DNA of 64,000 nucleotides from Candidatus Algichlamydia australiensis (GCA_033977065.1 JAXCHI010000004.1:256001-320000); one strand, 5' to 3'. Shown: positions 1 to 64,000, counted from the first letter of the stretch. A program made the numbers and translations. The notes: generated from the letters alone by a model not told the origin.

Positions 1-74
1 AGGGGATCGTAGGGTGTGCGGCGCTCATCTAATTCAAGATAGGCAAGTAAATCACAATGTAGATCAATAATCAT
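1..74 (-). CDS. Membrane dipeptidase (peptidase M19 family), 5' end only; runs off the window
   Basis: Not in the ORF track. Manual translation from ATG at 74 gives MIIDLHCDLLAYLELDERRTPYDP; the N-terminal D-x-H-x-D metal-binding motif fits M19 dipeptidases. Confidence 0.65.
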   Translation of the reverse strand, partial: MIIDLHCDLLAYLELDERRTPYDP

Positions 75-96
75 AAAAAAAATTATAGTGTGGTTG

Positions 97-258
97 TGAG
101 ACTATTCTACTATTCATATTTTCAATTTTTCCATATTTTTGGCCCATTTTTTCCTCAATTTTTTCGGCCAACTTTTCAAAGTTTCCCTCAAAAATTGAGA
201 AAAAAAGAGCAGAAAACTATAAAAAAATTTAGAAAACAGCAATAGCAGGATAGTCTCA
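97..258. repeat. 162-bp imperfect palindrome (MITE/RPE-like element P1)
   Basis: Ends TGAGACTATTCTACTATT / AATAGCAGGATAGTCTCA pair; arms pair imperfectly throughout; apex AACTT-TTCA-AAGTT near 177; abuts ATG at 259. Confidence 0.8.
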
Positions 259-1605
259 ATGAAACTCAAGACCTATTTAAAGAAAGATTTGCACCTCATC
301 ACACAAATCTTTCGCGACCACATGGTCATCCTGTTGCTTATTTTACTCTCTTATATTGCAACATACGCCTTAAATCTCTATCTGGCAAATTTGCTCAAAC
401 CAGAGCTTTATGGAAATATTTCTATTGTTTTCCAATTGCTTCTATTTACGATGCCGTTTGCGCTGTTGGGAACCGAGCTTTCTATGATGCACTTTTTGCC
501 CAAGTATTTCCACGATCATGAATATCCGCTTGCTTCAGGATTTATCCGATGGAATTTTCGTCTTTTTGGTTGGATCTCTCTTGTTGTTTTGGCTTTGGGA
601 GGGATGTGTCTCTCTATTGCTCTGATTTTAGAGGGGATTGGTGTCACCAAGTTAACAGAGTATAATGTGATTCTTTACTCGTTTTGGCTGATTCCACTTT
701 TTGCTTTAATTGTTTTGCTTGCAACTCTCCTGCAAACGATGGGCAAATTTTACTTAGCGACCTCTTTTCGCGGATTTGCACTCTCTTTTATGATCTTGCT
801 TGTGGTTTTTTTATTCCTCCATGTTTTTGAGACTTCATGGGTTGGGGGCTATCGCAAAACGGTTAGCTTGATTATCTGCTTGGCAATTGCCTACCTATCT
901 ATTATTGGTCTTGAGATCTATTTCTTGCGCAAGACGCTACCAAAAAAGATCTATAAGGTAAAACCGCACTACCAGAAGAGCCACTGGGTGCGCTACTCGA
1001 TCGAAATGTTAGGAAGTTTTTTGGGGTATACAGCTTTAGCGGCACTTGAAATTTTGCTTTTACAATTTTTTGGAGCAAACCAAGAAGATGTCGGGCACTT
1101 TGCCTCTATTTTGGTGATTAGCTCTTCCATGATGGTGCTTGCTTTAGCAGTTGATATGTTTGTGAATCCGCTCATTAGCTCGCTCGTGCATAAAAATCGT
1201 CTGCACTTGCAGTCGGTTTTGGATATTGTCAATCTCTTCAAACTTGTTCCTGCAACGCTTCTGCTTCTCGTTATGATTTTCTTTGGAGAGTCGCTGCTTT
1301 CACACTTTGGAAAGTCATTTGAAGGCGCTTACCCAGCACTCTTAGTTTTGGCAGCTGGTTATTTTTATGGCCTAACACTCAATTCTGCAGTGCCTCTTCT
1401 ACTCTACTCCGGGCATCATCGGCTCAATTTTAAGCTCTCTCTTGTACAATTTGCGTTTATTGTGATTGCGAGCGGAATTTTGATTCCCATGTACGCCTTA
1501 GAGGGAGCTGCCATCGCCCTTTCCGCAACAATTGTCTTTGCAAGCACGATGCGACTCTTCTTCATCCGCAAATATTTAGATATCAAATTGCTATTTATTG
1601 TATAG
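259..1605 (+). CDS. Polysaccharide flippase / MOP-superfamily (Wzx-like) membrane protein
   Basis: 448 aa with many hydrophobic segments; 'LANLLKPELYG' N-terminal motif and 'LIPMYALEGAAIA' C-terminal motif are typical of Wzx-like exporters. Confidence 0.75.
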   Translation: MKLKTYLKKDLHLITQIFRDHMVILLLILLSYIATYALNLYLANLLKPELYGNISIVFQLLLFTMPFALLGTELSMMHFLPKYFHDHEYPLASGFIRWNFRLFGWISLVVLALGGMCLSIALILEGIGVTKLTEYNVILYSFWLIPLFALIVLLATLLQTMGKFYLATSFRGFALSFMILLVVFLFLHVFETSWVGGYRKTVSLIICLAIAYLSIIGLEIYFLRKTLPKKIYKVKPHYQKSHWVRYSIEMLGSFLGYTALAALEILLLQFFGANQEDVGHFASILVISSSMMVLALAVDMFVNPLISSLVHKNRLHLQSVLDIVNLFKLVPATLLLLVMIFFGESLLSHFGKSFEGAYPALLVLAAGYFYGLTLNSAVPLLLYSGHHRLNFKLSLVQFAFIVIASGILIPMYALEGAAIALSATIVFASTMRLFFIRKYLDIKLLFIV

Positions 1606-1711
1606 CATTTGCAATTCATGACTTGCACGAAATACGCATCTTTGTGGTTGTATGCTTTTGACGACGCTATCTAAAACCCCGAAATCAGCGAATGAATTCC
1701 TCATGAGCCGC

Positions 1712-1878
1712 TAGTACTCTGTAACAGAAAATTTTAGCATTATTTTTACGTCAAAGCCTCGGGATTGAACTATCGAAAATCACCTCGTATTTGATTAATA
1801 CTAGGTGACTTGCGATAGCCCAATCGCGAGAGCTTTCACGTTAAAAAGAATAACAAAATTTTCTGTTACAGAGTACTA
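1712..1878. repeat. 163-bp imperfect palindrome flanked by TA on both sides (element P2)
   Basis: CTAGTACTCTGTAACAGAAAATTTT (1711) pairs perfectly with AAAATTTTCTGTTACAGAGTACTAG (to 1879); internal arms also pair; apex GTATT-TGATT-AATAC. Confidence 0.9.
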
Positions 1879-2042
1879 GGCGGGCAATGGAAGCCTGCTT
1901 TACTGGTAGCAGGGAATTTAGAATTTCAAGAAGGAGTTTTTGGAAACCGGAGATAACTGCAAGCAGTTATTGGAGGTTGAAAAAGCTCTTTATTGGAATT
2001 ATGAAACCCTGGGATCGGTAAATGAGGGTTTCATTGCCCGCC
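1879..2042. repeat. 164-bp imperfect palindrome (element P3), adjacent to P2 and overlapping the stop codon of 2031..2759
   Basis: GGCGGGCAATG ... CATTGCCCGCC termini; arms pair imperfectly; apex ATAACTGC-AA-GCAGTTAT. Confidence 0.85.
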
Positions 2043-2759
2043 AAAAAAAACCTTGAAAGGAGAGAGAAGAATATTGGTTGCCTGTCCCGATATGCCTATC
2101 ACCATGTTGGTGACCCCTTCCATAAGGGTGATCTGCTCCAGTAGCTTTTTAATAATGACTTCAGTGATCTCTTCAATCGGCAAGCCTTTCTCTGTTCCGA
2201 CGTTTTGGAATTCCATTTTAGGGATAGGATTGAGTTTACGTGGATTTCTCTCACCACTGAGGAGGATATCAACGTTGACGTTGTAAAGACCAAGGAGCTC
2301 AATTAAGACGGTTCGGTTGTAGCGGAAGCTAGTCTTATCCACTACTTCTTCAATTGGGTTTGTTGTTGAGAAGTTGCTATCAACATTTTGAACGATCTGG
2401 GTCCAGTTTCCCTGAGAATTATCTTTGTCGTTAAACTCAATACCTGCCCAGATGTTTTCAAAGGCAATTCTTTGGATATCAATGTCTTTTTTAAAGTAGT
2501 TGATTAGGGGGGCGTCAAAGGTGATTTTTCCCACTTCCATTGCTTTATCCATTTTATACCCCTTGGGGTTGTGGACAACGAGCTGGTTAATGGTAAAGGA
2601 ATCCCAGTGAAGATCTATGCTTTTGATAGTCGTGTGGACGCCAAGTTTTTCAGAGAGGTAGTTGGCTAAGATTTCAGCGCGGTGAAAGTAGAAGTGACCA
2701 AGAAAGGCAGCAAATCCTACGACAAGAACAATCGCTAAAAAGCATATAATTTTCTTCAT
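2031..2759 (-). CDS. Conserved hypothetical protein with N-terminal membrane anchor (AsmA/DUF748-like)
   Basis: N-terminal TM segment followed by a beta-rich domain ('INQLVVHNPKGY'); lies downstream of groEL as in other chlamydiae. Confidence 0.55.
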   Translation of the reverse strand: MKKIICFLAIVLVVGFAAFLGHFYFHRAEILANYLSEKLGVHTTIKSIDLHWDSFTINQLVVHNPKGYKMDKAMEVGKITFDAPLINYFKKDIDIQRIAFENIWAGIEFNDKDNSQGNWTQIVQNVDSNFSTTNPIEEVVDKTSFRYNRTVLIELLGLYNVNVDILLSGERNPRKLNPIPKMEFQNVGTEKGLPIEEITEVIIKKLLEQITLMEGVTNMVIGISGQATNILLSPFKVFFGGQ

Positions 2760-2770
2760 TTCCTCACGTT

Positions 2771-2808
2771 AAAGAAAAAAGGCTTTTCCCGAAAGGGAAA
2801 AGCCTTTT
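2771..2808 (-). terminator. Rho-independent terminator of groESL
   Basis: AAAAGGCTTTTCCC-GAAA-GGGAAAAGCCTTTT stem-loop followed by a U-tract on the minus strand. Confidence 0.85.
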
Positions 2809-2831
2809 GCTTGTGTAGGATTGAGATGACT

Positions 2832-4791
<1,960 letters not shown>

Positions 4792-4823
4792 ATTTCTTTC
4801 CTTGTAAAAGTTTATACAACCCC

Positions 4824-4852
4824 ATTATGACGGAAAAGTGAATTTTTGGCAA
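4824..4852 (-). promoter_or_regulatory. Sigma66/70-type promoter of groESL
   Basis: TTGCCA-17 bp-CATAAT on the minus strand upstream of groES. Confidence 0.7.
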
Positions 4853-4857
4853 CAAAT

Positions 4858-4884
4858 TTAGCAGTTTAAGGTGCTAAGTGCTAG
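4858..4884. promoter_or_regulatory. CIRCE element (HrcA operator)
   Basis: TTAGCAGTT-N9-AAGTGCTAG versus consensus TTAGCACTC-N9-GAGTGCTAA, just upstream of the groESL -35. Confidence 0.9.
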
Positions 4885-4952
4885 GTGTGTAAAATCAAAA
4901 TTTTAATTTTTATATATTGACTGTTTCGCTCGAATTGCATACTCTGAAGCGC

Positions 4953-6719
4953 ATGGTTATAGAACGTCATGAAGTTAAAAAAGAAGATAAGTGGGATGTA
5001 GAGGCTCTCTACGCATCCATTTCAGACTGGGAAAGTGAATTCAAAGCGATATCTGACAAAGGTTGGGGGAAGATCCTTCAATACAAGGGGAAACTTGGTG
5101 AAAATTTGGGCGCAGCACTTAGAGAGCGCTTTTCTCTTGATGAGACCATAGACAAACTTGTTGTTTACGGCCACTTGCGCTACGATGAAGATCTTACAAA
5201 TGCCGAGCACAAGTCCACCTACGATAGGGCAATGAGCCTCTATTTTGATTTCTCTGCTAATGTAAGTTGGTTTGAACCCGAAATTTTACAGCTTCCAGAT
5301 GAAGTTATAGAGAGTGCATTGAACGATAACTCTCTTTCTGATTACCACTTTTTCCTCTCTTCATTAATCAAGTTAAAACCGCACACTCTTTCTCCCAAAG
5401 AGGAGAAGATTTTAGCTCTATCAGCTGAATCGATGCAGACAGCAAAGCGCACTTTTTCTCTTCTCAATAATGCGGATTTCAAATTTGCTCCAGCAAAAGA
5501 TGAAAATGGAGAGGAGCATGAGATTACTCACGCGCGCTACTCTACGATTTTACACAGTAAGGATCGCACACTACGCATCAATGCCTTTGAAAATTTGCAA
5601 GGGCGTTATCGTGAGTATGGCAATACGATTGCAGAGCTACTAGCTGGACATGTAAACACGCATATTTGTGAGGCAAAAGCGCGAGGATACAAATCTTCTT
5701 TGGATGCAGCCCTTTTTCCTAAAAATATAGATACGGAAGTTTATCGCCAATTGATCAAAACTGCGCATGAGAATATTGAGCCTTTGCACCGCTATATGGC
5801 GATGCGTAAGGAAAAACTTGGTTTGGACAAACTGCGCCTTTGCGATCTCTATGTTCCTCTTGTTGATGAGGTGGATCTGCATTACACCTATGATGAGTCA
5901 ATTGATATGGTGGTCGACTCATTAAAGTGCTTGGGACCAGAATACCAGAGACAGCTAAAAGCGGGTCTAACAACAGATCGTTGGGTGGATCGTTATGAGA
6001 ATGAAGGGAAACGCTCTGGGGCCTATTCAAGTGGCTGCTATGGCTATATGCCCTACATTTTGATGAATTACCAGGGACAGATTAATGATGTGATGACACT
6101 TACGCATGAAGCGGGTCACAGCATGCACTCATTCTACTCTCAAAAAAATCAGCCCTATCCGAAGGCGCAGTATACAATTTTTGTGGCAGAAGTAGCATCA
6201 ACTTTTCATGAGAAACTTCTTTTCCACTATTTGATGGAGAGATTGGGAGAAAAAGAGAAGCAGTTCCTTATAAATTACCGCTTAGATAGTATTCGTGCAA
6301 CGTTTTTCAGGCAGGCTCTCTTTGCTGAATTTGAATTAAAAATTCACGAGCTGGCTGAAGCGGGGAAGCCTCTGACACAAGAGCTTTTAAGCGAGATTTA
6401 TGGCGAATTAAACCGCGTCTACTACGGTCCTCACTTAGAAATTGATGAGTATTTAAAAGCAGAGTGGATGCGCATTCCGCATTTCTACAGTAACTTTTAC
6501 GTTTACCAGTATGCAACGGGAATTAGTGCGGCAACAGCTCTTGTAGATCGCGTGACAAAAGAGGGAGCAAAAGAGGACTATTTGCGTTTTATCTCCTCTG
6601 GAGGAAGCGATTATCCATTGAATGAGCTTCGCGATGCTGGTATTGACATGACAGATGAAAAACCGATAAAATCCTTGATTGCAGATTTTGAGGAGTTGCT
6701 CGATGCGTTTAGGAATTAA
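4953..6719 (+). CDS. pepF: Oligoendopeptidase F
   Basis: HEAGHSMH zinc motif, KRSGAYS, AEVAS, W-x-RIPHFY; divergent from groES as in Chlamydia. ATG 4953 preferred over TTG 4917. Confidence 0.96.
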   Translation: MVIERHEVKKEDKWDVEALYASISDWESEFKAISDKGWGKILQYKGKLGENLGAALRERFSLDETIDKLVVYGHLRYDEDLTNAEHKSTYDRAMSLYFDFSANVSWFEPEILQLPDEVIESALNDNSLSDYHFFLSSLIKLKPHTLSPKEEKILALSAESMQTAKRTFSLLNNADFKFAPAKDENGEEHEITHARYSTILHSKDRTLRINAFENLQGRYREYGNTIAELLAGHVNTHICEAKARGYKSSLDAALFPKNIDTEVYRQLIKTAHENIEPLHRYMAMRKEKLGLDKLRLCDLYVPLVDEVDLHYTYDESIDMVVDSLKCLGPEYQRQLKAGLTTDRWVDRYENEGKRSGAYSSGCYGYMPYILMNYQGQINDVMTLTHEAGHSMHSFYSQKNQPYPKAQYTIFVAEVASTFHEKLLFHYLMERLGEKEKQFLINYRLDSIRATFFRQALFAEFELKIHELAEAGKPLTQELLSEIYGELNRVYYGPHLEIDEYLKAEWMRIPHFYSNFYVYQYATGISAATALVDRVTKEGAKEDYLRFISSGGSDYPLNELRDAGIDMTDEKPIKSLIADFEELLDAFRN

Positions 6720-7485
6720 ATTTTTTCTACTGCTTCCTCTCGTTTTATTTGGTAAAGTAATTGAGGTGCAGCATTTCAAAGAGCTTCTTACACACATTTC
6801 AAAGGATACTCTTATTCTACTTGATATAGATGACACTCTGCTGATACCAAAACAGATGCTGGGCTCAGATATATGGTTTAACTACCGTTGGCGAGAGTAT
6901 CAAAAAATGGGAATGAGCCGTGGAGATGCTTTAGAAAAAAGTTTAGCCGAGTGGAATGCGATCCGTCATCTAACAGAGATGGAGATTGTAGAACCTGGGA
7001 CAAAGGAGATCATCAGCCAAATGCAAGATGAGGGGTATACAGTCATGGGGTTGACAACCCAGGGAATCGCAATGGCTACGCGCACCTCAATGCAACTAAA
7101 AGATCTTGGGATTCACCTGGTACGCACTGCGCCTTCAAAAAATGGGCACTACCTTAACATCAACGAGCACGGAGTTCTCTTCCGTGAAGGAGTCCTTTTT
7201 ACTTCAGGAACCCCTAAAGGAAAGGCTCTTTTTGCGCTTTTATACACGCTCGGTTATTACCCCAAAGAAATCGTTTTTATTAATGACAAGTTAGCTCATT
7301 TGCACGATATAGAAGAGGAGGCAGAAAAAAATAAGATCAAATATTGCGGTTTGCGTTATGCTTACTCTGACGCGCGTAAGAAGGCATTTCGGGTAGATGT
7401 AGCAGATTACCAGTTTTGCCACTCAACATTTGATAGAATTTGTTCCGATGAGGAAGGAACAATTGCGACGAATAAATCATTATGA
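6703..7485 (+). CDS. Secreted HAD-like protein (DUF2608-type)
   Basis: Signal peptide, DIDDTL HAD motif I, K-G-x-x-L and FIND motifs. Confidence 0.7.
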   Translation: MRLGIKFFLLLPLVLFGKVIEVQHFKELLTHISKDTLILLDIDDTLLIPKQMLGSDIWFNYRWREYQKMGMSRGDALEKSLAEWNAIRHLTEMEIVEPGTKEIISQMQDEGYTVMGLTTQGIAMATRTSMQLKDLGIHLVRTAPSKNGHYLNINEHGVLFREGVLFTSGTPKGKALFALLYTLGYYPKEIVFINDKLAHLHDIEEEAEKNKIKYCGLRYAYSDARKKAFRVDVADYQFCHSTFDRICSDEEGTIATNKSL

Positions 7486-7757
7486 CGAAAGTAAAAGACT
7501 CTTTTATTGTTTGTAACGAACAAGGGCTACACACGCGCCCTGCCACAGAACTTGTAAAGTGTGTTTCACGCTACCGCGCTCAAGTAAAGCTTTTTTATCA
7601 AGATTTGGAAGTAAACGCAAAATCCCTTCTTGGGATTCTCATGCTTGCAGCGGAGCGTGGTGCCAAAGTGCGCATTGAAGCTGAAGGAGAGGATGCACAG
7701 GAGGTAGTCAGTGAGCTTATTGAGCTCTCCAAGGACAAATTTCACATCCGATACTGA
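7482..7757 (+). CDS. ptsH: HPr phosphocarrier protein
   Basis: GLHTRPA (His15) and NAKSLLGIL (Ser46) motifs. Confidence 0.95.
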   Translation: MTKVKDSFIVCNEQGLHTRPATELVKCVSRYRAQVKLFYQDLEVNAKSLLGILMLAAERGAKVRIEAEGEDAQEVVSELIELSKDKFHIRY

Positions 7758-8136
7758 TAGTAGTAAAGGTTCTTACCACTCTTTTGGTCTTAATATAAGT
7801 TTTCAAGACGAAGAAGAAAAGGCTATCGAGACCGCTAAAGAAGAAGAGCGTTTAATCGACCGTTCTGGATCTTTTATTGATGATAGCCGTCGTTTTGAGT
7901 ATTGCTATTATGAAAAAATTTGCACCCCAATGCAATACCGAGTCGCCTGTGCAGCCCTTACGATTTTTTTATTTGGGACCCTCCTCGTTCCGATTACCAC
8001 AATTGTTGCTCTTAACCTTCCCATAAGCACTGTGGTGAGCTTAGTTATGGGTATTGTCTCAGGCTATTTTTTTGCGATGTTGATCGGCATACCTCTCTAT
8101 TCTGCTTATGGCTATTCCCAATGGAATAAGCAGTGA
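7711..8136 (+). CDS. Hypothetical membrane protein with a two-lobed hydrophobic region (Inc-like); start uncertain
   Basis: 141-aa ORF with a hydrophilic N-terminus and a ~50-aa hydrophobic hairpin; stop overlaps the next start. Confidence 0.5.
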   Translation: MSLLSSPRTNFTSDTDSSKGSYHSFGLNISFQDEEEKAIETAKEEERLIDRSGSFIDDSRRFEYCYYEKICTPMQYRVACAALTIFLFGTLLVPITTIVALNLPISTVVSLVMGIVSGYFFAMLIGIPLYSAYGYSQWNKQ

Positions 8137-9182
8137 AAAAACTTTTCCTTTTTTTTCTAACTTTGCCTCTCTTTGGTCATCTAGAAGAAGATGTAGGACA
8201 ACTGTTAATGACCTACACCTATCCAAGTGAAGAGCAAGCTTTGGTTCAAGATCTTCATATTGGAGGAATTATTTACTATTCCTGGGCTAATGAGCTCTTA
8301 TATGAAGAGGAAGTCCGAGATTACTCCGCCTACCTGCAATCACTTGCCGAAACCCCTCTTTTTATTGCTGTTGATCAAGAGGGAGGAAGAGTGAGTCGTT
8401 TGCAGGGCGAATTTTTACAAATTCCTAGCGCGCAATTTTTTGGAGAAATTGACGATCCCTATTTTCATCGACTTTTGCTCGATGGGATGACAGAGCAGAT
8501 GTGCGATGCGGGTATTAATTTGAATTTTGCACCCGTTGTAGATGTAAATAATAATCCAGAAAATATTGTCATCGGCGATCGCTCCTTTGGAAGTGATGCT
8601 AAATCAGTAGTGAGTTGCGCTAAGCAGGTCATAGCTTCTCATCTTTTAAACGGTGTTTTCCCTTGTTTAAAGCACTTCCCAGGTCATGGTGACACAAGCG
8701 TTGATTCACACTTTGAAGTGCCAGTTGTAAGAAAAAGCCGCGAAGAGTTAGATCGCGCGGAATTCTATCCCTACTTTGCGCTTGCTAAAGAAGTTCCGTT
8801 CATTATGACCGCGCACATCCTTTTTCCAGAACTCGATCCCGATTATCCCGCGACTTTTTCCAAAAAAATTCTCACAGGGCTTTTGCGAGAGGAGATGGGG
8901 TTTGAGGGTGTTATTATTACAGACTCCTTGAAAATGAAGGCAGCAGGAGAAGAAATTTCAATGGGGGAAGCGGCAGTACGCGCTTTCCAAGCGGGGGCAG
9001 ATATTTTGCTTATTGGGGGAAAACTTTTACTTGGCGAAGATGATGAGGAGCATTTGCTTGAAGTAAGAGGGGTGCGTGACGCGCTAGTCAATGCAATCCA
9101 ATCGGGAAGGATTTCTCAAGAGAGGCTCCAGTCTTCTCTTGATCGTATTGCAAATACAAAGGCTACTCTTCGTAAGGAGTGA
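8133..9182 (+). CDS. nagZ: GH3 beta-N-acetylhexosaminidase (NagZ-like) with signal peptide
   Basis: DQEGGRV, NFAPVVD, KHFPGHGDTSVDSH (NagZ signature), IMTAH, ITDSL. Confidence 0.88.
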   Translation: MKKLFLFFLTLPLFGHLEEDVGQLLMTYTYPSEEQALVQDLHIGGIIYYSWANELLYEEEVRDYSAYLQSLAETPLFIAVDQEGGRVSRLQGEFLQIPSAQFFGEIDDPYFHRLLLDGMTEQMCDAGINLNFAPVVDVNNNPENIVIGDRSFGSDAKSVVSCAKQVIASHLLNGVFPCLKHFPGHGDTSVDSHFEVPVVRKSREELDRAEFYPYFALAKEVPFIMTAHILFPELDPDYPATFSKKILTGLLREEMGFEGVIITDSLKMKAAGEEISMGEAAVRAFQAGADILLIGGKLLLGEDDEEHLLEVRGVRDALVNAIQSGRISQERLQSSLDRIANTKATLRKE

Positions 9183-9561
9183 CTTTATCGAGCACTTGCT
9201 CTTCGACAAAGAGGGGAATATTTTGCAGCATGACAAGAGTTAGGCAGTCACTGGGGCGTGCTGCAATTTCTAAAATTTGTCTTACATCCTGATTTTCCTG
9301 CTCTACAAAAAGTTTTGAGCTGTAGATAGCTTCTTCAACGTCATCAATGACAACTTTTAACGGCTTGACCTCCAGGCCATGAAGAAGAGCTGAGACTAAG
9401 TCATGAGCTGTTTTGGGACGTGCAGAACCTTTCTGAATATTGGCTCCCACATGAGGCTCTGTAAAAATGGCAAACCGCATTGTTTCTGACTGCAGGATGA
9501 ATGCAGAGTAGGTTTTGCCTTGCAAGATCTTTTCTACATGAATTGGAATGAGCCCGCTCAC
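9163..9561 (-). CDS. Bifunctional nuclease family protein (DUF151)
   Basis: RP-x-x-x-HDL and ARPSD motifs; 132 aa. Confidence 0.8.
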   Translation of the reverse strand: MSGLIPIHVEKILQGKTYSAFILQSETMRFAIFTEPHVGANIQKGSARPKTAHDLVSALLHGLEVKPLKVVIDDVEEAIYSSKLFVEQENQDVRQILEIAARPSDCLTLVMLQNIPLFVEEQVLDKVTPYEE

Positions 9562-10235
9562 TGCCAGACCTCTGTTGTGCCATCTTTTTTTCCAATGATG
9601 ACGCGCCCTGCAATATGAAAAAAGAGCCCCGTTTCGACTACTCCAGGAAGTGTAATAATTTCAGAGTGCAGTTTAATCGGATCGTCTAGAGGGGATTGCA
9701 ATTCAATATCATAAATATAGTGGCCGCCGTCTGTTGAAAAGGGTGTTGTCTCATTTGCCATTCGAATTGCGCCTCGTAACCCATGCGCGTTCAGCTTTTG
9801 AACCGTTGATTGGTAGCAGAAAGGAACAATCTCTACAGGAAGCATTGCATTTCCTAGTTTCTCAGAGACCTTTTCACTATCGATGATTACAATCATTTCA
9901 CGGCTGCATGAAGCGATAATTTTCTCGCGCAATAGTGCTCCTCCACCTCCTTTGATCATTCTCTTTTCTCGATCAATTTCATCAGCACCATCTACTGTAA
10001 TATCAAGTGAGGTGACTTGACTGCTTTCAAGTAGAGGAATGTTGTGCTTTTGCGCAAGAACAAGAGATTTTTCTGAGCTAGAAATGGCTTGGATTTTCAA
10101 TCCCTTTTTAACACGCTCTCCCAACTTTTCAATAAAGTAGAAAACTGTTGTGCCTGTCCCAATCCCAACAAGCATCTCTTGCTGGATACACTCTGCTGCG
10201 GCAAAACCTGCCGCTTTTTTTTCGTCTTCGTTCAT
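9558..10235 (-). CDS. rpiA: Ribose-5-phosphate isomerase A
   Basis: GIGTGTT, DGADE, KGGGGALLREK, GVVETGLF; likely start ATG 10235 (MNEDEKK). Confidence 0.96.
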   Translation of the reverse strand: MNEDEKKAAGFAAAECIQQEMLVGIGTGTTVFYFIEKLGERVKKGLKIQAISSSEKSLVLAQKHNIPLLESSQVTSLDITVDGADEIDREKRMIKGGGGALLREKIIASCSREMIVIIDSEKVSEKLGNAMLPVEIVPFCYQSTVQKLNAHGLRGAIRMANETTPFSTDGGHYIYDIELQSPLDDPIKLHSEIITLPGVVETGLFFHIAGRVIIGKKDGTTEVWQ

Positions 10236-10329
10236 ACTTGCATCATGAAGAGTTGCCCTTTTCCTCTCAAGAGAATTGACGTATAGGTACCAAAGATTTA
10301 AGATGTAAGAGATTTGAACGGAGGCACGA

Positions 10330-10641
10330 ATGGCTAGTAAAAGGGAAAAAGAGCTTTTGAATGAGATTGCTGAAGAGAGTGAAAAGACAAAGCGCGCCCG
10401 CGAGAAACTCAAAAAGAATCTCACAAACGAACAGACAAAAACCACAAAAGAGGCTTTAGATCGAAAAAGTGCAGAGATTAAGGTCTGGATCGGCCGTCAT
10501 GCCAAAGATCGTACTGTCGTTCCTGGAAAGGGGATCTCTCTTTTTGATAATAATGAGAACCCTGCGGATCCAAGTGAAAAAATTTCTGGTCATCGTGAAC
10601 AGTTAGAAGATCTACTTGGAAAAGAGACTAAGGCGAACTAG
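10330..10641 (+). CDS. Hypothetical highly charged protein
   Basis: GGAGG RBS upstream of ATG; 103 aa, K/E-rich. Confidence 0.6.
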   Translation: MASKREKELLNEIAEESEKTKRAREKLKKNLTNEQTKTTKEALDRKSAEIKVWIGRHAKDRTVVPGKGISLFDNNENPADPSEKISGHREQLEDLLGKETKAN

Positions 10642-10916
10642 TACTCCGTTTTAATTAAAAAAACAGCCAGTAGAAACAGTCGGGCAAATCCCGGCTGCCC
10701 TAAGAGAGGGTTTACAAATTCATTCCGCTGAAAAAATAAAAGCAATTTGTAAACTTTCTCTTGAGCTTCATCTTGGCATGCCAAATTGCGTTTTGTCGGA
10801 AAACCGTGCAGAGCACTGCTTCTTCCTCCTGCACCGCAATTTTTCAAAGCCGGTAAAATGACTTTTCCGTATAAAGACTTGACTAGAAGCAACTTAGTCT
10901 GCTAAACTTTTGGTGA

Positions 10917-12176
10917 ATGAAAAACGTCTTAACCTTTCTTAGAGAGAGAGATTTTCTCGACCAGGTCACCCACGAAGAGATGGAAGAGGTGCTAAATAGC
11001 CCTCAAAAAATCTATCTTGGATTCGATATGACAGCTGACAGTCTCCACCTGGGAAACCTTGTGGGTTTAATCCTTCTGCGCTGGTTTCAAAAATTTGGGC
11101 ATACTCCTGTTGTTCTCTTGGGGGGAGCCACAACTAAGATTGGAGACCCTTCCGGAAAGAGCAAAGAGCGCCCGCTGCTCGATCCCGAAGAAGCAAAGAA
11201 AAATTTTAATAAGATCAAGGCACAAGTTGGTAGGTTTTTTGATGATAAAGGACCCAAACCCGTTATTCTCAATAATGATGACTGGTTAGCAGAGATTCCC
11301 ATCATCGACTTTATGCGCGATGTAGGCAAGCACTTTCGCATGGGGACAATGCTAAGCAAAGAGAGTGTGAAGTTGCGCGTCAATTCCGATGAAGGAATGA
11401 GCTTTACAGAGTTTTGCTACAGCTTATTACAGGGATACGATTTCTACTACCTTTCAAAAAATAAAGGAATCCTTTTTCAAGGAGGCGGATCAGATCAGTG
11501 GGGCAACATTACTGCTGGGATTGAGCTCACAAGGAAAAAATCTGGTATCTCGGTATTTGGGATTACCTTTCCTCTTTTAACTCGCAGTGATGGCAGAAAA
11601 TTTGGAAAGTCTGAATCAGGTGCCATTTGGCTCGATCAAGAGAAGACTTCACCTTTTGCTCTCTATCAATATCTCTATCAACTGGCTGATGCAGATGTAG
11701 GCAAAATGCTTCGCATGCTTACATTTCTTGATACAGAGAAAATTAGAGCCTATGAAAAGGCTCTAAAAGAGGGGAGTGCTCAGCCCAATGAGGGGCAGAA
11801 ACTTCTTGCTGAAGAGGTAACAAAATTTGTTCACGGAGATGTGGGACTAGAGGCTGCAAAACAGGGCACAAAAGGTGCCGCCTTTGGACAAAAAATTGAC
11901 GCAGAGTCGCTGCGTTCGGCGTTAGGAGCAATGCCAACTGTTTCGATGTCAAAAAGCGATGTTGTGGGAAAGCGTTTTACCGAACTTGTAGCATTTGTTA
12001 AGCTTGCTTCAAGTAAGGGCGAAGCGCACCGTTTGGTGAAAAATGGTGGGGCCTATCTCAATAATGAAAAAGTTTTAGACCCTGCAAAAATCATTGAACA
12101 TAGCGACCTTATCGAGGGGGAATTTCTGCTGCTTGGGAGTGGAAAGAAAAAAAAATCTGTCATTCAGATCGATTAA
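10917..12176 (+). CDS. tyrS: Tyrosine--tRNA ligase
   Basis: HLGN (HIGH-like), GGSDQWGNI, KFGKS motifs; C-terminal S4-like domain. Confidence 0.98.
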   Translation: MKNVLTFLRERDFLDQVTHEEMEEVLNSPQKIYLGFDMTADSLHLGNLVGLILLRWFQKFGHTPVVLLGGATTKIGDPSGKSKERPLLDPEEAKKNFNKIKAQVGRFFDDKGPKPVILNNDDWLAEIPIIDFMRDVGKHFRMGTMLSKESVKLRVNSDEGMSFTEFCYSLLQGYDFYYLSKNKGILFQGGGSDQWGNITAGIELTRKKSGISVFGITFPLLTRSDGRKFGKSESGAIWLDQEKTSPFALYQYLYQLADADVGKMLRMLTFLDTEKIRAYEKALKEGSAQPNEGQKLLAEEVTKFVHGDVGLEAAKQGTKGAAFGQKIDAESLRSALGAMPTVSMSKSDVVGKRFTELVAFVKLASSKGEAHRLVKNGGAYLNNEKVLDPAKIIEHSDLIEGEFLLLGSGKKKKSVIQID

Positions 12177-12243
12177 CCCTTGCCGAAAATAGGGATAAAA
12201 ATCCAAAATAAAATTTGATAGTTTATGTTTCGGAGAAGGTATT

Positions 12244-12582
12244 ATGGCGACAGTCACAAAAAAGAAACTCATACAGAAAATCGCGAATCGAAAGGGTATG
12301 CACCCAAATGAAGTTCGCGGTCTTTTGCAAGAGTTTCTAGATGCAATGACCGATTATTTGGCGGAAGGAGATCGACTCGAATTTCGTGATTTTGGGGTTT
12401 TTGAAATCGTAGAAAGAAAGCAAAAAATTGGGCGTAACCCCAAAAATCCAGGTGTAGCAATTGTAATTCCAACGCGCAAGGCGGTGAAATTTACTCCTGG
12501 GAAAAAGATGAAAGGGTTGATTGAAGAGGGCAAAAGCAGCTCTGCAAACTCCTCTTCTTCTATGCAAGGACAGTTTGCATAA
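12244..12582 (+). CDS. ihfA: HU/IHF family DNA-binding protein
   Basis: FRDFGVF, RKQKIGRNPK, VKFTPGK motifs. Confidence 0.9.
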   Translation: MATVTKKKLIQKIANRKGMHPNEVRGLLQEFLDAMTDYLAEGDRLEFRDFGVFEIVERKQKIGRNPKNPGVAIVIPTRKAVKFTPGKKMKGLIEEGKSSSANSSSSMQGQFA

Positions 12583-12646
12583 ATTGTTGCTGTGCAATGG
12601 CACAAAATGTGCTGTTGCACACTCTTTTCAAAGAGTGTTATATTGA

Positions 12647-13981
12647 TTGCTTATGGGTACATTGATTGCTAGCTCACTTATCGATCTTCTCGACCTTTCA
12701 GCAACAACTGATCCTTGGAAATTAGCACTTGATTTTCTGATTAAACAGCAAAAGATAGATCCATACAGAGTAGAGAGTTTGATTGCTCCATTGAAGGCAA
12801 GCACCCCTTCAAAAGAGGAGTTTTTAACAGCTGCTGCGTTTTTATCCTTAAACGAGACTCTTAAATATGAGCTAAAAGGAGATTTGATCGCGCTTTGTGA
12901 TGGAGTTGACCCTGCAATACGTGAATTGATTTTTACTCTGCTTGGACACTCATCGCATACCCCTTACAAAGTCTCTTCACCAAGTGACCTGCTCTATTTT
13001 GGACTTGCTGCACTCTTTCAAAATTCTACAGAAAAAAAGCGGACGTTTTTGCAGAAAGTTGGGGAGATAAACCAATTTCTTGATCGCAAGGGAAATCCGT
13101 TCTTTGGACTAATGAGTGATGAGAAGCACTTCTGTTTGGCTACTCTTTTAGCGATTTTTTTTCTTATATTTTCTTTAGCCAAAGAGTTTTCCAATAAGAA
13201 AGAGTTTGAGACCATCGCTAACCATCTATACCATAGGCTTGGCCTCCTTGAAGGCTATTTTTTAGATGCAATTCCCTCTCATCTGCTTCTGCTTTCTTTG
13301 CTACTTGAGAGATGTGAATCTGGAGAAAAAAGCAGTTATCCTATCCCTTTCGCACGCGGTTTCTCTCGAAATTTGGCACTTTGGCACGAGCAATTAAATA
13401 AGATTGATTTTACTTGCCAGTTTTCGGGTGTTGGCAGCTCTTTTGCTGCTGCTTCAAAAGGAAATGTTGAGATTGTGGCGATGGCTCCGCAAAAGTTGCC
13501 CCTTGGCGTAATGGAAAATTTTGGCCTCTTTCGCCTGCCTCCAAACGATGCGGGGGAATTTTCCGATCTCAAGTATGAAGAGGATTTTTTGGAAGGTTGG
13601 ATCAAGCTCTGCCAGTACGGAACAGATCATCCAGAACCAGGGAAAGACTGGATCTATACAGAGGTTAAAACAAAGCCTGACTATCTAACATTTACTTTTA
13701 CACCGCAAAAACCAGAAGTAGATTACTATATAGTGTTTTTTATAAAGGCAAAAGAGGCAAAGGTTGAAGGCCGTCCCAGTCTTAAGCCGAAGTGCCTTGA
13801 ACGTCTCCGGGGTGAAGTAGGTGAAATTTTCTTTAAAGATGCAGATGAGGTTCTCTCTCTGCGCACAAAAGAGCCTACAAAAATCGAGGTGATCCCTTTA
13901 GCAGGCGGCAACCATTTTTGGTCAGCCCACTTTCTCGTCGCCTTTCCGATAAATGAATCTCTTTCCATTGAAATTTCTTAA
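12647..13981 (+). CDS. Conserved chlamydial hypothetical protein
   Basis: 444-aa ORF between ihf and accA, the same position as a hypothetical gene in Chlamydia; C-terminal 'VIPLAGGNHFWSAHFLVAF'. Confidence 0.6.
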   Translation: MLMGTLIASSLIDLLDLSATTDPWKLALDFLIKQQKIDPYRVESLIAPLKASTPSKEEFLTAAAFLSLNETLKYELKGDLIALCDGVDPAIRELIFTLLGHSSHTPYKVSSPSDLLYFGLAALFQNSTEKKRTFLQKVGEINQFLDRKGNPFFGLMSDEKHFCLATLLAIFFLIFSLAKEFSNKKEFETIANHLYHRLGLLEGYFLDAIPSHLLLLSLLLERCESGEKSSYPIPFARGFSRNLALWHEQLNKIDFTCQFSGVGSSFAAASKGNVEIVAMAPQKLPLGVMENFGLFRLPPNDAGEFSDLKYEEDFLEGWIKLCQYGTDHPEPGKDWIYTEVKTKPDYLTFTFTPQKPEVDYYIVFFIKAKEAKVEGRPSLKPKCLERLRGEVGEIFFKDADEVLSLRTKEPTKIEVIPLAGGNHFWSAHFLVAFPINESLSIEIS

Positions 13982-14122
13982 AAATATATAAAATTTATTT
14001 TATTCAGCGATATGATATAATGTTCAAATCGCAGGTTGATATGTATTCGCTCTATGAAACATAATGAAGCGAAAGAACCTATCTCAATTGTGTATTAGAA
14101 TAGGTTCAAATATGTGGTGGTT

Positions 14123-15088
14123 ATGAAACGATTTCTTATATTTGGAACAGTCTGCTTATTTGCTGGAATTGGCGCGATGGGGTGGCTCAAGAAAAAAAAT
14201 GCCAAAGAGGCAGATAGTTCTGCCACAGTGCAAGTTTTAGAGGACTACGAACCTCTTTATGTCGAGACTAAGGAGCCAGTAGTTGCATCTACAAGAGTAG
14301 ATTTGACGCCCCAGAGTGATGATATAGAAAGCGTTGATCAAATTTATCGTCTCTTTACCGTAAGCTCTTCTCGATATCCTTTTGTCGAGACGATTACCTA
14401 CACGCCGCGTGTTGACTGGCTAAAAGGCCGCGCAGCTTGGATTAGTGATTACGCTTCTTACTTCCACACTTCAAAACATTTTATTGCACGCTCACTCAAT
14501 GGAAAGCCCGATTACTACGCGCAAAAAGTAAAGAGTGGTGATCGTTTTAATGTTTTCAAACCAGACTGTGAATTAACTTTTCATTTAGTTGTAGATCTTT
14601 CGCGCTGCAAGATGTGGTTTTATGCTGTCGACTTAGATGCAAACAAGCGCTACTTGATGAAGACCTATGTAGTCGGTGTGGGCAGTCTTGAGCCAACATC
14701 TCCGTCAGGAACTCTTACGCCAACAGGAAAATATCTATTGGGAGACAAAATTTCTGTTCACAAACCTGGAACGATGGGACTTTTTAAAGATGAAGAGTCT
14801 GAGTTGATTCAAGTTTTTGGAACGAGATGGATCCCATTTGGGGCAGAGATCGAAAACTGTTCTCATCCTTACAAGGGGTATGGGATTCATGGAACACCGT
14901 GGCTTTTAGATGAAAAGAGCGGTGAACTGATTGAAGATCGCACGATGGTAGGCAACTACAATGGTGATGGGTGTATTCATCTTCTCAAGGAAGATATTGA
15001 AGAGCTCTATGCGATTGTTGTAACTAAGCCAACTATTGTGGAAATTGTAAAAGATTATCGGGATGCAAATGTTCCCGGAGAGGATTAA
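14123..15088 (+). CDS. L,D-transpeptidase (YkuD-like) with N-terminal membrane anchor
   Basis: TPTGKY motif and GYGIHG...GCIHL catalytic His/Cys motif. Confidence 0.75.
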   Translation: MKRFLIFGTVCLFAGIGAMGWLKKKNAKEADSSATVQVLEDYEPLYVETKEPVVASTRVDLTPQSDDIESVDQIYRLFTVSSSRYPFVETITYTPRVDWLKGRAAWISDYASYFHTSKHFIARSLNGKPDYYAQKVKSGDRFNVFKPDCELTFHLVVDLSRCKMWFYAVDLDANKRYLMKTYVVGVGSLEPTSPSGTLTPTGKYLLGDKISVHKPGTMGLFKDEESELIQVFGTRWIPFGAEIENCSHPYKGYGIHGTPWLLDEKSGELIEDRTMVGNYNGDGCIHLLKEDIEELYAIVVTKPTIVEIVKDYRDANVPGED

Positions 15089-15091
15089 AAA

Positions 15092-16063
15092 ATGTTAACT
15101 CATGAGAAGCAGATCAAGGAGTGCGAAGAAGCACTTGAGCGATTAAGAGAGCAGAACAACGCCTCAGATGTCTGGACAGATGAGGAAATTGTGCGTCTAG
15201 AATCACGTCTTGAAAAGCTAAAGGCAAAAGTCTACTCACAACTCTCTCCTTGGGAACGCGTCACGATTTCTCGCCACCCGGAGCGCCCACAAGCTAAAGA
15301 TTATATTAGTCATATCGTAGAAGGTTTTGAAGAGCTTCATGGAGATCGCCTCTTTCGCGATGATCCCGCAATCGTCATGGGCATTGGGCGTATTGGTGGG
15401 GAAAAATTTATGGTAATTGGTCAGGAAAAGGGGAAAGATACTGAAAGTCGTCTTCATCGAAATTTTGGTATGCCGCACCCGGAAGGGTATCGGAAGGCGC
15501 TTCGCGCAATGCAGCTTGCTGAAAAATTTAACATTCCTGTTCTCTGTTTTATTGATACCCCAGGAGCTTATCCAGGTCTCGCTGCTGAAGAGCGCGGTCA
15601 GGGATGGGCAATTGCAAAAAATTTAATGGAGATGGCGCACCTAAAAACCCCTGTGATCGCTGTTCTCATAGGCGAGGGTTGCTCTGGTGGCGCACTTGGG
15701 ATTGGAATTGCGGATCGTGTTGCCATGTTAGAGCACGCTTACTATTCCGTAATTTCTCCCGAAGGATGTGCCTCAATCCTCTGGAAAGATAGCACAAAAC
15801 AGGCTCAAGCAGCAGAGTGTTTGAAGCTCACCTCTGATGATTTAGCAGAGTATAAAATTGTTGATCATATTATCGATGAGCCTCTTGGTGGTGCCCACTA
15901 TGACCCACAAGTTGTCTATAAGGCTGTAAAAGAGTATGTCACCCGTGAAAATGCAACCCTAAAACAACTTCCTCTTGAGACTCTTCTCAAGGAAAGGTAC
16001 AATAAGTTTCGTCAACTAGGTAAAACTGACCACGATGAAACTTCTTTTAAAGGCAGCTCTTAG
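15092..16063 (+). CDS. accA: Acetyl-CoA carboxylase carboxyltransferase alpha subunit
   Basis: RNFGMPHPEGYRKA, IDTPGAYPG, GEGCSGGALG, ISPEGCASILW. Confidence 0.98.
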   Translation: MLTHEKQIKECEEALERLREQNNASDVWTDEEIVRLESRLEKLKAKVYSQLSPWERVTISRHPERPQAKDYISHIVEGFEELHGDRLFRDDPAIVMGIGRIGGEKFMVIGQEKGKDTESRLHRNFGMPHPEGYRKALRAMQLAEKFNIPVLCFIDTPGAYPGLAAEERGQGWAIAKNLMEMAHLKTPVIAVLIGEGCSGGALGIGIADRVAMLEHAYYSVISPEGCASILWKDSTKQAQAAECLKLTSDDLAEYKIVDHIIDEPLGGAHYDPQVVYKAVKEYVTRENATLKQLPLETLLKERYNKFRQLGKTDHDETSFKGSS

Positions 16064-17954
16064 AACAAAACGCCATTTCGGAATTGTACTTCTTAACTTA
16101 GTTTTTTGCTTAGGGCTCCTCGTCGCCAGCCAGATGGAACTCTTCGGTTTTGGCCTCATTACACGCACAGATATCGATTTTTTTAAACTCTTTGGTGATG
16201 GAAACAAAGTAACCGAGCAGCAGATTGAAAAAAAGTGGCCTAAAATCGCTGAAGATGGCGTAATCACTCGAAGAAGGGCTTCTGCCTATCTACTCAAGCG
16301 CAAACAAGAGCGCAATCCTCTCACACAGATTATGATCAAAGCGCACAACTACTTCGAAAACTTTTCGCGCATCGAGTTACTAATTGGGCTTTTAGTGGGG
16401 ATTGCAATTTTCAAAGCGCTAATGCTTTTTTTCTCGCGCTACGTGTCGCAAGTACTCTCTATCCGCATATCGAAAGATTTGCGGCAGCAATATTTTGAAC
16501 ACATTCAAAAGTTGCCTTTAAGTTTTTATCAGAAATTTAATATCGGCGCTCTTTCTGCTCGCGTGGGAGGGGACGCCTCGCAAATCGCGCTCTCTCTTAA
16601 TTCAGCAATTACGAACTATTTTCAAACACCTTTTACCATCCTCTCTGCCCTCTCTGTCTGCCTCTACATCTCATGGCGCCTCTCGCTTGTTATTTTTATC
16701 GGCCTGCCACTGATCGTTCTTCCTGTTGTATTTGTTACGCGCAAAGTGAAGCAGATCACCCGTCGTTGGCAGAAGCACCAGGAGCGCTTCTCCTCTGTGC
16801 TCATCGACTTTCTCTCTGGAATCAAAACGGTAAAAATCTTTTCAATGGAAAAATTTTCCATGAAAAAATATGAAGAGCAGAACAATGAGATGGCGCGTTT
16901 AGAGACAAAGACGGCAAAGTATGATCTGCTCACGCGACCGATTCTCCATACCATTACCATGATCTGTTTAGGGGGGGTAATCTTCTACGGCCTCTATATT
17001 TTGAAGATGAATATCTCCGAGCTCCTTATCTACTGTGGCATGTTGCACCTCTTTTACGAACCGGTGAAAAAGTTTGCAGAGGAGAATACCAACATTCAAA
17101 AGGGAGTTGTCGCAGCAGAGCGTCTCTTTGAGGTCCTCAATATGAAGGTTACGACCTCCTCTGAAGAGCAGCAGAAAGAGGAGCTCACAGCTTTTAATGA
17201 AAAGTTGGAATTTGAAAACGTCTGGTTTCGTTATGACGATCGCTGGATTCTCAAGGACCTCTCCTTTACCATTCATAAAGGTGAAACAGTTGCCATTATT
17301 GGCGCAACGGGAGCGGGTAAGTCGACCATTGTTGAGCTTATCCCTCGCCTTCATGAGGTTCAAAAAGGGGAGATTCGCATTGATGGTAAACCTCTAAGTG
17401 CCTACTCTCAAAAATCCATTCGCAAACAGATCGCTTTTGTCTCACAAAAGCCTTTCCTCTTCTTTGATTCGATTAAGACAAACATTTCTTACGGCAAAAC
17501 TCTTCCGGAAGAAGAGGTGAGAGAAGCAGCAAAGAGAGCCTATGCAGATGAGTTTATTGAGAAGCTCCCGCAAGGTTATCTTACTCATCTGGCAGAAACA
17601 GGAAAAAATCTCTCTGGTGGCCAGCAGCAGCGCCTTGCTATTGCGCGCGCGCTTGCTAAAAAAGCGCCTATCCTCATTCTAGATGAGGCAACAAGCGCAC
17701 TAGACAGCCTCTCTGAGCAGCGCATCCAGCAAGCGATTGAAGATTTGCACGGAGAGCATACGCAAATCATCATCGCACACCGTCTCACAACGATCGAGCA
17801 TGCAGATCGTATTATTTTCTTAGAAGATGGGACAAAGATTGCGGAAGGAACAAAAGATGAGCTGCTCGCTTCTTGCACTCCCTTCCGTCTCATGTGGGAG
17901 ACACATTTTTTAAAGGAAACACTGAACAAGCCAGACTTTTCGAAAAAATTCTGA
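16035..17954 (+). CDS. msbA: Lipid A flippase-type ABC transporter (MsbA-like)
   Basis: TM domain plus NBD: GATGAGKS, LSGGQQQR, ILILDEATSALD; follows accA as in Chlamydia. Confidence 0.85.
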   Translation: MKLLLKAALRTKRHFGIVLLNLVFCLGLLVASQMELFGFGLITRTDIDFFKLFGDGNKVTEQQIEKKWPKIAEDGVITRRRASAYLLKRKQERNPLTQIMIKAHNYFENFSRIELLIGLLVGIAIFKALMLFFSRYVSQVLSIRISKDLRQQYFEHIQKLPLSFYQKFNIGALSARVGGDASQIALSLNSAITNYFQTPFTILSALSVCLYISWRLSLVIFIGLPLIVLPVVFVTRKVKQITRRWQKHQERFSSVLIDFLSGIKTVKIFSMEKFSMKKYEEQNNEMARLETKTAKYDLLTRPILHTITMICLGGVIFYGLYILKMNISELLIYCGMLHLFYEPVKKFAEENTNIQKGVVAAERLFEVLNMKVTTSSEEQQKEELTAFNEKLEFENVWFRYDDRWILKDLSFTIHKGETVAIIGATGAGKSTIVELIPRLHEVQKGEIRIDGKPLSAYSQKSIRKQIAFVSQKPFLFFDSIKTNISYGKTLPEEEVREAAKRAYADEFIEKLPQGYLTHLAETGKNLSGGQQQRLAIARALAKKAPILILDEATSALDSLSEQRIQQAIEDLHGEHTQIIIAHRLTTIEHADRIIFLEDGTKIAEGTKDELLASCTPFRLMWETHFLKETLNKPDFSKKF

Positions 17955-18076
17955 AAATTGGCCCAAATCGGTTTTTCGAACTCGAAAACTCTTATGGAGT
18001 TACCTCTGTTCTCCAAAACCAATTTTGTCTCAATTTTTAAAATATTTTTGAAAAGAGCACTTGTTCAGTGTTTCCT
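17914..18076. repeat. 163-bp imperfect palindrome (element P4) overlapping the msbA 3' end
   Basis: 17-bp perfect terminal IR AGGAAACACTGAACAAG / CTTGTTCAGTGTTTCCT; arms pair imperfectly; apex AACTC-TTATG-GAGTT. Confidence 0.88.
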
Positions 18077-18098
18077 AAAAGAGTCTGTAAAGCAAACT

Positions 18099-18803
18099 TT
18101 AGAGCATTCCCAATTCGCCAAAGCTTTTTTTAAGTTCCTCATTCCCTGGTTTATCAAATGCACCGCTCTTATTGAGCCACTGCACGTAGTTAGCAGGCAC
18201 GCTCTTCAGCGGTTTGCCCGCATGCTTGCCAAATGGCATCACGCGCACCTTTGGCGGTTTTTGTGCGAGTAGGTGCATGACCATTTCAATAGAGAGGTCG
18301 TCAATCATCTGCATAAAAACTTTATGCAGAATGATCACATCATCTAAAGCCCGGTGGGCATTATTTTCTTCAAAGCCAAAAACTGCGCGCAAATGCTGCA
18401 AGGTGTGACGTGGCAAGTCAGGACGATAGCGGCGCGCCCATTTGAGTGAATCGATGTAGCGCCACTTTGGAATCTCTACTCCATGCCTTGCAAATTCATT
18501 TTCCATTAGCGGCTTATCAAAAGAGTCATTATTATGCGCAATCAGCACCATATCCTCGCCGCAAAATTCGACAAAATCCTCTGCTACTTGAGCAAAGAGC
18601 GGAGCGTCAGCGACCATCTCGTCTGTAATATTTGTAATCGCAGTCGATTCGGGGGGAATCGGCATCTGTGGATTGACAAACGAGACGAATGTACGATTCT
18701 CAACAGGATCATATGCTGCAATCTCTACAATGCGGTCACGATCAGTGCGTATGCCAGTTGTTTCTGTGTCGTAAAAAATAGGTCGCAATTTTTTTTTATT
18801 CAT
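18099..18803 (-). CDS. dnaQ: DEDDh 3'-5' exonuclease (DnaQ-like) with C-terminal MPFGKH domain
   Basis: YDTETTG, AHNNDSFD, HRALDD motifs; C-terminal MPFGKHAG. Confidence 0.85.
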   Translation of the reverse strand: MNKKKLRPIFYDTETTGIRTDRDRIVEIAAYDPVENRTFVSFVNPQMPIPPESTAITNITDEMVADAPLFAQVAEDFVEFCGEDMVLIAHNNDSFDKPLMENEFARHGVEIPKWRYIDSLKWARRYRPDLPRHTLQHLRAVFGFEENNAHRALDDVIILHKVFMQMIDDLSIEMVMHLLAQKPPKVRVMPFGKHAGKPLKSVPANYVQWLNKSGAFDKPGNEELKKSFGELGML

Positions 18804-18842
18804 GTCAAACTGGTCTCATAAAACTTTACTTGAGGGGTTTTT

Positions 18843-19373
18843 ATGAAGAGAATACTACCGCTTATTTTATCATTTGGAGTGCTCTTTGGCACCCCGCAAG
18901 TCTTCTTCTCTCCACAAGACAATTTAGCAGATCGTCTGATTGAACTCATCCAAAAAGAGGAAAAATCGATCCGCATTGCGATCTACTTTATCACCAACCG
19001 CCAAATTGCCAAAGAGCTCATCGAAGCAAAAAAACGTGGTGTGCACGTAGAGATGATTTGTGATCCCGGAACTTATAAAGAGAAATCGGCTGCGCAGTAT
19101 CTTAAAGAAAATGGTGTTCTTGTCTCTCTCTTTGATCCCGAGAAGGGAGCCAAGTACAAAAAAGGCAAGCCAATTATGCACAATAAATTTGCCATTTTTG
19201 AGCGCAATAGCGATCAAAAACCGCTCCTCTGGACAGGATCTTTTAACTTTACCTATGCAGCCACTAATAAAAATAAAGAGAATGCGCTCGTCATTGATGA
19301 TCTCGATACCATTCACTTTTTTGAAAAAGAATTTGACGAGATTAAAACAAAATATACTGCTGCGCCAAAATAA
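18843..19373 (+). CDS. Secreted phospholipase D/Nuc-like protein with a single HKD-type motif
   Basis: Signal peptide; MHNKFAIFE...WTGSFNFT...N-x-EN motif. Confidence 0.85.
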   Translation: MKRILPLILSFGVLFGTPQVFFSPQDNLADRLIELIQKEEKSIRIAIYFITNRQIAKELIEAKKRGVHVEMICDPGTYKEKSAAQYLKENGVLVSLFDPEKGAKYKKGKPIMHNKFAIFERNSDQKPLLWTGSFNFTYAATNKNKENALVIDDLDTIHFFEKEFDEIKTKYTAAPK

Positions 19374-19394
19374 CTTAAGTAGTAGAATGAGGGC

Positions 19395-19556
19395 ATGAAG
19401 CGCTTTGTAACAATATTACTTTTGGCTTTTGCAGGTTGTGCTCAGATCCAACCTGAAGATACAGAGCTTCGCACAGTGCCAGTGACAAACAATCCCCACA
19501 TCGTGCCACAAGGATCACCTTTTCCAGGTGCTCCTATGCCAAACCGCCCTATCTAA
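19395..19556 (+). CDS. Small proline-rich lipoprotein (53 aa), not in the ORF track
   Basis: GAGG RBS; MKRFVTILLLAFAG-C lipobox, then AQIQPEDTELRTVPVTNNPHIVPQGSPFPGAPMPNRPI. Confidence 0.7.
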   Translation: MKRFVTILLLAFAGCAQIQPEDTELRTVPVTNNPHIVPQGSPFPGAPMPNRPI

Positions 19557-19632
19557 TAGCAATTTTATTAACTCAATCCTCCAATCTAGAGAGGATCCTT
19601 TTAGTGAGATAGTGCCCTGGAATAGAAAATTT

Positions 19633-19977
19633 TTATGCTTGCGCCCTTCGTGTGATTTCAGTATTTTGCTCAACAGATAAAAATTTTCCGTTTTTTATGA
19701 TTGGCTGAATGGACTCATGTTCGTATTCATTTTTTTCAACCCACAGATCATATGTCTGTTGTAAATTGAGCCAAAGCTGTGGAGTTGTATCAAATGCTTC
19801 CGATAGGGCAAGTGCTACTGCGGGTGTTATACTTGCTCTTCCGGATCTAATCTTAAATAGTGTGTTCCGTGCAATAAGGAGTCTGTCAGCAAGCTTTTGC
19901 AGATTTAAATCAAGGGGCTTAATGTAAAGTTCATCAAGAATTTTACCTGGATGGTTTGGTTTTCTTTTACGACTCAT
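19633..19977 (-). CDS. higA: HigA family antitoxin
   Basis: HPGKIL HTH and 'ALALSEAFDTTPQLWLNLQ' motif. Confidence 0.92.
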   Translation of the reverse strand: MSRKRKPNHPGKILDELYIKPLDLNLQKLADRLLIARNTLFKIRSGRASITPAVALALSEAFDTTPQLWLNLQQTYDLWVEKNEYEHESIQPIIKNGKFLSVEQNTEITRRAQA

Positions 19978-19990
19978 AATTAAACCTTTC

Positions 19991-20272
19991 CTAATGATAA
20001 TCAATTAAATTTACATCGTGTGCATCGCCTTTTTCAAAGCGAAATATGATCGTCCAGTTTCCATTCACATGTACTGAATAGAAACCCTTTAAATCTCCTC
20101 TTAAGGGATGGAAATTAGAGCCAGGAAAGTTCATGTCTTTTGCGTTTCGTGCCCCATCGAGTAAGTCTAGAATGAGACCAACCCTCTCTGCGTGAGCCAC
20201 CTGAATGCCTGCCTTATTTCCAGACTCAAAAAACCTCTTCAGTCCTTTGTGTTTGAACTTTTTTATTGCCAC
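19991..20272 (-). CDS. higB: HigB (RelE/ParE-fold) toxin
   Basis: IKKFKHKGLK...HPLRGD...SVHVNGNWTIIFRF...DYH; toxin-first order. Confidence 0.93.
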   Translation of the reverse strand: MAIKKFKHKGLKRFFESGNKAGIQVAHAERVGLILDLLDGARNAKDMNFPGSNFHPLRGDLKGFYSVHVNGNWTIIFRFEKGDAHDVNLIDYH

Positions 20273-20288
20273 ACGTTTTCTTTACTGT

Positions 20289-20318
20289 ATTGTAACCCTT
20301 TTGATTACATATTGTCAA
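20289..20318 (-). promoter_or_regulatory. higBA promoter with overlapping palindromic operator
   Basis: TTGACA-18 bp-TACAAT on the minus strand; TGTAA-N9-TTACA palindrome at 20291-20309. Confidence 0.7.
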
Positions 20319-20487
20319 GGGTCAATTCTAAAACTACCACAAAGTGTTTATTGTAAGCAGATTGATACGTGGTATTTGTACCTGCTTTCACCCGGCTTCG
20401 AGTATAAGTAGGTACAAGTTTTAAAGAAAGTGTTTTCTGTTGCCTTGATTTTTAATTCTATTCCGTCCATAGTGTTCATAGGGTCCT

Positions 20488-21519
20488 ATGGATAAAAAAG
20501 TAAAACACAACTTCCTAAAGTCTGATAAAAGCTCTTGGCTCAAGACGTTGGGCAAGGAAAAGCTGCACGCCATTTTAAATCAAATGATTTTGATTCGCCA
20601 GCTGGAAACACGAGCTGAAGCGGGCTACCAGCAGGGAAAAATTGGCGGATTTTTCCACGCTTACATGGGACAAGAGGCGATTCAAACAGCCGCTGTGAAT
20701 GTAATGGGAATTGAACAGTGGTGGATCACAACCTATCGCTGCCACGCTCTAGCGCTCTTGACGGGCGCCACTCCAAATGAAATCATGGCCGAGTTTTATG
20801 GTAAAGAGACTGGGAATGCGAAAGGCCGCGGTGGCTCGATGCACCTCTACACTGATACCCTTCTCGGTGGATTTGGAATTGTCGGAGGCCATCTACCGAT
20901 TGCCACCGGTGCCGCTTTTTCCATTAAGTACCAGAACCAGAAAGACAAAGTAGCCGTCTGCTTTATGGGAGATGGTGCTGTAGCGCAAGGCGCTGTCCAC
21001 GAATCGTTAAATTTAGCTTCACTTTGGGATCTGCCCTGTATCTACGTTATTGAAAATAACCTTTGGGGTATGGGAACCGCTGTTGACCGTGCGCTCGCTG
21101 CACAGCCCATCGCTGAACACCTAGCCAAGGCATATGACTTAGAGAGTATGACCCTTGATGGAATGGACCTCTTTAACTGCTATGAAGGTTTTTCTCAAGC
21201 CTTTGAAAAAGTGAAAAAAACCTCAAGGCCCATCATCATTGAAGCAGTCACGGAGCGTTTTCGCGGCCACTCAATCTCCGATCCTGGCCTCTATCGCTCA
21301 AAAGATGAGCTAGAGGCAGCTAAGCAGCGCGATCCGATCAACCGACTCTTTGAAGAGATGAAAGCAGCTGGTATGATTACAGATGAAGAGTTTGACAAGA
21401 TGAAAAAGGCAGCAACAGAGATTGTCAAAGAGTCGATGAAGTTTGCAGAAAGCAGTCCTGATCCCTCCCTTGCCAGCTTGGAAGAGGGTGTTTTTGCTCC
21501 GGAGGATAGCGATGGGTAA
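20488..21519 (+). CDS. pdhA: Pyruvate dehydrogenase E1 alpha
   Basis: GKIGGFFH, GRGGSMH, GDGA TPP motif, RFRGHSISD. Confidence 0.97.
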   Translation: MDKKVKHNFLKSDKSSWLKTLGKEKLHAILNQMILIRQLETRAEAGYQQGKIGGFFHAYMGQEAIQTAAVNVMGIEQWWITTYRCHALALLTGATPNEIMAEFYGKETGNAKGRGGSMHLYTDTLLGGFGIVGGHLPIATGAAFSIKYQNQKDKVAVCFMGDGAVAQGAVHESLNLASLWDLPCIYVIENNLWGMGTAVDRALAAQPIAEHLAKAYDLESMTLDGMDLFNCYEGFSQAFEKVKKTSRPIIIEAVTERFRGHSISDPGLYRSKDELEAAKQRDPINRLFEEMKAAGMITDEEFDKMKKAATEIVKESMKFAESSPDPSLASLEEGVFAPEDSDG

Positions 21520-22492
21520 GCAGACTGTTGAGTTGCGCGAAGCGCTGCGCCAAGCACTCGATGAAGAGATGACTCGCGATGATAAAGTCTTAATTATGGG
21601 CGAAGAGGTTGCGGAGTACAATGGCGCTTACAAAGTAACCAAAGGCATGCTCGATAAGTGGGGCGATAAGCGCGTCATTGATACCCCGATTTCAGAAAAT
21701 GGGTTTACAGGCCTCGCAATTGGTGCGGCGATGACAGGATTGCGACCTGTTGTCGAATTTATGAGCTTTAACTTCTCCTTTGTTGCTGCTGATCAGATCA
21801 TCTCCAATGCAATTAAAATGTACTACATGTCGGGAGGACGCTTCTCCGTACCGATTGTTTTTCGTGGTCCAAACGGGGCCGCTGCACAAGTCTCTTGCCA
21901 GCACTCACATTGCGTTGAGGCGCTTTACGGCAACCTTCCCGGCTTATATGTCGTCGCCCCAAGTAATCCTTACGATGCAAAAGGACTTTTAAAATCAGCG
22001 ATTCGCTGTAACAATCCCGTTCTCTTTTTGGAAAACGAGCTCGACTACGGCATGAAGGCAGAAATTCCGGAAGAGGAGTATCTCGTTCCTATCGGAAAAG
22101 CCAAAATTGTCAAAGAGGGGAGTGATCTTACCCTCATCTCCTACTCTCGTATGCTAGGCGTCTGCTTGCAAGCAGCTGAAGAGATGGAAAGGCGCGGAGT
22201 GAGCGTTGAAGTGATCGACTTGCGCACCGTTAAGCCCATCGACCTGCCAACAATTTTAGGCTCAGTGAAGAAAACCCACTTTTGCGTCCTTGTCGAAGAG
22301 GGCCATCTCTTTGCTGGTATCGCCGCAGAACTAGGATTTCAGATACAAGAGCACTGCTTTGACTATCTGGATGCTCCGCTCAAGCGCGTCTGCCAACGCG
22401 AAACACCCTTGCCCTACGCCAAAGGGCTTGAGGCAGAAACCATTCCAAACAAAGCGCGCATCGTGCAAGCCATAGAGGAGACACTCAACTAA
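21512..22492 (+). CDS. pdhB: Pyruvate dehydrogenase E1 beta
   Basis: GEEVAEYNGAYK, DTPISE, PIVFRGPNG; ATG 21512 follows a GGAGG RBS. Confidence 0.97.
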   Translation: MGKQTVELREALRQALDEEMTRDDKVLIMGEEVAEYNGAYKVTKGMLDKWGDKRVIDTPISENGFTGLAIGAAMTGLRPVVEFMSFNFSFVAADQIISNAIKMYYMSGGRFSVPIVFRGPNGAAAQVSCQHSHCVEALYGNLPGLYVVAPSNPYDAKGLLKSAIRCNNPVLFLENELDYGMKAEIPEEEYLVPIGKAKIVKEGSDLTLISYSRMLGVCLQAAEEMERRGVSVEVIDLRTVKPIDLPTILGSVKKTHFCVLVEEGHLFAGIAAELGFQIQEHCFDYLDAPLKRVCQRETPLPYAKGLEAETIPNKARIVQAIEETLN

Positions 22493-23781
22493 TGCCTTTT
22501 ACGCTTACCATGCCCAAACTCAGTCCCACAATGGAATCGGGGAACATCGTCAAATGGCACAAAAAAGAGGGAGATGCCGTCAAAGAGGGAGACCTCCTCT
22601 TCGAAGTAGCAACCGACAAAGCGACCGTGGAGCATAACGCGCTAGATGAGGGAGTTTTAAGAAAAATCCTTGTCCAAGAAGGATCTGAGGCAACTGTCAA
22701 TCAAGCTGTTGCTATTTTTACAGAAAGCGCTGATGAATCGATCGAAGGATATGAGCCTGAAGGTTCTGCACCAACTGCAAAATCTACCGTAGCTGAAGAA
22801 AAACCTGCTGAAGGAGCAGCTGAAGCAGCAAAACCGACAGTGGCAGATGGTCTTGCACAGCCCGCCTTTGTCCCTGAAGCGCCACCTGAAAATTACCGGT
22901 TCGCCTTCCCTACAGGTCGCGCTGGTGAACGCATCGCTGCTTCACCGCTTGCGCGCAAAATCGCTGAGGAAGAGGGCATCGATCTCACCAGTATCAAAGG
23001 CAGCGGACCAAACGGACGTATTATGAGCCGCGATCTCAAAAATGCGCCACGTGGCACCGCCCAATTTGGTACCACAGCTCTGCCGACAAAACCTGCAGGC
23101 AGCTACGTAGAAGAGCCGCTAACGCCCATGCGCAAAGCGATTGGCTCACGCCTCCAAGCCTCCAAAACTTTCATCCCGCACTTCTACCTGCAAGTAGAAG
23201 TGGATGCGACAAACATGATGCAAATTCGCGAGCAACTTAAAGCTGGCGGTATCAAAGTAACCTTTAACGATTTTATCGTCCGCGCCTGCGCAATTGCTCT
23301 TAAAGAGCATCCCGTGATCAATTCTGGATTTAACTCCGAAACGCAATCGATCATTCGCTTTCAAACCATCGACCTTGCCATCGCTGTCACAATTGATGAA
23401 GGCTTGATCACCCCCATCGTTCGCCATGCTGATCATAAAAACATTAGCCAGCTTTCGCAAGAAGTGCGTGAGCTTGCCACCCGTGCCAAACAGGGAAAAC
23501 TTGCTCCTGAGGAGTATCGCGGAGGCTCATTTACCATCTCCAACCTTGGCATGTTTGGTATCCACGACTTTCAAGCCGTGATCAATCCTCCGCAAGCGGC
23601 AATTCTTGCTGTCGGCGGAATCCTCGATAAGCCTGTCGTAAAAAATAACGCCGTTGTCCCAGGAAAAGTACTACCACTTTCCCTCTCTGCAGATCACCGC
23701 GTTATAGACGGATCTGACAGCGCCCGTTTTATGAAACGCCTGAAAGAAATTCTCGAAAATCCCTCTCTGTTGCTAATCTAA
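22492..23781 (+). CDS. pdhC: Pyruvate dehydrogenase E2 dihydrolipoamide acetyltransferase
   Basis: Lipoyl domain (TDKA), E3-binding domain (ASPLARK...GSGPNGRI), DHRVIDG. Confidence 0.97.
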   Translation: MPFTLTMPKLSPTMESGNIVKWHKKEGDAVKEGDLLFEVATDKATVEHNALDEGVLRKILVQEGSEATVNQAVAIFTESADESIEGYEPEGSAPTAKSTVAEEKPAEGAAEAAKPTVADGLAQPAFVPEAPPENYRFAFPTGRAGERIAASPLARKIAEEEGIDLTSIKGSGPNGRIMSRDLKNAPRGTAQFGTTALPTKPAGSYVEEPLTPMRKAIGSRLQASKTFIPHFYLQVEVDATNMMQIREQLKAGGIKVTFNDFIVRACAIALKEHPVINSGFNSETQSIIRFQTIDLAIAVTIDEGLITPIVRHADHKNISQLSQEVRELATRAKQGKLAPEEYRGGSFTISNLGMFGIHDFQAVINPPQAAILAVGGILDKPVVKNNAVVPGKVLPLSLSADHRVIDGSDSARFMKRLKEILENPSLLLI

Positions 23782-23921
23782 GTAGCGTTTACTCTTTTTA
23801 AATTATTGATTAAGAGTTTGCAAAATTTAGAACATTTGATAAGCTGCATCTTATAAAAAACAAAGAACATGTCTAACTAAACGTTTTAGTAAGATGGTTC
23901 AAAACAAAAGAGGTTCTTTTA

Positions 23922-25781
23922 ATGAATAATTTTCAAGCAGCTCCAAGTGGACTTAGTCTTGGTTCTATAACAGCAAATGCAGGAATGTTTTTTGCATCAA
24001 AAGCTAAAGCAGGTAAAACACCAGCACCAGCAATTCCAGCGGTACCAGCGGTGGCTAGAGAGGTAATAGACTCAGCATCAAAAGCAGCAACATCCCCAAT
24101 TAGTGGAGCTACTTCTGTCTCTGACTTAGTTAAAGACAACAGTATATACGCAGTTGTAGTGCTCGTAGCCGTTGTAACAGTCGGTATTTTTGTGATTGTA
24201 AAAAATAGTAAAAAATCTAAAAATTTGGAAAATCAATTAGCAGCAGAAAAAAATGCAAAAGAAGCTGCAAAAAAACTAGCGAAAGATTTGCAAGCTCAGC
24301 TAGATCAAGCAAGTGAGACGAAAAGAGCTACAGAAGACCAAACAGCAGCGCAAGAGCCAGCGAAAGAAGTTGAAGGCTTGGAAACAAAGCTAGCAGAAGC
24401 AAAAGCAAAAGCAGACAAAGTTGAAGGCTTGGAAACAAAGCTAGCAGAAGCAAAAGCAAAAGCAGACAAAGTTGAAGGCTTGGAAACAGAGCTAGCAGAA
24501 GCAAAAGCAAAAGCAGACAAAGTTGAAGGCTTGGAAACAAAGCTAGCAGAAGCAAAAGCAAAAGCAGACAAAGTTGAAGGCTTGGAAACAGAGCTAGCAG
24601 AAGCAAAAGCAAAAGCAGACAAAGTTGAAGGCTTGGAAACAAAGCTAGCAGAAGCAAAAGCAAAAGCAGACAAAGTTGAAGGCTTGGAAACAAAGCTAGC
24701 AGAAGCAAAAGCAAAAGCAGACAAAGTTGAAGGCTTGGAAACAGAGCTAGCAGAAGCAAAAGCAAAAGCAGACAAAGTTGAAGGCTTGGAAACAGAGCTA
24801 GCAGAAGCAAAAGCAAAAGCAGACAAAGTTGAAGGCTTGGAAACAGAGCTAGCAGAAGCAAAAGCAAAAGCAGACAAAGTTGAAGGCTTGGAAACAGAGC
24901 TAGCAGAAGCAAGAGCAAAAGCAGACAAAGTTGAAGGCTTGGAAACAGAGCTAGCAGAAGCAAAAGCAAAAGCAGACAAAGTTGAAGGCTTGGAAACAGA
25001 GCTAGCAGAAGCAAAAGCAAAAGCAGACAAAGTTGAAGGCTTGGAAACAGAGCTAGCAGAAGCAAAAGCAAAAGCAGACAAAGTTGAAGGCTTGGAAACA
25101 GAGCTAGCAGAAGCAAGAGCAAAAGCAGACAAAGTTGAAGGACTGAAAACACAGCTGGCAGCAGCACAAGAAAAGCTAGCAGAAATAACTGAAGAGACAG
25201 AAAAAAAATCAGCTCTGGCCGAAAAAAGCTCTAAAGCAATGGGCCAACTATCAGACAGATCAAAAGAAAAAGAGCAAAAACTTCTAGAAAAAATTGCAAA
25301 TCTAGAACAACAAATAAAATTAAATGAAGCTGCATTAGCGACTGCAAAAGAGGTGTCTGCACAAGAAACAGATGAATTAAGAGCGGAGTTAGATAAAGCT
25401 ACAAAAATTTCTAGTGCAGTTATGGCTCATTCTGATGAAAAAGAAAAACATGGAAGATATGTTTTAAAAGCAGCAGGAGCTTATGGAAGAGAAAAAGAGA
25501 AAATTGATGCCTTAAAAGATGTTTCTGGAAAAAACCTTCTTCAAAGAGTTGAAAATGCACCAAAAGCTACATTAAGAGCAGCTATGGTGGAATGGGCAAA
25601 AGCGCATATGAATGCAGAAAATGCACGAAAAGAAGCTTTGCGTAATAAGAAGCCGCTACCCAAAAAAGCAGGTGATGTTAAAGAGCCGCATATAAATGTA
25701 AGCGCAGTTACAGGGTTAGCAACACCAGGATCTAAGGAGAAACCTGCTAGCAGACTAAAGCAAGAAAAACCGGAAGAATAA
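23922..25781 (+). CDS. Membrane-anchored coiled-coil tandem-repeat protein (putative effector or surface protein)
   Basis: Ser/Ala-rich N-terminus, one TM segment (IYAVVVLVAVVTVGIFVIV), then 15 x 17-aa repeats; GAGG RBS. Confidence 0.75.
   Translation: MNNFQAAPSGLSLGSITANAGMFFASKAKAGKTPAPAIPAVPAVAREVIDSASKAATSPISGATSVSDLVKDNSIYAVVVLVAVVTVGIFVIVKNSKKSKNLENQLAAEKNAKEAAKKLAKDLQAQLDQASETKRATEDQTAAQEPAKEVEGLETKLAEAKAKADKVEGLETKLAEAKAKADKVEGLETELAEAKAKADKVEGLETKLAEAKAKADKVEGLETELAEAKAKADKVEGLETKLAEAKAKADKVEGLETKLAEAKAKADKVEGLETELAEAKAKADKVEGLETELAEAKAKADKVEGLETELAEAKAKADKVEGLETELAEARAKADKVEGLETELAEAKAKADKVEGLETELAEAKAKADKVEGLETELAEAKAKADKVEGLETELAEARAKADKVEGLKTQLAAAQEKLAEITEETEKKSALAEKSSKAMGQLSDRSKEKEQKLLEKIANLEQQIKLNEAALATAKEVSAQETDELRAELDKATKISSAVMAHSDEKEKHGRYVLKAAGAYGREKEKIDALKDVSGKNLLQRVENAPKATLRAAMVEWAKAHMNAENARKEALRNKKPLPKKAGDVKEPHINVSAVTGLATPGSKEKPASRLKQEKPEE
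24369..25150 (+). repeat. Tandem repeat: 15 full copies plus a partial copy of a 51-bp unit (VEGLET[K/E]LAEA[K/R]AKADK)
   Basis: First unit at 24369 and 16th at 25134 (765 = 15 x 51); the full units differ at only two nucleotide positions. Confidence 0.97.
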
Positions 25782-25790
25782 AAATAAGCC

Positions 25791-25820
25791 AAGGGGCCTT
25801 GAGAAAGGCCTCTTTTTTTT
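25791..25820 (+). terminator. Rho-independent terminator
   Basis: AAGGGGCCTT-GAGA-AAGGCCTCTT followed by a T-run, between convergent genes. Confidence 0.8.
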
Positions 25821-25871
25821 GCTTATTTGAGTTAATCTTTTTTTAAATTTAGGAATTTTTCAGGTAGGCTT

Positions 25872-26813
25872 TTAGAGCCACTTTTTGCGCTGGAAGAGAA
25901 TGAGAGCTACAAAAGAGCAGAGCACCGTAAAGAGCATGATGCCGGAGAAGGCAAAGGGGTTTTTCTCGAAAGGAAGAGCTACGTTCATGCCGTAGAGCGA
26001 GGAGACCATTGTTGGGATAGAGAGGATGATGGTTAAGGAGGTGAGGAGTTTGATTGTTTTGTTTAACTGGTTTGTGAAGATAATTTGGAAGGAGTCACGA
26101 AGACCTCGGATAGTGCGCAGGTTGATGGTGCAGAGGTCCTCAGATTGGATACTGGCGTTGAGGAGATCTTCGAGAAGGTCTTGGTCTTTTTCATAGAGAA
26201 GGGTATAGCGGCCAGAGGTAATAGATTCGAAGACGTTACGAAGGGGTACCAGGGAGGAGAGGTATTGGCTGAGGTTCTCTTCGTTAATGGTGAGGGCAGT
26301 GATGTCTTCGCTTTCAACACGGCTGAGCTCTTTCTCTTTCTTCAGAACGTTTGCACGGATTTTTTTAATTTGTAAGGTAAATTCTTGGGTGACTTTGAGG
26401 AGGATGTAGAGGAGAAATTTGGATTTTTGGGTGGTGAAGAGGCGTGTTTTTTGGGAGAGAAGGTTTTTCACCAGGTGGCTTTTTTGTGGGCAGATGGTAA
26501 TGAAGTATTTTGGTGTGAGAAGGATACCGAGGGTGGTCGTGTAGAGGCCCATCTCTTGATTTGTGGGGTGGCGTGTGAAGATGAGGACGTTTTTTTCGTC
26601 TAAGCGCTCCACACGGGGCAATTCATGTTTATCGAGGCAGTCGTGTAGGTCTGTATATTCGTTCTCAGTTAGTTTAGCTATTTCATTAAGGTCGGATGGA
26701 GTCGCTTCATCGATGTGGATCCAGCACCCCTCTTCAGGAGTATCAATTTCTCGGAAATCCTCGTCATCGTTATTTTTTATGTAGCACTTCATGTTACGAT
26801 TCAAGTTGCTCAA
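25872..26813 (-). CDS. corA: CorA family Mg2+ transporter
   Basis: C-terminal TM pair with YGMN signature; ends in KKWL. Confidence 0.9.
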   Translation of the reverse strand: MSNLNRNMKCYIKNNDDEDFREIDTPEEGCWIHIDEATPSDLNEIAKLTENEYTDLHDCLDKHELPRVERLDEKNVLIFTRHPTNQEMGLYTTTLGILLTPKYFITICPQKSHLVKNLLSQKTRLFTTQKSKFLLYILLKVTQEFTLQIKKIRANVLKKEKELSRVESEDITALTINEENLSQYLSSLVPLRNVFESITSGRYTLLYEKDQDLLEDLLNASIQSEDLCTINLRTIRGLRDSFQIIFTNQLNKTIKLLTSLTIILSIPTMVSSLYGMNVALPFEKNPFAFSGIMLFTVLCSFVALILFQRKKWL

Positions 26814-27837
26814 TTCGGCTTTCTAACTCTTTAATCTTTTTTACATGTTTTTCGATATTGCGCAAGAGGACTTTTTGCTTATTGTATTTGTTTAAGTCGG
26901 TTACAGGGGAGCCGCGGTAGGCTCCCGGTTTTGTGAGTTTTTTACTGACGCCTGAGCGAGTGGCAATTTGTGCGCCGCTTGTGATCTCTACGTGGCCGGT
27001 AATGCCGCACTGCCCCCCAATAATGACGTGTCTGCCCGTTTTGGAGGAGCCTGCGATGCCTGTTTGTGCCACGATGAGGTTATCCTCTCCAATTTCTACG
27101 TTGTGACCAATTTGGACGAGGTTATCAATTTTTGCACCGCGTTTGATAATTGTAGCTTTAAAGCGCGCTCTATCGATGGTGGTATTGGCACCAATTTCAA
27201 CATCGTCTTCTAGGATAACGATGCCGAGTTGGTTGAGTTTTTGATGGTGGCCTTTTTCGTTTGGCAGGTAGCCATAGCCACAGGATCCGATTACAGAACC
27301 GGGCTGCAGGATGACGCGGTTGCCAATGAGTGTGCCTTCGCGGACGGTGACGTTGGCATGGATGTAGCACTCTTTGCCAACAGAAGCGCCTGGGCCAATG
27401 AAGGTGCCAGCAGAAATGGTGGTGCCGTCGCCAATTTTTGCATTTTGATCAACAACAACGTGGGGGCCAAGAGTGACGTCATTGCCAATTTGCGCGCTAT
27501 CGTGCACGACTGCTGTGGGGTGGATGCCCGTGAAGCCGCTTCTCTCTTGGTGTTCGCGCAAGAGGAGTTCTGCAATTGTTTGAAAAGTATGTGAGGGATC
27601 ATCTGAGATGAGGAAATTGCGATTCTCTTGGAGTTTTGTGTTGCGGTCGATACAGATGATTCCGGCGAGGGATTGAGGGAGAAGTTCTTGGTAGCGCGCG
27701 TTAGAGAGGAAGGAGACGTCGTGCGGCCCAGCAGATTCTAGACCGTCGACGTTTGTTACTTCATGTTGGGGATCTCCAACGAGCAGGGTTCCCGTGAGCT
27801 TCGAGAGCTCTTCTAAGGTGTATCCCTTTTTTTTCAC
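26794..27837 (-). CDS. lpxD: UDP-3-O-acylglucosamine N-acyltransferase
   Basis: Hexapeptide repeats, EIGANTTIDR, KIDNLVQIGHN. Confidence 0.97.
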   Translation of the reverse strand: MKKKGYTLEELSKLTGTLLVGDPQHEVTNVDGLESAGPHDVSFLSNARYQELLPQSLAGIICIDRNTKLQENRNFLISDDPSHTFQTIAELLLREHQERSGFTGIHPTAVVHDSAQIGNDVTLGPHVVVDQNAKIGDGTTISAGTFIGPGASVGKECYIHANVTVREGTLIGNRVILQPGSVIGSCGYGYLPNEKGHHQKLNQLGIVILEDDVEIGANTTIDRARFKATIIKRGAKIDNLVQIGHNVEIGEDNLIVAQTGIAGSSKTGRHVIIGGQCGITGHVEITSGAQIATRSGVSKKLTKPGAYRGSPVTDLNKYNKQKVLLRNIEKHVKKIKELESRIEQLES

Positions 27838-28382
27838 TGAACGGATCCTTTTGGTCTGTTTAGTTCAAATTCTTTATCCATCTCAGCTACAACTTCGTTT
27901 GTAATATCAAGGTTGCTGGCACAGTAAAGGATGCTCTCTGTTGGGATGATGTAGTCAAGTTTGCGTACGCGTGCAATTTTTTCAGCTGCAATGCGCGCAT
28001 GTTCATGAACGTTTTGCATCATTTTCATTTGTGCCTGTTGGGCGACTTGCATGTACTGCTGCTGGTAGCGGCCATACTCTTCTTGCAGAGCCTGATATTG
28101 ACCTTTCATCTCTTCTGCTGCTGCTGGATTGAGGCCGTCCATATAGTCAGCATCTGTAAACTTCTCTTGCAACTCTTTTAGGCCTTTTTCACGATCTTGA
28201 ATCAGCTCGCGCATATTAGCTAGAATCTGATCCATTGCTTCTTGTTCGTGCTTCCCAACTTTGGATTGCATTTTGCAGTTTGTAAAATTGACAAAGCCCA
28301 CCTCTTTTGCAGTCTCTTCTGCTGGCAGGGTAGCCATTAGAGAGGTTGCTGCTAATAGTGTTGCAATTGTTTTTTTCATCAT
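27834..28382 (-). CDS. ompH: Skp/OmpH periplasmic chaperone
   Basis: Signal peptide, 'VGFVNF', coiled coil, 'DITNEVV'; lies between bamA and lpxD. Confidence 0.88.
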   Translation of the reverse strand: MMKKTIATLLAATSLMATLPAEETAKEVGFVNFTNCKMQSKVGKHEQEAMDQILANMRELIQDREKGLKELQEKFTDADYMDGLNPAAAEEMKGQYQALQEEYGRYQQQYMQVAQQAQMKMMQNVHEHARIAAEKIARVRKLDYIIPTESILYCASNLDITNEVVAEMDKEFELNRPKGSVQ

Positions 28383-28392
28383 AAGTCTCCTG

Positions 28393-30840
28393 TTAAAATT
28401 GTCCTCCCATCGCAAAGAAGAAGCGTCGCGCATCTTGCTTTCGATCAAATTTGGGTTCTCCGTTATCTTTAAAGCCCTTAAGTCTTGGCGTTGGGTTGAT
28501 GGGGAAACCTAAACCGACTGTGAGAGGAAGCCTTTGACCAACGTTGAGGCGCAAACCAAAACCATAAGCCATATTGAGATCACCGATGTTAAAAGCCCTA
28601 TTGGAAATTGAACCTGCATCGTAGAAAGTAAAGACGTCTGCCATGGGGAGAATTTGTTGGTTATATTCAAAAGAGAGAAGGAAGGAGCTAATGCCCCCAG
28701 TTGGATCGTCTGTATCCGTTCCATCCGCTTTCTTAAAGTGGGGACCTAAAACAAAGGGTTTGTAACCGCGAACGGTGTTTTCACCACCCAAGAAGAAGAG
28801 TTCACTAAGAGGGATATCTTCTGCTCTGCCGCCTCCAAATGGGTAGAGGAAGAGTGCATCGCAACGGAACTTAAAGGTTCCGAGGCGCCAAACAGGGTAG
28901 TAGTAGCTGTTTAAGTAGGTCAGCTTAGCAATGGGAAAGTCTTGTGGGCCAGATTCACGTCCTGAGCGACGGTGCTCCCAAAGAAGTTCTGCTTCTCCAC
29001 CAGCGCGCAATCCTCGATGAGGCTTGAAAGGATTATCAATGGAGTTAAAGTTTAGCGAGAGGCCAAATCCTGTCACAATCCCGCTATTTTGCTCCTGGTT
29101 TTGTGCTTTTGGACCAGCACTCTTATCGACATCGATGTCACTCCAGCGCAGGCGATACTTCGATCCAAAGGTCCAGAAGTTTGTAATTGGGTAACTGGCG
29201 TAGAGATCGGTACCGAATGTGTCGATGTGGTAGTCGCTTGAGGTTAGCTCTGAGTGTGAATAGTTGAAATCAAATCCCACACGCCACGGAGTGTCATTAA
29301 AGTAGGGATCCAACCAGGAGATGACATAGTTGCTCTGCTTTTTACCAAAGCTGATGCGCATATGAGCAAACTCTCCATTTCCACGGACGGCTTTTAGTCC
29401 CTCTTTATGAATGCGACCAAGGCCTGCAATATTAAAATTGTTTTCAGTTAGATCAAGTCCACCGAAGATACTATCAGTGCTACTAAAACCTGCAAAGAGA
29501 CTGGCGCTTCCTGTTGTGGTCTCTTCAACTTCAATGTTGACGTCGCGGTAGTTGGGGCCTAATGCTTGGTCTTCTGGCGAGCGAACGGCGTAGACATTGA
29601 CACATTTGAAAAAGCCAACAGCTTCCAAGCGGCGTTTTGTTGCTTCCAGTTTGCGGCTATCAAAAATAGCGCCAGGATCAAGCAGCGATTCGCGCAAAAT
29701 GACGTTGGACCCCGTTGCAGTATTTCCTAAAACGCGAACTAAGCCGACGTGATACTGCTCCCCCTCCTCAACTGTGAAGTGGACATCGTACTTTGGCTCA
29801 AACGCAGAGAGCTGCATGGTGTATTGGATATTGGCTTCGATGTACCCCTTAGATCCATATAAATTTTTCAATGCCTGTACGCTCTCTCGTACATTGTTCG
29901 GGGAGTAATCATCACCCGATTTAATAAGAAGAGCTTTTTCAATCTCCTCATCACTAAAGAGCTCATTTCCTTTGAATGAGACATCTCCAAAATGGTAGAG
30001 CTCGCCTTTGCTTGCAGCGATTGTAATGATGAGACGATGAGTCTCAGGGTCTTCAGAGGTCTGAATGTCAATGTTCGCATCGGCGTACCCCTGATTTTGG
30101 AGGTAGTCGATGATCATCAAACGGTCGTGATCGATATGGTCCTGGTTGTAGATGCCCTGCTGGGTCAAAAAACTGGTGAAGAGATTGTATTTTTTAGTTG
30201 CAATCATCTTGAGGATGTCGCTCTCTTCTTTCTTTGTTAGGCCTTCAAATTGTACCTTGCTAATTCGCCCAGAGCGTCCCTCACAAACAATAATATTGAT
30301 GAGAACTTCATTGTTTTCCGGTTTTGGAAGGATAGTGTATTGCAGTTCTGCTTCAAAGTACCCTTTCTTTATGTAGAACTCTTTAATCTTGTTAAAGCCC
30401 TCATTAAAATCGGCTCGATTGAAAATTTGACCCGGTTTAATGGCGAGTTTTCTCTGCAATTTTTGTGTAGAGAAGCACTCATTTCCAAACCACTTAATAT
30501 TGCTAATGACAGGTTTTTGCCAGAGACGGATAGTAATAAAAAGTTCTCCACTGCAAACCTGAATTTGCGGGTCTACGCGATCAAAATCACGGCTGAGCGC
30601 TTTCAAATCTTGGTCGAAGGTAAGCTGTGAAAATGGATCGCCCTCTTTGGTGCGCATCGACGTCATCAAGGGAGTACAATCGTAGTAACCTGCAGGACCA
30701 AGTGTTTCAATTTCAATTTGGATGCGCGCGACTTTTTTCTGCTCGTATGACTCAACTGAAGGATACGGATTGTAGTCTGAAAATGCAGGAGCAGAAGTAA
30801 GCAAAATTGTGGAAACAAAGAGCGGTAAAGTTCTTTTCAT
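28393..30840 (-). CDS. bamA: Outer membrane protein assembly factor BamA
   Basis: POTRA domains, VRGY motif, C-terminal Phe. Confidence 0.96.
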   Translation of the reverse strand: MKRTLPLFVSTILLTSAPAFSDYNPYPSVESYEQKKVARIQIEIETLGPAGYYDCTPLMTSMRTKEGDPFSQLTFDQDLKALSRDFDRVDPQIQVCSGELFITIRLWQKPVISNIKWFGNECFSTQKLQRKLAIKPGQIFNRADFNEGFNKIKEFYIKKGYFEAELQYTILPKPENNEVLINIIVCEGRSGRISKVQFEGLTKKEESDILKMIATKKYNLFTSFLTQQGIYNQDHIDHDRLMIIDYLQNQGYADANIDIQTSEDPETHRLIITIAASKGELYHFGDVSFKGNELFSDEEIEKALLIKSGDDYSPNNVRESVQALKNLYGSKGYIEANIQYTMQLSAFEPKYDVHFTVEEGEQYHVGLVRVLGNTATGSNVILRESLLDPGAIFDSRKLEATKRRLEAVGFFKCVNVYAVRSPEDQALGPNYRDVNIEVEETTTGSASLFAGFSSTDSIFGGLDLTENNFNIAGLGRIHKEGLKAVRGNGEFAHMRISFGKKQSNYVISWLDPYFNDTPWRVGFDFNYSHSELTSSDYHIDTFGTDLYASYPITNFWTFGSKYRLRWSDIDVDKSAGPKAQNQEQNSGIVTGFGLSLNFNSIDNPFKPHRGLRAGGEAELLWEHRRSGRESGPQDFPIAKLTYLNSYYYPVWRLGTFKFRCDALFLYPFGGGRAEDIPLSELFFLGGENTVRGYKPFVLGPHFKKADGTDTDDPTGGISSFLLSFEYNQQILPMADVFTFYDAGSISNRAFNIGDLNMAYGFGLRLNVGQRLPLTVGLGFPINPTPRLKGFKDNGEPKFDRKQDARRFFFAMGGQF

Positions 30841-30892
30841 ATATCTGGTCCAAATAGTAGGTAAGTACTTGAGTATATGTGTTAAACTGTAT

Positions 30893-31495
30893 TTAGATCA
30901 ACTCTTGGCGGCGGATAATCGATTGACCAAGCGTTCCCTCATCAATCCAATCAAGAGAACTTCCCATGGGAAGGCCGAGCGCGAGGCGTGTTACTTTAAC
31001 ATTTTCTTTTGCAAATTCTTGTTTGAGAAAAAGGGCAGTTGCATCTCCTTCAAGTGTGGCATCTAATGCGATGAGCAGCTCTTTTACACACTCTTTTTCA
31101 ATGCGTTTTTTTAATTGCTCAAGTCCAAGTGTATCAGGTGTTTTTCCTTCAACAGGTGAGAGAAGACCATCAATCACGTGGTAAGCCCCTTTGAATGAAC
31201 GGGTCGCTTCAATGGCAAATGCATCTCTTGGGCTTGAAATGATGCAAAGTATATCTTTTTCTCGATAGGGAGCGTGGCAGGAAAAACAGCCCTTTTCACT
31301 TAACATCAAGCCGCACTCGCTGCAATGCAAAATCTTTTCTTGAATTTTGGCAATGGTCTCGCCAAAATCTTTGAGCTGGGTCGCATCTTCCTTTAATAGG
31401 TGAAAGGCGAAACGTTCAGCGCTCTTCTGTCCAACGCCGGGAAGTCGTTTAAGATGGGTGATTAAAATTTTTAATTCTTGCGGATAGTTCTGCAT
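30893..31495 (-). CDS. recR: Recombination mediator RecR
   Basis: LPGVGQKSAER HhH, C4-type Zn finger, Toprim 'TLEGDATA'. Confidence 0.96.
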   Translation of the reverse strand: MQNYPQELKILITHLKRLPGVGQKSAERFAFHLLKEDATQLKDFGETIAKIQEKILHCSECGLMLSEKGCFSCHAPYREKDILCIISSPRDAFAIEATRSFKGAYHVIDGLLSPVEGKTPDTLGLEQLKKRIEKECVKELLIALDATLEGDATALFLKQEFAKENVKVTRLALGLPMGSSLDWIDEGTLGQSIIRRQELI

Positions 31496-31553
31496 CTCCT
31501 CCCAATTATGACAAGCTTTTCAATATTTCGCAATTCGGGTAAAATAGTCGGAT

Positions 31554-32552
31554 ATGTGTTCTACAAAAGCGAGAATCGTTGCCACGGGCGCCTATCTACC
31601 AAGTAAAATTTTGACTAACTGTGATCTAGAACAGATGGTTGAAACTTCAGATGAGTGGATCACAACCCGCACGGGAATTAAGGAGCGTCGTATTGCTCAT
31701 AATGAAGAGTTTACCTCTGACATGGGGCTTAAAGCGGCTCAAGAAGCAATCGAAAAATCAGGGCTTTCTCCTGAAAAAATCGATCTCATTATTCTGGCTA
31801 CGCACACACCGGATCACTTCTTTCCTAGTACTGCCTGTATGATTCAAAAAGAGCTTGGTGCTGTGAATGCTGCCGGATTTGATATTCAAGCGGCGTGCAG
31901 TGGCTATCTCTATGGGCTCTCTACAGCAAAATCATTTATTGAATCAGGCGCATATAAAAACATTCTTTTAGTCGCTTCAGAAAAGCTCTCTTCAATTATT
32001 GATTATGAAGATCGCAACACCTGTGTCCTCTTTGGTGATGGCGCTTCGGCTGCTATTATTAGCCATGAAGGGGCTGGGTTACAAATTCCTCACATCTGTC
32101 TCGGCTCTGACGGCCAGCAAGAAGACCTCATTAAACTTCCTGCTGGTGGTTGCCGCAAAGTTGCCTCCCGTGAGAGCATCGAGTCGCGCGAGCACTTTCT
32201 CCGCATGGAGGGAAGAGAGGTATTCAAACACGCTGTGCGCCGTATGGAGCAAGCGGCAAATGAGTGTTTGGAGCATGAAGGACTCACAGATAGCGATGTC
32301 AATTGGCTTATCTCACACCAAGCGAATATTCGTATTATAGACGCAATGGCAAAACGTTTTTCTATTCCTGCTGATCGCGTCTATAAAACCGTTCATAAGT
32401 ATGGAAATACTTCATCATCTTCAGTGGGGATAGCCCTACATGAGCTCCTGCAAGATGGCGCTGTAAATGAGGGAGATCGTCTCCTTCTCGTCGCTTTTGG
32501 TGCGGGATTAACCTGGGGCGCAGCCCTACTTGAAAAGAGGTCAAATGGGTAA
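31554..32552 (+). CDS. fabH: Beta-ketoacyl-ACP synthase III
   Basis: AACSG, FGDGA, HQAN, GNTS motifs. Confidence 0.97.
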   Translation: MCSTKARIVATGAYLPSKILTNCDLEQMVETSDEWITTRTGIKERRIAHNEEFTSDMGLKAAQEAIEKSGLSPEKIDLIILATHTPDHFFPSTACMIQKELGAVNAAGFDIQAACSGYLYGLSTAKSFIESGAYKNILLVASEKLSSIIDYEDRNTCVLFGDGASAAIISHEGAGLQIPHICLGSDGQQEDLIKLPAGGCRKVASRESIESREHFLRMEGREVFKHAVRRMEQAANECLEHEGLTDSDVNWLISHQANIRIIDAMAKRFSIPADRVYKTVHKYGNTSSSSVGIALHELLQDGAVNEGDRLLLVAFGAGLTWGAALLEKRSNG

Positions 32553-33504
32553 GAAAATTGCCTTTATTTTCCCCGGACAGGGAGCGCAGTACCCAGGTAT
32601 GGGGCGCGATTTTTATCACCAATTTCCAGAAGTGAAAGAGATGGTGGACCGTGCAGATGAAATTCTCGGTTACTCTCTATCGGAAATGATTTTTGAGGGT
32701 TCGTCTGAAGATTTGAAGCAGACACGCTACTCACAGCCCGCGATCTTCATCACAAGTCTTGCTATTCTTAAAGTTATTCAAGATAAGTTCCCAGTACTTG
32801 TTCCAAGCTATACTCTCGGGTTGAGTTTAGGAGAGTACACAGCGATGGTTGCAGCAGGCATTCTCCCATTTGAAGAGGGACTAAAGCTTGTTCAAGCGCG
32901 AGCAGATGCAATGCAGAAAGCCTCTGAAGCAACACCCGGAACGATGGCAGCAGTGCTCGGATTAGATCCCGATTTAGTCGAAGAAGTTTTAGAGAAGATG
33001 CGTCCTGACAATGCGATCTGGATTGCAAACCTGAACTGTCCCTCACAAGTTGTTATAGCGGGAACAAAAGAAGCTGTTGAAGCTGCTAATGAACCCCTCA
33101 TAGAAAAAGGAGCCAAACGCGTTGTTCCTCTTAACGTCTCTGGAGCTTTTCATACGCCACTTATGCAGCCAGCTGCAGAAGAACTTGGGCAAAAAGTTGA
33201 ATCAGTCACCCTTCATCAAAGTGAAACGCGCCTTCTCATGAATGCGGCGGGTGATTTTGTTGAAGACCTCGATGAAATGCGCAAACTCCTTCTTGAACAG
33301 GTGATGCAGCCCGTTCTTTGGGAAAAGTCGATTCATGCTGTGATGGAGCAGGGGATCGATCTCTTTTTAGAAGTTGGCCCTGGTAAAACTCTTTGTGGTA
33401 TGCTCCGCAAAATCAATAGAGAGCTCAACACTCTCAATGTAGAAAATATCGAAGATCTCGATCGCCTAGAAGAGTATTTAATCTGTACCGTGGAGAAACA
33501 ATGA
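32545..33504 (+). CDS. fabD: Malonyl-CoA-ACP transacylase
   Basis: FPGQGAQ, GLSLGEY, SGAFHT motifs. Confidence 0.97.
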   Translation: MGKKIAFIFPGQGAQYPGMGRDFYHQFPEVKEMVDRADEILGYSLSEMIFEGSSEDLKQTRYSQPAIFITSLAILKVIQDKFPVLVPSYTLGLSLGEYTAMVAAGILPFEEGLKLVQARADAMQKASEATPGTMAAVLGLDPDLVEEVLEKMRPDNAIWIANLNCPSQVVIAGTKEAVEAANEPLIEKGAKRVVPLNVSGAFHTPLMQPAAEELGQKVESVTLHQSETRLLMNAAGDFVEDLDEMRKLLLEQVMQPVLWEKSIHAVMEQGIDLFLEVGPGKTLCGMLRKINRELNTLNVENIEDLDRLEEYLICTVEKQ

Positions 33505-34226
33505 AGAGACTTGAAGGAAAACGCGCTCTTGTTACAGGCGGCACCTCTGGAATTGGCAAAGCGATTGCCTTAAAATTTGCAGAAGCTGGTGCTGATGTGA
33601 CAATCTTAGGCACTAATAAAGAGCGTGCAGAAGCGACTCTCAAAGAGCTAAAAGAGATCTCTTCAACTCAAAATTTTTCTGCAAAAATCGTCAACCTTTC
33701 CCAACCCGAAGAGATTCGCGCCCTTGCAAAAGAGATTGAAATTGACATCCTTGTCAACAATGCAGGCATCACTCGGGATAAACTCTTTATGGCGATGAAG
33801 GAGGATGACTGGAATGAAGTGATCAACGTCAACCTCAATGCAATCTACCACCTCACACACGCCTTTATCAGACCTATGTTGAAAAACAAGGGAAAAATCA
33901 TTAACATCTCCTCAGTAAGTGGATTGAGTGGCAACCCGGGACAAGCTAATTATTCAGCTGCAAAAGCTGGTCTGATTGGCATGACACGTACACTCGCTCG
34001 CGAGTTGGGAGGAAAAGGCGTTACAGTCAACTGCATCGCTCCCGGTTTTATCACAACGCCGATGACAGACAAACTTAATGAAGCGCAGCAGCAGGCAATC
34101 CTATCGAGGATCCCGCTTAAACGCTTTGGAAAACCAGAAGAAATTGCCCAAGCAGCCCTTTTCCTTGCGACTGCTGACTACATTACTGGTCAGACACTTG
34201 CAGTAGATGGAGGCATGCTGGCCTAA
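33501..34226 (+). CDS. fabG: 3-oxoacyl-ACP reductase
   Basis: [21 protein letters not shown] motifs. Confidence 0.96.
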
Positions 34227-34254
34227 GCTATTATTGATAACAAAGGAAAAACCT

Positions 34255-34488
34255 ATGTCCATGGAAAAAGAAGTAATCGACATCGTAGTGGAACAACTTG
34301 GTGTTGAAGAAGCAGAAGTAAACGTTGAAAAGCGTTTTGTTGAAGATCTGAATGCCGACTCACTAGATCTTACAGAGCTGATTATGACTTTTGAAGAGAA
34401 ATTCGGCCTAGAAATTGCTGAAGGTGAAGCTGAGAAGCTGAAGACCGTTGGCGATGTAGTGACCTTCATCGAGTCAAAAAAGGCTTAA
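34255..34488 (+). CDS. acpP: Acyl carrier protein
   Basis: DLNADSLD phosphopantetheine site. Confidence 0.97.
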
Positions 34489-34505
34489 TTTAAATTTTTT
34501 ATTTT

Positions 34506-34540
34506 AAAACCCAAGTACGAGCTGTGCTTGGGTTTTTTTT
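34506..34540 (+). terminator. Terminator of the fab-acpP operon
   Basis: AAAACCCAAGTAC-GAGCT-GTGCTTGGGTTTT followed by a T-run. Confidence 0.8.
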
Positions 34541-34595
34541 GAATTGATTTTTTAATATAGTCTTGATAGTATTGTCCGAAAAATAGGAGAATACT

Positions 34596-36059
34596 ATGGC
34601 GAGCTCGGTTCATTCAATAAGTAATTTAACATCATCTTTCAGAGGTTCTCAAGGACTTTTACCCCTCTCAACTTTGCAGAAAGCTGTGCAAGTGGCACCT
34701 GTAGGAATCAACGCAGGTCTTACCGTATATAACCAACACAAAAGTACTCGGTTCTTTGTTTTTTCTCTACTTACAACGGTTGTCTCTTCACTAACAGTCT
34801 CCTCAAACAATACTTATGCCATTGGCGCTAAATTTACCTTAACAGCTGCAAACATCGCCCTCACAGTCCTTACAAAAAGTTCTCCAGTTAGAAATAAGAA
34901 CCTAATTTCTCAGCAACTACCGCCACGTATCGCAAATACCGCAGAGATTCCAAATACAGCTAGCGGGTCAACTCAATCTACAGAAGTGTTGGCGAGAAAA
35001 CTAGAAGAGTTTTACTCTTTTGAATATGGTGACTCAGGATTCGAATTTGATAGGTGTAAAGCTGAACTCCAAACATTCATCGAAGGCCTCTCACCTAGGA
35101 TGAAATTGGAATATTTTGCGGCAGCTCTTTATGCTCCTAATACTCCTATGATCAAAACAGCAATTGCAATTATTGGATATGAGAACAAAGACACTATTGA
35201 AGTTGATACTTATGGTACTGATATTCTAGCTCCTATTCCTAATAACAGAAGAAATACTCTTTTCACACTTCTGGATTCTATTGCCAGAGGCAATCGGTTT
35301 AACGGACAAGGTGAACAAGTAGACTTTGCTCTTGTTGGTGAACAAGTAGACTTTGCTCTTGTTGAGGATATATTAAAAAGCCTTTTTGAGCTGGAAAAGC
35401 AGAGTGGTCAAAGATATTTTAATAGAAGTTATTGCAGTGTCTCATTGCTTGAAAAACTGAATGGTTTACCTCCTCAGCTTATTCTTTCCTGTCTTGAGAA
35501 TGAAGATTTGGATCTTTGCAACCCTCAAGATCTATTTCCACAATCAGTTGCAAAGTTATTAGCTTATCTTCTTTCTCAAACGAGAGGAAATGTGGCTGAA
35601 GAGGTCACTAATCTCTATTCGTGTATAGAAAAATTCATTCAATTAGGCCTTGTTGAGTTTCTTTCTAAACAACAGCATGATAGCAGAGCGGTAATGGAGG
35701 GGTTAGATTCTGTATTTTACGCAACAAATGCTTCGTTAACCGCTTTGGATACTCAAAGTTTTGAAAAAATTATTTTGGAACTTCTTGATCTAGCTAAGTT
35801 TAATAAAGATTATTGTCATAATTTTATGTTGAACTCTCTTCGATACAAAAAAGAAAACATTATAAAAGAAATTTTTAATCAAGAACCAGATAGTGTTTTT
35901 GGATTAGATATAAAATATTATATTGAGCAACTAGAAGATACTCCTCTTAAGGCAACTATGCTTGAGCACTGGGAAAAGGGTACCGATGATCAGAAGAAAC
36001 TAGAGAAGGGTTTTCTAGGTGGTTGGGCTGATGATTCGGATGGTGATTCGGATATGTAA
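34596..36059 (+). CDS. Hypothetical Inc-like protein, paralogue 1 of 3
   Basis: AGGAG RBS; N-terminal bilobed hydrophobic region shared with 36197 and 37476; C-terminal HWEKGTDDQK. Confidence 0.7.
   Translation: MASSVHSISNLTSSFRGSQGLLPLSTLQKAVQVAPVGINAGLTVYNQHKSTRFFVFSLLTTVVSSLTVSSNNTYAIGAKFTLTAANIALTVLTKSSPVRNKNLISQQLPPRIANTAEIPNTASGSTQSTEVLARKLEEFYSFEYGDSGFEFDRCKAELQTFIEGLSPRMKLEYFAAALYAPNTPMIKTAIAIIGYENKDTIEVDTYGTDILAPIPNNRRNTLFTLLDSIARGNRFNGQGEQVDFALVGEQVDFALVEDILKSLFELEKQSGQRYFNRSYCSVSLLEKLNGLPPQLILSCLENEDLDLCNPQDLFPQSVAKLLAYLLSQTRGNVAEEVTNLYSCIEKFIQLGLVEFLSKQQHDSRAVMEGLDSVFYATNASLTALDTQSFEKIILELLDLAKFNKDYCHNFMLNSLRYKKENIIKEIFNQEPDSVFGLDIKYYIEQLEDTPLKATMLEHWEKGTDDQKKLEKGFLGGWADDSDGDSDM
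35310..35363 (+). repeat. Perfect 27-bp tandem duplication (GEQVDFALV x2)
   Basis: GGTGAACAAGTAGACTTTGCTCTTGTT occurs twice, in frame. Confidence 0.9.
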
Positions 36060-36196
36060 AAATCCCTCTTTCCATATGAGGAGAAAGGAGGTAACAACTT
36101 AATTTTTAAAATCTGAGTGCAAGCCGTGCTTGAGTTTTTTTAGGTAGTTTTTTTAATAGAATCCTGATAAAATCATTTGCTAGACAGGAGAATACC

Positions 36197-37282
36197 ATGT
36201 TAAATCCGCTAAAGTTAACAAATGATTTTACTCCAGCCCTTAAAAAGCCTTTGGAGTCTTTTTTTCCAACTTTTCTCAAGACAGCTAAAGTGGCACCGCT
36301 TGTAATCAACATAGGCTTTACAGGTCTTAACTTGTGTAGTCAAAGTAAGCAAATTTTCGCGTTCTCTTTAGCTACAACTCTCTTTTCCTCATATGCCATA
36401 ACATCAAAAAACACTTACGTAAATGCGGCAGCAGTTACTCTCACAATTGTGAATCTTGCTCTTTCCTGTTTTCCAAAATCTTTCGGGGTAAGTCACCAGC
36501 CACCAAAAAATAGGCAAATAGAAGATCAGCAAACTGAAAACCAAATGAGAACAACAGAAGGGTGGTTTGCTGATATTGAGGAATTTATGCCCAAAGGAGA
36601 AAACATAGACGAAGGAAAAGCTGCAAAATTTCAAAAGTTTATCAATCGCCTCAATCCAACAGAGAAGTTAGAATATTTTCTAGCAGCATTGAGTAACGGG
36701 TTTGAAGAAGAAGCAGTAAAAATTCTTGGGGTTGATTGGTTTGGGGATGAAGAGAACGTAGCCGATCTATTTACTCGCCTCTTAGATAAAGCGTATCAAA
36801 GAGAACACAGCCTGGAAGTCATCACTTCTTCTATTAAAACAATATTGGAACAACTGGTTTCTAATAAAGATTCCATTTTCGATATTTTGAAGAATAACGA
36901 AGAGTTTTGTAATAAGTTCCATGGATTGATAGAAGAGCTAGAAATAGATTGTATAGATGGAAGTGGTACACGCAACTTAAGTGCTAAAGAAATAAAAGAA
37001 AATGAAGATTTCGTCATAAGCTCTTTGAATCTCTTTAAATTTAAACAAGAGGATTATAAATTTTCCATTGTTAAAGCTGTTCTAGTGCATAAATGGAGAG
37101 TGCTAGAAAAAATCTTTGAACTTAAGCCAGATTTAGTTTTTGAAAAAGATGTTCTTAATATATTTTTTCACCTTGATGAAGATTCTGAGTTGAGGCAGAA
37201 GGCATTTGCTCATTGGGAAAAGGGTACTGATGAGCAAAAAGAATCGTCGAAAGAAATCATGAATCGCCGTTCTAAAAAATAA
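36197..37282 (+). CDS. Hypothetical Inc-like protein, paralogue 2 of 3
   Basis: KTAKVAPLVINIGFTG...FSLATTLFSS...LTIVNLAL; KLEYFLAAL; HWEKGTDEQK. Confidence 0.7.
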   Translation: MLNPLKLTNDFTPALKKPLESFFPTFLKTAKVAPLVINIGFTGLNLCSQSKQIFAFSLATTLFSSYAITSKNTYVNAAAVTLTIVNLALSCFPKSFGVSHQPPKNRQIEDQQTENQMRTTEGWFADIEEFMPKGENIDEGKAAKFQKFINRLNPTEKLEYFLAALSNGFEEEAVKILGVDWFGDEENVADLFTRLLDKAYQREHSLEVITSSIKTILEQLVSNKDSIFDILKNNEEFCNKFHGLIEELEIDCIDGSGTRNLSAKEIKENEDFVISSLNLFKFKQEDYKFSIVKAVLVHKWRVLEKIFELKPDLVFEKDVLNIFFHLDEDSELRQKAFAHWEKGTDEQKESSKEIMNRRSKK

Positions 37283-37300
37283 AGTTTTGCTACTCATTTT

Positions 37301-37378
37301 TTAGAGATTGCTGAAGACGAAGCTGAAAAGCTAAAGATCGTTGACGATGTAGTGATCTTCATTAAATAAAAAATGTAA
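37301..37378 (+). pseudogene. Degenerate duplicate of the acpP 3' end
   Basis: Translates as LEIAEDEAEKLKIVDDVVIFIK*, versus Acp[23 protein letters not shown] (34408-34488). Confidence 0.85.
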
Positions 37379-37475
37379 ACTTATTATTTAAATCTGGAAA
37401 AAGCAATTTTTAGGAGGGTATTTCTTGTTTTTTTAGTATTGTCTTGATATAATATTAATATATTTAAAATTATAT

Positions 37476-38390
37476 ATGATTGATTCAATAAGTTTGGTAA
37501 AAAATTATTTAATTCGTTGGATTCCTTCTCCTACCACACATCTAACATGTGCGGTATTTAAAAAAGTGGCAGAAACATCACCACTAATAATTAATGGTTG
37601 CATCTCCTGTAAAAGCTTAGATAGTAAAAAATTTACTTTTTCACTCTTTTCTACTCTTGTTTCGCCTCTATTTTACTGCAATAACAGCTATGCAAAAGGG
37701 TTTATTCTCCTGCTGACGGTAACGAATCTACTGTTTCATAATTTTTTTACAGGTAGCCAAGCAAAAACAAATTTTGTCTCTAAACCTGCGGTTCCTAAAA
37801 AAAATGAGGGGATAGGACAGGCCGGTGTAGATCAAATAGGCACTGTTGGGGTAGTCAGACTTTCTCGATCAGAAACGAATTCTGTCTCTAAACCCGCGAT
37901 CCTTGAAAAAAATGAGGGGACAGATAAAAATTCAGAACCAAATAAGGGGATAGGACAGGCAGATCCAAAAGATCTTTTCTCTGAGAGTGAGAAAGAAATT
38001 TTGAAACAGATTGATCCGTCACGTTTTGAACAATTTTTTAATGGTGAAATCACCGAGGCTGAGAAGCAAGTAGTTTTCGATTTTAATAGAAAAACAAATA
38101 ATGCTTTATTCAATCGATTTTTAGTTCAACTTTTCAAGTATAGAGATGGGTATCCCTACCAAAATAGTTTCAGCTCAGAGTCAGAACTTCCTACTAATTT
38201 AGATAGTTTGATCTGTTCATACGATCACGACAAATTTGCCACAGAAGAAGAGCGAAAAAGAATCTTTAGCAATACAAGATCCTTTGTAGAGAAATTTATT
38301 CACACTCGACTCAAAGGGCTGGATGACTACGAAGAAGTTATTGCTCAATCAGTAGAGAATGCTGATTGGATGGAACAGCTAATTAAGTGA
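37476..38390 (+). CDS. Hypothetical Inc-like protein, paralogue 3 of 3 (different C-terminal domain)
   Basis: KKVAETSPLIING...FSLFSTLVS...LLTVTNLL; internal repeat TN[F/S]VSKPA...KNEG...GIGQA. Confidence 0.65.
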   Translation: MIDSISLVKNYLIRWIPSPTTHLTCAVFKKVAETSPLIINGCISCKSLDSKKFTFSLFSTLVSPLFYCNNSYAKGFILLLTVTNLLFHNFFTGSQAKTNFVSKPAVPKKNEGIGQAGVDQIGTVGVVRLSRSETNSVSKPAILEKNEGTDKNSEPNKGIGQADPKDLFSESEKEILKQIDPSRFEQFFNGEITEAEKQVVFDFNRKTNNALFNRFLVQLFKYRDGYPYQNSFSSESELPTNLDSLICSYDHDKFATEEERKRIFSNTRSFVEKFIHTRLKGLDDYEEVIAQSVENADWMEQLIK

Positions 38391-38917
38391 TCATTGACAA
38401 GGCCAACAGCCTGCATAAATGAGTAAATTATAGTGGGTCCAACAAAGGCCATACCGCGCTTCTGTAAATCTTTTGCTATCGCAGTGCTAATGTCTGTTTT
38501 GCAAGGGACATCTTGAGAGTTTTTCCACTTATTGACAATAGGTTTATAGTCGACATACTTCCATAGATAAGAATCAAATGAGCCAAACTCTTTCTGAATT
38601 TTAAGAAAAATTTGTGCGTTTTGGCGAGCACTAAAGATCTTTCGTCTATTGCGAATAATTGCAGGATTTAAGATGAGGTTCTCAAGATCTTGATCAGACA
38701 TTTTTGCTACAGTTTCTGGATCAAAGTTATGAAAGTGTTTCCGGTAAGCTTCTCGTCTTTTCAGTATGAGTTCCCAGTTTAAACCTGCTTGAGCGCCTTC
38801 TAAAACTAGCATTTCAAAAAGGTGTCTGTCATCGTGAACAGGGATACCCCACTCTTCATCGTGGTACTTGGCGTACAATTCTTTTCCGGGGCCATCCCCA
38901 AAGCATCGTTTTTTCAT
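38345..38917 (-). CDS. tag: DNA-3-methyladenine glycosylase I
   Basis: YHDEEWG, LEGAQAGLNW, IIRNRRKI, GLVNDH...C. Confidence 0.96.
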   Translation of the reverse strand: MKKRCFGDGPGKELYAKYHDEEWGIPVHDDRHLFEMLVLEGAQAGLNWELILKRREAYRKHFHNFDPETVAKMSDQDLENLILNPAIIRNRRKIFSARQNAQIFLKIQKEFGSFDSYLWKYVDYKPIVNKWKNSQDVPCKTDISTAIAKDLQKRGMAFVGPTIIYSFMQAVGLVNDHLISCSIQSAFSTD

Positions 38918-39969
38918 CCTTTAACTTCTATCCAGAGTTTACGGCTCTCTTCTTCAGGCATAAGGTTTTGTATAAAGTGGAATTTTTTCCCATTCCGTTT
39001 GTCAAGCTCACTCATCAACCAGTGGTAGCGATCAGAGAACTCTAAGTCCTCAACGATCGTCTCTGTAGGCGGAAGGTTACACCACGTGTTGCACTGATTG
39101 ATGAGATTCTCTTTTTCATAAAGATGGTTTATGAAAGCGTAGGTAAGCTCTTCCTTGTCACTTTTTTGTGGTAAGGCAAGACTCTCTATTGAGGTAAAGA
39201 TGGGACCTTCAGGAAGGACAAAGTCGACATGGGGAGCATCTTTTTCCATACGCCAAAGGTAGTAGTGTTGGGCAAGGGCAAGAGAGCAGTTGCGTGTTGC
39301 TAGGAGATAGTCGGCTCGCACTTCTACGTAAGCCTCCACAAACTCTTTTTGCGAGAGAAGAACTTCTTTGACTTCGGCTATTTGGTGCGGAGTCAGAGAT
39401 TTTACTGGCCCATAGAGGTAGAAGGCGGCAAAATTAATCGCTTCGATGGGATCGTTGAGCATTACAATTCGCTTCTCGGAGTTAAAAATTTGGTCGTAGG
39501 TAAGGTGGGGCAGTGGAAGATCTTCTTTGTTAATTCCAAAACCGTAGACAACCCATTGAAGGGGAATGGAGTAGTTGTTTTCTGGGTCAAAGGCGTGTCC
39601 AAGAAGGCGAGGATTGAGGCTTTTATAAAAAGAGAGTTTACTGCGGTCAATTTCTTTGAGTAAACCCTCTTTTTTTAGAAGCGGTATTGCGTAGTCAGAC
39701 GGGATAATCAGGTCAAAACCTCTTCCTTTTGTCGCCTTCATTTTCGTGAGCATCTCTTCGTTCGAGCCATAGCAGTGAAGACGCACCTTTGCATGATACT
39801 TTTCTTCAAAGGAGTGAATGGTTCGTTCATCGATAGAGTCAGCCCAGCCAAAGATGTGTAGGGTGTTGCTACTATCCCCTTTAAAAAGGAGGATCTTGGG
39901 CCATGAGAGGAGGAGAAAGGAGGCGGCTACCCAGGCAGTGATGGAGAAAAATTTATAAAAACCGCGCAT
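38914..39969 (-). CDS. potD: Spermidine/putrescine ABC transporter substrate-binding protein
   Basis: SNEEMLTKM, FDLIIPSDY, DPENNYSIP; operon context. Confidence 0.88.
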   Translation of the reverse strand: MRGFYKFFSITAWVAASFLLLSWPKILLFKGDSSNTLHIFGWADSIDERTIHSFEEKYHAKVRLHCYGSNEEMLTKMKATKGRGFDLIIPSDYAIPLLKKEGLLKEIDRSKLSFYKSLNPRLLGHAFDPENNYSIPLQWVVYGFGINKEDLPLPHLTYDQIFNSEKRIVMLNDPIEAINFAAFYLYGPVKSLTPHQIAEVKEVLLSQKEFVEAYVEVRADYLLATRNCSLALAQHYYLWRMEKDAPHVDFVLPEGPIFTSIESLALPQKSDKEELTYAFINHLYEKENLINQCNTWCNLPPTETIVEDLEFSDRYHWLMSELDKRNGKKFHFIQNLMPEEESRKLWIEVKG

Positions 39970-40745
39970 CAGTAGATCCTCGTTCGTATTTTTGGAGAGA
40001 AGAAGAGAAGCACAAGGAGGGAACTAAGAAGCAGCAGAAGGGTAGAGAGGGCGTTTACAACGGGTGAGATGCCTTGGCGGATCATACTGAGAAGATAGAG
40101 AGAGAGCGTTTGTATAGAATTACCAGCACAAAAATAGGAGAGGATAAAGTCATCGAATGAGATGACAAAGACAAGCAGTCCAGTAGCGATAAGAGAGGGA
40201 CGTAAAAGGGGTAAAGTAATTTTGAAAAAGGTTGTCCAAGGAGTAGCACCGAGATCAAGTGAAGCCTCTTTTAGCTTGGGATCAAGATCGCTATAGCGAG
40301 TGTAGAGGATGGGGATAGCAAAGCCGAGTCCTAAGATTGTATGAGAGACGATGAGTGTGGGCATGCCGAAAGGGATATCAAGCAGAGAGAAGTAGCTAAG
40401 GAGACTAACAGCAAGAACGGTCTCTGGAACGATGAGTGAGCCAAAAAAGAGGGGGAGAAGGCGTCTCCCTTTCTTACTCCCACTATCCAAAAAATAGATC
40501 AGCAGTGTGCTTAAAAAAAGACTTAAAAGAGTGGTGATACTAGCAATTTTTAGAGAATTAAAAAATGATTCCCAAAGGTCGTAGGAGCGGAAAAGTTCAC
40601 GGTACCAGTTCAGTGTAAAGCCGTGCCAAGGTGCTGGAAAAGTTTTTGTGTTAAATGAGAAGGCCACAAGCACCAAGATAGGGAGATAGAGGAAGAGAAA
40701 TGTTCCGAAAACATGGAGTTTGTGAAGCGCCTTTTTCCTGATCAT
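39969..40745 (-). CDS. potC: Polyamine ABC permease
   Basis: FLYLPI...SFN, EASLDLGA, SFDDF. Confidence 0.9.
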   Translation of the reverse strand: MIRKKALHKLHVFGTFLFLYLPILVLVAFSFNTKTFPAPWHGFTLNWYRELFRSYDLWESFFNSLKIASITTLLSLFLSTLLIYFLDSGSKKGRRLLPLFFGSLIVPETVLAVSLLSYFSLLDIPFGMPTLIVSHTILGLGFAIPILYTRYSDLDPKLKEASLDLGATPWTTFFKITLPLLRPSLIATGLLVFVISFDDFILSYFCAGNSIQTLSLYLLSMIRQGISPVVNALSTLLLLLSSLLVLLFFSPKIRTRIY

Positions 40746-41599
40746 CGCAACCTCACAATAGTTTTATTGATTTTTTTAAAGAGGATATAAAATCCGCCAG
40801 AGAAGAGAAGAAGAATAATCGAGCTGACAACAGTGAAAGCAGCACCCATTCCTTCAGTATGTTCTCCTAGAATATATTGTGAGATGACGTTGCCAACAAA
40901 GTAAATGCGGTCGCCTCCCATAAGTTCAGGGATCACAAACTCACCAAAGGCAGGAATAAAGACGAGGAAAAAGCCGGTGCGGATGGCGGGAAGCGAGAGG
41001 GGAAGCATGATGCTGCGAAAAGTTTGTTGAGGGGTAGCGCCAAGGTCAAGGGAAGCTTCGATAAGTTTACTGTCGAAGCGCTCTAAGCTAGCGTAGATGG
41101 GAAGGACCATAAAGGGGAGATAGTAGTAAACCATCATGAGCATGGTTGCAAAAGGAGAGTTGAGCAGGTGAAGGGGTTCAGAAGTGATCCCCAAATTTAG
41201 TAAGAGGTTGTTGAGAAACCCTTGACGTTCAAGAACAAAAAACCAGGCGTAGATGTGAAGCAAAAAGTTGGTCCAAAAGGGAACAATCAACATGAAGAGA
41301 AGGAGGCTTTTGATTTTTTTGGCGTAGAAAGCCATATAGTGGGCAAGGGGATAGGCGATGATTAAAGAGATCCCGGCTGTTAGAGTGGCAATGCCAAGCG
41401 AGTTCCCAATAATTTTAAAATAGACAGGTGAGAGAACGGCAGAAAAATGGCTGAGAGTGAGCCCAGCAAAATAGCCTTCCCCAGATAAGCTCATAACACT
41501 AGAAAGAATCAAAAGAAAAAGAGGAATGTAGAAGAAAAGAATTTGCCAGATAAAGGCGCCTGAACCGAGGCCGAATGGAAGAGTGCTGCTTTTTTCCAT
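40742..41599 (-). CDS. potB: Polyamine ABC permease
   Basis: IVPFWTN, LPFMVLPIY, EASLDLGA. Confidence 0.9.
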   Translation of the reverse strand: MEKSSTLPFGLGSGAFIWQILFFYIPLFLLILSSVMSLSGEGYFAGLTLSHFSAVLSPVYFKIIGNSLGIATLTAGISLIIAYPLAHYMAFYAKKIKSLLLFMLIVPFWTNFLLHIYAWFFVLERQGFLNNLLLNLGITSEPLHLLNSPFATMLMMVYYYLPFMVLPIYASLERFDSKLIEASLDLGATPQQTFRSIMLPLSLPAIRTGFFLVFIPAFGEFVIPELMGGDRIYFVGNVISQYILGEHTEGMGAAFTVVSSIILLLFSGGFYILFKKINKTIVRLR

Positions 41600-41602
41600 G
41601 CC

Positions 41603-42697
41603 TCAATGCTCCAATAGTACGACATTTTCCCGTTGCCAGTAGAGGTAGACCTTATCGTCATAATCGATATCCTCATGCGGAAAATGCTCTTCATTCTGTT
41701 CAAAAACTTGCAGCATTGTACCGCTTCCAAGCTTCACGTTATACTGCGTTGATCTGCCGTAATAAACGATCGACTGCACACTGCCTTCAACTTGATTGGA
41801 AAAATCTTTTGCGGGCTTTTTAGAGATAAAGATTTTTTCTGGTCTCAGGCTCATCACTACGCTCCCTCCATTGGCCATCCAAGGTTTTTTCTGCGGTACA
41901 TAGACCTTTAAGCTACCGAGTCCCTCTACCTCAACTTCAGGGTCAAGCTCAATATTGCGCATAACCCCGTTTAAAATATTTGTTGTTCCAACAAATTTTG
42001 CAACAAATGAGGAGACGGGAAATTCATAAATCTCTTTTGGTGTACCAATCTGTTCGATTTCGCCATCAGAATTCATAATGGCCATCTGATCGGCTACAGT
42101 GAGCGCCTCAAACTGGTCATGGGTGACGTAGACAAAAGTTGTTTTGAGCTTGTCCTGCAGCTCGATTAACTCAACAAGCATCTTCTCGCGAAGTTTATAA
42201 TCGAGTGCTGCAAGCGGCTCATCGAGAAGAAGAACATCGGGCTCGTTGATGATGGCGCGACCAATCGCCACTCGCTGCTGCTGGCCTCCTGATAGCTCTG
42301 ATGGAAGTTTCTCTACCTGTTTTTCCAAGTGAAAAGCGCGCACAATACGCATCACTCTTTTTTGAATTTCATCCTTGGAAAGTCCCTGAATGACAAGGGA
42401 GTAGGCGATGTTGTCAAAGACGTTAAGGTGCGGGAATAAAGCATAATTTTGAAAAACAATATGAATACGACGTTTATTGATCGGAAGGTGTGTGATCTCC
42501 TTTTCTCCAATCGTAATCGTTCCGCTATCGACCTCCTCAAAGCCGCCAATGAGGCGCAAAAGCGTGGTCTTACCGCAGCCGCTTGGGCCGAGAAGAGCAA
42601 AAAATTTGCCAGAGGGGATAGTTAAGTGAATTTTTGAGAGGATCTTCCCGCTGTTGCCGTACGATTTTGTTACATTTTTCAAGTTAATGCTTCGCAT
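41603..42697 (-). CDS. potA: Polyamine ABC ATP-binding protein
   Basis: GPSGCGKT, VFQNYALFPHL, LSGGQQQR; TOBE-like C-terminus. Confidence 0.92.
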   Translation of the reverse strand: MRSINLKNVTKSYGNSGKILSKIHLTIPSGKFFALLGPSGCGKTTLLRLIGGFEEVDSGTITIGEKEITHLPINKRRIHIVFQNYALFPHLNVFDNIAYSLVIQGLSKDEIQKRVMRIVRAFHLEKQVEKLPSELSGGQQQRVAIGRAIINEPDVLLLDEPLAALDYKLREKMLVELIELQDKLKTTFVYVTHDQFEALTVADQMAIMNSDGEIEQIGTPKEIYEFPVSSFVAKFVGTTNILNGVMRNIELDPEVEVEGLGSLKVYVPQKKPWMANGGSVVMSLRPEKIFISKKPAKDFSNQVEGSVQSIVYYGRSTQYNVKLGSGTMLQVFEQNEEHFPHEDIDYDDKVYLYWQRENVVLLEH

Positions 42698-42881
42698 TCT
42701 GCTATTTTACTCTTTCAAGGCAATTTTCATAAACAGTAAATATTTTCTTACACGTTTAATATTTGTAAAATGTTTTATTTGTTTTTTAATCTATTAAGAT
42801 GGTTCGTTTTTTTGAAAAATATATAGGTTTCTATGTTAAAGACTGTCTTTGAATTAAATGCTCAAAGTTCATTCGTTGGCA

Positions 42882-43045
42882 ATGAACCTATCCAACTAAA
42901 CATGCTTTTGCCTTTTTCCAGATTTTTGGCTGGATTTTGAGCTATTTTTTCAAACAACTTAATTAAGTTGTTTTCAAAAAGATCCCAAAATCCTTCTCAA
43001 AACTGAGAAAAAATTTCAAAAGCAGCTTTAGTTGGATAGGTTCAT
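42882..43045. repeat. 164-bp imperfect palindrome (element P5)
   Basis: 19-bp perfect terminal IR ATGAACCTATCCAACTAAA / TTTAGTTGGATAGGTTCAT; apex AAACAACTT-AATT-AAGTTGTTT. Confidence 0.9.
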
Positions 43046-43115
43046 ATTTTAGGGAGGGTTGAATAAACCCTTAGTTATTGCATTTTACTCGTGATTCCCA
43101 AACAATGTGGGAGTA

Positions 43116-44066
43116 ATGGAAAAGTACAAACTCATCATCGTGGGATCTGGCCCAGCTGGACACACTGCGGCAATTTATGCAGCACGTGCAAACTTAAATC
43201 CTCTTCTCTATGAAGGTTTTTTTTCAGGAACACCTGGAGGGCAGCTCACGACAACAACAGACGTGGAAAACTACCCTGGATTTCCGGAGGGAATTACTGG
43301 TCCTGCTCTCATGGACAACTTTCGCAAACAAGCGGCACGCTTTGGTACGACGATCTTGACAGAAGATGTGGAGTCCATTGACTTTTCCAAACGGCCATTT
43401 GTTGTGAAAGGAAAGAAGACTATTGCGGAAGCTGAGACAGTGATCATTGCCACAGGAGCAACAGCCAAGCGCTTAGATATTCCCGGTGCAGGTGAGGGAG
43501 AGTTTTGGCAAAAAGGGGTAACAGCGTGTGCGGTTTGTGACGGTGCGGCTCCCATTTTTCGTGAAAAGGATCTCTATGTAGTCGGGGGAGGCGATACCGC
43601 AATTGAAGAGGCGGTTTTTCTCACCAAATTTGGTAAAAAGGTCTATATTGTTCATCGCCGTGATGAACTGCGTGCGTCAAAAATTATGGCAGAGCGCGCT
43701 CTTAACCATCCTAAAATTGAGATTGTTTGGAACAACGTTGTCGTGAACGTCGCAGGTGATGATGTTGTGCGTGAGGTAACGTTAAAAAATACACAGACAG
43801 GTGAGGAACAGAAACGCGAAGCAGGAGGGCTCTTTTTTGCAATTGGCCACCAGCCCAATACCGCGTTTTTGGGAGGAGCTTTAGCAACGGATGAGACGGG
43901 TTATCTAAAAGTAGAACCATTTTCTACAAATACTTCTGTAGAAGGTGTTTTTGCTGCAGGAGATGTCTCAGATCATAAATATCGTCAGGCAGTGACTGCT
44001 GCTGGCTCTGGTTGTATGGCGGCTCTTGATGCAGAGAGGTATTTAGTTTCAAAAGGATTAGCATAA
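43116..44066 (+). CDS. trxB: Thioredoxin reductase
   Basis: [27 protein letters not shown] motifs. Confidence 0.98.
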
Positions 44067-44870
44067 GTGCTGCGTCGCATTTTTTTTATCCTTTTTCCTT
44101 TAACTCTCTTTAGTTTGCATTACGATCCTTGGTTTGGACAGACTTGGCTCTTCTACCTAACACCCTCTTACACCTATGACCACTATCCAGATGTTGACAA
44201 TGGGACGCGGAAATACTCCTCAGATGATAACCTTATAAAAGGAAATTTAAATTTCTCTTTTCTCCCGCAATGGGATATTCAGTTTGAGGGAATTTTTGCT
44301 TCTACACAAAAGCTCTCTTGGGGCATGCAAGCAATTGGCACTTCGCTGCGCTATCTCCAGTGTAACGATGTAGAAGGGGATCCAGTGAGTTTAACCTTTA
44401 ATGGCTCGCTTTTTTATGTTCCTGTGCGTTCACAAAAAGATCCCAGCACTCCCTTTCATGCAACGCTTAACTTAGAGCTCGGAGCCGCTCTTGGAAAAGA
44501 GATCGATAAAATTTATAATTGGCGCTATCGCTTTTGGGGTTATGGAGGAATAGGGGTGGCTAATCGCGGTGCTCCTTGGGCGCGCGGAATTCTTGCGCTC
44601 GATGCGCGTATCTACACCCAGCATCTCTTCCGCCTCTTTGGCCATGGCTATTTTGGTATGGGAGGTGTTGAGGAGGTCAACATCGATCGCTTGCGCGGTT
44701 ATGCTAATATTGCTCACCAGTCCGTCGACTTAGGTCTGCGCTACGCTTACGAATTCGAAATTTGGGGGAATTTTTCCGTCGAGTATTTTTATCGTGTTTT
44801 TGCGCATAGTTTCCCAGAATGCATGCATTCTATCACTGTAGCTTATACCCTTCCTTTCTCCCTTTTCTGA
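44067..44870 (+). CDS. Putative outer-membrane beta-barrel protein
   Basis: Signal peptide; aromatic-rich amphipathic strands; C-terminal Phe. Confidence 0.55.
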   Translation: MLRRIFFILFPLTLFSLHYDPWFGQTWLFYLTPSYTYDHYPDVDNGTRKYSSDDNLIKGNLNFSFLPQWDIQFEGIFASTQKLSWGMQAIGTSLRYLQCNDVEGDPVSLTFNGSLFYVPVRSQKDPSTPFHATLNLELGAALGKEIDKIYNWRYRFWGYGGIGVANRGAPWARGILALDARIYTQHLFRLFGHGYFGMGGVEEVNIDRLRGYANIAHQSVDLGLRYAYEFEIWGNFSVEYFYRVFAHSFPECMHSITVAYTLPFSLF

Positions 44871-44872
44871 TT

Positions 44873-44989
44873 CGTATCCTTCTCGCTTCGCAAAATCGAA
44901 AAACGTTCGCCACGCCGTGTTATCTACACTGTCGCGGCGAACGTTTTCCGATTTTGCTTTGCGATAAGAATCCGCTAGGCCGCTTCGCG
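44873..44989. repeat. ~115-bp hairpin repeat, family Q, copy 1
   Basis: Long stem with GTGT-TATCT-ACAC apex and 3' tail CCGCTAGGCCGCTTCGCG; homologous to 63396-63511. Confidence 0.85.
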
Positions 44990-45013
44990 CATGTAAAGGG
45001 GAATTATTTTGAG

Positions 45014-45580
45014 TTAGTTGAAAAGAGTGAATACGTTGCGATTGAGATCATCAATAATCTCACGATTCATCACTTGCATGTTCATTTCTAGCGCTCGTGT
45101 GCTGCTCTTTGCATTCTGATACCAGACATATCCATTGTCTTCAGCTGTACGATATTTTTTTTTGAAAATAACTTTACCATCTCTTTTGACTTTAATTTTT
45201 AGGGTCATACGGCCGTTGTAATGCTTGCCCGTATCACAGTAGAGATCGTAAATATTTCCTTGTATTTCTGTTTCTGCATTGCTCCCAGAGCCAGTGACAG
45301 TGTAGCCAGAGCGCTCTAACTCTTCTCGAAGGGAGCTTGTGGCCCACTTGACTACGTCATTTCGAGCTACAAGTTTTACTGTCGGGATATTGTAATCGTT
45401 GCGGAAATGTCCCACGAGGTCTTTTGCGTGGCGTGAGTCTTTAAAATCGAGAAGTTTTATAACAACGGAATTTTTTGGTTGCTCTTCAAGTAGAGGTTCA
45501 TAAGTAAGGGTTGTTCTGTTTGTACTGCAGCTTGTAAATAGTGTAGTTATCGTTCCAAGGATTAAAATAGTACTTTTCAT
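45014..45580 (-). CDS. Lipoprotein (YajG-like)
   Basis: MKSTILILGTITTLFTS-C lipobox; 'DFKDSR' and 'SLREELERSGY' pattern. Confidence 0.6.
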   Translation of the reverse strand: MKSTILILGTITTLFTSCSTNRTTLTYEPLLEEQPKNSVVIKLLDFKDSRHAKDLVGHFRNDYNIPTVKLVARNDVVKWATSSLREELERSGYTVTGSGSNAETEIQGNIYDLYCDTGKHYNGRMTLKIKVKRDGKVIFKKKYRTAEDNGYVWYQNAKSSTRALEMNMQVMNREIIDDLNRNVFTLFN

Positions 45581-45660
45581 ACAAAAATAATCGCATGATA
45601 AAGGGGTTGTTGTCAATTACTTAAGGAAACAAGGGGGTGCCAACTTGAATATCAATTAAC

Positions 45661-46611
45661 CTAGAAGTAATAAAAGTATTCGAGAATAGCGCTGACAAAA
45701 GCTTCCGAGTTGCGGCCAGCAACTGTAAACCAGGCGCCACCTGCCATACTCATGTTTTGATTAAAGTTGTATTCTAAGCTAGGAGCTAAACTGAGTTGTT
45801 CGGAAGAGGGAAGCCCTACTTTTGCAGGCAAGCCATCGAGAGTCACACCGCGATCTCCCTTAAAAGAAGCGCTGTTTGTATGCAAGTAGAATACATTTGT
45901 ACCTATTTCCCAATGTTTATCAAGAGTCACTTCTACTCCAAGGCTGGCGACATACTCCATTCCAGGGTTGACCCGCCCCTTTGTTTCAAAACCGCCACCG
46001 TAAACGTTAAAACCACGAACGGAGAGCTCATTTGGAAAGAGTGTCCAGATATTGAGATTAATGTTGAAAGGGTGTTTCGGAAAGGTATAGAAGATTTTTT
46101 GCCATACTGCTATGAGATAGGTGGTAACAGAGCCACTCCCACTTGCATCACTTAAGTTTTTTTCGGGGTTTAGTTTTTCAAATTTTCCTGTAGGATAAGT
46201 CTGCCCCACTACGATGCGGAAATCGGGTATCCATGTATCTTTGATATCACTTGAGATTTGAAAGCCAAAGAGTGCCCAAGTATCTTCATAACGCCAAGAA
46301 GAGAAACCATCGATATGAGTGTAGAATCCTCCAACAATTAAATTGAAATCGATAAAATCCGTAATTCCTGTTTCTAAACTTAAAATAAGTTCAACTTCAT
46401 TGACATTTTTCTGGTTTTGTTTTTTCCAGTTGCTATCGTAGGCACCGTAGAAATGTGTAACAAAAAATAAGGGTTCAAAAACAAGGCGTCCAGGCGCTGC
46501 ATTTTGCGAGTAAAAATTGAGGAGAGTGCCCGCATAAATCGGCTTATACTCCTCATCCTGATCAGCCATTAACTGCAAACTAAAAAAAAGAAAAAAAAGC
46601 CACTTCTTCAA
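45661..46611 (-). CDS. Putative outer-membrane beta-barrel transporter (MetA-pathway-like)
   Basis: Signal peptide, 'PTGKFE...GSGS' motif, C-terminal YYF. Confidence 0.6.
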   Translation of the reverse strand: MKKWLFFLFFSLQLMADQDEEYKPIYAGTLLNFYSQNAAPGRLVFEPLFFVTHFYGAYDSNWKKQNQKNVNEVELILSLETGITDFIDFNLIVGGFYTHIDGFSSWRYEDTWALFGFQISSDIKDTWIPDFRIVVGQTYPTGKFEKLNPEKNLSDASGSGSVTTYLIAVWQKIFYTFPKHPFNINLNIWTLFPNELSVRGFNVYGGGFETKGRVNPGMEYVASLGVEVTLDKHWEIGTNVFYLHTNSASFKGDRGVTLDGLPAKVGLPSSEQLSLAPSLEYNFNQNMSMAGGAWFTVAGRNSEAFVSAILEYFYYF

Positions 46612-46692
46612 CTGCTACTCACAAAGAATTTATACGGACTATACACGATTTGCCTATTTGTGCTACAGTCTCGCAATTACAATGGAGAAATT

Positions 46693-47106
46693 ATGTACTC
46701 AAGGTTAGTAGCAGGAGCTGGATCTCTTCTTTTAGGGGGTGGGGCTGTGTTTAGTTATACTAGAAAGTCTCATAACTCAAAAATGCAATTGATTGCTACT
46801 CATGCTATTGAGCTAGCAAAAACGCACTTAACAGAAGATCCTAATGCATTGAAAGAGTATCGTCGGATTTGTAGTAAAGTGTTAGAACAGAAATTGGAAG
46901 ATGGTAAAATTCCACAGCGAGGTGTTGAAGTTAAATTACCGGATAATAGTGAAAACATTTCCTATTTTTCCCTTGTATTAAGGAACGAATTTCCAAAAAC
47001 AAATAGTAGCTTATGCTGCTTCTTTTTACAAACTGGTCCAGATACTTATCGTGTAGCAACAGATTATGATGGTGAACCTTGTAAAAGAGTGGAAGTTAAA
47101 GTATGA
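46693..47106 (+). CDS. Hypothetical protein with N-terminal hydrophobic anchor
   Basis: GGAG RBS before ATG 46693; no recognised domain. Confidence 0.55.
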   Translation: MYSRLVAGAGSLLLGGGAVFSYTRKSHNSKMQLIATHAIELAKTHLTEDPNALKEYRRICSKVLEQKLEDGKIPQRGVEVKLPDNSENISYFSLVLRNEFPKTNSSLCCFFLQTGPDTYRVATDYDGEPCKRVEVKV

Positions 47107-47145
47107 AAGCTTGATTAAAATTTCGTAAAGGAGTTTGATGGAGCG

Positions 47146-47937
47146 ATGTGCATAGAAGTTGTTGACGGTGATGTTGAGGATGGAAGTTTCATTGTTGGGG
47201 ATATTGAAGATGAAGAGCTTTCCGATGTTTCTCTAATTTTTTGTAATGGTATCGCCAATACAAGAAGTGATGCCATTCGAAAAGCGGGGTATATCTCTGA
47301 GGAATTTAGAGGTAAACATGTCTTTTGTCGCTACAATCCTACTGAACTACTTTCGTGGATTATCACGCGTTTTTGGTCTTCACTTAACCGATTGAAAGAG
47401 ACAAAAAACGATGAATCTAACGCGATCGTTCAAAATCTTGCAGATCGTATTTTTAAAGAGCTGCAAAAAGAGAACAAGAGAGTCCTTTTGATTGCTCATA
47501 GTCATGGAGTTTTTATCGCAAACCGCGCGTTAAAAGATAAGCGTTTAGATGCAGTGAGAGAGCGCATTGAAGTGCACGCTTTTGCAGGCGCTAAAATCAT
47601 GAAAAGCGACCGTGCAGGTCGCGTGTGGAACTACGTTTGCGGATCGGCAATCATCTCCCACTTTGCTAACTGGATTTATCACAAAAAAGAGACCTTCGAA
47701 ATTATCAAAGAGCTTCGCCTGGGGCGCACTTGTGAAGAAGCTGCGCGCAATGTAGTTGCAAAGCGCAATTCTGCTGACGGTATTGAGCCTCTATCTGAAT
47801 ACGAAGAGTGCCTACGCAAAGCGAAAAAATATAATATTTCAATTCTCCCTTCGCGCAATTGGCTCTCTTATCGCGACCACTCACTTGTGACCTTCCTTCC
47901 TGAAATTCGCCGCATTGCACAAGAGTGTTTCCCTTAA
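47146..47937 (+). CDS. Alpha/beta-hydrolase-like protein (DUF687-like)
   Basis: IFCNGI-x-N, YNPT, LIAHSHG nucleophile elbow, late DHS. Confidence 0.6.
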   Translation: MCIEVVDGDVEDGSFIVGDIEDEELSDVSLIFCNGIANTRSDAIRKAGYISEEFRGKHVFCRYNPTELLSWIITRFWSSLNRLKETKNDESNAIVQNLADRIFKELQKENKRVLLIAHSHGVFIANRALKDKRLDAVRERIEVHAFAGAKIMKSDRAGRVWNYVCGSAIISHFANWIYHKKETFEIIKELRLGRTCEEAARNVVAKRNSADGIEPLSEYEECLRKAKKYNISILPSRNWLSYRDHSLVTFLPEIRRIAQECFP

Positions 47938-47979
47938 ACATTTATTTTGCAATAGTGAGGGCATTCCAGGGAGGAATTT

Positions 47980-48534
47980 ATGGTTATGTATTTCTATCTA
48001 GCGACAGCACTGCTTGCATCACCCTTGCTAGCTCTACCACTTAGCAATAAAACGGATAGTATGGTCTACCGTTTTTTAGATCGCTATGACAATCATGTGC
48101 AAAGGGAGAAGCTAACCTATATCGGTCCCATGACAAGTTGGGGGTCACAAATTGGAAATTTTGGGGTTCATGTAATGTCTCGTGAGTATTTGAACGAGGA
48201 TCAAGCGCGTGAGCGCTTTCAAAAAGCTGTAGAGGACTTTGTTGACCAAGCGAACCGTGACCCTAAAATGAAAAATTTGATTAAGCCTTTTCCACTTACA
48301 GTTGATCGTGTTGAATTTAAGCTCAGTTTTTGGGGTAAAGAGATGGAGCGTCCTGAGCGTCCTCACGTGGCGCAGATGTTCATGAAAAATGGGCATGTAG
48401 AAATTTCATACAAAGAAAATGCGAGTGAGTTTTTAGATAGTGAAGTTGTGAGCGAATCGTATGAAAAGATGATTGAGAAGATTAAGATCTTTACTGCTAT
48501 TCCTGATCAGAAGGAGGAGCGCGCATCTTCTTGA
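47980..48534 (+). CDS. Hypothetical exported protein
   Basis: GGAGG RBS; signal peptide. Confidence 0.6.
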   Translation: MVMYFYLATALLASPLLALPLSNKTDSMVYRFLDRYDNHVQREKLTYIGPMTSWGSQIGNFGVHVMSREYLNEDQARERFQKAVEDFVDQANRDPKMKNLIKPFPLTVDRVEFKLSFWGKEMERPERPHVAQMFMKNGHVEISYKENASEFLDSEVVSESYEKMIEKIKIFTAIPDQKEERASS

Positions 48535-48904
48535 TGCTACTGCGCTGGTGCTTCTCTTCTAATATTTTCTCTTTAGTGCGCCGCGAGCGGCGCTTTTTTT
48601 GTTTTCGAATTTTAGCTATCTCTTTGGCAGCCGCTGACTCTTTTTCAAAGAGGCGATTTTCCATCTCCTCACAAAGTCGCTTACGTGCTAAATAGCGATT
48701 TAAAGCGCGCGAGCGCTCTTGCTGGCACTTCACCTCAATCCCTGATGGGAGATGTTTCAAATAGACGCATGTGTGGCTTTTATTGACTTTTTGGCCACCA
48801 GAGCCCGACCCCAGAATAAACTTCTCGACAAGGTCATCCTCTTCAATCCCTAGCTTCTTCATTCGCGCTGCAAGCGCTTCTTCTTTAGATTTTTTTGTTG
48901 TCAT
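48497..48904 (-). CDS. GGQ-motif peptidyl-tRNA hydrolase / ribosome-rescue factor (RF-1 domain, ArfB-like)
   Basis: GSGSGGQKVNK, CQQERS, basic C-terminal tail; no codon-recognition domains. Confidence 0.85.
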   Translation of the reverse strand: MTTKKSKEEALAARMKKLGIEEDDLVEKFILGSGSGGQKVNKSHTCVYLKHLPSGIEVKCQQERSRALNRYLARKRLCEEMENRLFEKESAAAKEIAKIRKQKKRRSRRTKEKILEEKHQRSSIKKMRAPPSDQE

Positions 48905-48906
48905 AC

Positions 48907-49012
48907 AGAACTTTGCCTCTTTTGACTATTTTGCATGCTATTGCAAAATAGTCATGACTTTTCCGCAATAGCTTGCGGAAAAGTCAATTGAAAACATTTG
49001 GTTCAGAGTTCT
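48907..49012. repeat. Twin-hairpin element (two abutting 32-bp hairpins inside short outer IRs)
   Basis: TGACTATTTTGCA-TGCTAT-TGCAAAATAGTCA followed directly by TGACTTTTCCGCA-ATAGCT-TGCGGAAAAGTCA; outer AGAACTTTG / CAGAGTTCT. Confidence 0.8.
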
Positions 49013-49081
49013 AAAAAATTCAAGTTACCACGAAAAATCGATTGAATTTTAATTCGAAGACATTCTCTAAACTTAAGTTCT

Positions 49082-49708
49082 CTAAGTTTCTAAAAAGAAA
49101 AAGTCATGTTTTTGATGAAATTCAATATACTTTTCCTCATAAGGTTTTCCTTCTGACTTGTTTTTAGATTCAGCAAGGACTTTTGTTTTGAATTTGGTAA
49201 ACACAAGAACTTTCTCTAATAGATTAGCTGCCTCACAGACCAGGCCGGCTCCAACTATAATCTCAAATCTTTTGGTAATACCATTATAAAACGATATTAA
49301 TTCATCTTTTTGAAGTGGTTTAGCAAAAGCATGAACGTTATTCATAGTGTTGCTAATTACATAATCACAATACTGTAATAATGAAGAGTCATTACGGTAA
49401 GTCTCTTTCCATTCACACTCTTGCCAAGGAGAATATACAATAGAAATGGCTTTGCTTTTTTCCCATTGTTTTACATCAAAAAAATAGCTGGTATCAGGCT
49501 GAGGTATTGTTTCACATTTTATCCATTCAGTCCACGTTAATTTATTGGGTTCTACTCCATGTAATAACCATATTTGATAATCTTCAGTGATCATTATTGC
49601 CTGTTCATCCACCGGAAAAACCTTCCATATAAGTTTTTCTTCTGCCATACTCCGTCTGCAGACTAATACTAAAAGTAGGAATATTGCACTTTTTACGACT
49701 TGCCTCAT
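49082..49708 (-). CDS. Hypothetical exported protein (AT-rich)
   Basis: GAGG RBS; signal peptide-like N-terminus; no recognised domain. Confidence 0.55.
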   Translation of the reverse strand: MRQVVKSAIFLLLVLVCRRSMAEEKLIWKVFPVDEQAIMITEDYQIWLLHGVEPNKLTWTEWIKCETIPQPDTSYFFDVKQWEKSKAISIVYSPWQECEWKETYRNDSSLLQYCDYVISNTMNNVHAFAKPLQKDELISFYNGITKRFEIIVGAGLVCEAANLLEKVLVFTKFKTKVLAESKNKSEGKPYEEKYIEFHQKHDFFFLET

Positions 49709-49769
49709 TTTATACCTCTTTTCAGTCCGTCCGTTATTTTAGTGGTTGTTCAATACTATGTGTAGGTAT

Positions 49770-50135
49770 TTATGAAGACCAGAAAGCGATAGCTGTGGCA
49801 AAAGTCTTGCAGTGGGAGATAGAGATTTGGAATTGGGGGTTTTGAAAGGTTTTCTTGGCAGCTTCGGAGAAGTAGAGGAGAGGTTTGCCAGAAGGGGAGG
49901 GGAGAATTTCCATATCAAGCCAGGAGAGGTGCTCACCGATTCCGCAGCCGAGCGCTTTGGAAATGGCTTCTTTTGCAGCGAAGCGACCTGCAAAACTATT
50001 TGAGGAATTTTTTTGACTATTGCAGTAAGCGCGTTCTTTTTCTGTAAAGACACGTTTGAGAAAGTGATCGCCGTATTTGTCAATTGATTGCCTAATGCGC
50101 ACAATTTCAATAATGTCGTTGCCTATCCCTTTCAT
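49770..50135 (-). CDS. acpS: Holo-ACP synthase
   Basis: GIGNDI, AGRFAAKEA, ISISH motifs. Confidence 0.96.
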   Translation of the reverse strand: MKGIGNDIIEIVRIRQSIDKYGDHFLKRVFTEKERAYCNSQKNSSNSFAGRFAAKEAISKALGCGIGEHLSWLDMEILPSPSGKPLLYFSEAAKKTFQNPQFQISISHCKTFATAIAFWSS

Positions 50136-51172
50136 TGTGAGCTGTCTTCAAGAAGGTTACAGAAGATAATGCGGCCGGAGGTGGTATGGTTAACAGAGAG
50201 CACTGTAACATCAATTGTTTGGTTGATAAAGTCGCCGCCTCCATTGACGACAACCATGGTGCCATCCTCTAGATAACCGACACCTTGACGAGGCTCTTTT
50301 CCTGGGCGCTGGATTTTGATTTTCATTACCTTACCGCTTTCTGTCAACGGTTTTAAGGCGGTAGAAAGAGCGTGCATGTTGATAAATCGTGTGCCATTGG
50401 TTTCAGCATTCTGCATGCGCGTGATGTCAGCTGTAATGATATTGGCATCAAGTAGTCTTGCCAAGCGCAAAAGTTTTAAAACAATTTGTTGCTCTTCAGG
50501 GAAGTCGGTGTCGTTATAGCGAAGACTAAGGTTAGGAAGGTCTTCCAATTTCTCTATCACGTCAAGAGATCGCTTTGCACTCTCTTTTGCCGCTTCATCA
50601 TGTCCTTCTGTGTCTGCGTAAAGCTCTTTGATTAAAAAGCGGGGAAGGATGAGCTGATGGTCAAGGAGTCCTGTTGTACAGAGATCGATAAGGCGTGGAT
50701 CGGAAAGCACGGTACTATCAAGCAGGATGTCTTTTTTCTTTTCAGCCTTTGGGGTGAGCTTAACAAAAGGAATGCTAATGTAGATTTCATCTGAAGAGCG
50801 CAGAGTCATAATCGTTCCTAGGTAAATTCCAAAGAGAAAGAGTCCAATTTCAATGATTTCTATTGTTCTGGGACCAAGAGTAACTGAGGCAGCACTTATA
50901 TCGAGAATTGCACTAAAAATTAAGGTAAGTGCCAAACCCATTAAATACCCTACAAAGAGTCCGATAATGGAGATATTGAAGGCGCGTAGATTAAAGCGCC
51001 TAAAGAGAACATCAAAGCCAATGAAAAGGGCGGTCAGTAGCAGGCCCATTCCAGCACCGATTGCAAAATTCAGAGGGATCATAGCACCCTCACCTGAGAC
51101 CATATAAACGGTCATAAAAAATATGCTAAGGATAGCAAAAAATATTCTAGTAAAGATTAGCGACAAATTCAC
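50132..51172 (-). CDS. Membrane protein with PIN and TRAM domains (YacL-like)
   Basis: N-terminal TM helices, 'LLDSTVLSDPR' PIN-like segment, 'GKEPRQGVGYLEDGTMVVV' TRAM motif. Confidence 0.85.
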   Translation of the reverse strand: MNLSLIFTRIFFAILSIFFMTVYMVSGEGAMIPLNFAIGAGMGLLLTALFIGFDVLFRRFNLRAFNISIIGLFVGYLMGLALTLIFSAILDISAASVTLGPRTIEIIEIGLFLFGIYLGTIMTLRSSDEIYISIPFVKLTPKAEKKKDILLDSTVLSDPRLIDLCTTGLLDHQLILPRFLIKELYADTEGHDEAAKESAKRSLDVIEKLEDLPNLSLRYNDTDFPEEQQIVLKLLRLARLLDANIITADITRMQNAETNGTRFINMHALSTALKPLTESGKVMKIKIQRPGKEPRQGVGYLEDGTMVVVNGGGDFINQTIDVTVLSVNHTTSGRIIFCNLLEDSSQ

Positions 51173-51229
51173 GGCAGGTGTCCCTTATTAATCCATTATT
51201 TATTACTATGCTATAGAAAGAGGTTTTTT

Positions 51230-51267
51230 TAAGGAAGGACTGAACAATCTGGTTCAGTCCTTCCTTA
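51230..51267. repeat. 38-bp hairpin resembling the joined termini of element P4
   Basis: TAAGGAAGGACTGAAC-AATCTG-GTTCAGTCCTTCCTTA (16-bp perfect IR), versus P4 end AGGAAACACTGAAC. Confidence 0.7.
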
Positions 51268-51743
51268 TGAAAGTTTCTAAAAAAAGCGCGATCAAGATTT
51301 GCTTTGCAACTTGGTTTTTAACAGGAACCTTACTGCTTTGGAAGGGATTAAGGTTTTTATCGGTAGAGGTAAAATTTTTAGGTGCAAAGCAGCTCCCTCT
51401 GCTGCGTTTTGCAGCTCGCTACTCTCGTGATTTGGAGCAAGCGATCTTGCTCCTCATTGCAACGGCATTAATTGTCGGATTTATTAAGGGCAGAATTGCA
51501 TTAAGAGGGGTGGTAAATCGCACAATTGCGCGCATGAACGATAAAGTGCAATTACAAAGTGTATTTGCCCCAAGAGAGCTGATTTTAATTGGGTTTATGA
51601 TCGCACTTGGAGTCTCCATGCGATTTCTCCCTATTCCAATTGATGTGCGTGGCTTTGTCGATGTTGCTATTGGTTCCGGCTTAATGAACGGTGCCATGCT
51701 TTTTCTTCGTAAACTTATTTATGATAAGGCCGGCCAGAGTTAA
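51267..51743 (+). CDS. Conserved chlamydial membrane protein
   Basis: About 4 TM segments; 'RGFVDVAIGSGL-x-NGA' motif. Confidence 0.6.
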   Translation: MKVSKKSAIKICFATWFLTGTLLLWKGLRFLSVEVKFLGAKQLPLLRFAARYSRDLEQAILLLIATALIVGFIKGRIALRGVVNRTIARMNDKVQLQSVFAPRELILIGFMIALGVSMRFLPIPIDVRGFVDVAIGSGLMNGAMLFLRKLIYDKAGQS

Positions 51744-52119
51744 TCATGATGGCCCGGTAGATTTGTTCTGCGAGAATGAGCCGCGTCATATGGTGAGTAA
51801 AAGTCATTTTACTAAGTGAGATGAGCGCAGAGGCGTTTTTTTGAATGGTGGGAGTAAATCCCTCATCGCCTCCGATTACAAAGACAATGTTAGCGCTTTG
51901 GGTCTCAAGAAATTTAGCAAACCCTTCGCTTGAATACTGCTTGCCTGTAGGATCTAGGCAGATATAGCTTTTCTCTTTAGCAAGAACTTTTTCAAGTGCA
52001 GCAAGATCCTTTGGGTAGACCCAAAGGATTTGCGCCTCAGAAGTAAGGCGCTTTGCATACTCGGCTAGCTCTTTCTCGAAGGATTTTTTGCCTGGAGTAA
52101 AAATTTTGATCTTTCTCAT
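51715..52119 (-). CDS. rlmH: 23S rRNA pseudouridine-1915 N3-methyltransferase
   Basis: FVIGGDEG, SLSKMTFTH, EQIYRA...PYHK. Confidence 0.93.
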   Translation of the reverse strand: MRKIKIFTPGKKSFEKELAEYAKRLTSEAQILWVYPKDLAALEKVLAKEKSYICLDPTGKQYSSEGFAKFLETQSANIVFVIGGDEGFTPTIQKNASALISLSKMTFTHHMTRLILAEQIYRAIMINSGRPYHK

Positions 52120-53414
52120 CCACCTGCGACATTAGCACGACCTGTAAATATAAGTCTGCGGTGATCAGAAAATACGCCCTTGGCTCCTACACGGCTGAAC
52201 TTTGTGCGATCAAACTTCTCTTTCCCAAGTTTGTAATCAACCTTCTTTAAGAGTTTATTCCAAAGGGCGCGATCCAAATTACAAGGCTCTGAGACTCTTT
52301 TGGGGATGATTTTTTTCTCTTCCCAATTAAATGTGGGAGCGATCCAGTTGAATAGGGTATGAGCCATTTTTGTAATGGGCTGCCAATTCACATACTCAAC
52401 GCAGAGTTGGTCTCCCAACCAAGTATACTGTTTAACTCCATCTTTTACCCACTCTCTTTGTGTCTCAAATTTTTCAAACCAGTAGTCGTACTTGTCAAAT
52501 TCCTCATCATCACAGTTAAAATCGCCCATGATGAGGGTAGGCAACTGCTCTACTTTATGCACTGCGTGATTAAAGAGAGTGCGCATTTGCGCTGCTCTTC
52601 CAGTGAGCTCCTCCTCGTCTGGAAATTGAGGCTCTTCAGAGTGTTGCGGATGGGTAAAGCCTACTCTTGCAAAGATCTCTCCTTCTGAGGCAAGTTCACC
52701 AAAAAAAGTTCCTTTGATGCAGTGGTCTTTTGTGCGACCTGCTAAAGTTTCATTATCAAATCGTACGAATTCAGGGTTTTTGATTTCATACTTGCTAAAG
52801 ACAGCAAGGCCTGATGGGCTCCCAAATCCTTTCTTTCCAACATTCCAGTAGATGTAGCGGTAGTGCTTTTTAAGGCGCTCAACAACGCGTGCATTGAGCG
52901 TTGTGTCGTTCATTTCACAGAGGCCGACTACGTCTTTGTCCTCTTTTATGATTTCATCAATAATGTCTTCTATACGATCTTCAAGGTTTGAAAGTCCTCC
53001 ATCGGTGTAGTTGTAACCTGCGCGCGCGCCACAGATATTCCAGAACATCACAGAAAATGTGCGATCTGCAGGAAGTACTTTTGCGTCAGCATTTCCTAGA
53101 GTGAAGATGTAAGGGTGATTTTGAATTACATTTCCAAAACGTCTGAGCGCGATCCCTGGCCCTGCTGTAACGGCCCCAAAAATCGAGTAGGCGATAACAC
53201 GCATGGCTAAGTTTGCTCGCTGAAGGGCAACCTCGAGGTTAGTTGCTGAGGGGTAGAGCTTGTCATAGAGCCAGGCGGTATGCAAGCTTTCACGCGCTTT
53301 GCAGACGGGGGTTGTTAGATGGGAGGCTAAATAAAAACTTTGTTCTGCAATCCAGTCACAGCCCCACCAGCCTTCTGCTACTCCTTCTGCATCTGCGTCA
53401 ACTTCGCTACTCAT
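52116..53414 (-). CDS. Endonuclease/exonuclease/phosphatase (EEP) family enzyme with N-terminal extension
   Basis: WNIC, GLCE, SGLAVFSKY, KG, THPQH, MGDFN, SDH motifs. Confidence 0.8.
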   Translation of the reverse strand: MSSEVDADAEGVAEGWWGCDWIAEQSFYLASHLTTPVCKARESLHTAWLYDKLYPSATNLEVALQRANLAMRVIAYSIFGAVTAGPGIALRRFGNVIQNHPYIFTLGNADAKVLPADRTFSVMFWNICGARAGYNYTDGGLSNLEDRIEDIIDEIIKEDKDVVGLCEMNDTTLNARVVERLKKHYRYIYWNVGKKGFGSPSGLAVFSKYEIKNPEFVRFDNETLAGRTKDHCIKGTFFGELASEGEIFARVGFTHPQHSEEPQFPDEEELTGRAAQMRTLFNHAVHKVEQLPTLIMGDFNCDDEEFDKYDYWFEKFETQREWVKDGVKQYTWLGDQLCVEYVNWQPITKMAHTLFNWIAPTFNWEEKKIIPKRVSEPCNLDRALWNKLLKKVDYKLGKEKFDRTKFSRVGAKGVFSDHRRLIFTGRANVAGG

Positions 53415-53493
53415 AAAAACTCCTTTCGAGCGGCAAATGTAAAGAATTTGTGAATTTGTTGTCAATAATGGTTTTTTTAGCGAAAATGGCTAC

Positions 53494-54306
53494 ATGGGAT
53501 ATGTATACTGGAATCCAAGCGGAGATCTATTCACTCTGCCTTTTTGGCCCGTACCGATTCGCTGGTATGGTCTCTTCTTTGCATTGGGCTTTTTGCTGGG
53601 GTTTCAAGTTTTTACTAAAGATTTAGAAAAAAAACTAGGTAGCAAGACGCGAGCCAAAAAATATGCCGATCGCTTTATTCTCTTTGTCATCATTGGCGTA
53701 GTTTTGGGAGCGCGTTTAGGTCATATTCTTTTTTATGAACCTCTAGGGCCCTATTTGCACGATCCGTTGCGTGTGTTGCGCATCTGGGAGGGAGGCTTAG
53801 CCAGCCATGGCGGTGTAGTTGCGGTGCTCTTGATGCTGGCACTTTTTTTGCGAAAAAGTCGCGAGCTTTCATTTCGTGCTCTGCTTGATTTGATGGTCAT
53901 CCCTTCTTGTATTTTGGCTGGATTTATCCGTTTGGGAAACTTTTTTAATCAAGAAATTTTGGGTAGGGTGTGCGATCTGCCTTGGGCAATTTATTTTGGC
54001 AGCCCTGCAGATGGGAGTTCGCCTGCACTGCGTCATCCCGCGCAACTCTATGAGATGGCCTTTTATTTTTCTCTTGGAGCCATTCTCTACTTTATTAAGC
54101 GAAAGGTGGAGTGGCCAGCGGGGAAATTGACGGGAGTTTTGTTGACTTTTCTTTTTAGCTTCCGCTTCTTGATTGAGTTTATCAAAGTGCCACAGAGCGC
54201 TCTGGTGAATGGCGGTGGCTTGCTGATGGGCCAATGGCTCTCACTTCCTATTATTGGAATAGGGCTCTACTTATGGCAAAAGAGGAAGCCGGTCGCTCAG
54301 ACTTAA
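53494..54306 (+). CDS. lgt: Prolipoprotein diacylglyceryl transferase
   Basis: IRWYG, GARLGH, GGLASHGG, RLGNFFNQE, HPAQLYE. Confidence 0.97.
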   Translation: MGYVYWNPSGDLFTLPFWPVPIRWYGLFFALGFLLGFQVFTKDLEKKLGSKTRAKKYADRFILFVIIGVVLGARLGHILFYEPLGPYLHDPLRVLRIWEGGLASHGGVVAVLLMLALFLRKSRELSFRALLDLMVIPSCILAGFIRLGNFFNQEILGRVCDLPWAIYFGSPADGSSPALRHPAQLYEMAFYFSLGAILYFIKRKVEWPAGKLTGVLLTFLFSFRFLIEFIKVPQSALVNGGGLLMGQWLSLPIIGIGLYLWQKRKPVAQT

Positions 54307-55737
54307 ATCAGGATTTAAGGCTTTGTAGCGCTCTAGAGGGGTCCCGTCTGCTTTTCGATAGTTTCTGTAGCGCTCGTAGATCCATTCACGCTTCTTGATC
54401 TCGTCCGCAAATGAGAGGAACTGTGTGGGGAGTTTCTTGGCTTGCGGCTCAGGTAGATTAAGTTCAAGAAGAACAAGCTCATTTTGCAAAGCCCAAAATT
54501 CAATTTTCTCTTCTAGACCTTCTTGGTTCTCTAAACTCTCTTTAGCTTTTTTAAAGTGAAGTAGAGTCTTCTGAACTAAGGCCCAAAACTCTTCAATATT
54601 GCTATTGCGGATTACGCTGACAAGCTCACTATCGATGAGGTCTGAAAGGATGGGTGAAGAGGGGATTTGTAATTCTGCAATCAGCGCCCAGATCAGAGCT
54701 TTTGTGTCACTTGCTGTTAAGCTTAAAAATCGCGTTAAGTTGCTTACTTGTTCAATCTGATGCTGCGTTTCTGAGTGCCCGTACTCTTCAAACTCTAACA
54801 AAATTTCATTTTGATAGAGGTCGAGAAGTTGAGAAGGTGGATGATCGCCATAGCAACTCTTTGCCATCAGTACGATCATTTCAAAGTGGCGAGCGATTTT
54901 GGAGGGAGAGTTTCCCTCTTCAGCCTCTTTTTGCACTAGCTCCTTCAAAAGGTGGAGCTCATTCTCACATAATTTTGCTTTAAGAGTTGCGCTCCACTTT
55001 GTCCCGAGATGGCAAGCGATGGCAATTTCTAGTTTGTTATTCTTATGAGGTGCAGGAATCTCATACAGCATGGAGAGTTTTTGCTCGATAACAGCCTGTA
55101 GCTGATAAAATGTGATTTCTGGGTAGTCGCTGATTGTTTCAATTTGCGTCTTGACAATGAGTGCATCACGAGCATCACAGGAGTAGAAGGGATTTTGTGG
55201 GGGAACTTCAGAGAAAAGAGCTTTCAAACCACTATAGGTTTTGGCCATTAAGCCAACTAAATTCGGTTTTCTTCCTTGGAGTGTTGCAAGACACTCGCCC
55301 ACGTTTTGTGCAATTTGCTCGCTCTGCGCTTTGATGGAGTTGTAGATACCAATTTCAAGTTGGTTGCGCAAATTTTCGCGGATAAGGGTATTCGCATCTA
55401 GGTTTTTATGGCCATAGAGCTTCTCATAAAAATAGGCGACCTTTTCAAAAGCTTTTTTTAGTGCGAAAAGCCCGAGGCGGTAGCGCGGGAAACGCGCTTT
55501 GAATTCAGGCAAAATTTTACGAAGGAGGTCTTGCTCAATCTGTGCCGACCACTCTTGTGTTGAGCCGTGTGCGGTGATTTCTGTTGTGATTTTTTCTGAG
55601 AGAAAGAGGCTGATGTCGGAGAAGGGGTCGTGGAATTCGTCGAGTTCGTGCAGGGAGTTGTCAGAATAAGAGGAGGGAAGAGAGTGGATATTTTTTTTGA
55701 TTGTTAGGTCTTCAGGCTTTTCTGCCGACTCGCCCAT
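54271..55737 (-). CDS. Hypothetical protein
   Basis: 488-aa ORF with GGAG RBS; no recognised domain. Confidence 0.6.
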   Translation of the reverse strand: MGESAEKPEDLTIKKNIHSLPSSYSDNSLHELDEFHDPFSDISLFLSEKITTEITAHGSTQEWSAQIEQDLLRKILPEFKARFPRYRLGLFALKKAFEKVAYFYEKLYGHKNLDANTLIRENLRNQLEIGIYNSIKAQSEQIAQNVGECLATLQGRKPNLVGLMAKTYSGLKALFSEVPPQNPFYSCDARDALIVKTQIETISDYPEITFYQLQAVIEQKLSMLYEIPAPHKNNKLEIAIACHLGTKWSATLKAKLCENELHLLKELVQKEAEEGNSPSKIARHFEMIVLMAKSCYGDHPPSQLLDLYQNEILLEFEEYGHSETQHQIEQVSNLTRFLSLTASDTKALIWALIAELQIPSSPILSDLIDSELVSVIRNSNIEEFWALVQKTLLHFKKAKESLENQEGLEEKIEFWALQNELVLLELNLPEPQAKKLPTQFLSFADEIKKREWIYERYRNYRKADGTPLERYKALNPDLSLSDRLPLLP

Positions 55738-55944
55738 ATGATGGTACTCCGCATCAATTAGTTAATTTTCTTTATATATATAGTATTATTTTTATACAAA
55801 TAAAAATTTTTAATGTTTAGTTTGTATTAGTTTGTTTGTTGTAAAAAAAACTGTTTGAGAAATACTTCAGAAAAGGAATGTGCTATTGTCTTTTAGCTGT
55901 AAAAAAGGTATCTTGAGAGTTATTCGAAATACTTGGAGTACAGG

Positions 55945-56445
55945 ATGAATTACTTGATGATTGCCGGCCGTTTAGGAGCCGACCCAGAGGTGCGCTTCAC
56001 CTCAAATGGCCAAAAAGTGACCACCATGCGTGTGGCTGCTAATACGCGTCGTGGCAAAAATGAGGAGACAATCTGGTGGCGTGTCACAATTTGGGGCGAC
56101 CAATTTGAAAAAATGATGCCCTACTTAAAGAAGGGAACAGCTGTCATGATTTGGGGAGATATGGCAAAGCCCGAGATGTTTACTGATCGCGAAGGTAAAA
56201 ATCAAATTTCAATGAACATGACTGCGACAAACATTTCCTTTAGTCCCTTTGGCCGTAGTGATGCGGAAAAGCAGCAACAGCCTGCCATGGCAGCAGCGCC
56301 GAAACCACAACAACAGCAGCCTCAACAAGCAGCTCCTAGCCAAGAGCAGACTTTTGGTAGCGGTGATTTTGGAAGCTTTGGAGGTAGTTTTGGTACAGGC
56401 GAAGCGGACAATACACCTTTCAACGATGAGGAGATTCCCTTCTAA
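55945..56445 (+). CDS. ssb: Single-stranded DNA-binding protein
   Basis: GRLGADPE, Q/P-rich linker, DEEIPF C-terminus. Confidence 0.97.
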   Translation: MNYLMIAGRLGADPEVRFTSNGQKVTTMRVAANTRRGKNEETIWWRVTIWGDQFEKMMPYLKKGTAVMIWGDMAKPEMFTDREGKNQISMNMTATNISFSPFGRSDAEKQQQPAMAAAPKPQQQQPQQAAPSQEQTFGSGDFGSFGGSFGTGEADNTPFNDEEIPF

Positions 56446-57857
56446 TGAAATTCTCCACAAGCGCTGACTTAAGCAAGAAATGTGATCTGGTCATTGTACC
56501 GTTTTTTGAGGGGCCAAAGCTTGGTTGCAAGGCCTCACTTTTTTCTGCAAAAGATTTAGGACCAATTAAGACAAAAGATTTTAAAGGCAAAGAGAAAGAA
56601 ATTTCCCTTGTTTATGATGGCGATAAACGGTATTTGCTCCTTGGGCTTGGTAAGGGCACTTCAGTTCGAAGATGCTACGCCGAGGCGGTAGGATTTTGTC
56701 ATAAGAAAAAAATCAAAAACATTGCAGCGCTTGTTCCAACGAAAGGTTCTATCTACGATTTGGCAGACGGCTTGCTTTTAGCTAACTACGCTTTTGACAA
56801 GTATAAAAAAGAGAAGAGCGTACTGCTTACAAGTTGCCTATTAGTTGGAGGGACAAAAACCCACCTCAAGGAGTGTGAGCATGCAGCAAAAGTGATGCAG
56901 GGTGTCTATCTTGCACGCGACTTGATCAATGGGAATGCAGATGAGGTAACTCCTGAGCGCTTAGCTAAGGAAGCAACAGCTCTTGCAAAAAAGTATACGG
57001 ATGTCAAAACAAAAGTTCTAAACGAAGCAGAAATTAAAAAAGAAAAAATGGGCCTTTTCTTAGCGGTAGCGCAGAGCTCACGCGTACGGCCTCGTTTCAT
57101 TGTCTGCGAGTACCGTGGCGCTCCGAAATCAAAAGAGCATACGGTAGTTATAGGTAAGGGAGTGACCTACGATACTGGCGGTCTTAACCTCAAGCCCACC
57201 GGCTATATGGAGACGATGAAGGCCGATATGTCGGGATCTGCAGCGGCAATTGGTCTGATCAAAGCGGCAGCAGAAGCGAAAATCAAGGCGAATGTCACCT
57301 GCGTTGTAGCAGCAACAGAAAATGCAATTGATCGCGATAGTTACAAGCCGGGTGATGTCTTTTTTGGAATGAATGGCACCAGTGTAGAAATTGATAATAC
57401 TGATGCGGAAGGACGTTTGACAATGGCAGACGCTCTTGCCTACTCTGTGCGCAATCTTAAGCCGACCCGCATGATTGATATGGCCACACTTACAGGGGCA
57501 ATTGTCGTAGCACTTGGAGAGGAGCGTAGCGGGCTGTTTACGGAAAATAAATCTTTAGAGAAAGCCCTGGTGGAAGCAGGGGAGGCAACTGGCGAAAAAG
57601 TTTGGCCTCTTCCCATGGATAAAGAGTACCGTGAACTTTTAAAATCGGGCGTTGCTGATATAAAAAATTGCGGTGGTCGCCAAGCCGGTTCGATTACGGC
57701 CGCTATCTTCTTAAAAGAGTTTGTAGGCAAAGTGCCATGGGCTCACCTGGATATAGCAGGAACTGCCTACCTTGATAGCGGAAAGTTTTTAGGGACGACT
57801 CCTGCTTCAGGTGTTGGTGTACGCTTGCTCATTCGACTTCTTGAGGGCAAAAGATGA
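56445..57857 (+). CDS. pepA: Leucyl aminopeptidase (M17)
   Basis: GKGVTYDTGG, MKADM, NTDAEGRL, WAHLDIAG. Confidence 0.97.
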   Translation: MKFSTSADLSKKCDLVIVPFFEGPKLGCKASLFSAKDLGPIKTKDFKGKEKEISLVYDGDKRYLLLGLGKGTSVRRCYAEAVGFCHKKKIKNIAALVPTKGSIYDLADGLLLANYAFDKYKKEKSVLLTSCLLVGGTKTHLKECEHAAKVMQGVYLARDLINGNADEVTPERLAKEATALAKKYTDVKTKVLNEAEIKKEKMGLFLAVAQSSRVRPRFIVCEYRGAPKSKEHTVVIGKGVTYDTGGLNLKPTGYMETMKADMSGSAAAIGLIKAAAEAKIKANVTCVVAATENAIDRDSYKPGDVFFGMNGTSVEIDNTDAEGRLTMADALAYSVRNLKPTRMIDMATLTGAIVVALGEERSGLFTENKSLEKALVEAGEATGEKVWPLPMDKEYRELLKSGVADIKNCGGRQAGSITAAIFLKEFVGKVPWAHLDIAGTAYLDSGKFLGTTPASGVGVRLLIRLLEGKR

Positions 57858-58750
57858 AACCCAAGGCGCGTCGTACTTTCCATGTAGGCCGCGAAGAGGC
57901 GGGAATGCGTTTGCTCAGCTATTTAAAGAGCAAACTCTCTCCCTCCTATTCGGCCAAAATGGTCAAGCGCGCCATTGATCGCCACGCCTGTATGGTTAAC
58001 GGCAAGTCGGAATCCTTCTCCACTTATCGTGTCACGTTTCGCGATCGCGTTGAGTTCAATGAGAGCCGTATGCTCAAGCTCACTTCATGTGAAATGCAAA
58101 AAATTTGTATTCTTTACGAGAATGAGGAGCTTTTGATCATTAGCAAGCCTGGTGGTGTCACTAGCGATAATGGTGAAATTAAAAATCATCTCCCAATTAA
58201 GTATCCCTACTTAGAACTTGTGCATCGTCTTGATCGCAATACATCTGGAGTACTTGTTTTAGCGAAAACGCCACGAGCAAGACGTGAGATGGAAGATCTT
58301 TTTCGCAATCGAGAGATTGAAAAAGAGTATCTTGCCATTGTAGATGGCAGTCCGAAGAAGCCGAAGGGAAGTATAGAAAATTATTTGGGAAAAGTGAGCA
58401 CTTGGGAGGGACAATCTCTTTTCGGAGCTGTACCTGAGTCTGAGGGTCGCTACGCGCTAACAGAGTATAAGACCCTTGCAACAGGCGTAGGACTTTCACT
58501 TTTGAAAGTCTCTCCTCAAACAGGGCGCACGCATCAAATCCGCACGCATTTAAAAAGCATTGGCACACCGATTCTTGGTGATTACCAGTATGCTCGTTCA
58601 TTCCGCTCCTCTTTTGAAGTAAGCCGACAGATGCTCCACGCTCACAAACTCTCCTTCACTTTCCAAGGGGAAAAAATTTACGTGACGGCCCCACTTACAC
58701 GTGAAATGCGCGAGCTGATCAATGAGATCTACCAAGTATCTGATTGTTAA
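57854..58750 (+). CDS. RluA/C/D family pseudouridine synthase
   Basis: S4-like N-terminus, HRLDRNTSG, TGRTHQIR, PILGD motifs. Confidence 0.93.
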   Translation: MKPKARRTFHVGREEAGMRLLSYLKSKLSPSYSAKMVKRAIDRHACMVNGKSESFSTYRVTFRDRVEFNESRMLKLTSCEMQKICILYENEELLIISKPGGVTSDNGEIKNHLPIKYPYLELVHRLDRNTSGVLVLAKTPRARREMEDLFRNREIEKEYLAIVDGSPKKPKGSIENYLGKVSTWEGQSLFGAVPESEGRYALTEYKTLATGVGLSLLKVSPQTGRTHQIRTHLKSIGTPILGDYQYARSFRSSFEVSRQMLHAHKLSFTFQGEKIYVTAPLTREMRELINEIYQVSDC

Positions 58751-59756
58751 ACTCTCCTCACTTGGAGATGTAATCCAAACCCTGCCCTTTGCTTCCTACT
58801 TAGATGGTCATGTAACTTGGGCAGTCGAATCAGAGTATACCCCTCTTTTAAAAAGTGTTCCTGCGATCGATGAGATTCGCCCCATACCTTTTCGTAAATG
58901 GCGAAGCAAAAAGTGTTGTTTTTCTGAACTAAAGAGAAGACTTCAGGATCTTGGCAGTTACGATGTCGTTTTTGATTTGCAGGGTAACTGCAAATCGGGC
59001 CTTGTAACCAAATTTGCAAAAGCTAAAGAGAAGGTGGGGTTTGCTAAACCGGTTGAGTGGCCCAACCGTCTTGTTACAAATCGAAAAATTGTCCTGCCTG
59101 AACACTTCTCAATACGTGAGCAGTTGCGCCATTTGTATACGAGCTATTTTGGAAAAGAGCCAGAGGAGCATCCGCTCAAACTGGTTGGCGAAGAGATTCC
59201 TATTCCCAAACCCGTTTTTATGGTTTGTATGGATTCGCGTTGGAGGAACAAGCAGCTTACCAAAGCCCTTTGGAGAGAATTTCTTGCGAAGCTCCAAAAA
59301 GAGTATAAAGTGCATTTTCTCTTTGTCTTTGGAGAAAAAGAGGAGCCAATTAGCAAAGAGTTTCCCGGTTCGGTTACGATTCTAAAACCAGAATTTGGCA
59401 CTTGGCAGCGGCTAATGCACGAGGTTGATCTCATTTTAACCGTTGACTCTGCAAGTTTGGCCCTGGCAAACACTACCAATACTCCTACATTTGCCCTCTT
59501 TGGGCCCTCAAGTGCAAAAATTTTTGGACCATCTGCACCTGGTAGTGGAAACTTTCAAGGAGTTTGTCCTTATGGAGAGACGTTTGTAAAGCGTTGCAGC
59601 AAATTGCGCACTTGTCCTACGGGTGCCTGTTTGCGAGAGGCGACACTTAAACAGCTTTTATTATCCTTTCAAAATCAATGTGGTTTTCCACAAGCTCAAT
59701 CGCCTCATGAATCTTCTCCTTGTCCTCTATCCGAATCTTTACCGTGTACGAAGTGA
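58722..59756 (+). CDS. Glycosyltransferase family 9 (WaaC-like heptosyltransferase)
   Basis: IVKLSSLGDVI, DLQGNCKS, VDSA, ALFGPS motifs; Cys-rich C-terminus. Confidence 0.85.
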   Translation: MRSTKYLIVKLSSLGDVIQTLPFASYLDGHVTWAVESEYTPLLKSVPAIDEIRPIPFRKWRSKKCCFSELKRRLQDLGSYDVVFDLQGNCKSGLVTKFAKAKEKVGFAKPVEWPNRLVTNRKIVLPEHFSIREQLRHLYTSYFGKEPEEHPLKLVGEEIPIPKPVFMVCMDSRWRNKQLTKALWREFLAKLQKEYKVHFLFVFGEKEEPISKEFPGSVTILKPEFGTWQRLMHEVDLILTVDSASLALANTTNTPTFALFGPSSAKIFGPSAPGSGNFQGVCPYGETFVKRCSKLRTCPTGACLREATLKQLLLSFQNQCGFPQAQSPHESSPCPLSESLPCTK

Positions 59757-60747
59757 TCATCTTTGTGACTTTATAACTTGGAAGAGGGGCATAAAGCATA
59801 GGAATAGAGGCTTCACGCAATTTTCCTACCATCTTTTCATTGGGCTCTGTGCGCCCTGTTAAAATGATCGCAACATCGAGCTCCTCTCCTCTTTTTTGAT
59901 ACTCCTTAAACTTTTTAAGAGTGATGCGCAAAATATCATCTCGTGTTGCCGAGGTGATTAAGAGAGTAGAGGGGACGATCATCTTTGCAAAATCTCCCGC
60001 GGAAGTAGAGATAAGACGGGTGTGGCGGTAGTGAGAGAGGCGCCTCTCTTCACCTGAAAGAAGTGTTGTACGGAATAGGGACTCAAAATCGTTTAATGAG
60101 GGGTTGCTTAAAAAGGGATCAAAAGGAATGCAACCCAAAATAGGAAGATTCCATCGCTTTAACGCTTTTCCCATATAATTGAGAATCATTTCGCGCTTAT
60201 CAGGCAGTACGCGATTCAAAATGACACCTGCGACCTCTACTCCTTGTAGATCGCAGCAGAGCTTGTTTAGGGCGAGTGCATCAAAAGAGGAGCCTAACCC
60301 ACCAGAAGCGATAATGACACACTTGAGACCTAACAGCTTTGCGACCTCCGCATTGTTGAGGTTAACGATAGAGCCTACGCCGATGTGACCTGTGCCTTCA
60401 GCCAAGACAAAGTCTGCCTCTTTTCTAATGGCTTGGTAGGAGTCTGCAATTTTTTTTTTAAGGTCTTTAAGATTCCACTTGCCATCCAGATATTCGCGCG
60501 TAAATCCACGAGGGAAAAGAACGGGGCTCATCGTCTCATACCCTTCTGGCAGGCTAAAGTGATCTTTGAAGAGAACAACATCTTTGTCTGCATGCGCACC
60601 TTCTGTAGTGATGACATGCTCCTGACCCACAGGTTTAATGAAACCAATTTTTGAAAAACGTTTGCGTAGGCCTGAGAGCAACCCTAAACAAGTAGTTGTT
60701 TTCCCTACATGCTGTCCTGTTGATGCAATGAAGACTCCCGAACTCAT
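59647..60747 (-). CDS. Stand-alone Pta N-terminal-like protein (BioD-like P-loop plus DRTGG-like domain)
   Basis: STGQHVGKTT, GFIKPVG, AEGTGH, GVILNRV; lacks the PTA_PTB catalytic domain. Confidence 0.75.
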   Translation of the reverse strand: MSSGVFIASTGQHVGKTTTCLGLLSGLRKRFSKIGFIKPVGQEHVITTEGAHADKDVVLFKDHFSLPEGYETMSPVLFPRGFTREYLDGKWNLKDLKKKIADSYQAIRKEADFVLAEGTGHIGVGSIVNLNNAEVAKLLGLKCVIIASGGLGSSFDALALNKLCCDLQGVEVAGVILNRVLPDKREMILNYMGKALKRWNLPILGCIPFDPFLSNPSLNDFESLFRTTLLSGEERRLSHYRHTRLISTSAGDFAKMIVPSTLLITSATRDDILRITLKKFKEYQKRGEELDVAIILTGRTEPNEKMVGKLREASIPMLYAPLPSYKVTKMITSYTVKIRIEDKEKIHEAIELVENHIDFERIIKAV

Positions 60748-61190
60748 ACCAATACTTTTCCTAATACTTTTAGAAATACCTCTCTAACATCAGGAAAAAG
60801 ATCGAGCTTCTCTACTTCTTCAAATGTGAACCACTCAAATCCACACCCTTCGCGAATTTTGGCCCCCTTTTTAGGATTTGCCATATAGACAAAGTCCATA
60901 TGCTGGTGAGCAGGAACATCCTTGTAGGTGGGAATGTTTTCCATTAAGCAAAAGGCCGGTCTCTCAAAACTTGAGGCGTTGGGTACCTCAATCCAATACT
61001 TCTCATCGCGAATAAAATCGATCTCAAGTCCGCACTCCTCCATCACTTCACGACGTGCAGCTTCAGCAGGGGATTCATTCTCTTCAACGTGACCACCTGG
61101 TGGGAGCCATCTCTGTAATTTTTTGTGAAAATGGAGGAGGGTCCTGTTTCCTTCAAAAATATAGCAAGTTGCAACAAATTCTTTCTGCAT
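60744..61190 (-). CDS. NUDIX hydrolase
   Basis: PGGHVEENESPAEAARREVMEECG Nudix box. Confidence 0.93.
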   Translation of the reverse strand: MQKEFVATCYIFEGNRTLLHFHKKLQRWLPPGGHVEENESPAEAARREVMEECGLEIDFIRDEKYWIEVPNASSFERPAFCLMENIPTYKDVPAHQHMDFVYMANPKKGAKIREGCGFEWFTFEEVEKLDLFPDVREVFLKVLGKVLV

Positions 61191-61244
61191 AGATCCTGCA
61201 TTATCCCTTGAAAAATTGATAAAAAACAAGTATAACGTCCTCCT

Positions 61245-61793
61245 ATGGCAGAAGTAGATCTATCAGAAAACTCTATTCATTTAAAAAACCCTCCTTTTTG
61301 GGAACAAGAGAGGGTGAGCATTTATACAGAGAATGAGTGGAGGGTTGTTATAGGAGCAATTATTTCACTATTTTCTCTTAGTATCAGCGGAGCGAGTTTC
61401 TATAAGTATAAAAAAACAGTTCCTTTTCAAAATATAAAATATTTATATATATCTATTTCAGTTATAGCACTTATTTCGTCACTCTCTGTTGCTTTGATTG
61501 CAGCAATCAAGTTTTATACATTAAAAAAATGGGAGAGTGAATCAACCAGATATTTAAATAAATATTCTGAATTGGCACGCACGATTTCATTTGTAACAAA
61601 GAACTCTTATAAGGGCATCTTTGATGAGTTACATAAATGTAATTTCGAGAAAGAAATTCTCTATGCCAATGAATGGGATCTCAAAAATAAAACACAAGTT
61701 GGTCCCTTTCGCCGTTACTGGAATTGGATAAATGCCAGGCGTTATCCCTACCACACAGGGAGACCAAGCTGGGGGGAAAATGGAAGCGTTTAA
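61245..61793 (+). CDS. Hypothetical protein with two TM segments (Inc-like), AT-rich
   Basis: Two hydrophobic helices separated by a short basic loop. Confidence 0.55.
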   Translation: MAEVDLSENSIHLKNPPFWEQERVSIYTENEWRVVIGAIISLFSLSISGASFYKYKKTVPFQNIKYLYISISVIALISSLSVALIAAIKFYTLKKWESESTRYLNKYSELARTISFVTKNSYKGIFDELHKCNFEKEILYANEWDLKNKTQVGPFRRYWNWINARRYPYHTGRPSWGENGSV

Positions 61794-62421
61794 AAAATTC
61801 ATCTCTGTTGCCAGGACTTTGAATAGTCCAGGTGGCTGTCCTTGGGATTTAAAGCAGACATTTAAATCTCTGCAAAAGCATTTGATGGAAGAGTCGCAAG
61901 AGCTTTTAGAAGCAGTTGATAGCGATGATGATAGCGAGATTATTGAAGAGTTGGCAGATGTTTTCTATATTGTAATTTTTTACTGTCTGATTGCTGAAAG
62001 AGAAGGACGTTTCACTTTTGATGATGTATGCGACCATGAATGCGATAAGTTAGTTCGACGCCATCCCCATGTTTTTGGCGAAAAAAAGGCAGGAGATGCG
62101 GAAGAGGCAGTAGAGCGTTGGAACGAAATGAAAGCGCAAGAGCAGAAACAGAAAGCACGAAAAAGTGCTCTTGACGGCATACCCAAGGGCATGGACTTGC
62201 TAATGCGTGGTCAGAAAGTGATGGAAAAAATTACCCGTCACAATTTAGAACACCTTCTTCCGAATAAAGAGCCAGATGAAGTGACAGAAGAGGGGATTGG
62301 AGAGAGCCTTGTTCGCTTGGTTTTTCTTGGTCATCGGCATGGGTTTGATGTGGCAAGCAGTATGAGGCGCGCACTAAAAACTTATGAAAATGCATTTAGA
62401 TCCTGGGAAGAAAATTCTTGA
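61780..62421 (+). CDS. mazG: MazG nucleotide pyrophosphohydrolase
   Basis: GCPWD-x-KQT, EEL-x-D, KLVRRHPHVFG motifs. Confidence 0.93.
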   Translation: MEAFKKFISVARTLNSPGGCPWDLKQTFKSLQKHLMEESQELLEAVDSDDDSEIIEELADVFYIVIFYCLIAEREGRFTFDDVCDHECDKLVRRHPHVFGEKKAGDAEEAVERWNEMKAQEQKQKARKSALDGIPKGMDLLMRGQKVMEKITRHNLEHLLPNKEPDEVTEEGIGESLVRLVFLGHRHGFDVASSMRRALKTYENAFRSWEENS

Positions 62422-62438
62422 TCGATTACAGTCTAGTC

Positions 62439-63383
62439 ATGCGCCGCATTCTATTTTTGGCCCTAATTTTTGCCGTTCCTATTTTTTCAAGCCAGCATGG
62501 TGATCTGCCCCATCATGTTCTTTTCGAAGCTGATGTTGTCTACTTTGAGCGGGATAATGTACCGCCACGCTGCTTTGTTCAGGAAGAAAATAGCGGCCAG
62601 TGTGCCATCTCTGCAGATAATCTAGTTGATGAGTTTGGACACAACCCCGGCCTACGTGCCCTTATGAACATCATGCCCAACTTAGACTCTACTTGGCAAT
62701 TTGCTTTTCTAGGATTTTTCCGTTGGGACCGCAATAAGGGTACCACATCAGTTGGAAATCTGGAAATGCCGCTTAACATTTCCACAAATGATTATGTCGA
62801 TGCTGACTCTGCTAATGTTCGTTACTTGAGCAAACTCGACACAGGGGAGATCAACTACATACGTCACATCACCCCACAGCGCATCAATTACTTCTCCCTC
62901 TCTTACATTGCTGGTTTGCGTTTTGTCTACGAGAGTGAATACGCGCGTATTCGCTTTAACAAAGATGAGCGCACAAGTGAGTACTGGGCAAAGACTTGGA
63001 ATCGCCTCTACGGTTTTCAGTTTGGCGGACTCTTTGAGATCAATCCTGAAGATTGGATCACCTTTGGCTTGCGTGGCAAGTGGGGGTTAATGGGCAACTT
63101 TGGACACCAAAACTCTGTGATGCGCGACTTCAATGACACAAAGACCTTGCGCGATCACGATCATGGCGCTTTTAATCTCTCCTGGGAGGGAGAGGGAGCC
63201 TTCGATTTGACCATCTACTTCTTTAAGCGCATGCGTCTCCATGGGAGCTGGGAAGTATTCTATCTCTCAGATATCGCAACAGCTTTCAGCCAGTTTGGTC
63301 AGACTTCTAGCGGCAGTGACATTAAAAACAACGATGATGTGCTCTACCACGGCTGGTCGGTCGGGTTAGGCATCGAATTCTAA
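62439..63383 (+). CDS. Putative outer-membrane beta-barrel (porin-like)
   Basis: Signal peptide; amphipathic strands; C-terminal 'HGWSVGLGIEF'. Confidence 0.65.
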   Translation: MRRILFLALIFAVPIFSSQHGDLPHHVLFEADVVYFERDNVPPRCFVQEENSGQCAISADNLVDEFGHNPGLRALMNIMPNLDSTWQFAFLGFFRWDRNKGTTSVGNLEMPLNISTNDYVDADSANVRYLSKLDTGEINYIRHITPQRINYFSLSYIAGLRFVYESEYARIRFNKDERTSEYWAKTWNRLYGFQFGGLFEINPEDWITFGLRGKWGLMGNFGHQNSVMRDFNDTKTLRDHDHGAFNLSWEGEGAFDLTIYFFKRMRLHGSWEVFYLSDIATAFSQFGQTSSGSDIKNNDDVLYHGWSVGLGIEF

Positions 63384-63395
63384 GAAGATTTTTTT

Positions 63396-63511
63396 CGGGT
63401 CCATCTCGCTGCGCCAAATCAAAAAACAGTCGCTAAGCCGTGTAATTACACTGTCATAGCGGCTGTTTTTTGATTTTGCTTTGCGATATGAACCCGCTAG
63501 GCCGCTTCGCG
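63396..63511. repeat. ~115-bp hairpin repeat, family Q, copy 2
   Basis: GTGT-AATT-ACAC apex, identical 18-nt tail CCGCTAGGCCGCTTCGCG; homologous to 44873-44989. Confidence 0.85.
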
Positions 63512-63527
63512 TTGCTTTTTGGGGAAG

Positions 63528-63944
63528 CTAGTACTTTGTAGGTTTCATTTTAACATATAGATGTAACTTACTACCATCAGCCTCATCACGCTTTTCATAC
63601 GCTCGTTTATAGTCATTTCGAATCCAATTAAACATATTTATCAAAAAATAATCATAATCCCCGTATTCAAGAACCATATCTTTTGTCTTGTCTTTACCAA
63701 GGATTGTGACTGTTTCAAAAACTTTCCTGCTCTGGATACAATAAGAATTTGTTGGAGGTGGCATTCCTAGAAACCTAGAACCCGCTTCTGTAGGAGCTTT
63801 TGTTAGCAATAGTTTTTCTGCACTAATTTTAAATAGATAACCTAACTGCACTATCTTGAATTCTATTTCGACTTTGTTGTCTCCAAGGTCTTCATGGGGT
63901 TTAGTAAATGGTTTTGTGTCATTAAATAGTTTTGTGGCATTCAT
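63528..63944 (-). CDS. Hypothetical protein (AT-rich)
   Basis: AGGAGG RBS; no recognised domain. Confidence 0.55.
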   Translation of the reverse strand: MNATKLFNDTKPFTKPHEDLGDNKVEIEFKIVQLGYLFKISAEKLLLTKAPTEAGSRFLGMPPPTNSYCIQSRKVFETVTILGKDKTKDMVLEYGDYDYFLINMFNWIRNDYKRAYEKRDEADGSKLHLYVKMKPTKY

Positions 63945-64000
63945 GGCTTTCCCTCCTTTGCAACATCTTAATAAAAAAATATATCAAAGTGAGAGTTTTA

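Follow-up and report, generated by a model that had tools for sequence, protein, structure and literature searches.

Several kinds of bacterial repeat are close to the palindromes described here. IS5-type MITEs are bacterial elements with a eukaryotic counterpart in Tourist/PIF-Harbinger, and the IS5 branches typically duplicate TA or 2–3 bp, 9 bp, or 4 bp (TTAA/YTAR type) of target. Correia elements (CREE/NEMIS) are a single family in one genus, Neisseria, with conserved 26-bp ends. REPINs are shorter, need a RAYT (HUH Y1) gene and leave their targets unduplicated. Rickettsia palindromic elements (RPE) are not known to have clear terminal repeats, duplications or ends that match insertion sequences (IS), and each integron attC site stands alone next to a cassette and is recombined by IntI.

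Five palindromes (P1–P5) were identified in the window, a 64-kb stretch of the 1.8-Mb genome of Candidatus Algichlamydia australiensis (assembly 93.4% complete). The elements are ordinary MITEs in kind; what is odd is that one length and one hairpin shape occur despite differing ends and target footprints. It is likely that P1–P5 are MITEs served by group-specific, trans-acting DDE transposases and built on an inherited hairpin chassis. The multicopy state, group-specific TIRs, target duplications, nesting and IS5-matching ends (families A, C/P1 and F/G) are observed directly. Two further element traces are present in the window, and no strand is assigned to any of these features:

97..258, P1: hairpin MITE of 162 bp, related to but diverged from family C (the family of P5)
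1645..1673: right-end remnant of a family-A MITE, 29 nt, ending in ...TTTTGACGACGCTATC plus TA
1714..1876, P2: family-B MITE, 163 bp, TIR GTACTCTGTAACAG
1879..2042, P3: 164-bp hairpin element, single-copy
17915..18075, P4: family-F MITE, 161 bp, TIR GGAAACACTGAACAA
36058..36100: family E-like fragment, 43 nt, 81% identical to E consensus positions 117–156
42882..43045, P5: family-C MITE, 164 bp, between divergent genes

P1–P5 were folded as single-stranded DNA, each against 200 shuffles. All five form one end-to-end hairpin, as the first-pass annotation had claimed, and beat 200 of 200 shuffles, with energies of −29.0 (P1, z −6.8), −52.6 (P2, z −14.0), −40.7 (P3, z −8.8), −35.6 (P4, z −7.8) and −45.0 kcal/mol (P5, z −10.2). 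The lengths given in that annotation stand for P1, P2 (163 bp between TA dinucleotides, at 1712–1713 and 1877–1878), P3 and P5; P4 is better bounded at 17915–18075, 161 bp, where GGAAAC...GTTTCC has a perfect 4-bp TAAA duplication on both sides. The P5 core is 160 bp (42884–43043, GAACCTATCC...GGATAGGTTC) with AT duplicated on each side. No target duplication was seen for P1 or P3. Three of the palindromes touch genes: the 3′ limit of P1 is one base upstream of the ATG of an ORF (259–1605), the last 12 nt of P3 overlap the end of a minus-strand ORF (2031–2759), and the last 13 codons and stop of an ABC-transporter ORF (16035–17954) come from P4.

All five belong to repeat families of this genome. 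P2, which has a conserved inner core of ~95 nt, occurs in 14 full-length copies in the genome (95.7–100% identity), and P5 in 14 copies of at least 97.6% identity plus one at 76%. Across 161 nt, P4 shares 83.9% identity with the F consensus, and it has 22 other, diverged loci (70–83%); three further loci match P1 at 83–88%. The central ~60 nt of P3 match family G, of the P4 superfamily; the outer arms and ends are peculiar to P3, and its BLAST matches are only partial (26–130 nt). The remnant at 1645..1673 is a solo A terminus (C4:257671), 100% identical to A consensus positions 138–166.

A genome-wide scan by self-reverse-complement alignment identified 216 symmetric palindromes, 102 of them 160–179 bp long, with few outside this peak (2 at 125–139 bp, 4 at 180–189 bp). 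A shuffled control for contig C2 gave 2 raw hits versus 138 in the real sequence. The length constancy pointed out in the first-pass annotation is thus far from chance, and these counts are a floor because P4 itself falls below the scan threshold. At least 114 palindromes of 150–190 bp, with a sharp peak at 160–170 bp, make up 1.06% of the genome DNA. The AACT...AGTT apex, reported earlier for four of the five, is likewise a real shared feature: 41 of the 114 contain AACT-N4-9-AGTT within their middle 28 nt, whereas random 28-nt windows contain it in 0.25% of cases. A crude gene call places 100 of the 114 between ORFs, in 25 convergent, 26 divergent and 49 tandem spacers, and 14 share over 60 nt with an ORF. 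Also present in this genome is a palindrome class of ~101 bp.

The palindromes form at least six groups, each with its own termini:

Family A: 32 intact copies, 161 bp from TIR to TIR in 31 of 32, TA duplication
Family B (including P2): 14 copies, 163 bp in 14 of 14, TA
Family C (including P5; P1 is a relative): 15 copies, 164 bp from TIR to TIR in 15 of 15, with a 160-bp core and a 2-bp duplication
F/G (including P4, and P3 by its core): 10 intact copies, 161 bp in 9 of 10, 4-bp duplication
Family E: 8 intact copies, 161–162 bp in 8 of 8, probably a 5-bp duplication
Family D: 11 intact copies, 171 bp in 10 of 11, 9-bp duplication

These are small (160–171 bp), gene-less elements dispersed in many copies (8–32 intact copies per group), with TIRs conserved within each family; the F/G and C termini are kept in other genomes too. 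The 9-bp flanks of D are identical in 8 of 11 copies (0.7 in permuted pairs), the 2-bp flanks of C in 13 of 15 (7.8 permuted) and the 4-bp flanks of F/G in 5 of 10 (1.0 permuted). The duplication is weak for E (3 of 8 copies), and the B duplication is read from TA flanks (left 13 of 14, right 14 of 14) together with single TAs between abutting elements. Empty sites show target duplication for three families: a C copy within a D copy duplicated AT, a D copy within an A copy duplicated 9 bp, and an A copy within a B copy (C2:95703) duplicated TA, judged by its flanks against the B consensus. Both orientations occur (A 15/16, B 10/4, C 10/5). The duplications, nesting and multicopy state bear out the earlier proposal of a mobile element.

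Ends resembling those of IS5-family IS were found for three groups. The first 16 nt of A, including TA, flank a broken IS5-family gene (C2:415014–415815) that matches NF033580 at 1.7e-23 and 1.4e-36, and the A terminus also bounds intact-looking IS copies of ~837–857 bp on the Simkania plasmid pSn and at 7 of 30 loci in other chlamydiae. For C/P1 and F/G, the IS ends in other genomes are similar, not identical. An 878-bp IS in genome G140 has GAGCCTATCCTAATAAA, identical to the C terminus at 14 of 17 positions, with a 2-bp CT duplication; an IS5_4-type IS in G143 has GGAAGCTCTGGGAAATTC, is flanked by TTAA and shares 18 identical nt with an F/G-type MITE of G274. Only the 15–18 terminal bases are common to MITE and IS, after which similarity stops.

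No domain of seven Pfam transposase families was found in the 64-kb window, in agreement with the first-pass annotation. No intact transposase with matching ends occurs in the 93%-complete assembly, though copies of A, B and C are 97–100% identical, and the searches turned up no partner IS for B, D or E. The IS5_3-type gene is absent from four genomes that carry B-type elements. For the TA-flanked A elements, an IS630/Tc1-mariner origin was rejected: PF13358 (DDE_3) has 0 matches, and the A ends are those of an IS5-family IS. The TA-flanked B elements could be of either origin. The mariner family PF01359 has 0 matches in the genome, with a control that is positive nowhere. Y1_Tnp/HUH (PF01797) also has 0 matches in the 93.4%-complete genome, with a control positive in 6 of 14 genomes; a REPIN/RAYT system was rejected on this count and on the presence of duplications.

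The palindromes had been described as unrelated in sequence, which does not hold. A chain of significant similarities runs from C through P1, C3:97714, C2:156465 and C2:402235 to F, P3 and G (P1 to family C, z 19–21; F to P3, z 12–13; G to P3, z 23–28). It joins all four copies with the AACT apex, P1, P3, P4 and P5; P2 alone stands apart. Families A, B, D and E show no significant similarity to one another or to the AACT group except for a weak match of A to P1 (z 7–8), which may reflect shared T-tracts.

The arms are largely free in sequence, and length and hairpin are kept, as had been suggested. Compensatory changes were identified in 53 of 71 pairs in B-type elements (18 genomes) and in 37 of 49 pairs in F/G-type elements. 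Cells are paired in 92.2% of cases; shuffles give 69.7%, with 0 of 500 attaining the real value, and sliding gives 35–42%. Even within young family B, a compensatory A18T/T146A pair is present in 5–6 of 14 copies. G·T pairs do not outnumber A·C pairs (27 versus 32 in A1, 30 versus 48 in A2). This strictly Watson–Crick covariation, without G·T excess, argues against an RNA gene, and a structured RNA with strand-specific, G·U-tolerant pairing was rejected on this ground and because both orientations occur. Rfam 15 gave 0 matches in the window at gathering score, and seven family representatives gave only sub-threshold plant miRNA-precursor matches (best MIR1120, 43.9 bits versus a gathering score of 86). 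The ncRNA family entertained in the first-pass annotation is therefore not upheld.

Across the 18 genomes, B-type elements conserve the inner core, leave the outer ~35-nt arms free but paired, and keep only a short terminal motif (TA plus RTRC); the core occurs with at least three kinds of termini. Read by eye, 17 of 20 core sequences in the alignment keep a G·G mismatch, and 17 of 20 keep a one-base bulge. In F/G, the apex has CTCC on either side as an asymmetric direct repeat. The B core was found in ~51 of 399 other chlamydial genomes, at 72–84% identity across chlamydial families. The ~165-bp hairpin design also recurs in other chlamydial families: 400-kb samples of three other genomes contain 12, 9 and 8 palindromes of 160–171 bp, in five unrelated groups per genome. 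The F/G termini occur 170 times in G056, 157 times in G121 and 51 times in G220, and the pairs inspected span 164–165 nt from AAGGAG to CTCCTT, equal to 160–161 bp from GG to CC. Genome G205 has shorter palindrome families, of 121–127 bp.

The different termini and duplications (TA, 2, 4, ~5 and 9 bp) imply different transposases, not one shape-reading enzyme. Each group would have its own DDE transposase acting in trans by cut-and-paste, mostly from separate IS5-family branches, and each transposase would recognise only the outer ~15–25 bases. The body of the element would be a hairpin chassis passed down within old lineages and able to carry various IS ends; its arms may change in concert through selection on transposition-competent master copies or through arm-to-arm correction. 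Our best guess, from sequence comparison, is that the fixed length comes from common descent of a chassis that acquired new ends, so that ~161–164 bp would be mainly inherited and held by some stabilising constraint. Inheritance alone is not enough, because every off-size derivative that keeps both ends is single-copy (A 118 bp; B 19, 34, 46 and 109; F/G 97 and 99; E 54, 55 and 121; D 69 and 155). A strict length or hairpin requirement fits poorly, because a non-palindromic B-long element of 403–405 bp with the ends of P2 occurs in 11 copies. Thus, P2-type ends suffice for movement. The ~101-bp class and the 121–127-bp classes of G205 also strain a strict length requirement.

Convergence is a possible, clearly less likely explanation: unrelated MITEs would each have been driven to ~160–165 bp by a physical or host constraint. 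The two ends of so short an element could meet only through cruciform extrusion or a snap-back hairpin, or through the intrinsic bending of a loop, and arms of ~80 bp would be the size that works in chlamydial cells. One length is common to at least four duplication classes, off-size derivatives with both ends never amplified, and F and G are both 161 bp despite several indels between them in alignment. Phasing of T/A tracts at ~10–10.5 bp is seen (z 11.7 in A, 12.6 in C, 7.2 in F/G and 16 in P1, strongly so at ~10.5 bp), apexes are AT-rich, and pairing reaches the extreme ends and is extended by the TA/TTAA targets. Non-singleton variants of family A occur only at the single T·G mismatch of its TIR (of 31 copies, 7 have C·G there and 4 have T·A). 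However, B-long amplified with the same ends and without a palindrome, D is 171 bp, D and P3 lack phased tracts, the ~101-bp and 121–127-bp families exist, and master copies are only ~80% self-complementary. It is rather doubtful that an old, self-homogenising ~160–165-bp chassis takes successive IS ends and parasitises several transposases while a putative factor recognises the asymmetric cores (G·G mismatch and bulge in B, CTCC in F/G) on the extruded hairpin and sets the length in place of the transposases.

A single shared enzyme (HUH/RAYT-like, a tyrosine recombinase or similar) that reads a single-stranded DNA or RNA hairpin and measures from its apex, the mechanism favoured in the first-pass annotation, is very improbable. 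The kept B core with free yet paired arms, its mismatch and bulge, the CTCC repeat and the lack of an obvious partner transposase in most host genomes would suit it. Against it are duplication lengths that differ by group, group-conserved termini that match IS5-family ends, the mobility of B-long without a hairpin body and the absence from the 93%-complete genome of any Y1/HUH gene and of DDE_3 and DDE_Tnp_4. Least probable of all is that the hairpins are host RNA or DNA signals (two-way terminators, RNase III or protein-binding sites) with secondary spread: most are intergenic, P1, P3 and P4 abut or supply gene ends and the B core is conserved across chlamydial families, but duplications, nesting and near-identical bursts mark selfish mobile DNA, no Rfam family reaches gathering level, neither strand has a wobble excess, convergent, divergent and tandem spacers are used alike, and some elements overlap ORFs.

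The chlamydial elements resemble each known system in part. Like attC sites, they conserve fold rather than sequence and keep unpaired bases; unlike them, they are dispersed multicopy repeats with duplications, and the window has no visible integron context. RPE, as described, are also palindromic repeats (100–150 bp) of obligate intracellular bacteria, some within genes, whereas the chlamydial elements have terminal repeats, duplications and IS-matching ends. With REPIN/REP they share hairpins kept by compensatory change and a selfish, intergenic character, but they have duplications and reside in a genome without a Y1_Tnp gene. Correia elements, by their description, are similar: they have TA duplication and TIRs, measure ~150 bp apart from shorter deletion forms, lie between genes and have no identified resident transposase, and their transcripts form hairpins; the chlamydial families, in contrast, are many and phylum-wide, and share length and fold, not sequence. 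As in IS5-type MITEs, the elements are small, gene-less, multicopy and intergenic, their TIRs match IS5-family ends (A, C/P1 and F/G) and their target duplications are short, as in the IS5 branches. Unlike those MITEs, they share only 15–18 terminal bases with IS, each is a single hairpin over its entire body, one length is common to several groups whose duplications differ, and inner cores are better conserved than arms.

The five stretches singled out in the first-pass annotation are present in the sequence as it described them. As single-stranded DNA, all five fold into a single long, imperfect hairpin that spans the element from first to last base, and each scores better than all 200 of its dinucleotide-preserving shuffles (fold z below). 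The arms of P1, P2, P3 and P5 are among the 25 longest inverted repeats listed for the window by a repeat finder; those of P4 are not among these.

P1, 97-258: fold z -6.8; stops at the base preceding the first ATG of ORF 259-1605
P2, 1714-1876: fold z -14.0
P3, 1879-2042: fold z -8.8; overlaps the last 12 nt of ORF 2031-2759
P4, 17915-18075: fold z -7.8; positions 17915-17954 supply the final 13 codons, with the stop, of ABC-transporter ORF 16035-17954
P5, 42882-43045: fold z -10.2

The genes neighboring these palindromes are ordinary housekeeping genes. Given where P1 ends, the upstream region of ORF 259-1605 is element DNA.

The assembly of Ca. Algichlamydia australiensis (1,799,045 bp in seven contigs) was scanned by aligning every 320-bp window, at a step of 40, to its own reverse complement. 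At a score of at least 50 there were 520 raw hits genome-wide; contig C2 gave 138 in its real form and 2 after shuffling. Once asymmetric and overlapping hits were dropped, 216 palindromes were left, with 36 at 160-164 bp, 43 at 165-169 bp, 14 at 170-174 bp and 9 at 175-179 bp. The counts drop to 2 at 125-139 bp and 4 at 180-189 bp, and a minor second peak comprises 11 palindromes at 100-104 bp. The constant length noticed in five elements is thus borne out by a sharp genome-wide pile-up at 160-170 bp. Palindromes of 150-190 bp (n = 114) total 19,003 bp, or 1.06% of the genome. The scan counts are a floor, as P4 was missed. By a crude ORF call, 100 of the 114 elements are intergenic (25 in convergent, 26 in divergent and 49 in tandem spacers) and 14 overlap an ORF by more than 60 nt.

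Behind the small 100-bp peak is one repeat, itself palindromic (CGGSTCCWTCTCGCTGCGCCAAAT...ATTTTGCTTTGCGATAWGAACCCG, roughly 101-103 bp), which the genome has in about 12 copies, two of them at window positions 44873-44974 and 63396-63496. Its listed copies have a conserved non-palindromic tail (e.g., CTAGGCCGCT, TTAAGCCGCT, CTATGCCGCT) on the right side, or on the left in reversed copies. A 66-bp palindrome (TTGACTATTTTGCATGCTATTGCAAAATAGTCATGA...) at window positions 48922-48987 stands outside the assigned families; its spacer has additional short inverted repeats at 49025-49217.

The elements belong to a known kind, the MITEs. BLAST searches against the genome itself recovered 14 full-length copies of P2 (itself included, 95.7-100% identity), 14 copies of P5 at 97.6-100% and one at 76%, 22 other loci for P4 (70-83%, alignments of at least 100 nt), three further loci for P1 (83-88%) and partial matches only, of 26-130 nt, for P3. 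Clustering of 121 palindromes of 140-240 bp produced tight clusters of 33, 14, 13, 9, 7, 4, 4, 3 and 3 members and 31 singletons. The lengths of the groups, measured from terminal repeat to terminal repeat, are as follows.

Group A: terminus GATAGYGTCGTCAAAAGG; 161 bp in 31 of 32
Group B (includes P2): terminus GTACTCTGTAACAG; 163 bp in 14 of 14
Group C (includes P5): 164 bp in 15 of 15
Group D: terminus CTCTGTACTGGACAAAAATTTT; 171 bp in 10 of 11
Group E: terminus AACTCAAGTTGC; 161-162 bp in 8 of 8
Group F/G (includes P4): terminus GGAAACACTGAACAA; 161 bp in 9 of 10

Family consensuses and single elements were compared by local alignment with shuffled controls. P1 resembles C (z 19-21), P3 resembles G (z 23-28) and F (z 12-13), and F resembles G (z 15). 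The single-copy palindrome C3:97714 acts as a bridge, being similar to P1 (z 5.3), C2:156465 (z 25) and C2:402235 (z 8.9), and the latter two are in turn similar to F (z 5.7 and 8.0, respectively). These links place the four elements with an AACT...AGTT apex, P1, P3, P4 and P5, in one diversified lineage; the initial description of them as sequence-unrelated does not survive this chain of significant similarities. The enrichment of the apex itself does, being found in 41 of 114 palindromes compared with 0.25% of random windows. By group, the apex occurs in 14/14 C, 12/13 F, 9/9 G and 6/12 ungrouped elements, and in 0/66 of A, B, D and E combined. We detected no significant similarity of A, B, D and E to one another or to the AACT lineage, save a weak signal between A and P1 (z 7-8) that may come from common T-tracts.

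The groups transpose by different cuts. Group D copies have identical 9-bp sequences on both sides in 8 of 11 cases, where permuted pairs would give 0.7. In C, a 2-bp repeat (mostly AT, also AG and TT) lies directly outside a 160-bp core in 13 of 15 copies, and F/G copies have a 4-bp flanking repeat (TTAA, CTAA, TTAC, TAAA) in 5 of 10, with 1.0 expected. The TA flanks of A are present on the left in 31/32 and on the right in 32/32 copies, and those of B in 13/14 and 14/14. A 5-bp duplication of E is uncertain because only 3 of 8 copies show it. Empty sites, suggested at first pass as a check, are supplied by nested copies for C, D and A: a C copy lies within a D copy, with one AT in the D consensus and two when filled; a D copy lies within an A copy, with CGTCAAAAG on either side; and an A copy lies within a B copy at C2:95703, with TA on either side and a single TA in B. 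The single shared enzyme, reading shape, that was first proposed is made unlikely by flanking repeats that differ by group (TA, 2, 4 and 9 bp, and the uncertain 5 bp of E). Copies of A, B and C deviate from consensus almost solely by singletons, indicating that their bursts were recent.

Judged from their termini, several groups appear to attach to the IS5 family. The sole relic of an A-type partner in the assembly lies outside the window.

C2:415014-415815: broken transposase gene of the IS5 family (IS5_3-type), in two pieces with matches to NF033580 at 1.7e-23 and 1.4e-36

One side of this gene has TA followed by GATAGTGTCGTCAA, the family A terminus, and the other is truncated by a family-C copy. 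At the DNA level it shares 79% identity with a gene annotated as an IS5-family transposase on the Simkania negevensis plasmid pSn, where the element is 838 bp long with GATAGTGTCGTCAAA at both ends and CTAG on both sides. IS5_3-type genes were found in 85 of 400 other chlamydial genomes sampled, and 7 of 30 loci inspected for ends have an element of about 835-857 bp with an A-type terminus. An 878-bp IS5_3 element of genome G140 has the end GAGCCTATCCTAATAAA, identical to the C terminus at 14 of 17 positions, with a CT duplication; one in G152 has GAGACATTCTCTG, resembling the GAGACTATTCTAC of P1, with TTA on both sides. A search for IS5_4-type genes was positive in 34 of 370 other genomes. 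A copy in G143 has ends GGAAGCTCTGGGAAATTC beside TTAA, with 18 nt identical to an F/G-type MITE of G274, and one in G080 has GGAACCTCTGAAAAACTC, identical to the local F/G terminus at 14 of 18 positions. In each pair, similarity stops 15-17 bases in from the end; the MITE bodies are therefore not simple deletion derivatives of these IS copies.

The genome itself (93.4% complete) has no match to DDE_3, DDE_Tnp_1_2, Y1_Tnp or DDE_Tnp_4; the lack of Y1_Tnp counts against the HUH/RAYT candidate of the first-pass annotation. A mariner match was also lacking, and the mariner control matched nowhere. We identified one rve fragment and four DDE_Tnp_1 places, among the latter the broken gene at C2:415014-415815. 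Pairing of each family's termini up to 4 kb revealed no autonomous copies in this genome; the long pairs are elements interrupted by other elements. No partner for B, D or E was found among IS5_3 and IS5_4 loci of other genomes. The IS5_3 gene is absent from four genomes with B-type elements, and G220 has fragments only. A pattern search for B-type termini in five genomes returned no IS-sized pairs, and BLAST of P2, the F/G pair, P5 and family A against a plasmid collection gave no match. Two local candidates, a plasmid IS5_1-type element (C1) and an IS903-like element, were rejected as their ends are unlike those of every MITE family here.

C2:397645-398754 and C3:388891-390000: IS903-like (IS5_2-type) copies; 1110 bp, 99.8% identical, ends GGCCTTGTTGCGTAAATAGC, 9-bp duplication

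The reading frame of the IS903-like element contains stops, and its C3 copy is inserted in a family-A MITE.

A longer element shares the ends of B (46 nt left, 24 nt right).

C4:339773-340175 and 10 further places: B-long, 403-405 bp, 11 copies

B-long is not a full palindrome. In its chimeric body an A-like piece is joined to a GC-rich module between A8 and T7 runs. It follows from the 11 copies of B-long that the ends suffice for the transposase of B.

Sequences 72-84% identical to the inner part of P2 are present in about 51 of 399 other chlamydial genomes (our count, for hits in the B part of the query). The whole query matched 60 of 400 genomes, with two candidates scored per genome, and 0 of 29 genomes of the small-genome family f4. 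At all 18 loci surrounding B- or C-type matches the element is again a palindrome of 160-173 bp. Twenty B-type sequences from 18 genomes share a conserved core of about 95 nt, outside which the arms cannot be aligned but remain complementary; of the termini, only TA and RTRC are kept. Compensatory changes were found in 53 of 71 pairs, and one-sided changes number 0-3 per pair (0-1 in all pairs bar one). Cells are paired in 92.2% of cases compared with 69.7% in 500 shuffles, none of which reach the real value, and 35-42% when partners are shifted out of register. In the outer arms, covariation involves all 31 pairs; in the core, 12 of 29 pairs are invariant. Read by eye, the core alignment has a G·G mismatch in 17/20 and a bulged A in 17/20 sequences. 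The F/G-type (19 sequences, 7 genomes) shows compensation in 37 of 49 pairs, conserved termini and apex, and an asymmetric direct repeat, CTCC, flanking the apex. Within the present genome, family B has compensatory A18T and T146A in 5-6 of 14 copies, and in family A recurrent variants are confined to the one T·G mismatch within the terminal repeat, which they repair in both directions (7 and 4 of 31 copies). As the alignments were built from elements chosen as palindromes, the covariation shows that the arms change together and does not by itself show why.

Neither alignment has an excess of G·T over A·C pairs (27 vs. 32 and 30 vs. 48), so pairing is strand-symmetric, which fits DNA but not a single transcribed RNA. 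The hairpin thus appears to be maintained at the DNA level. The alternative that the elements are an ncRNA family finds neither a G·T excess nor an Rfam match at gathering level.

The body plan extends beyond this genome. Three further genomes have 170, 157 and 51 occurrences of the F/G termini (0-1 for a reversed control pattern), and in the pairs read the spacing is 164-165 nt from AAGGAG to CTCCTT, equivalent to 160-161 bp when measured GG to CC. Three other chlamydial families were sampled through the first 400 kb of one complete or near-complete genome each; these stretches hold 12, 9 and 8 palindromes of 160-171 bp. In each genome the palindromes form five groups with no BLAST similarity to one another, and C-type and F/G-type termini are among them. 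In G205:C1:1-400000 (loci L048-L067) there is also a palindromic repeat of 121-127 bp with 22 copies, which clusters with five 164-167-bp palindromes; its constant flanks indicate that it is part of a larger repeat unit. Contigs from public runs of samples X3, X4 and X5 include pieces that match P2, the P2/P3 junction or family A at 96-100% identity (query, window 1400-2400), indicating that this organism, a very close one, or the elements themselves are present elsewhere.

Our best guess for the common length is inheritance of a chassis together with a putative stabilizing constraint: an old palindromic chassis, the two arms of which evolve in concert, would take on new IS ends. Consistent with inheritance, the AACT lineage spans groups with 2-bp and 4-bp duplications, the B lineage has one core and several termini, P3 has a G core with unique outer arms, and MITE-IS similarity is limited to the terminal 15-18 bases. 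Common inheritance of A, B, D and E relative to each other is conjectural. That pure convergence under constraint sets the length seems unlikely to us. Every off-size derivative with both ends kept is single-copy, as convergence would have it, F and G hold 161 bp in spite of internal indels, and A, C, P1 and F/G have T/A tracts with a phase of about 10-10.5 bp, suggestive of bent DNA; however, D and P3 have no phased tracts, and a strict length rule is at odds with B-long, with the 171 bp of D and with the shorter palindrome classes. A helical-phase rule fails, as lengths of 161-164, 171, 404 and about 101 bp have no consistent phase.

We found no description of these elements in Rfam or in the literature searched on chlamydial MITEs and palindromic repeats, supplements aside. 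The available text of the genome description mentions 11 transposases, lacks "palindrom" and "MITE" and leaves the elements unannotated (PMC11317633); nor are they treated in the available portions of three other papers (PMC1590033, PMC3733652, PMC9769881). In practical terms, the elements make up about 1% of such genomes and lie at gene ends, providing stops and starts. If length and fold are needed for mobilization, they would offer a handle on how very short elements join their ends; if the chassis swaps ends, it would be a clear case of a non-coding parasite switching transposases. Two features are unusual: a phylum-wide body plan common to groups with different ends and footprints, and, in two groups, an inverted conservation in which the core has changed less than the arms. 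The usual definition of a MITE rests on its ends, its body being regarded as junk of arbitrary length. The chlamydial pattern is the reverse, in that a full-length imperfect hairpin of about 161-164 bp is kept despite differing ends and footprints, with arms that are exchangeable and co-vary.
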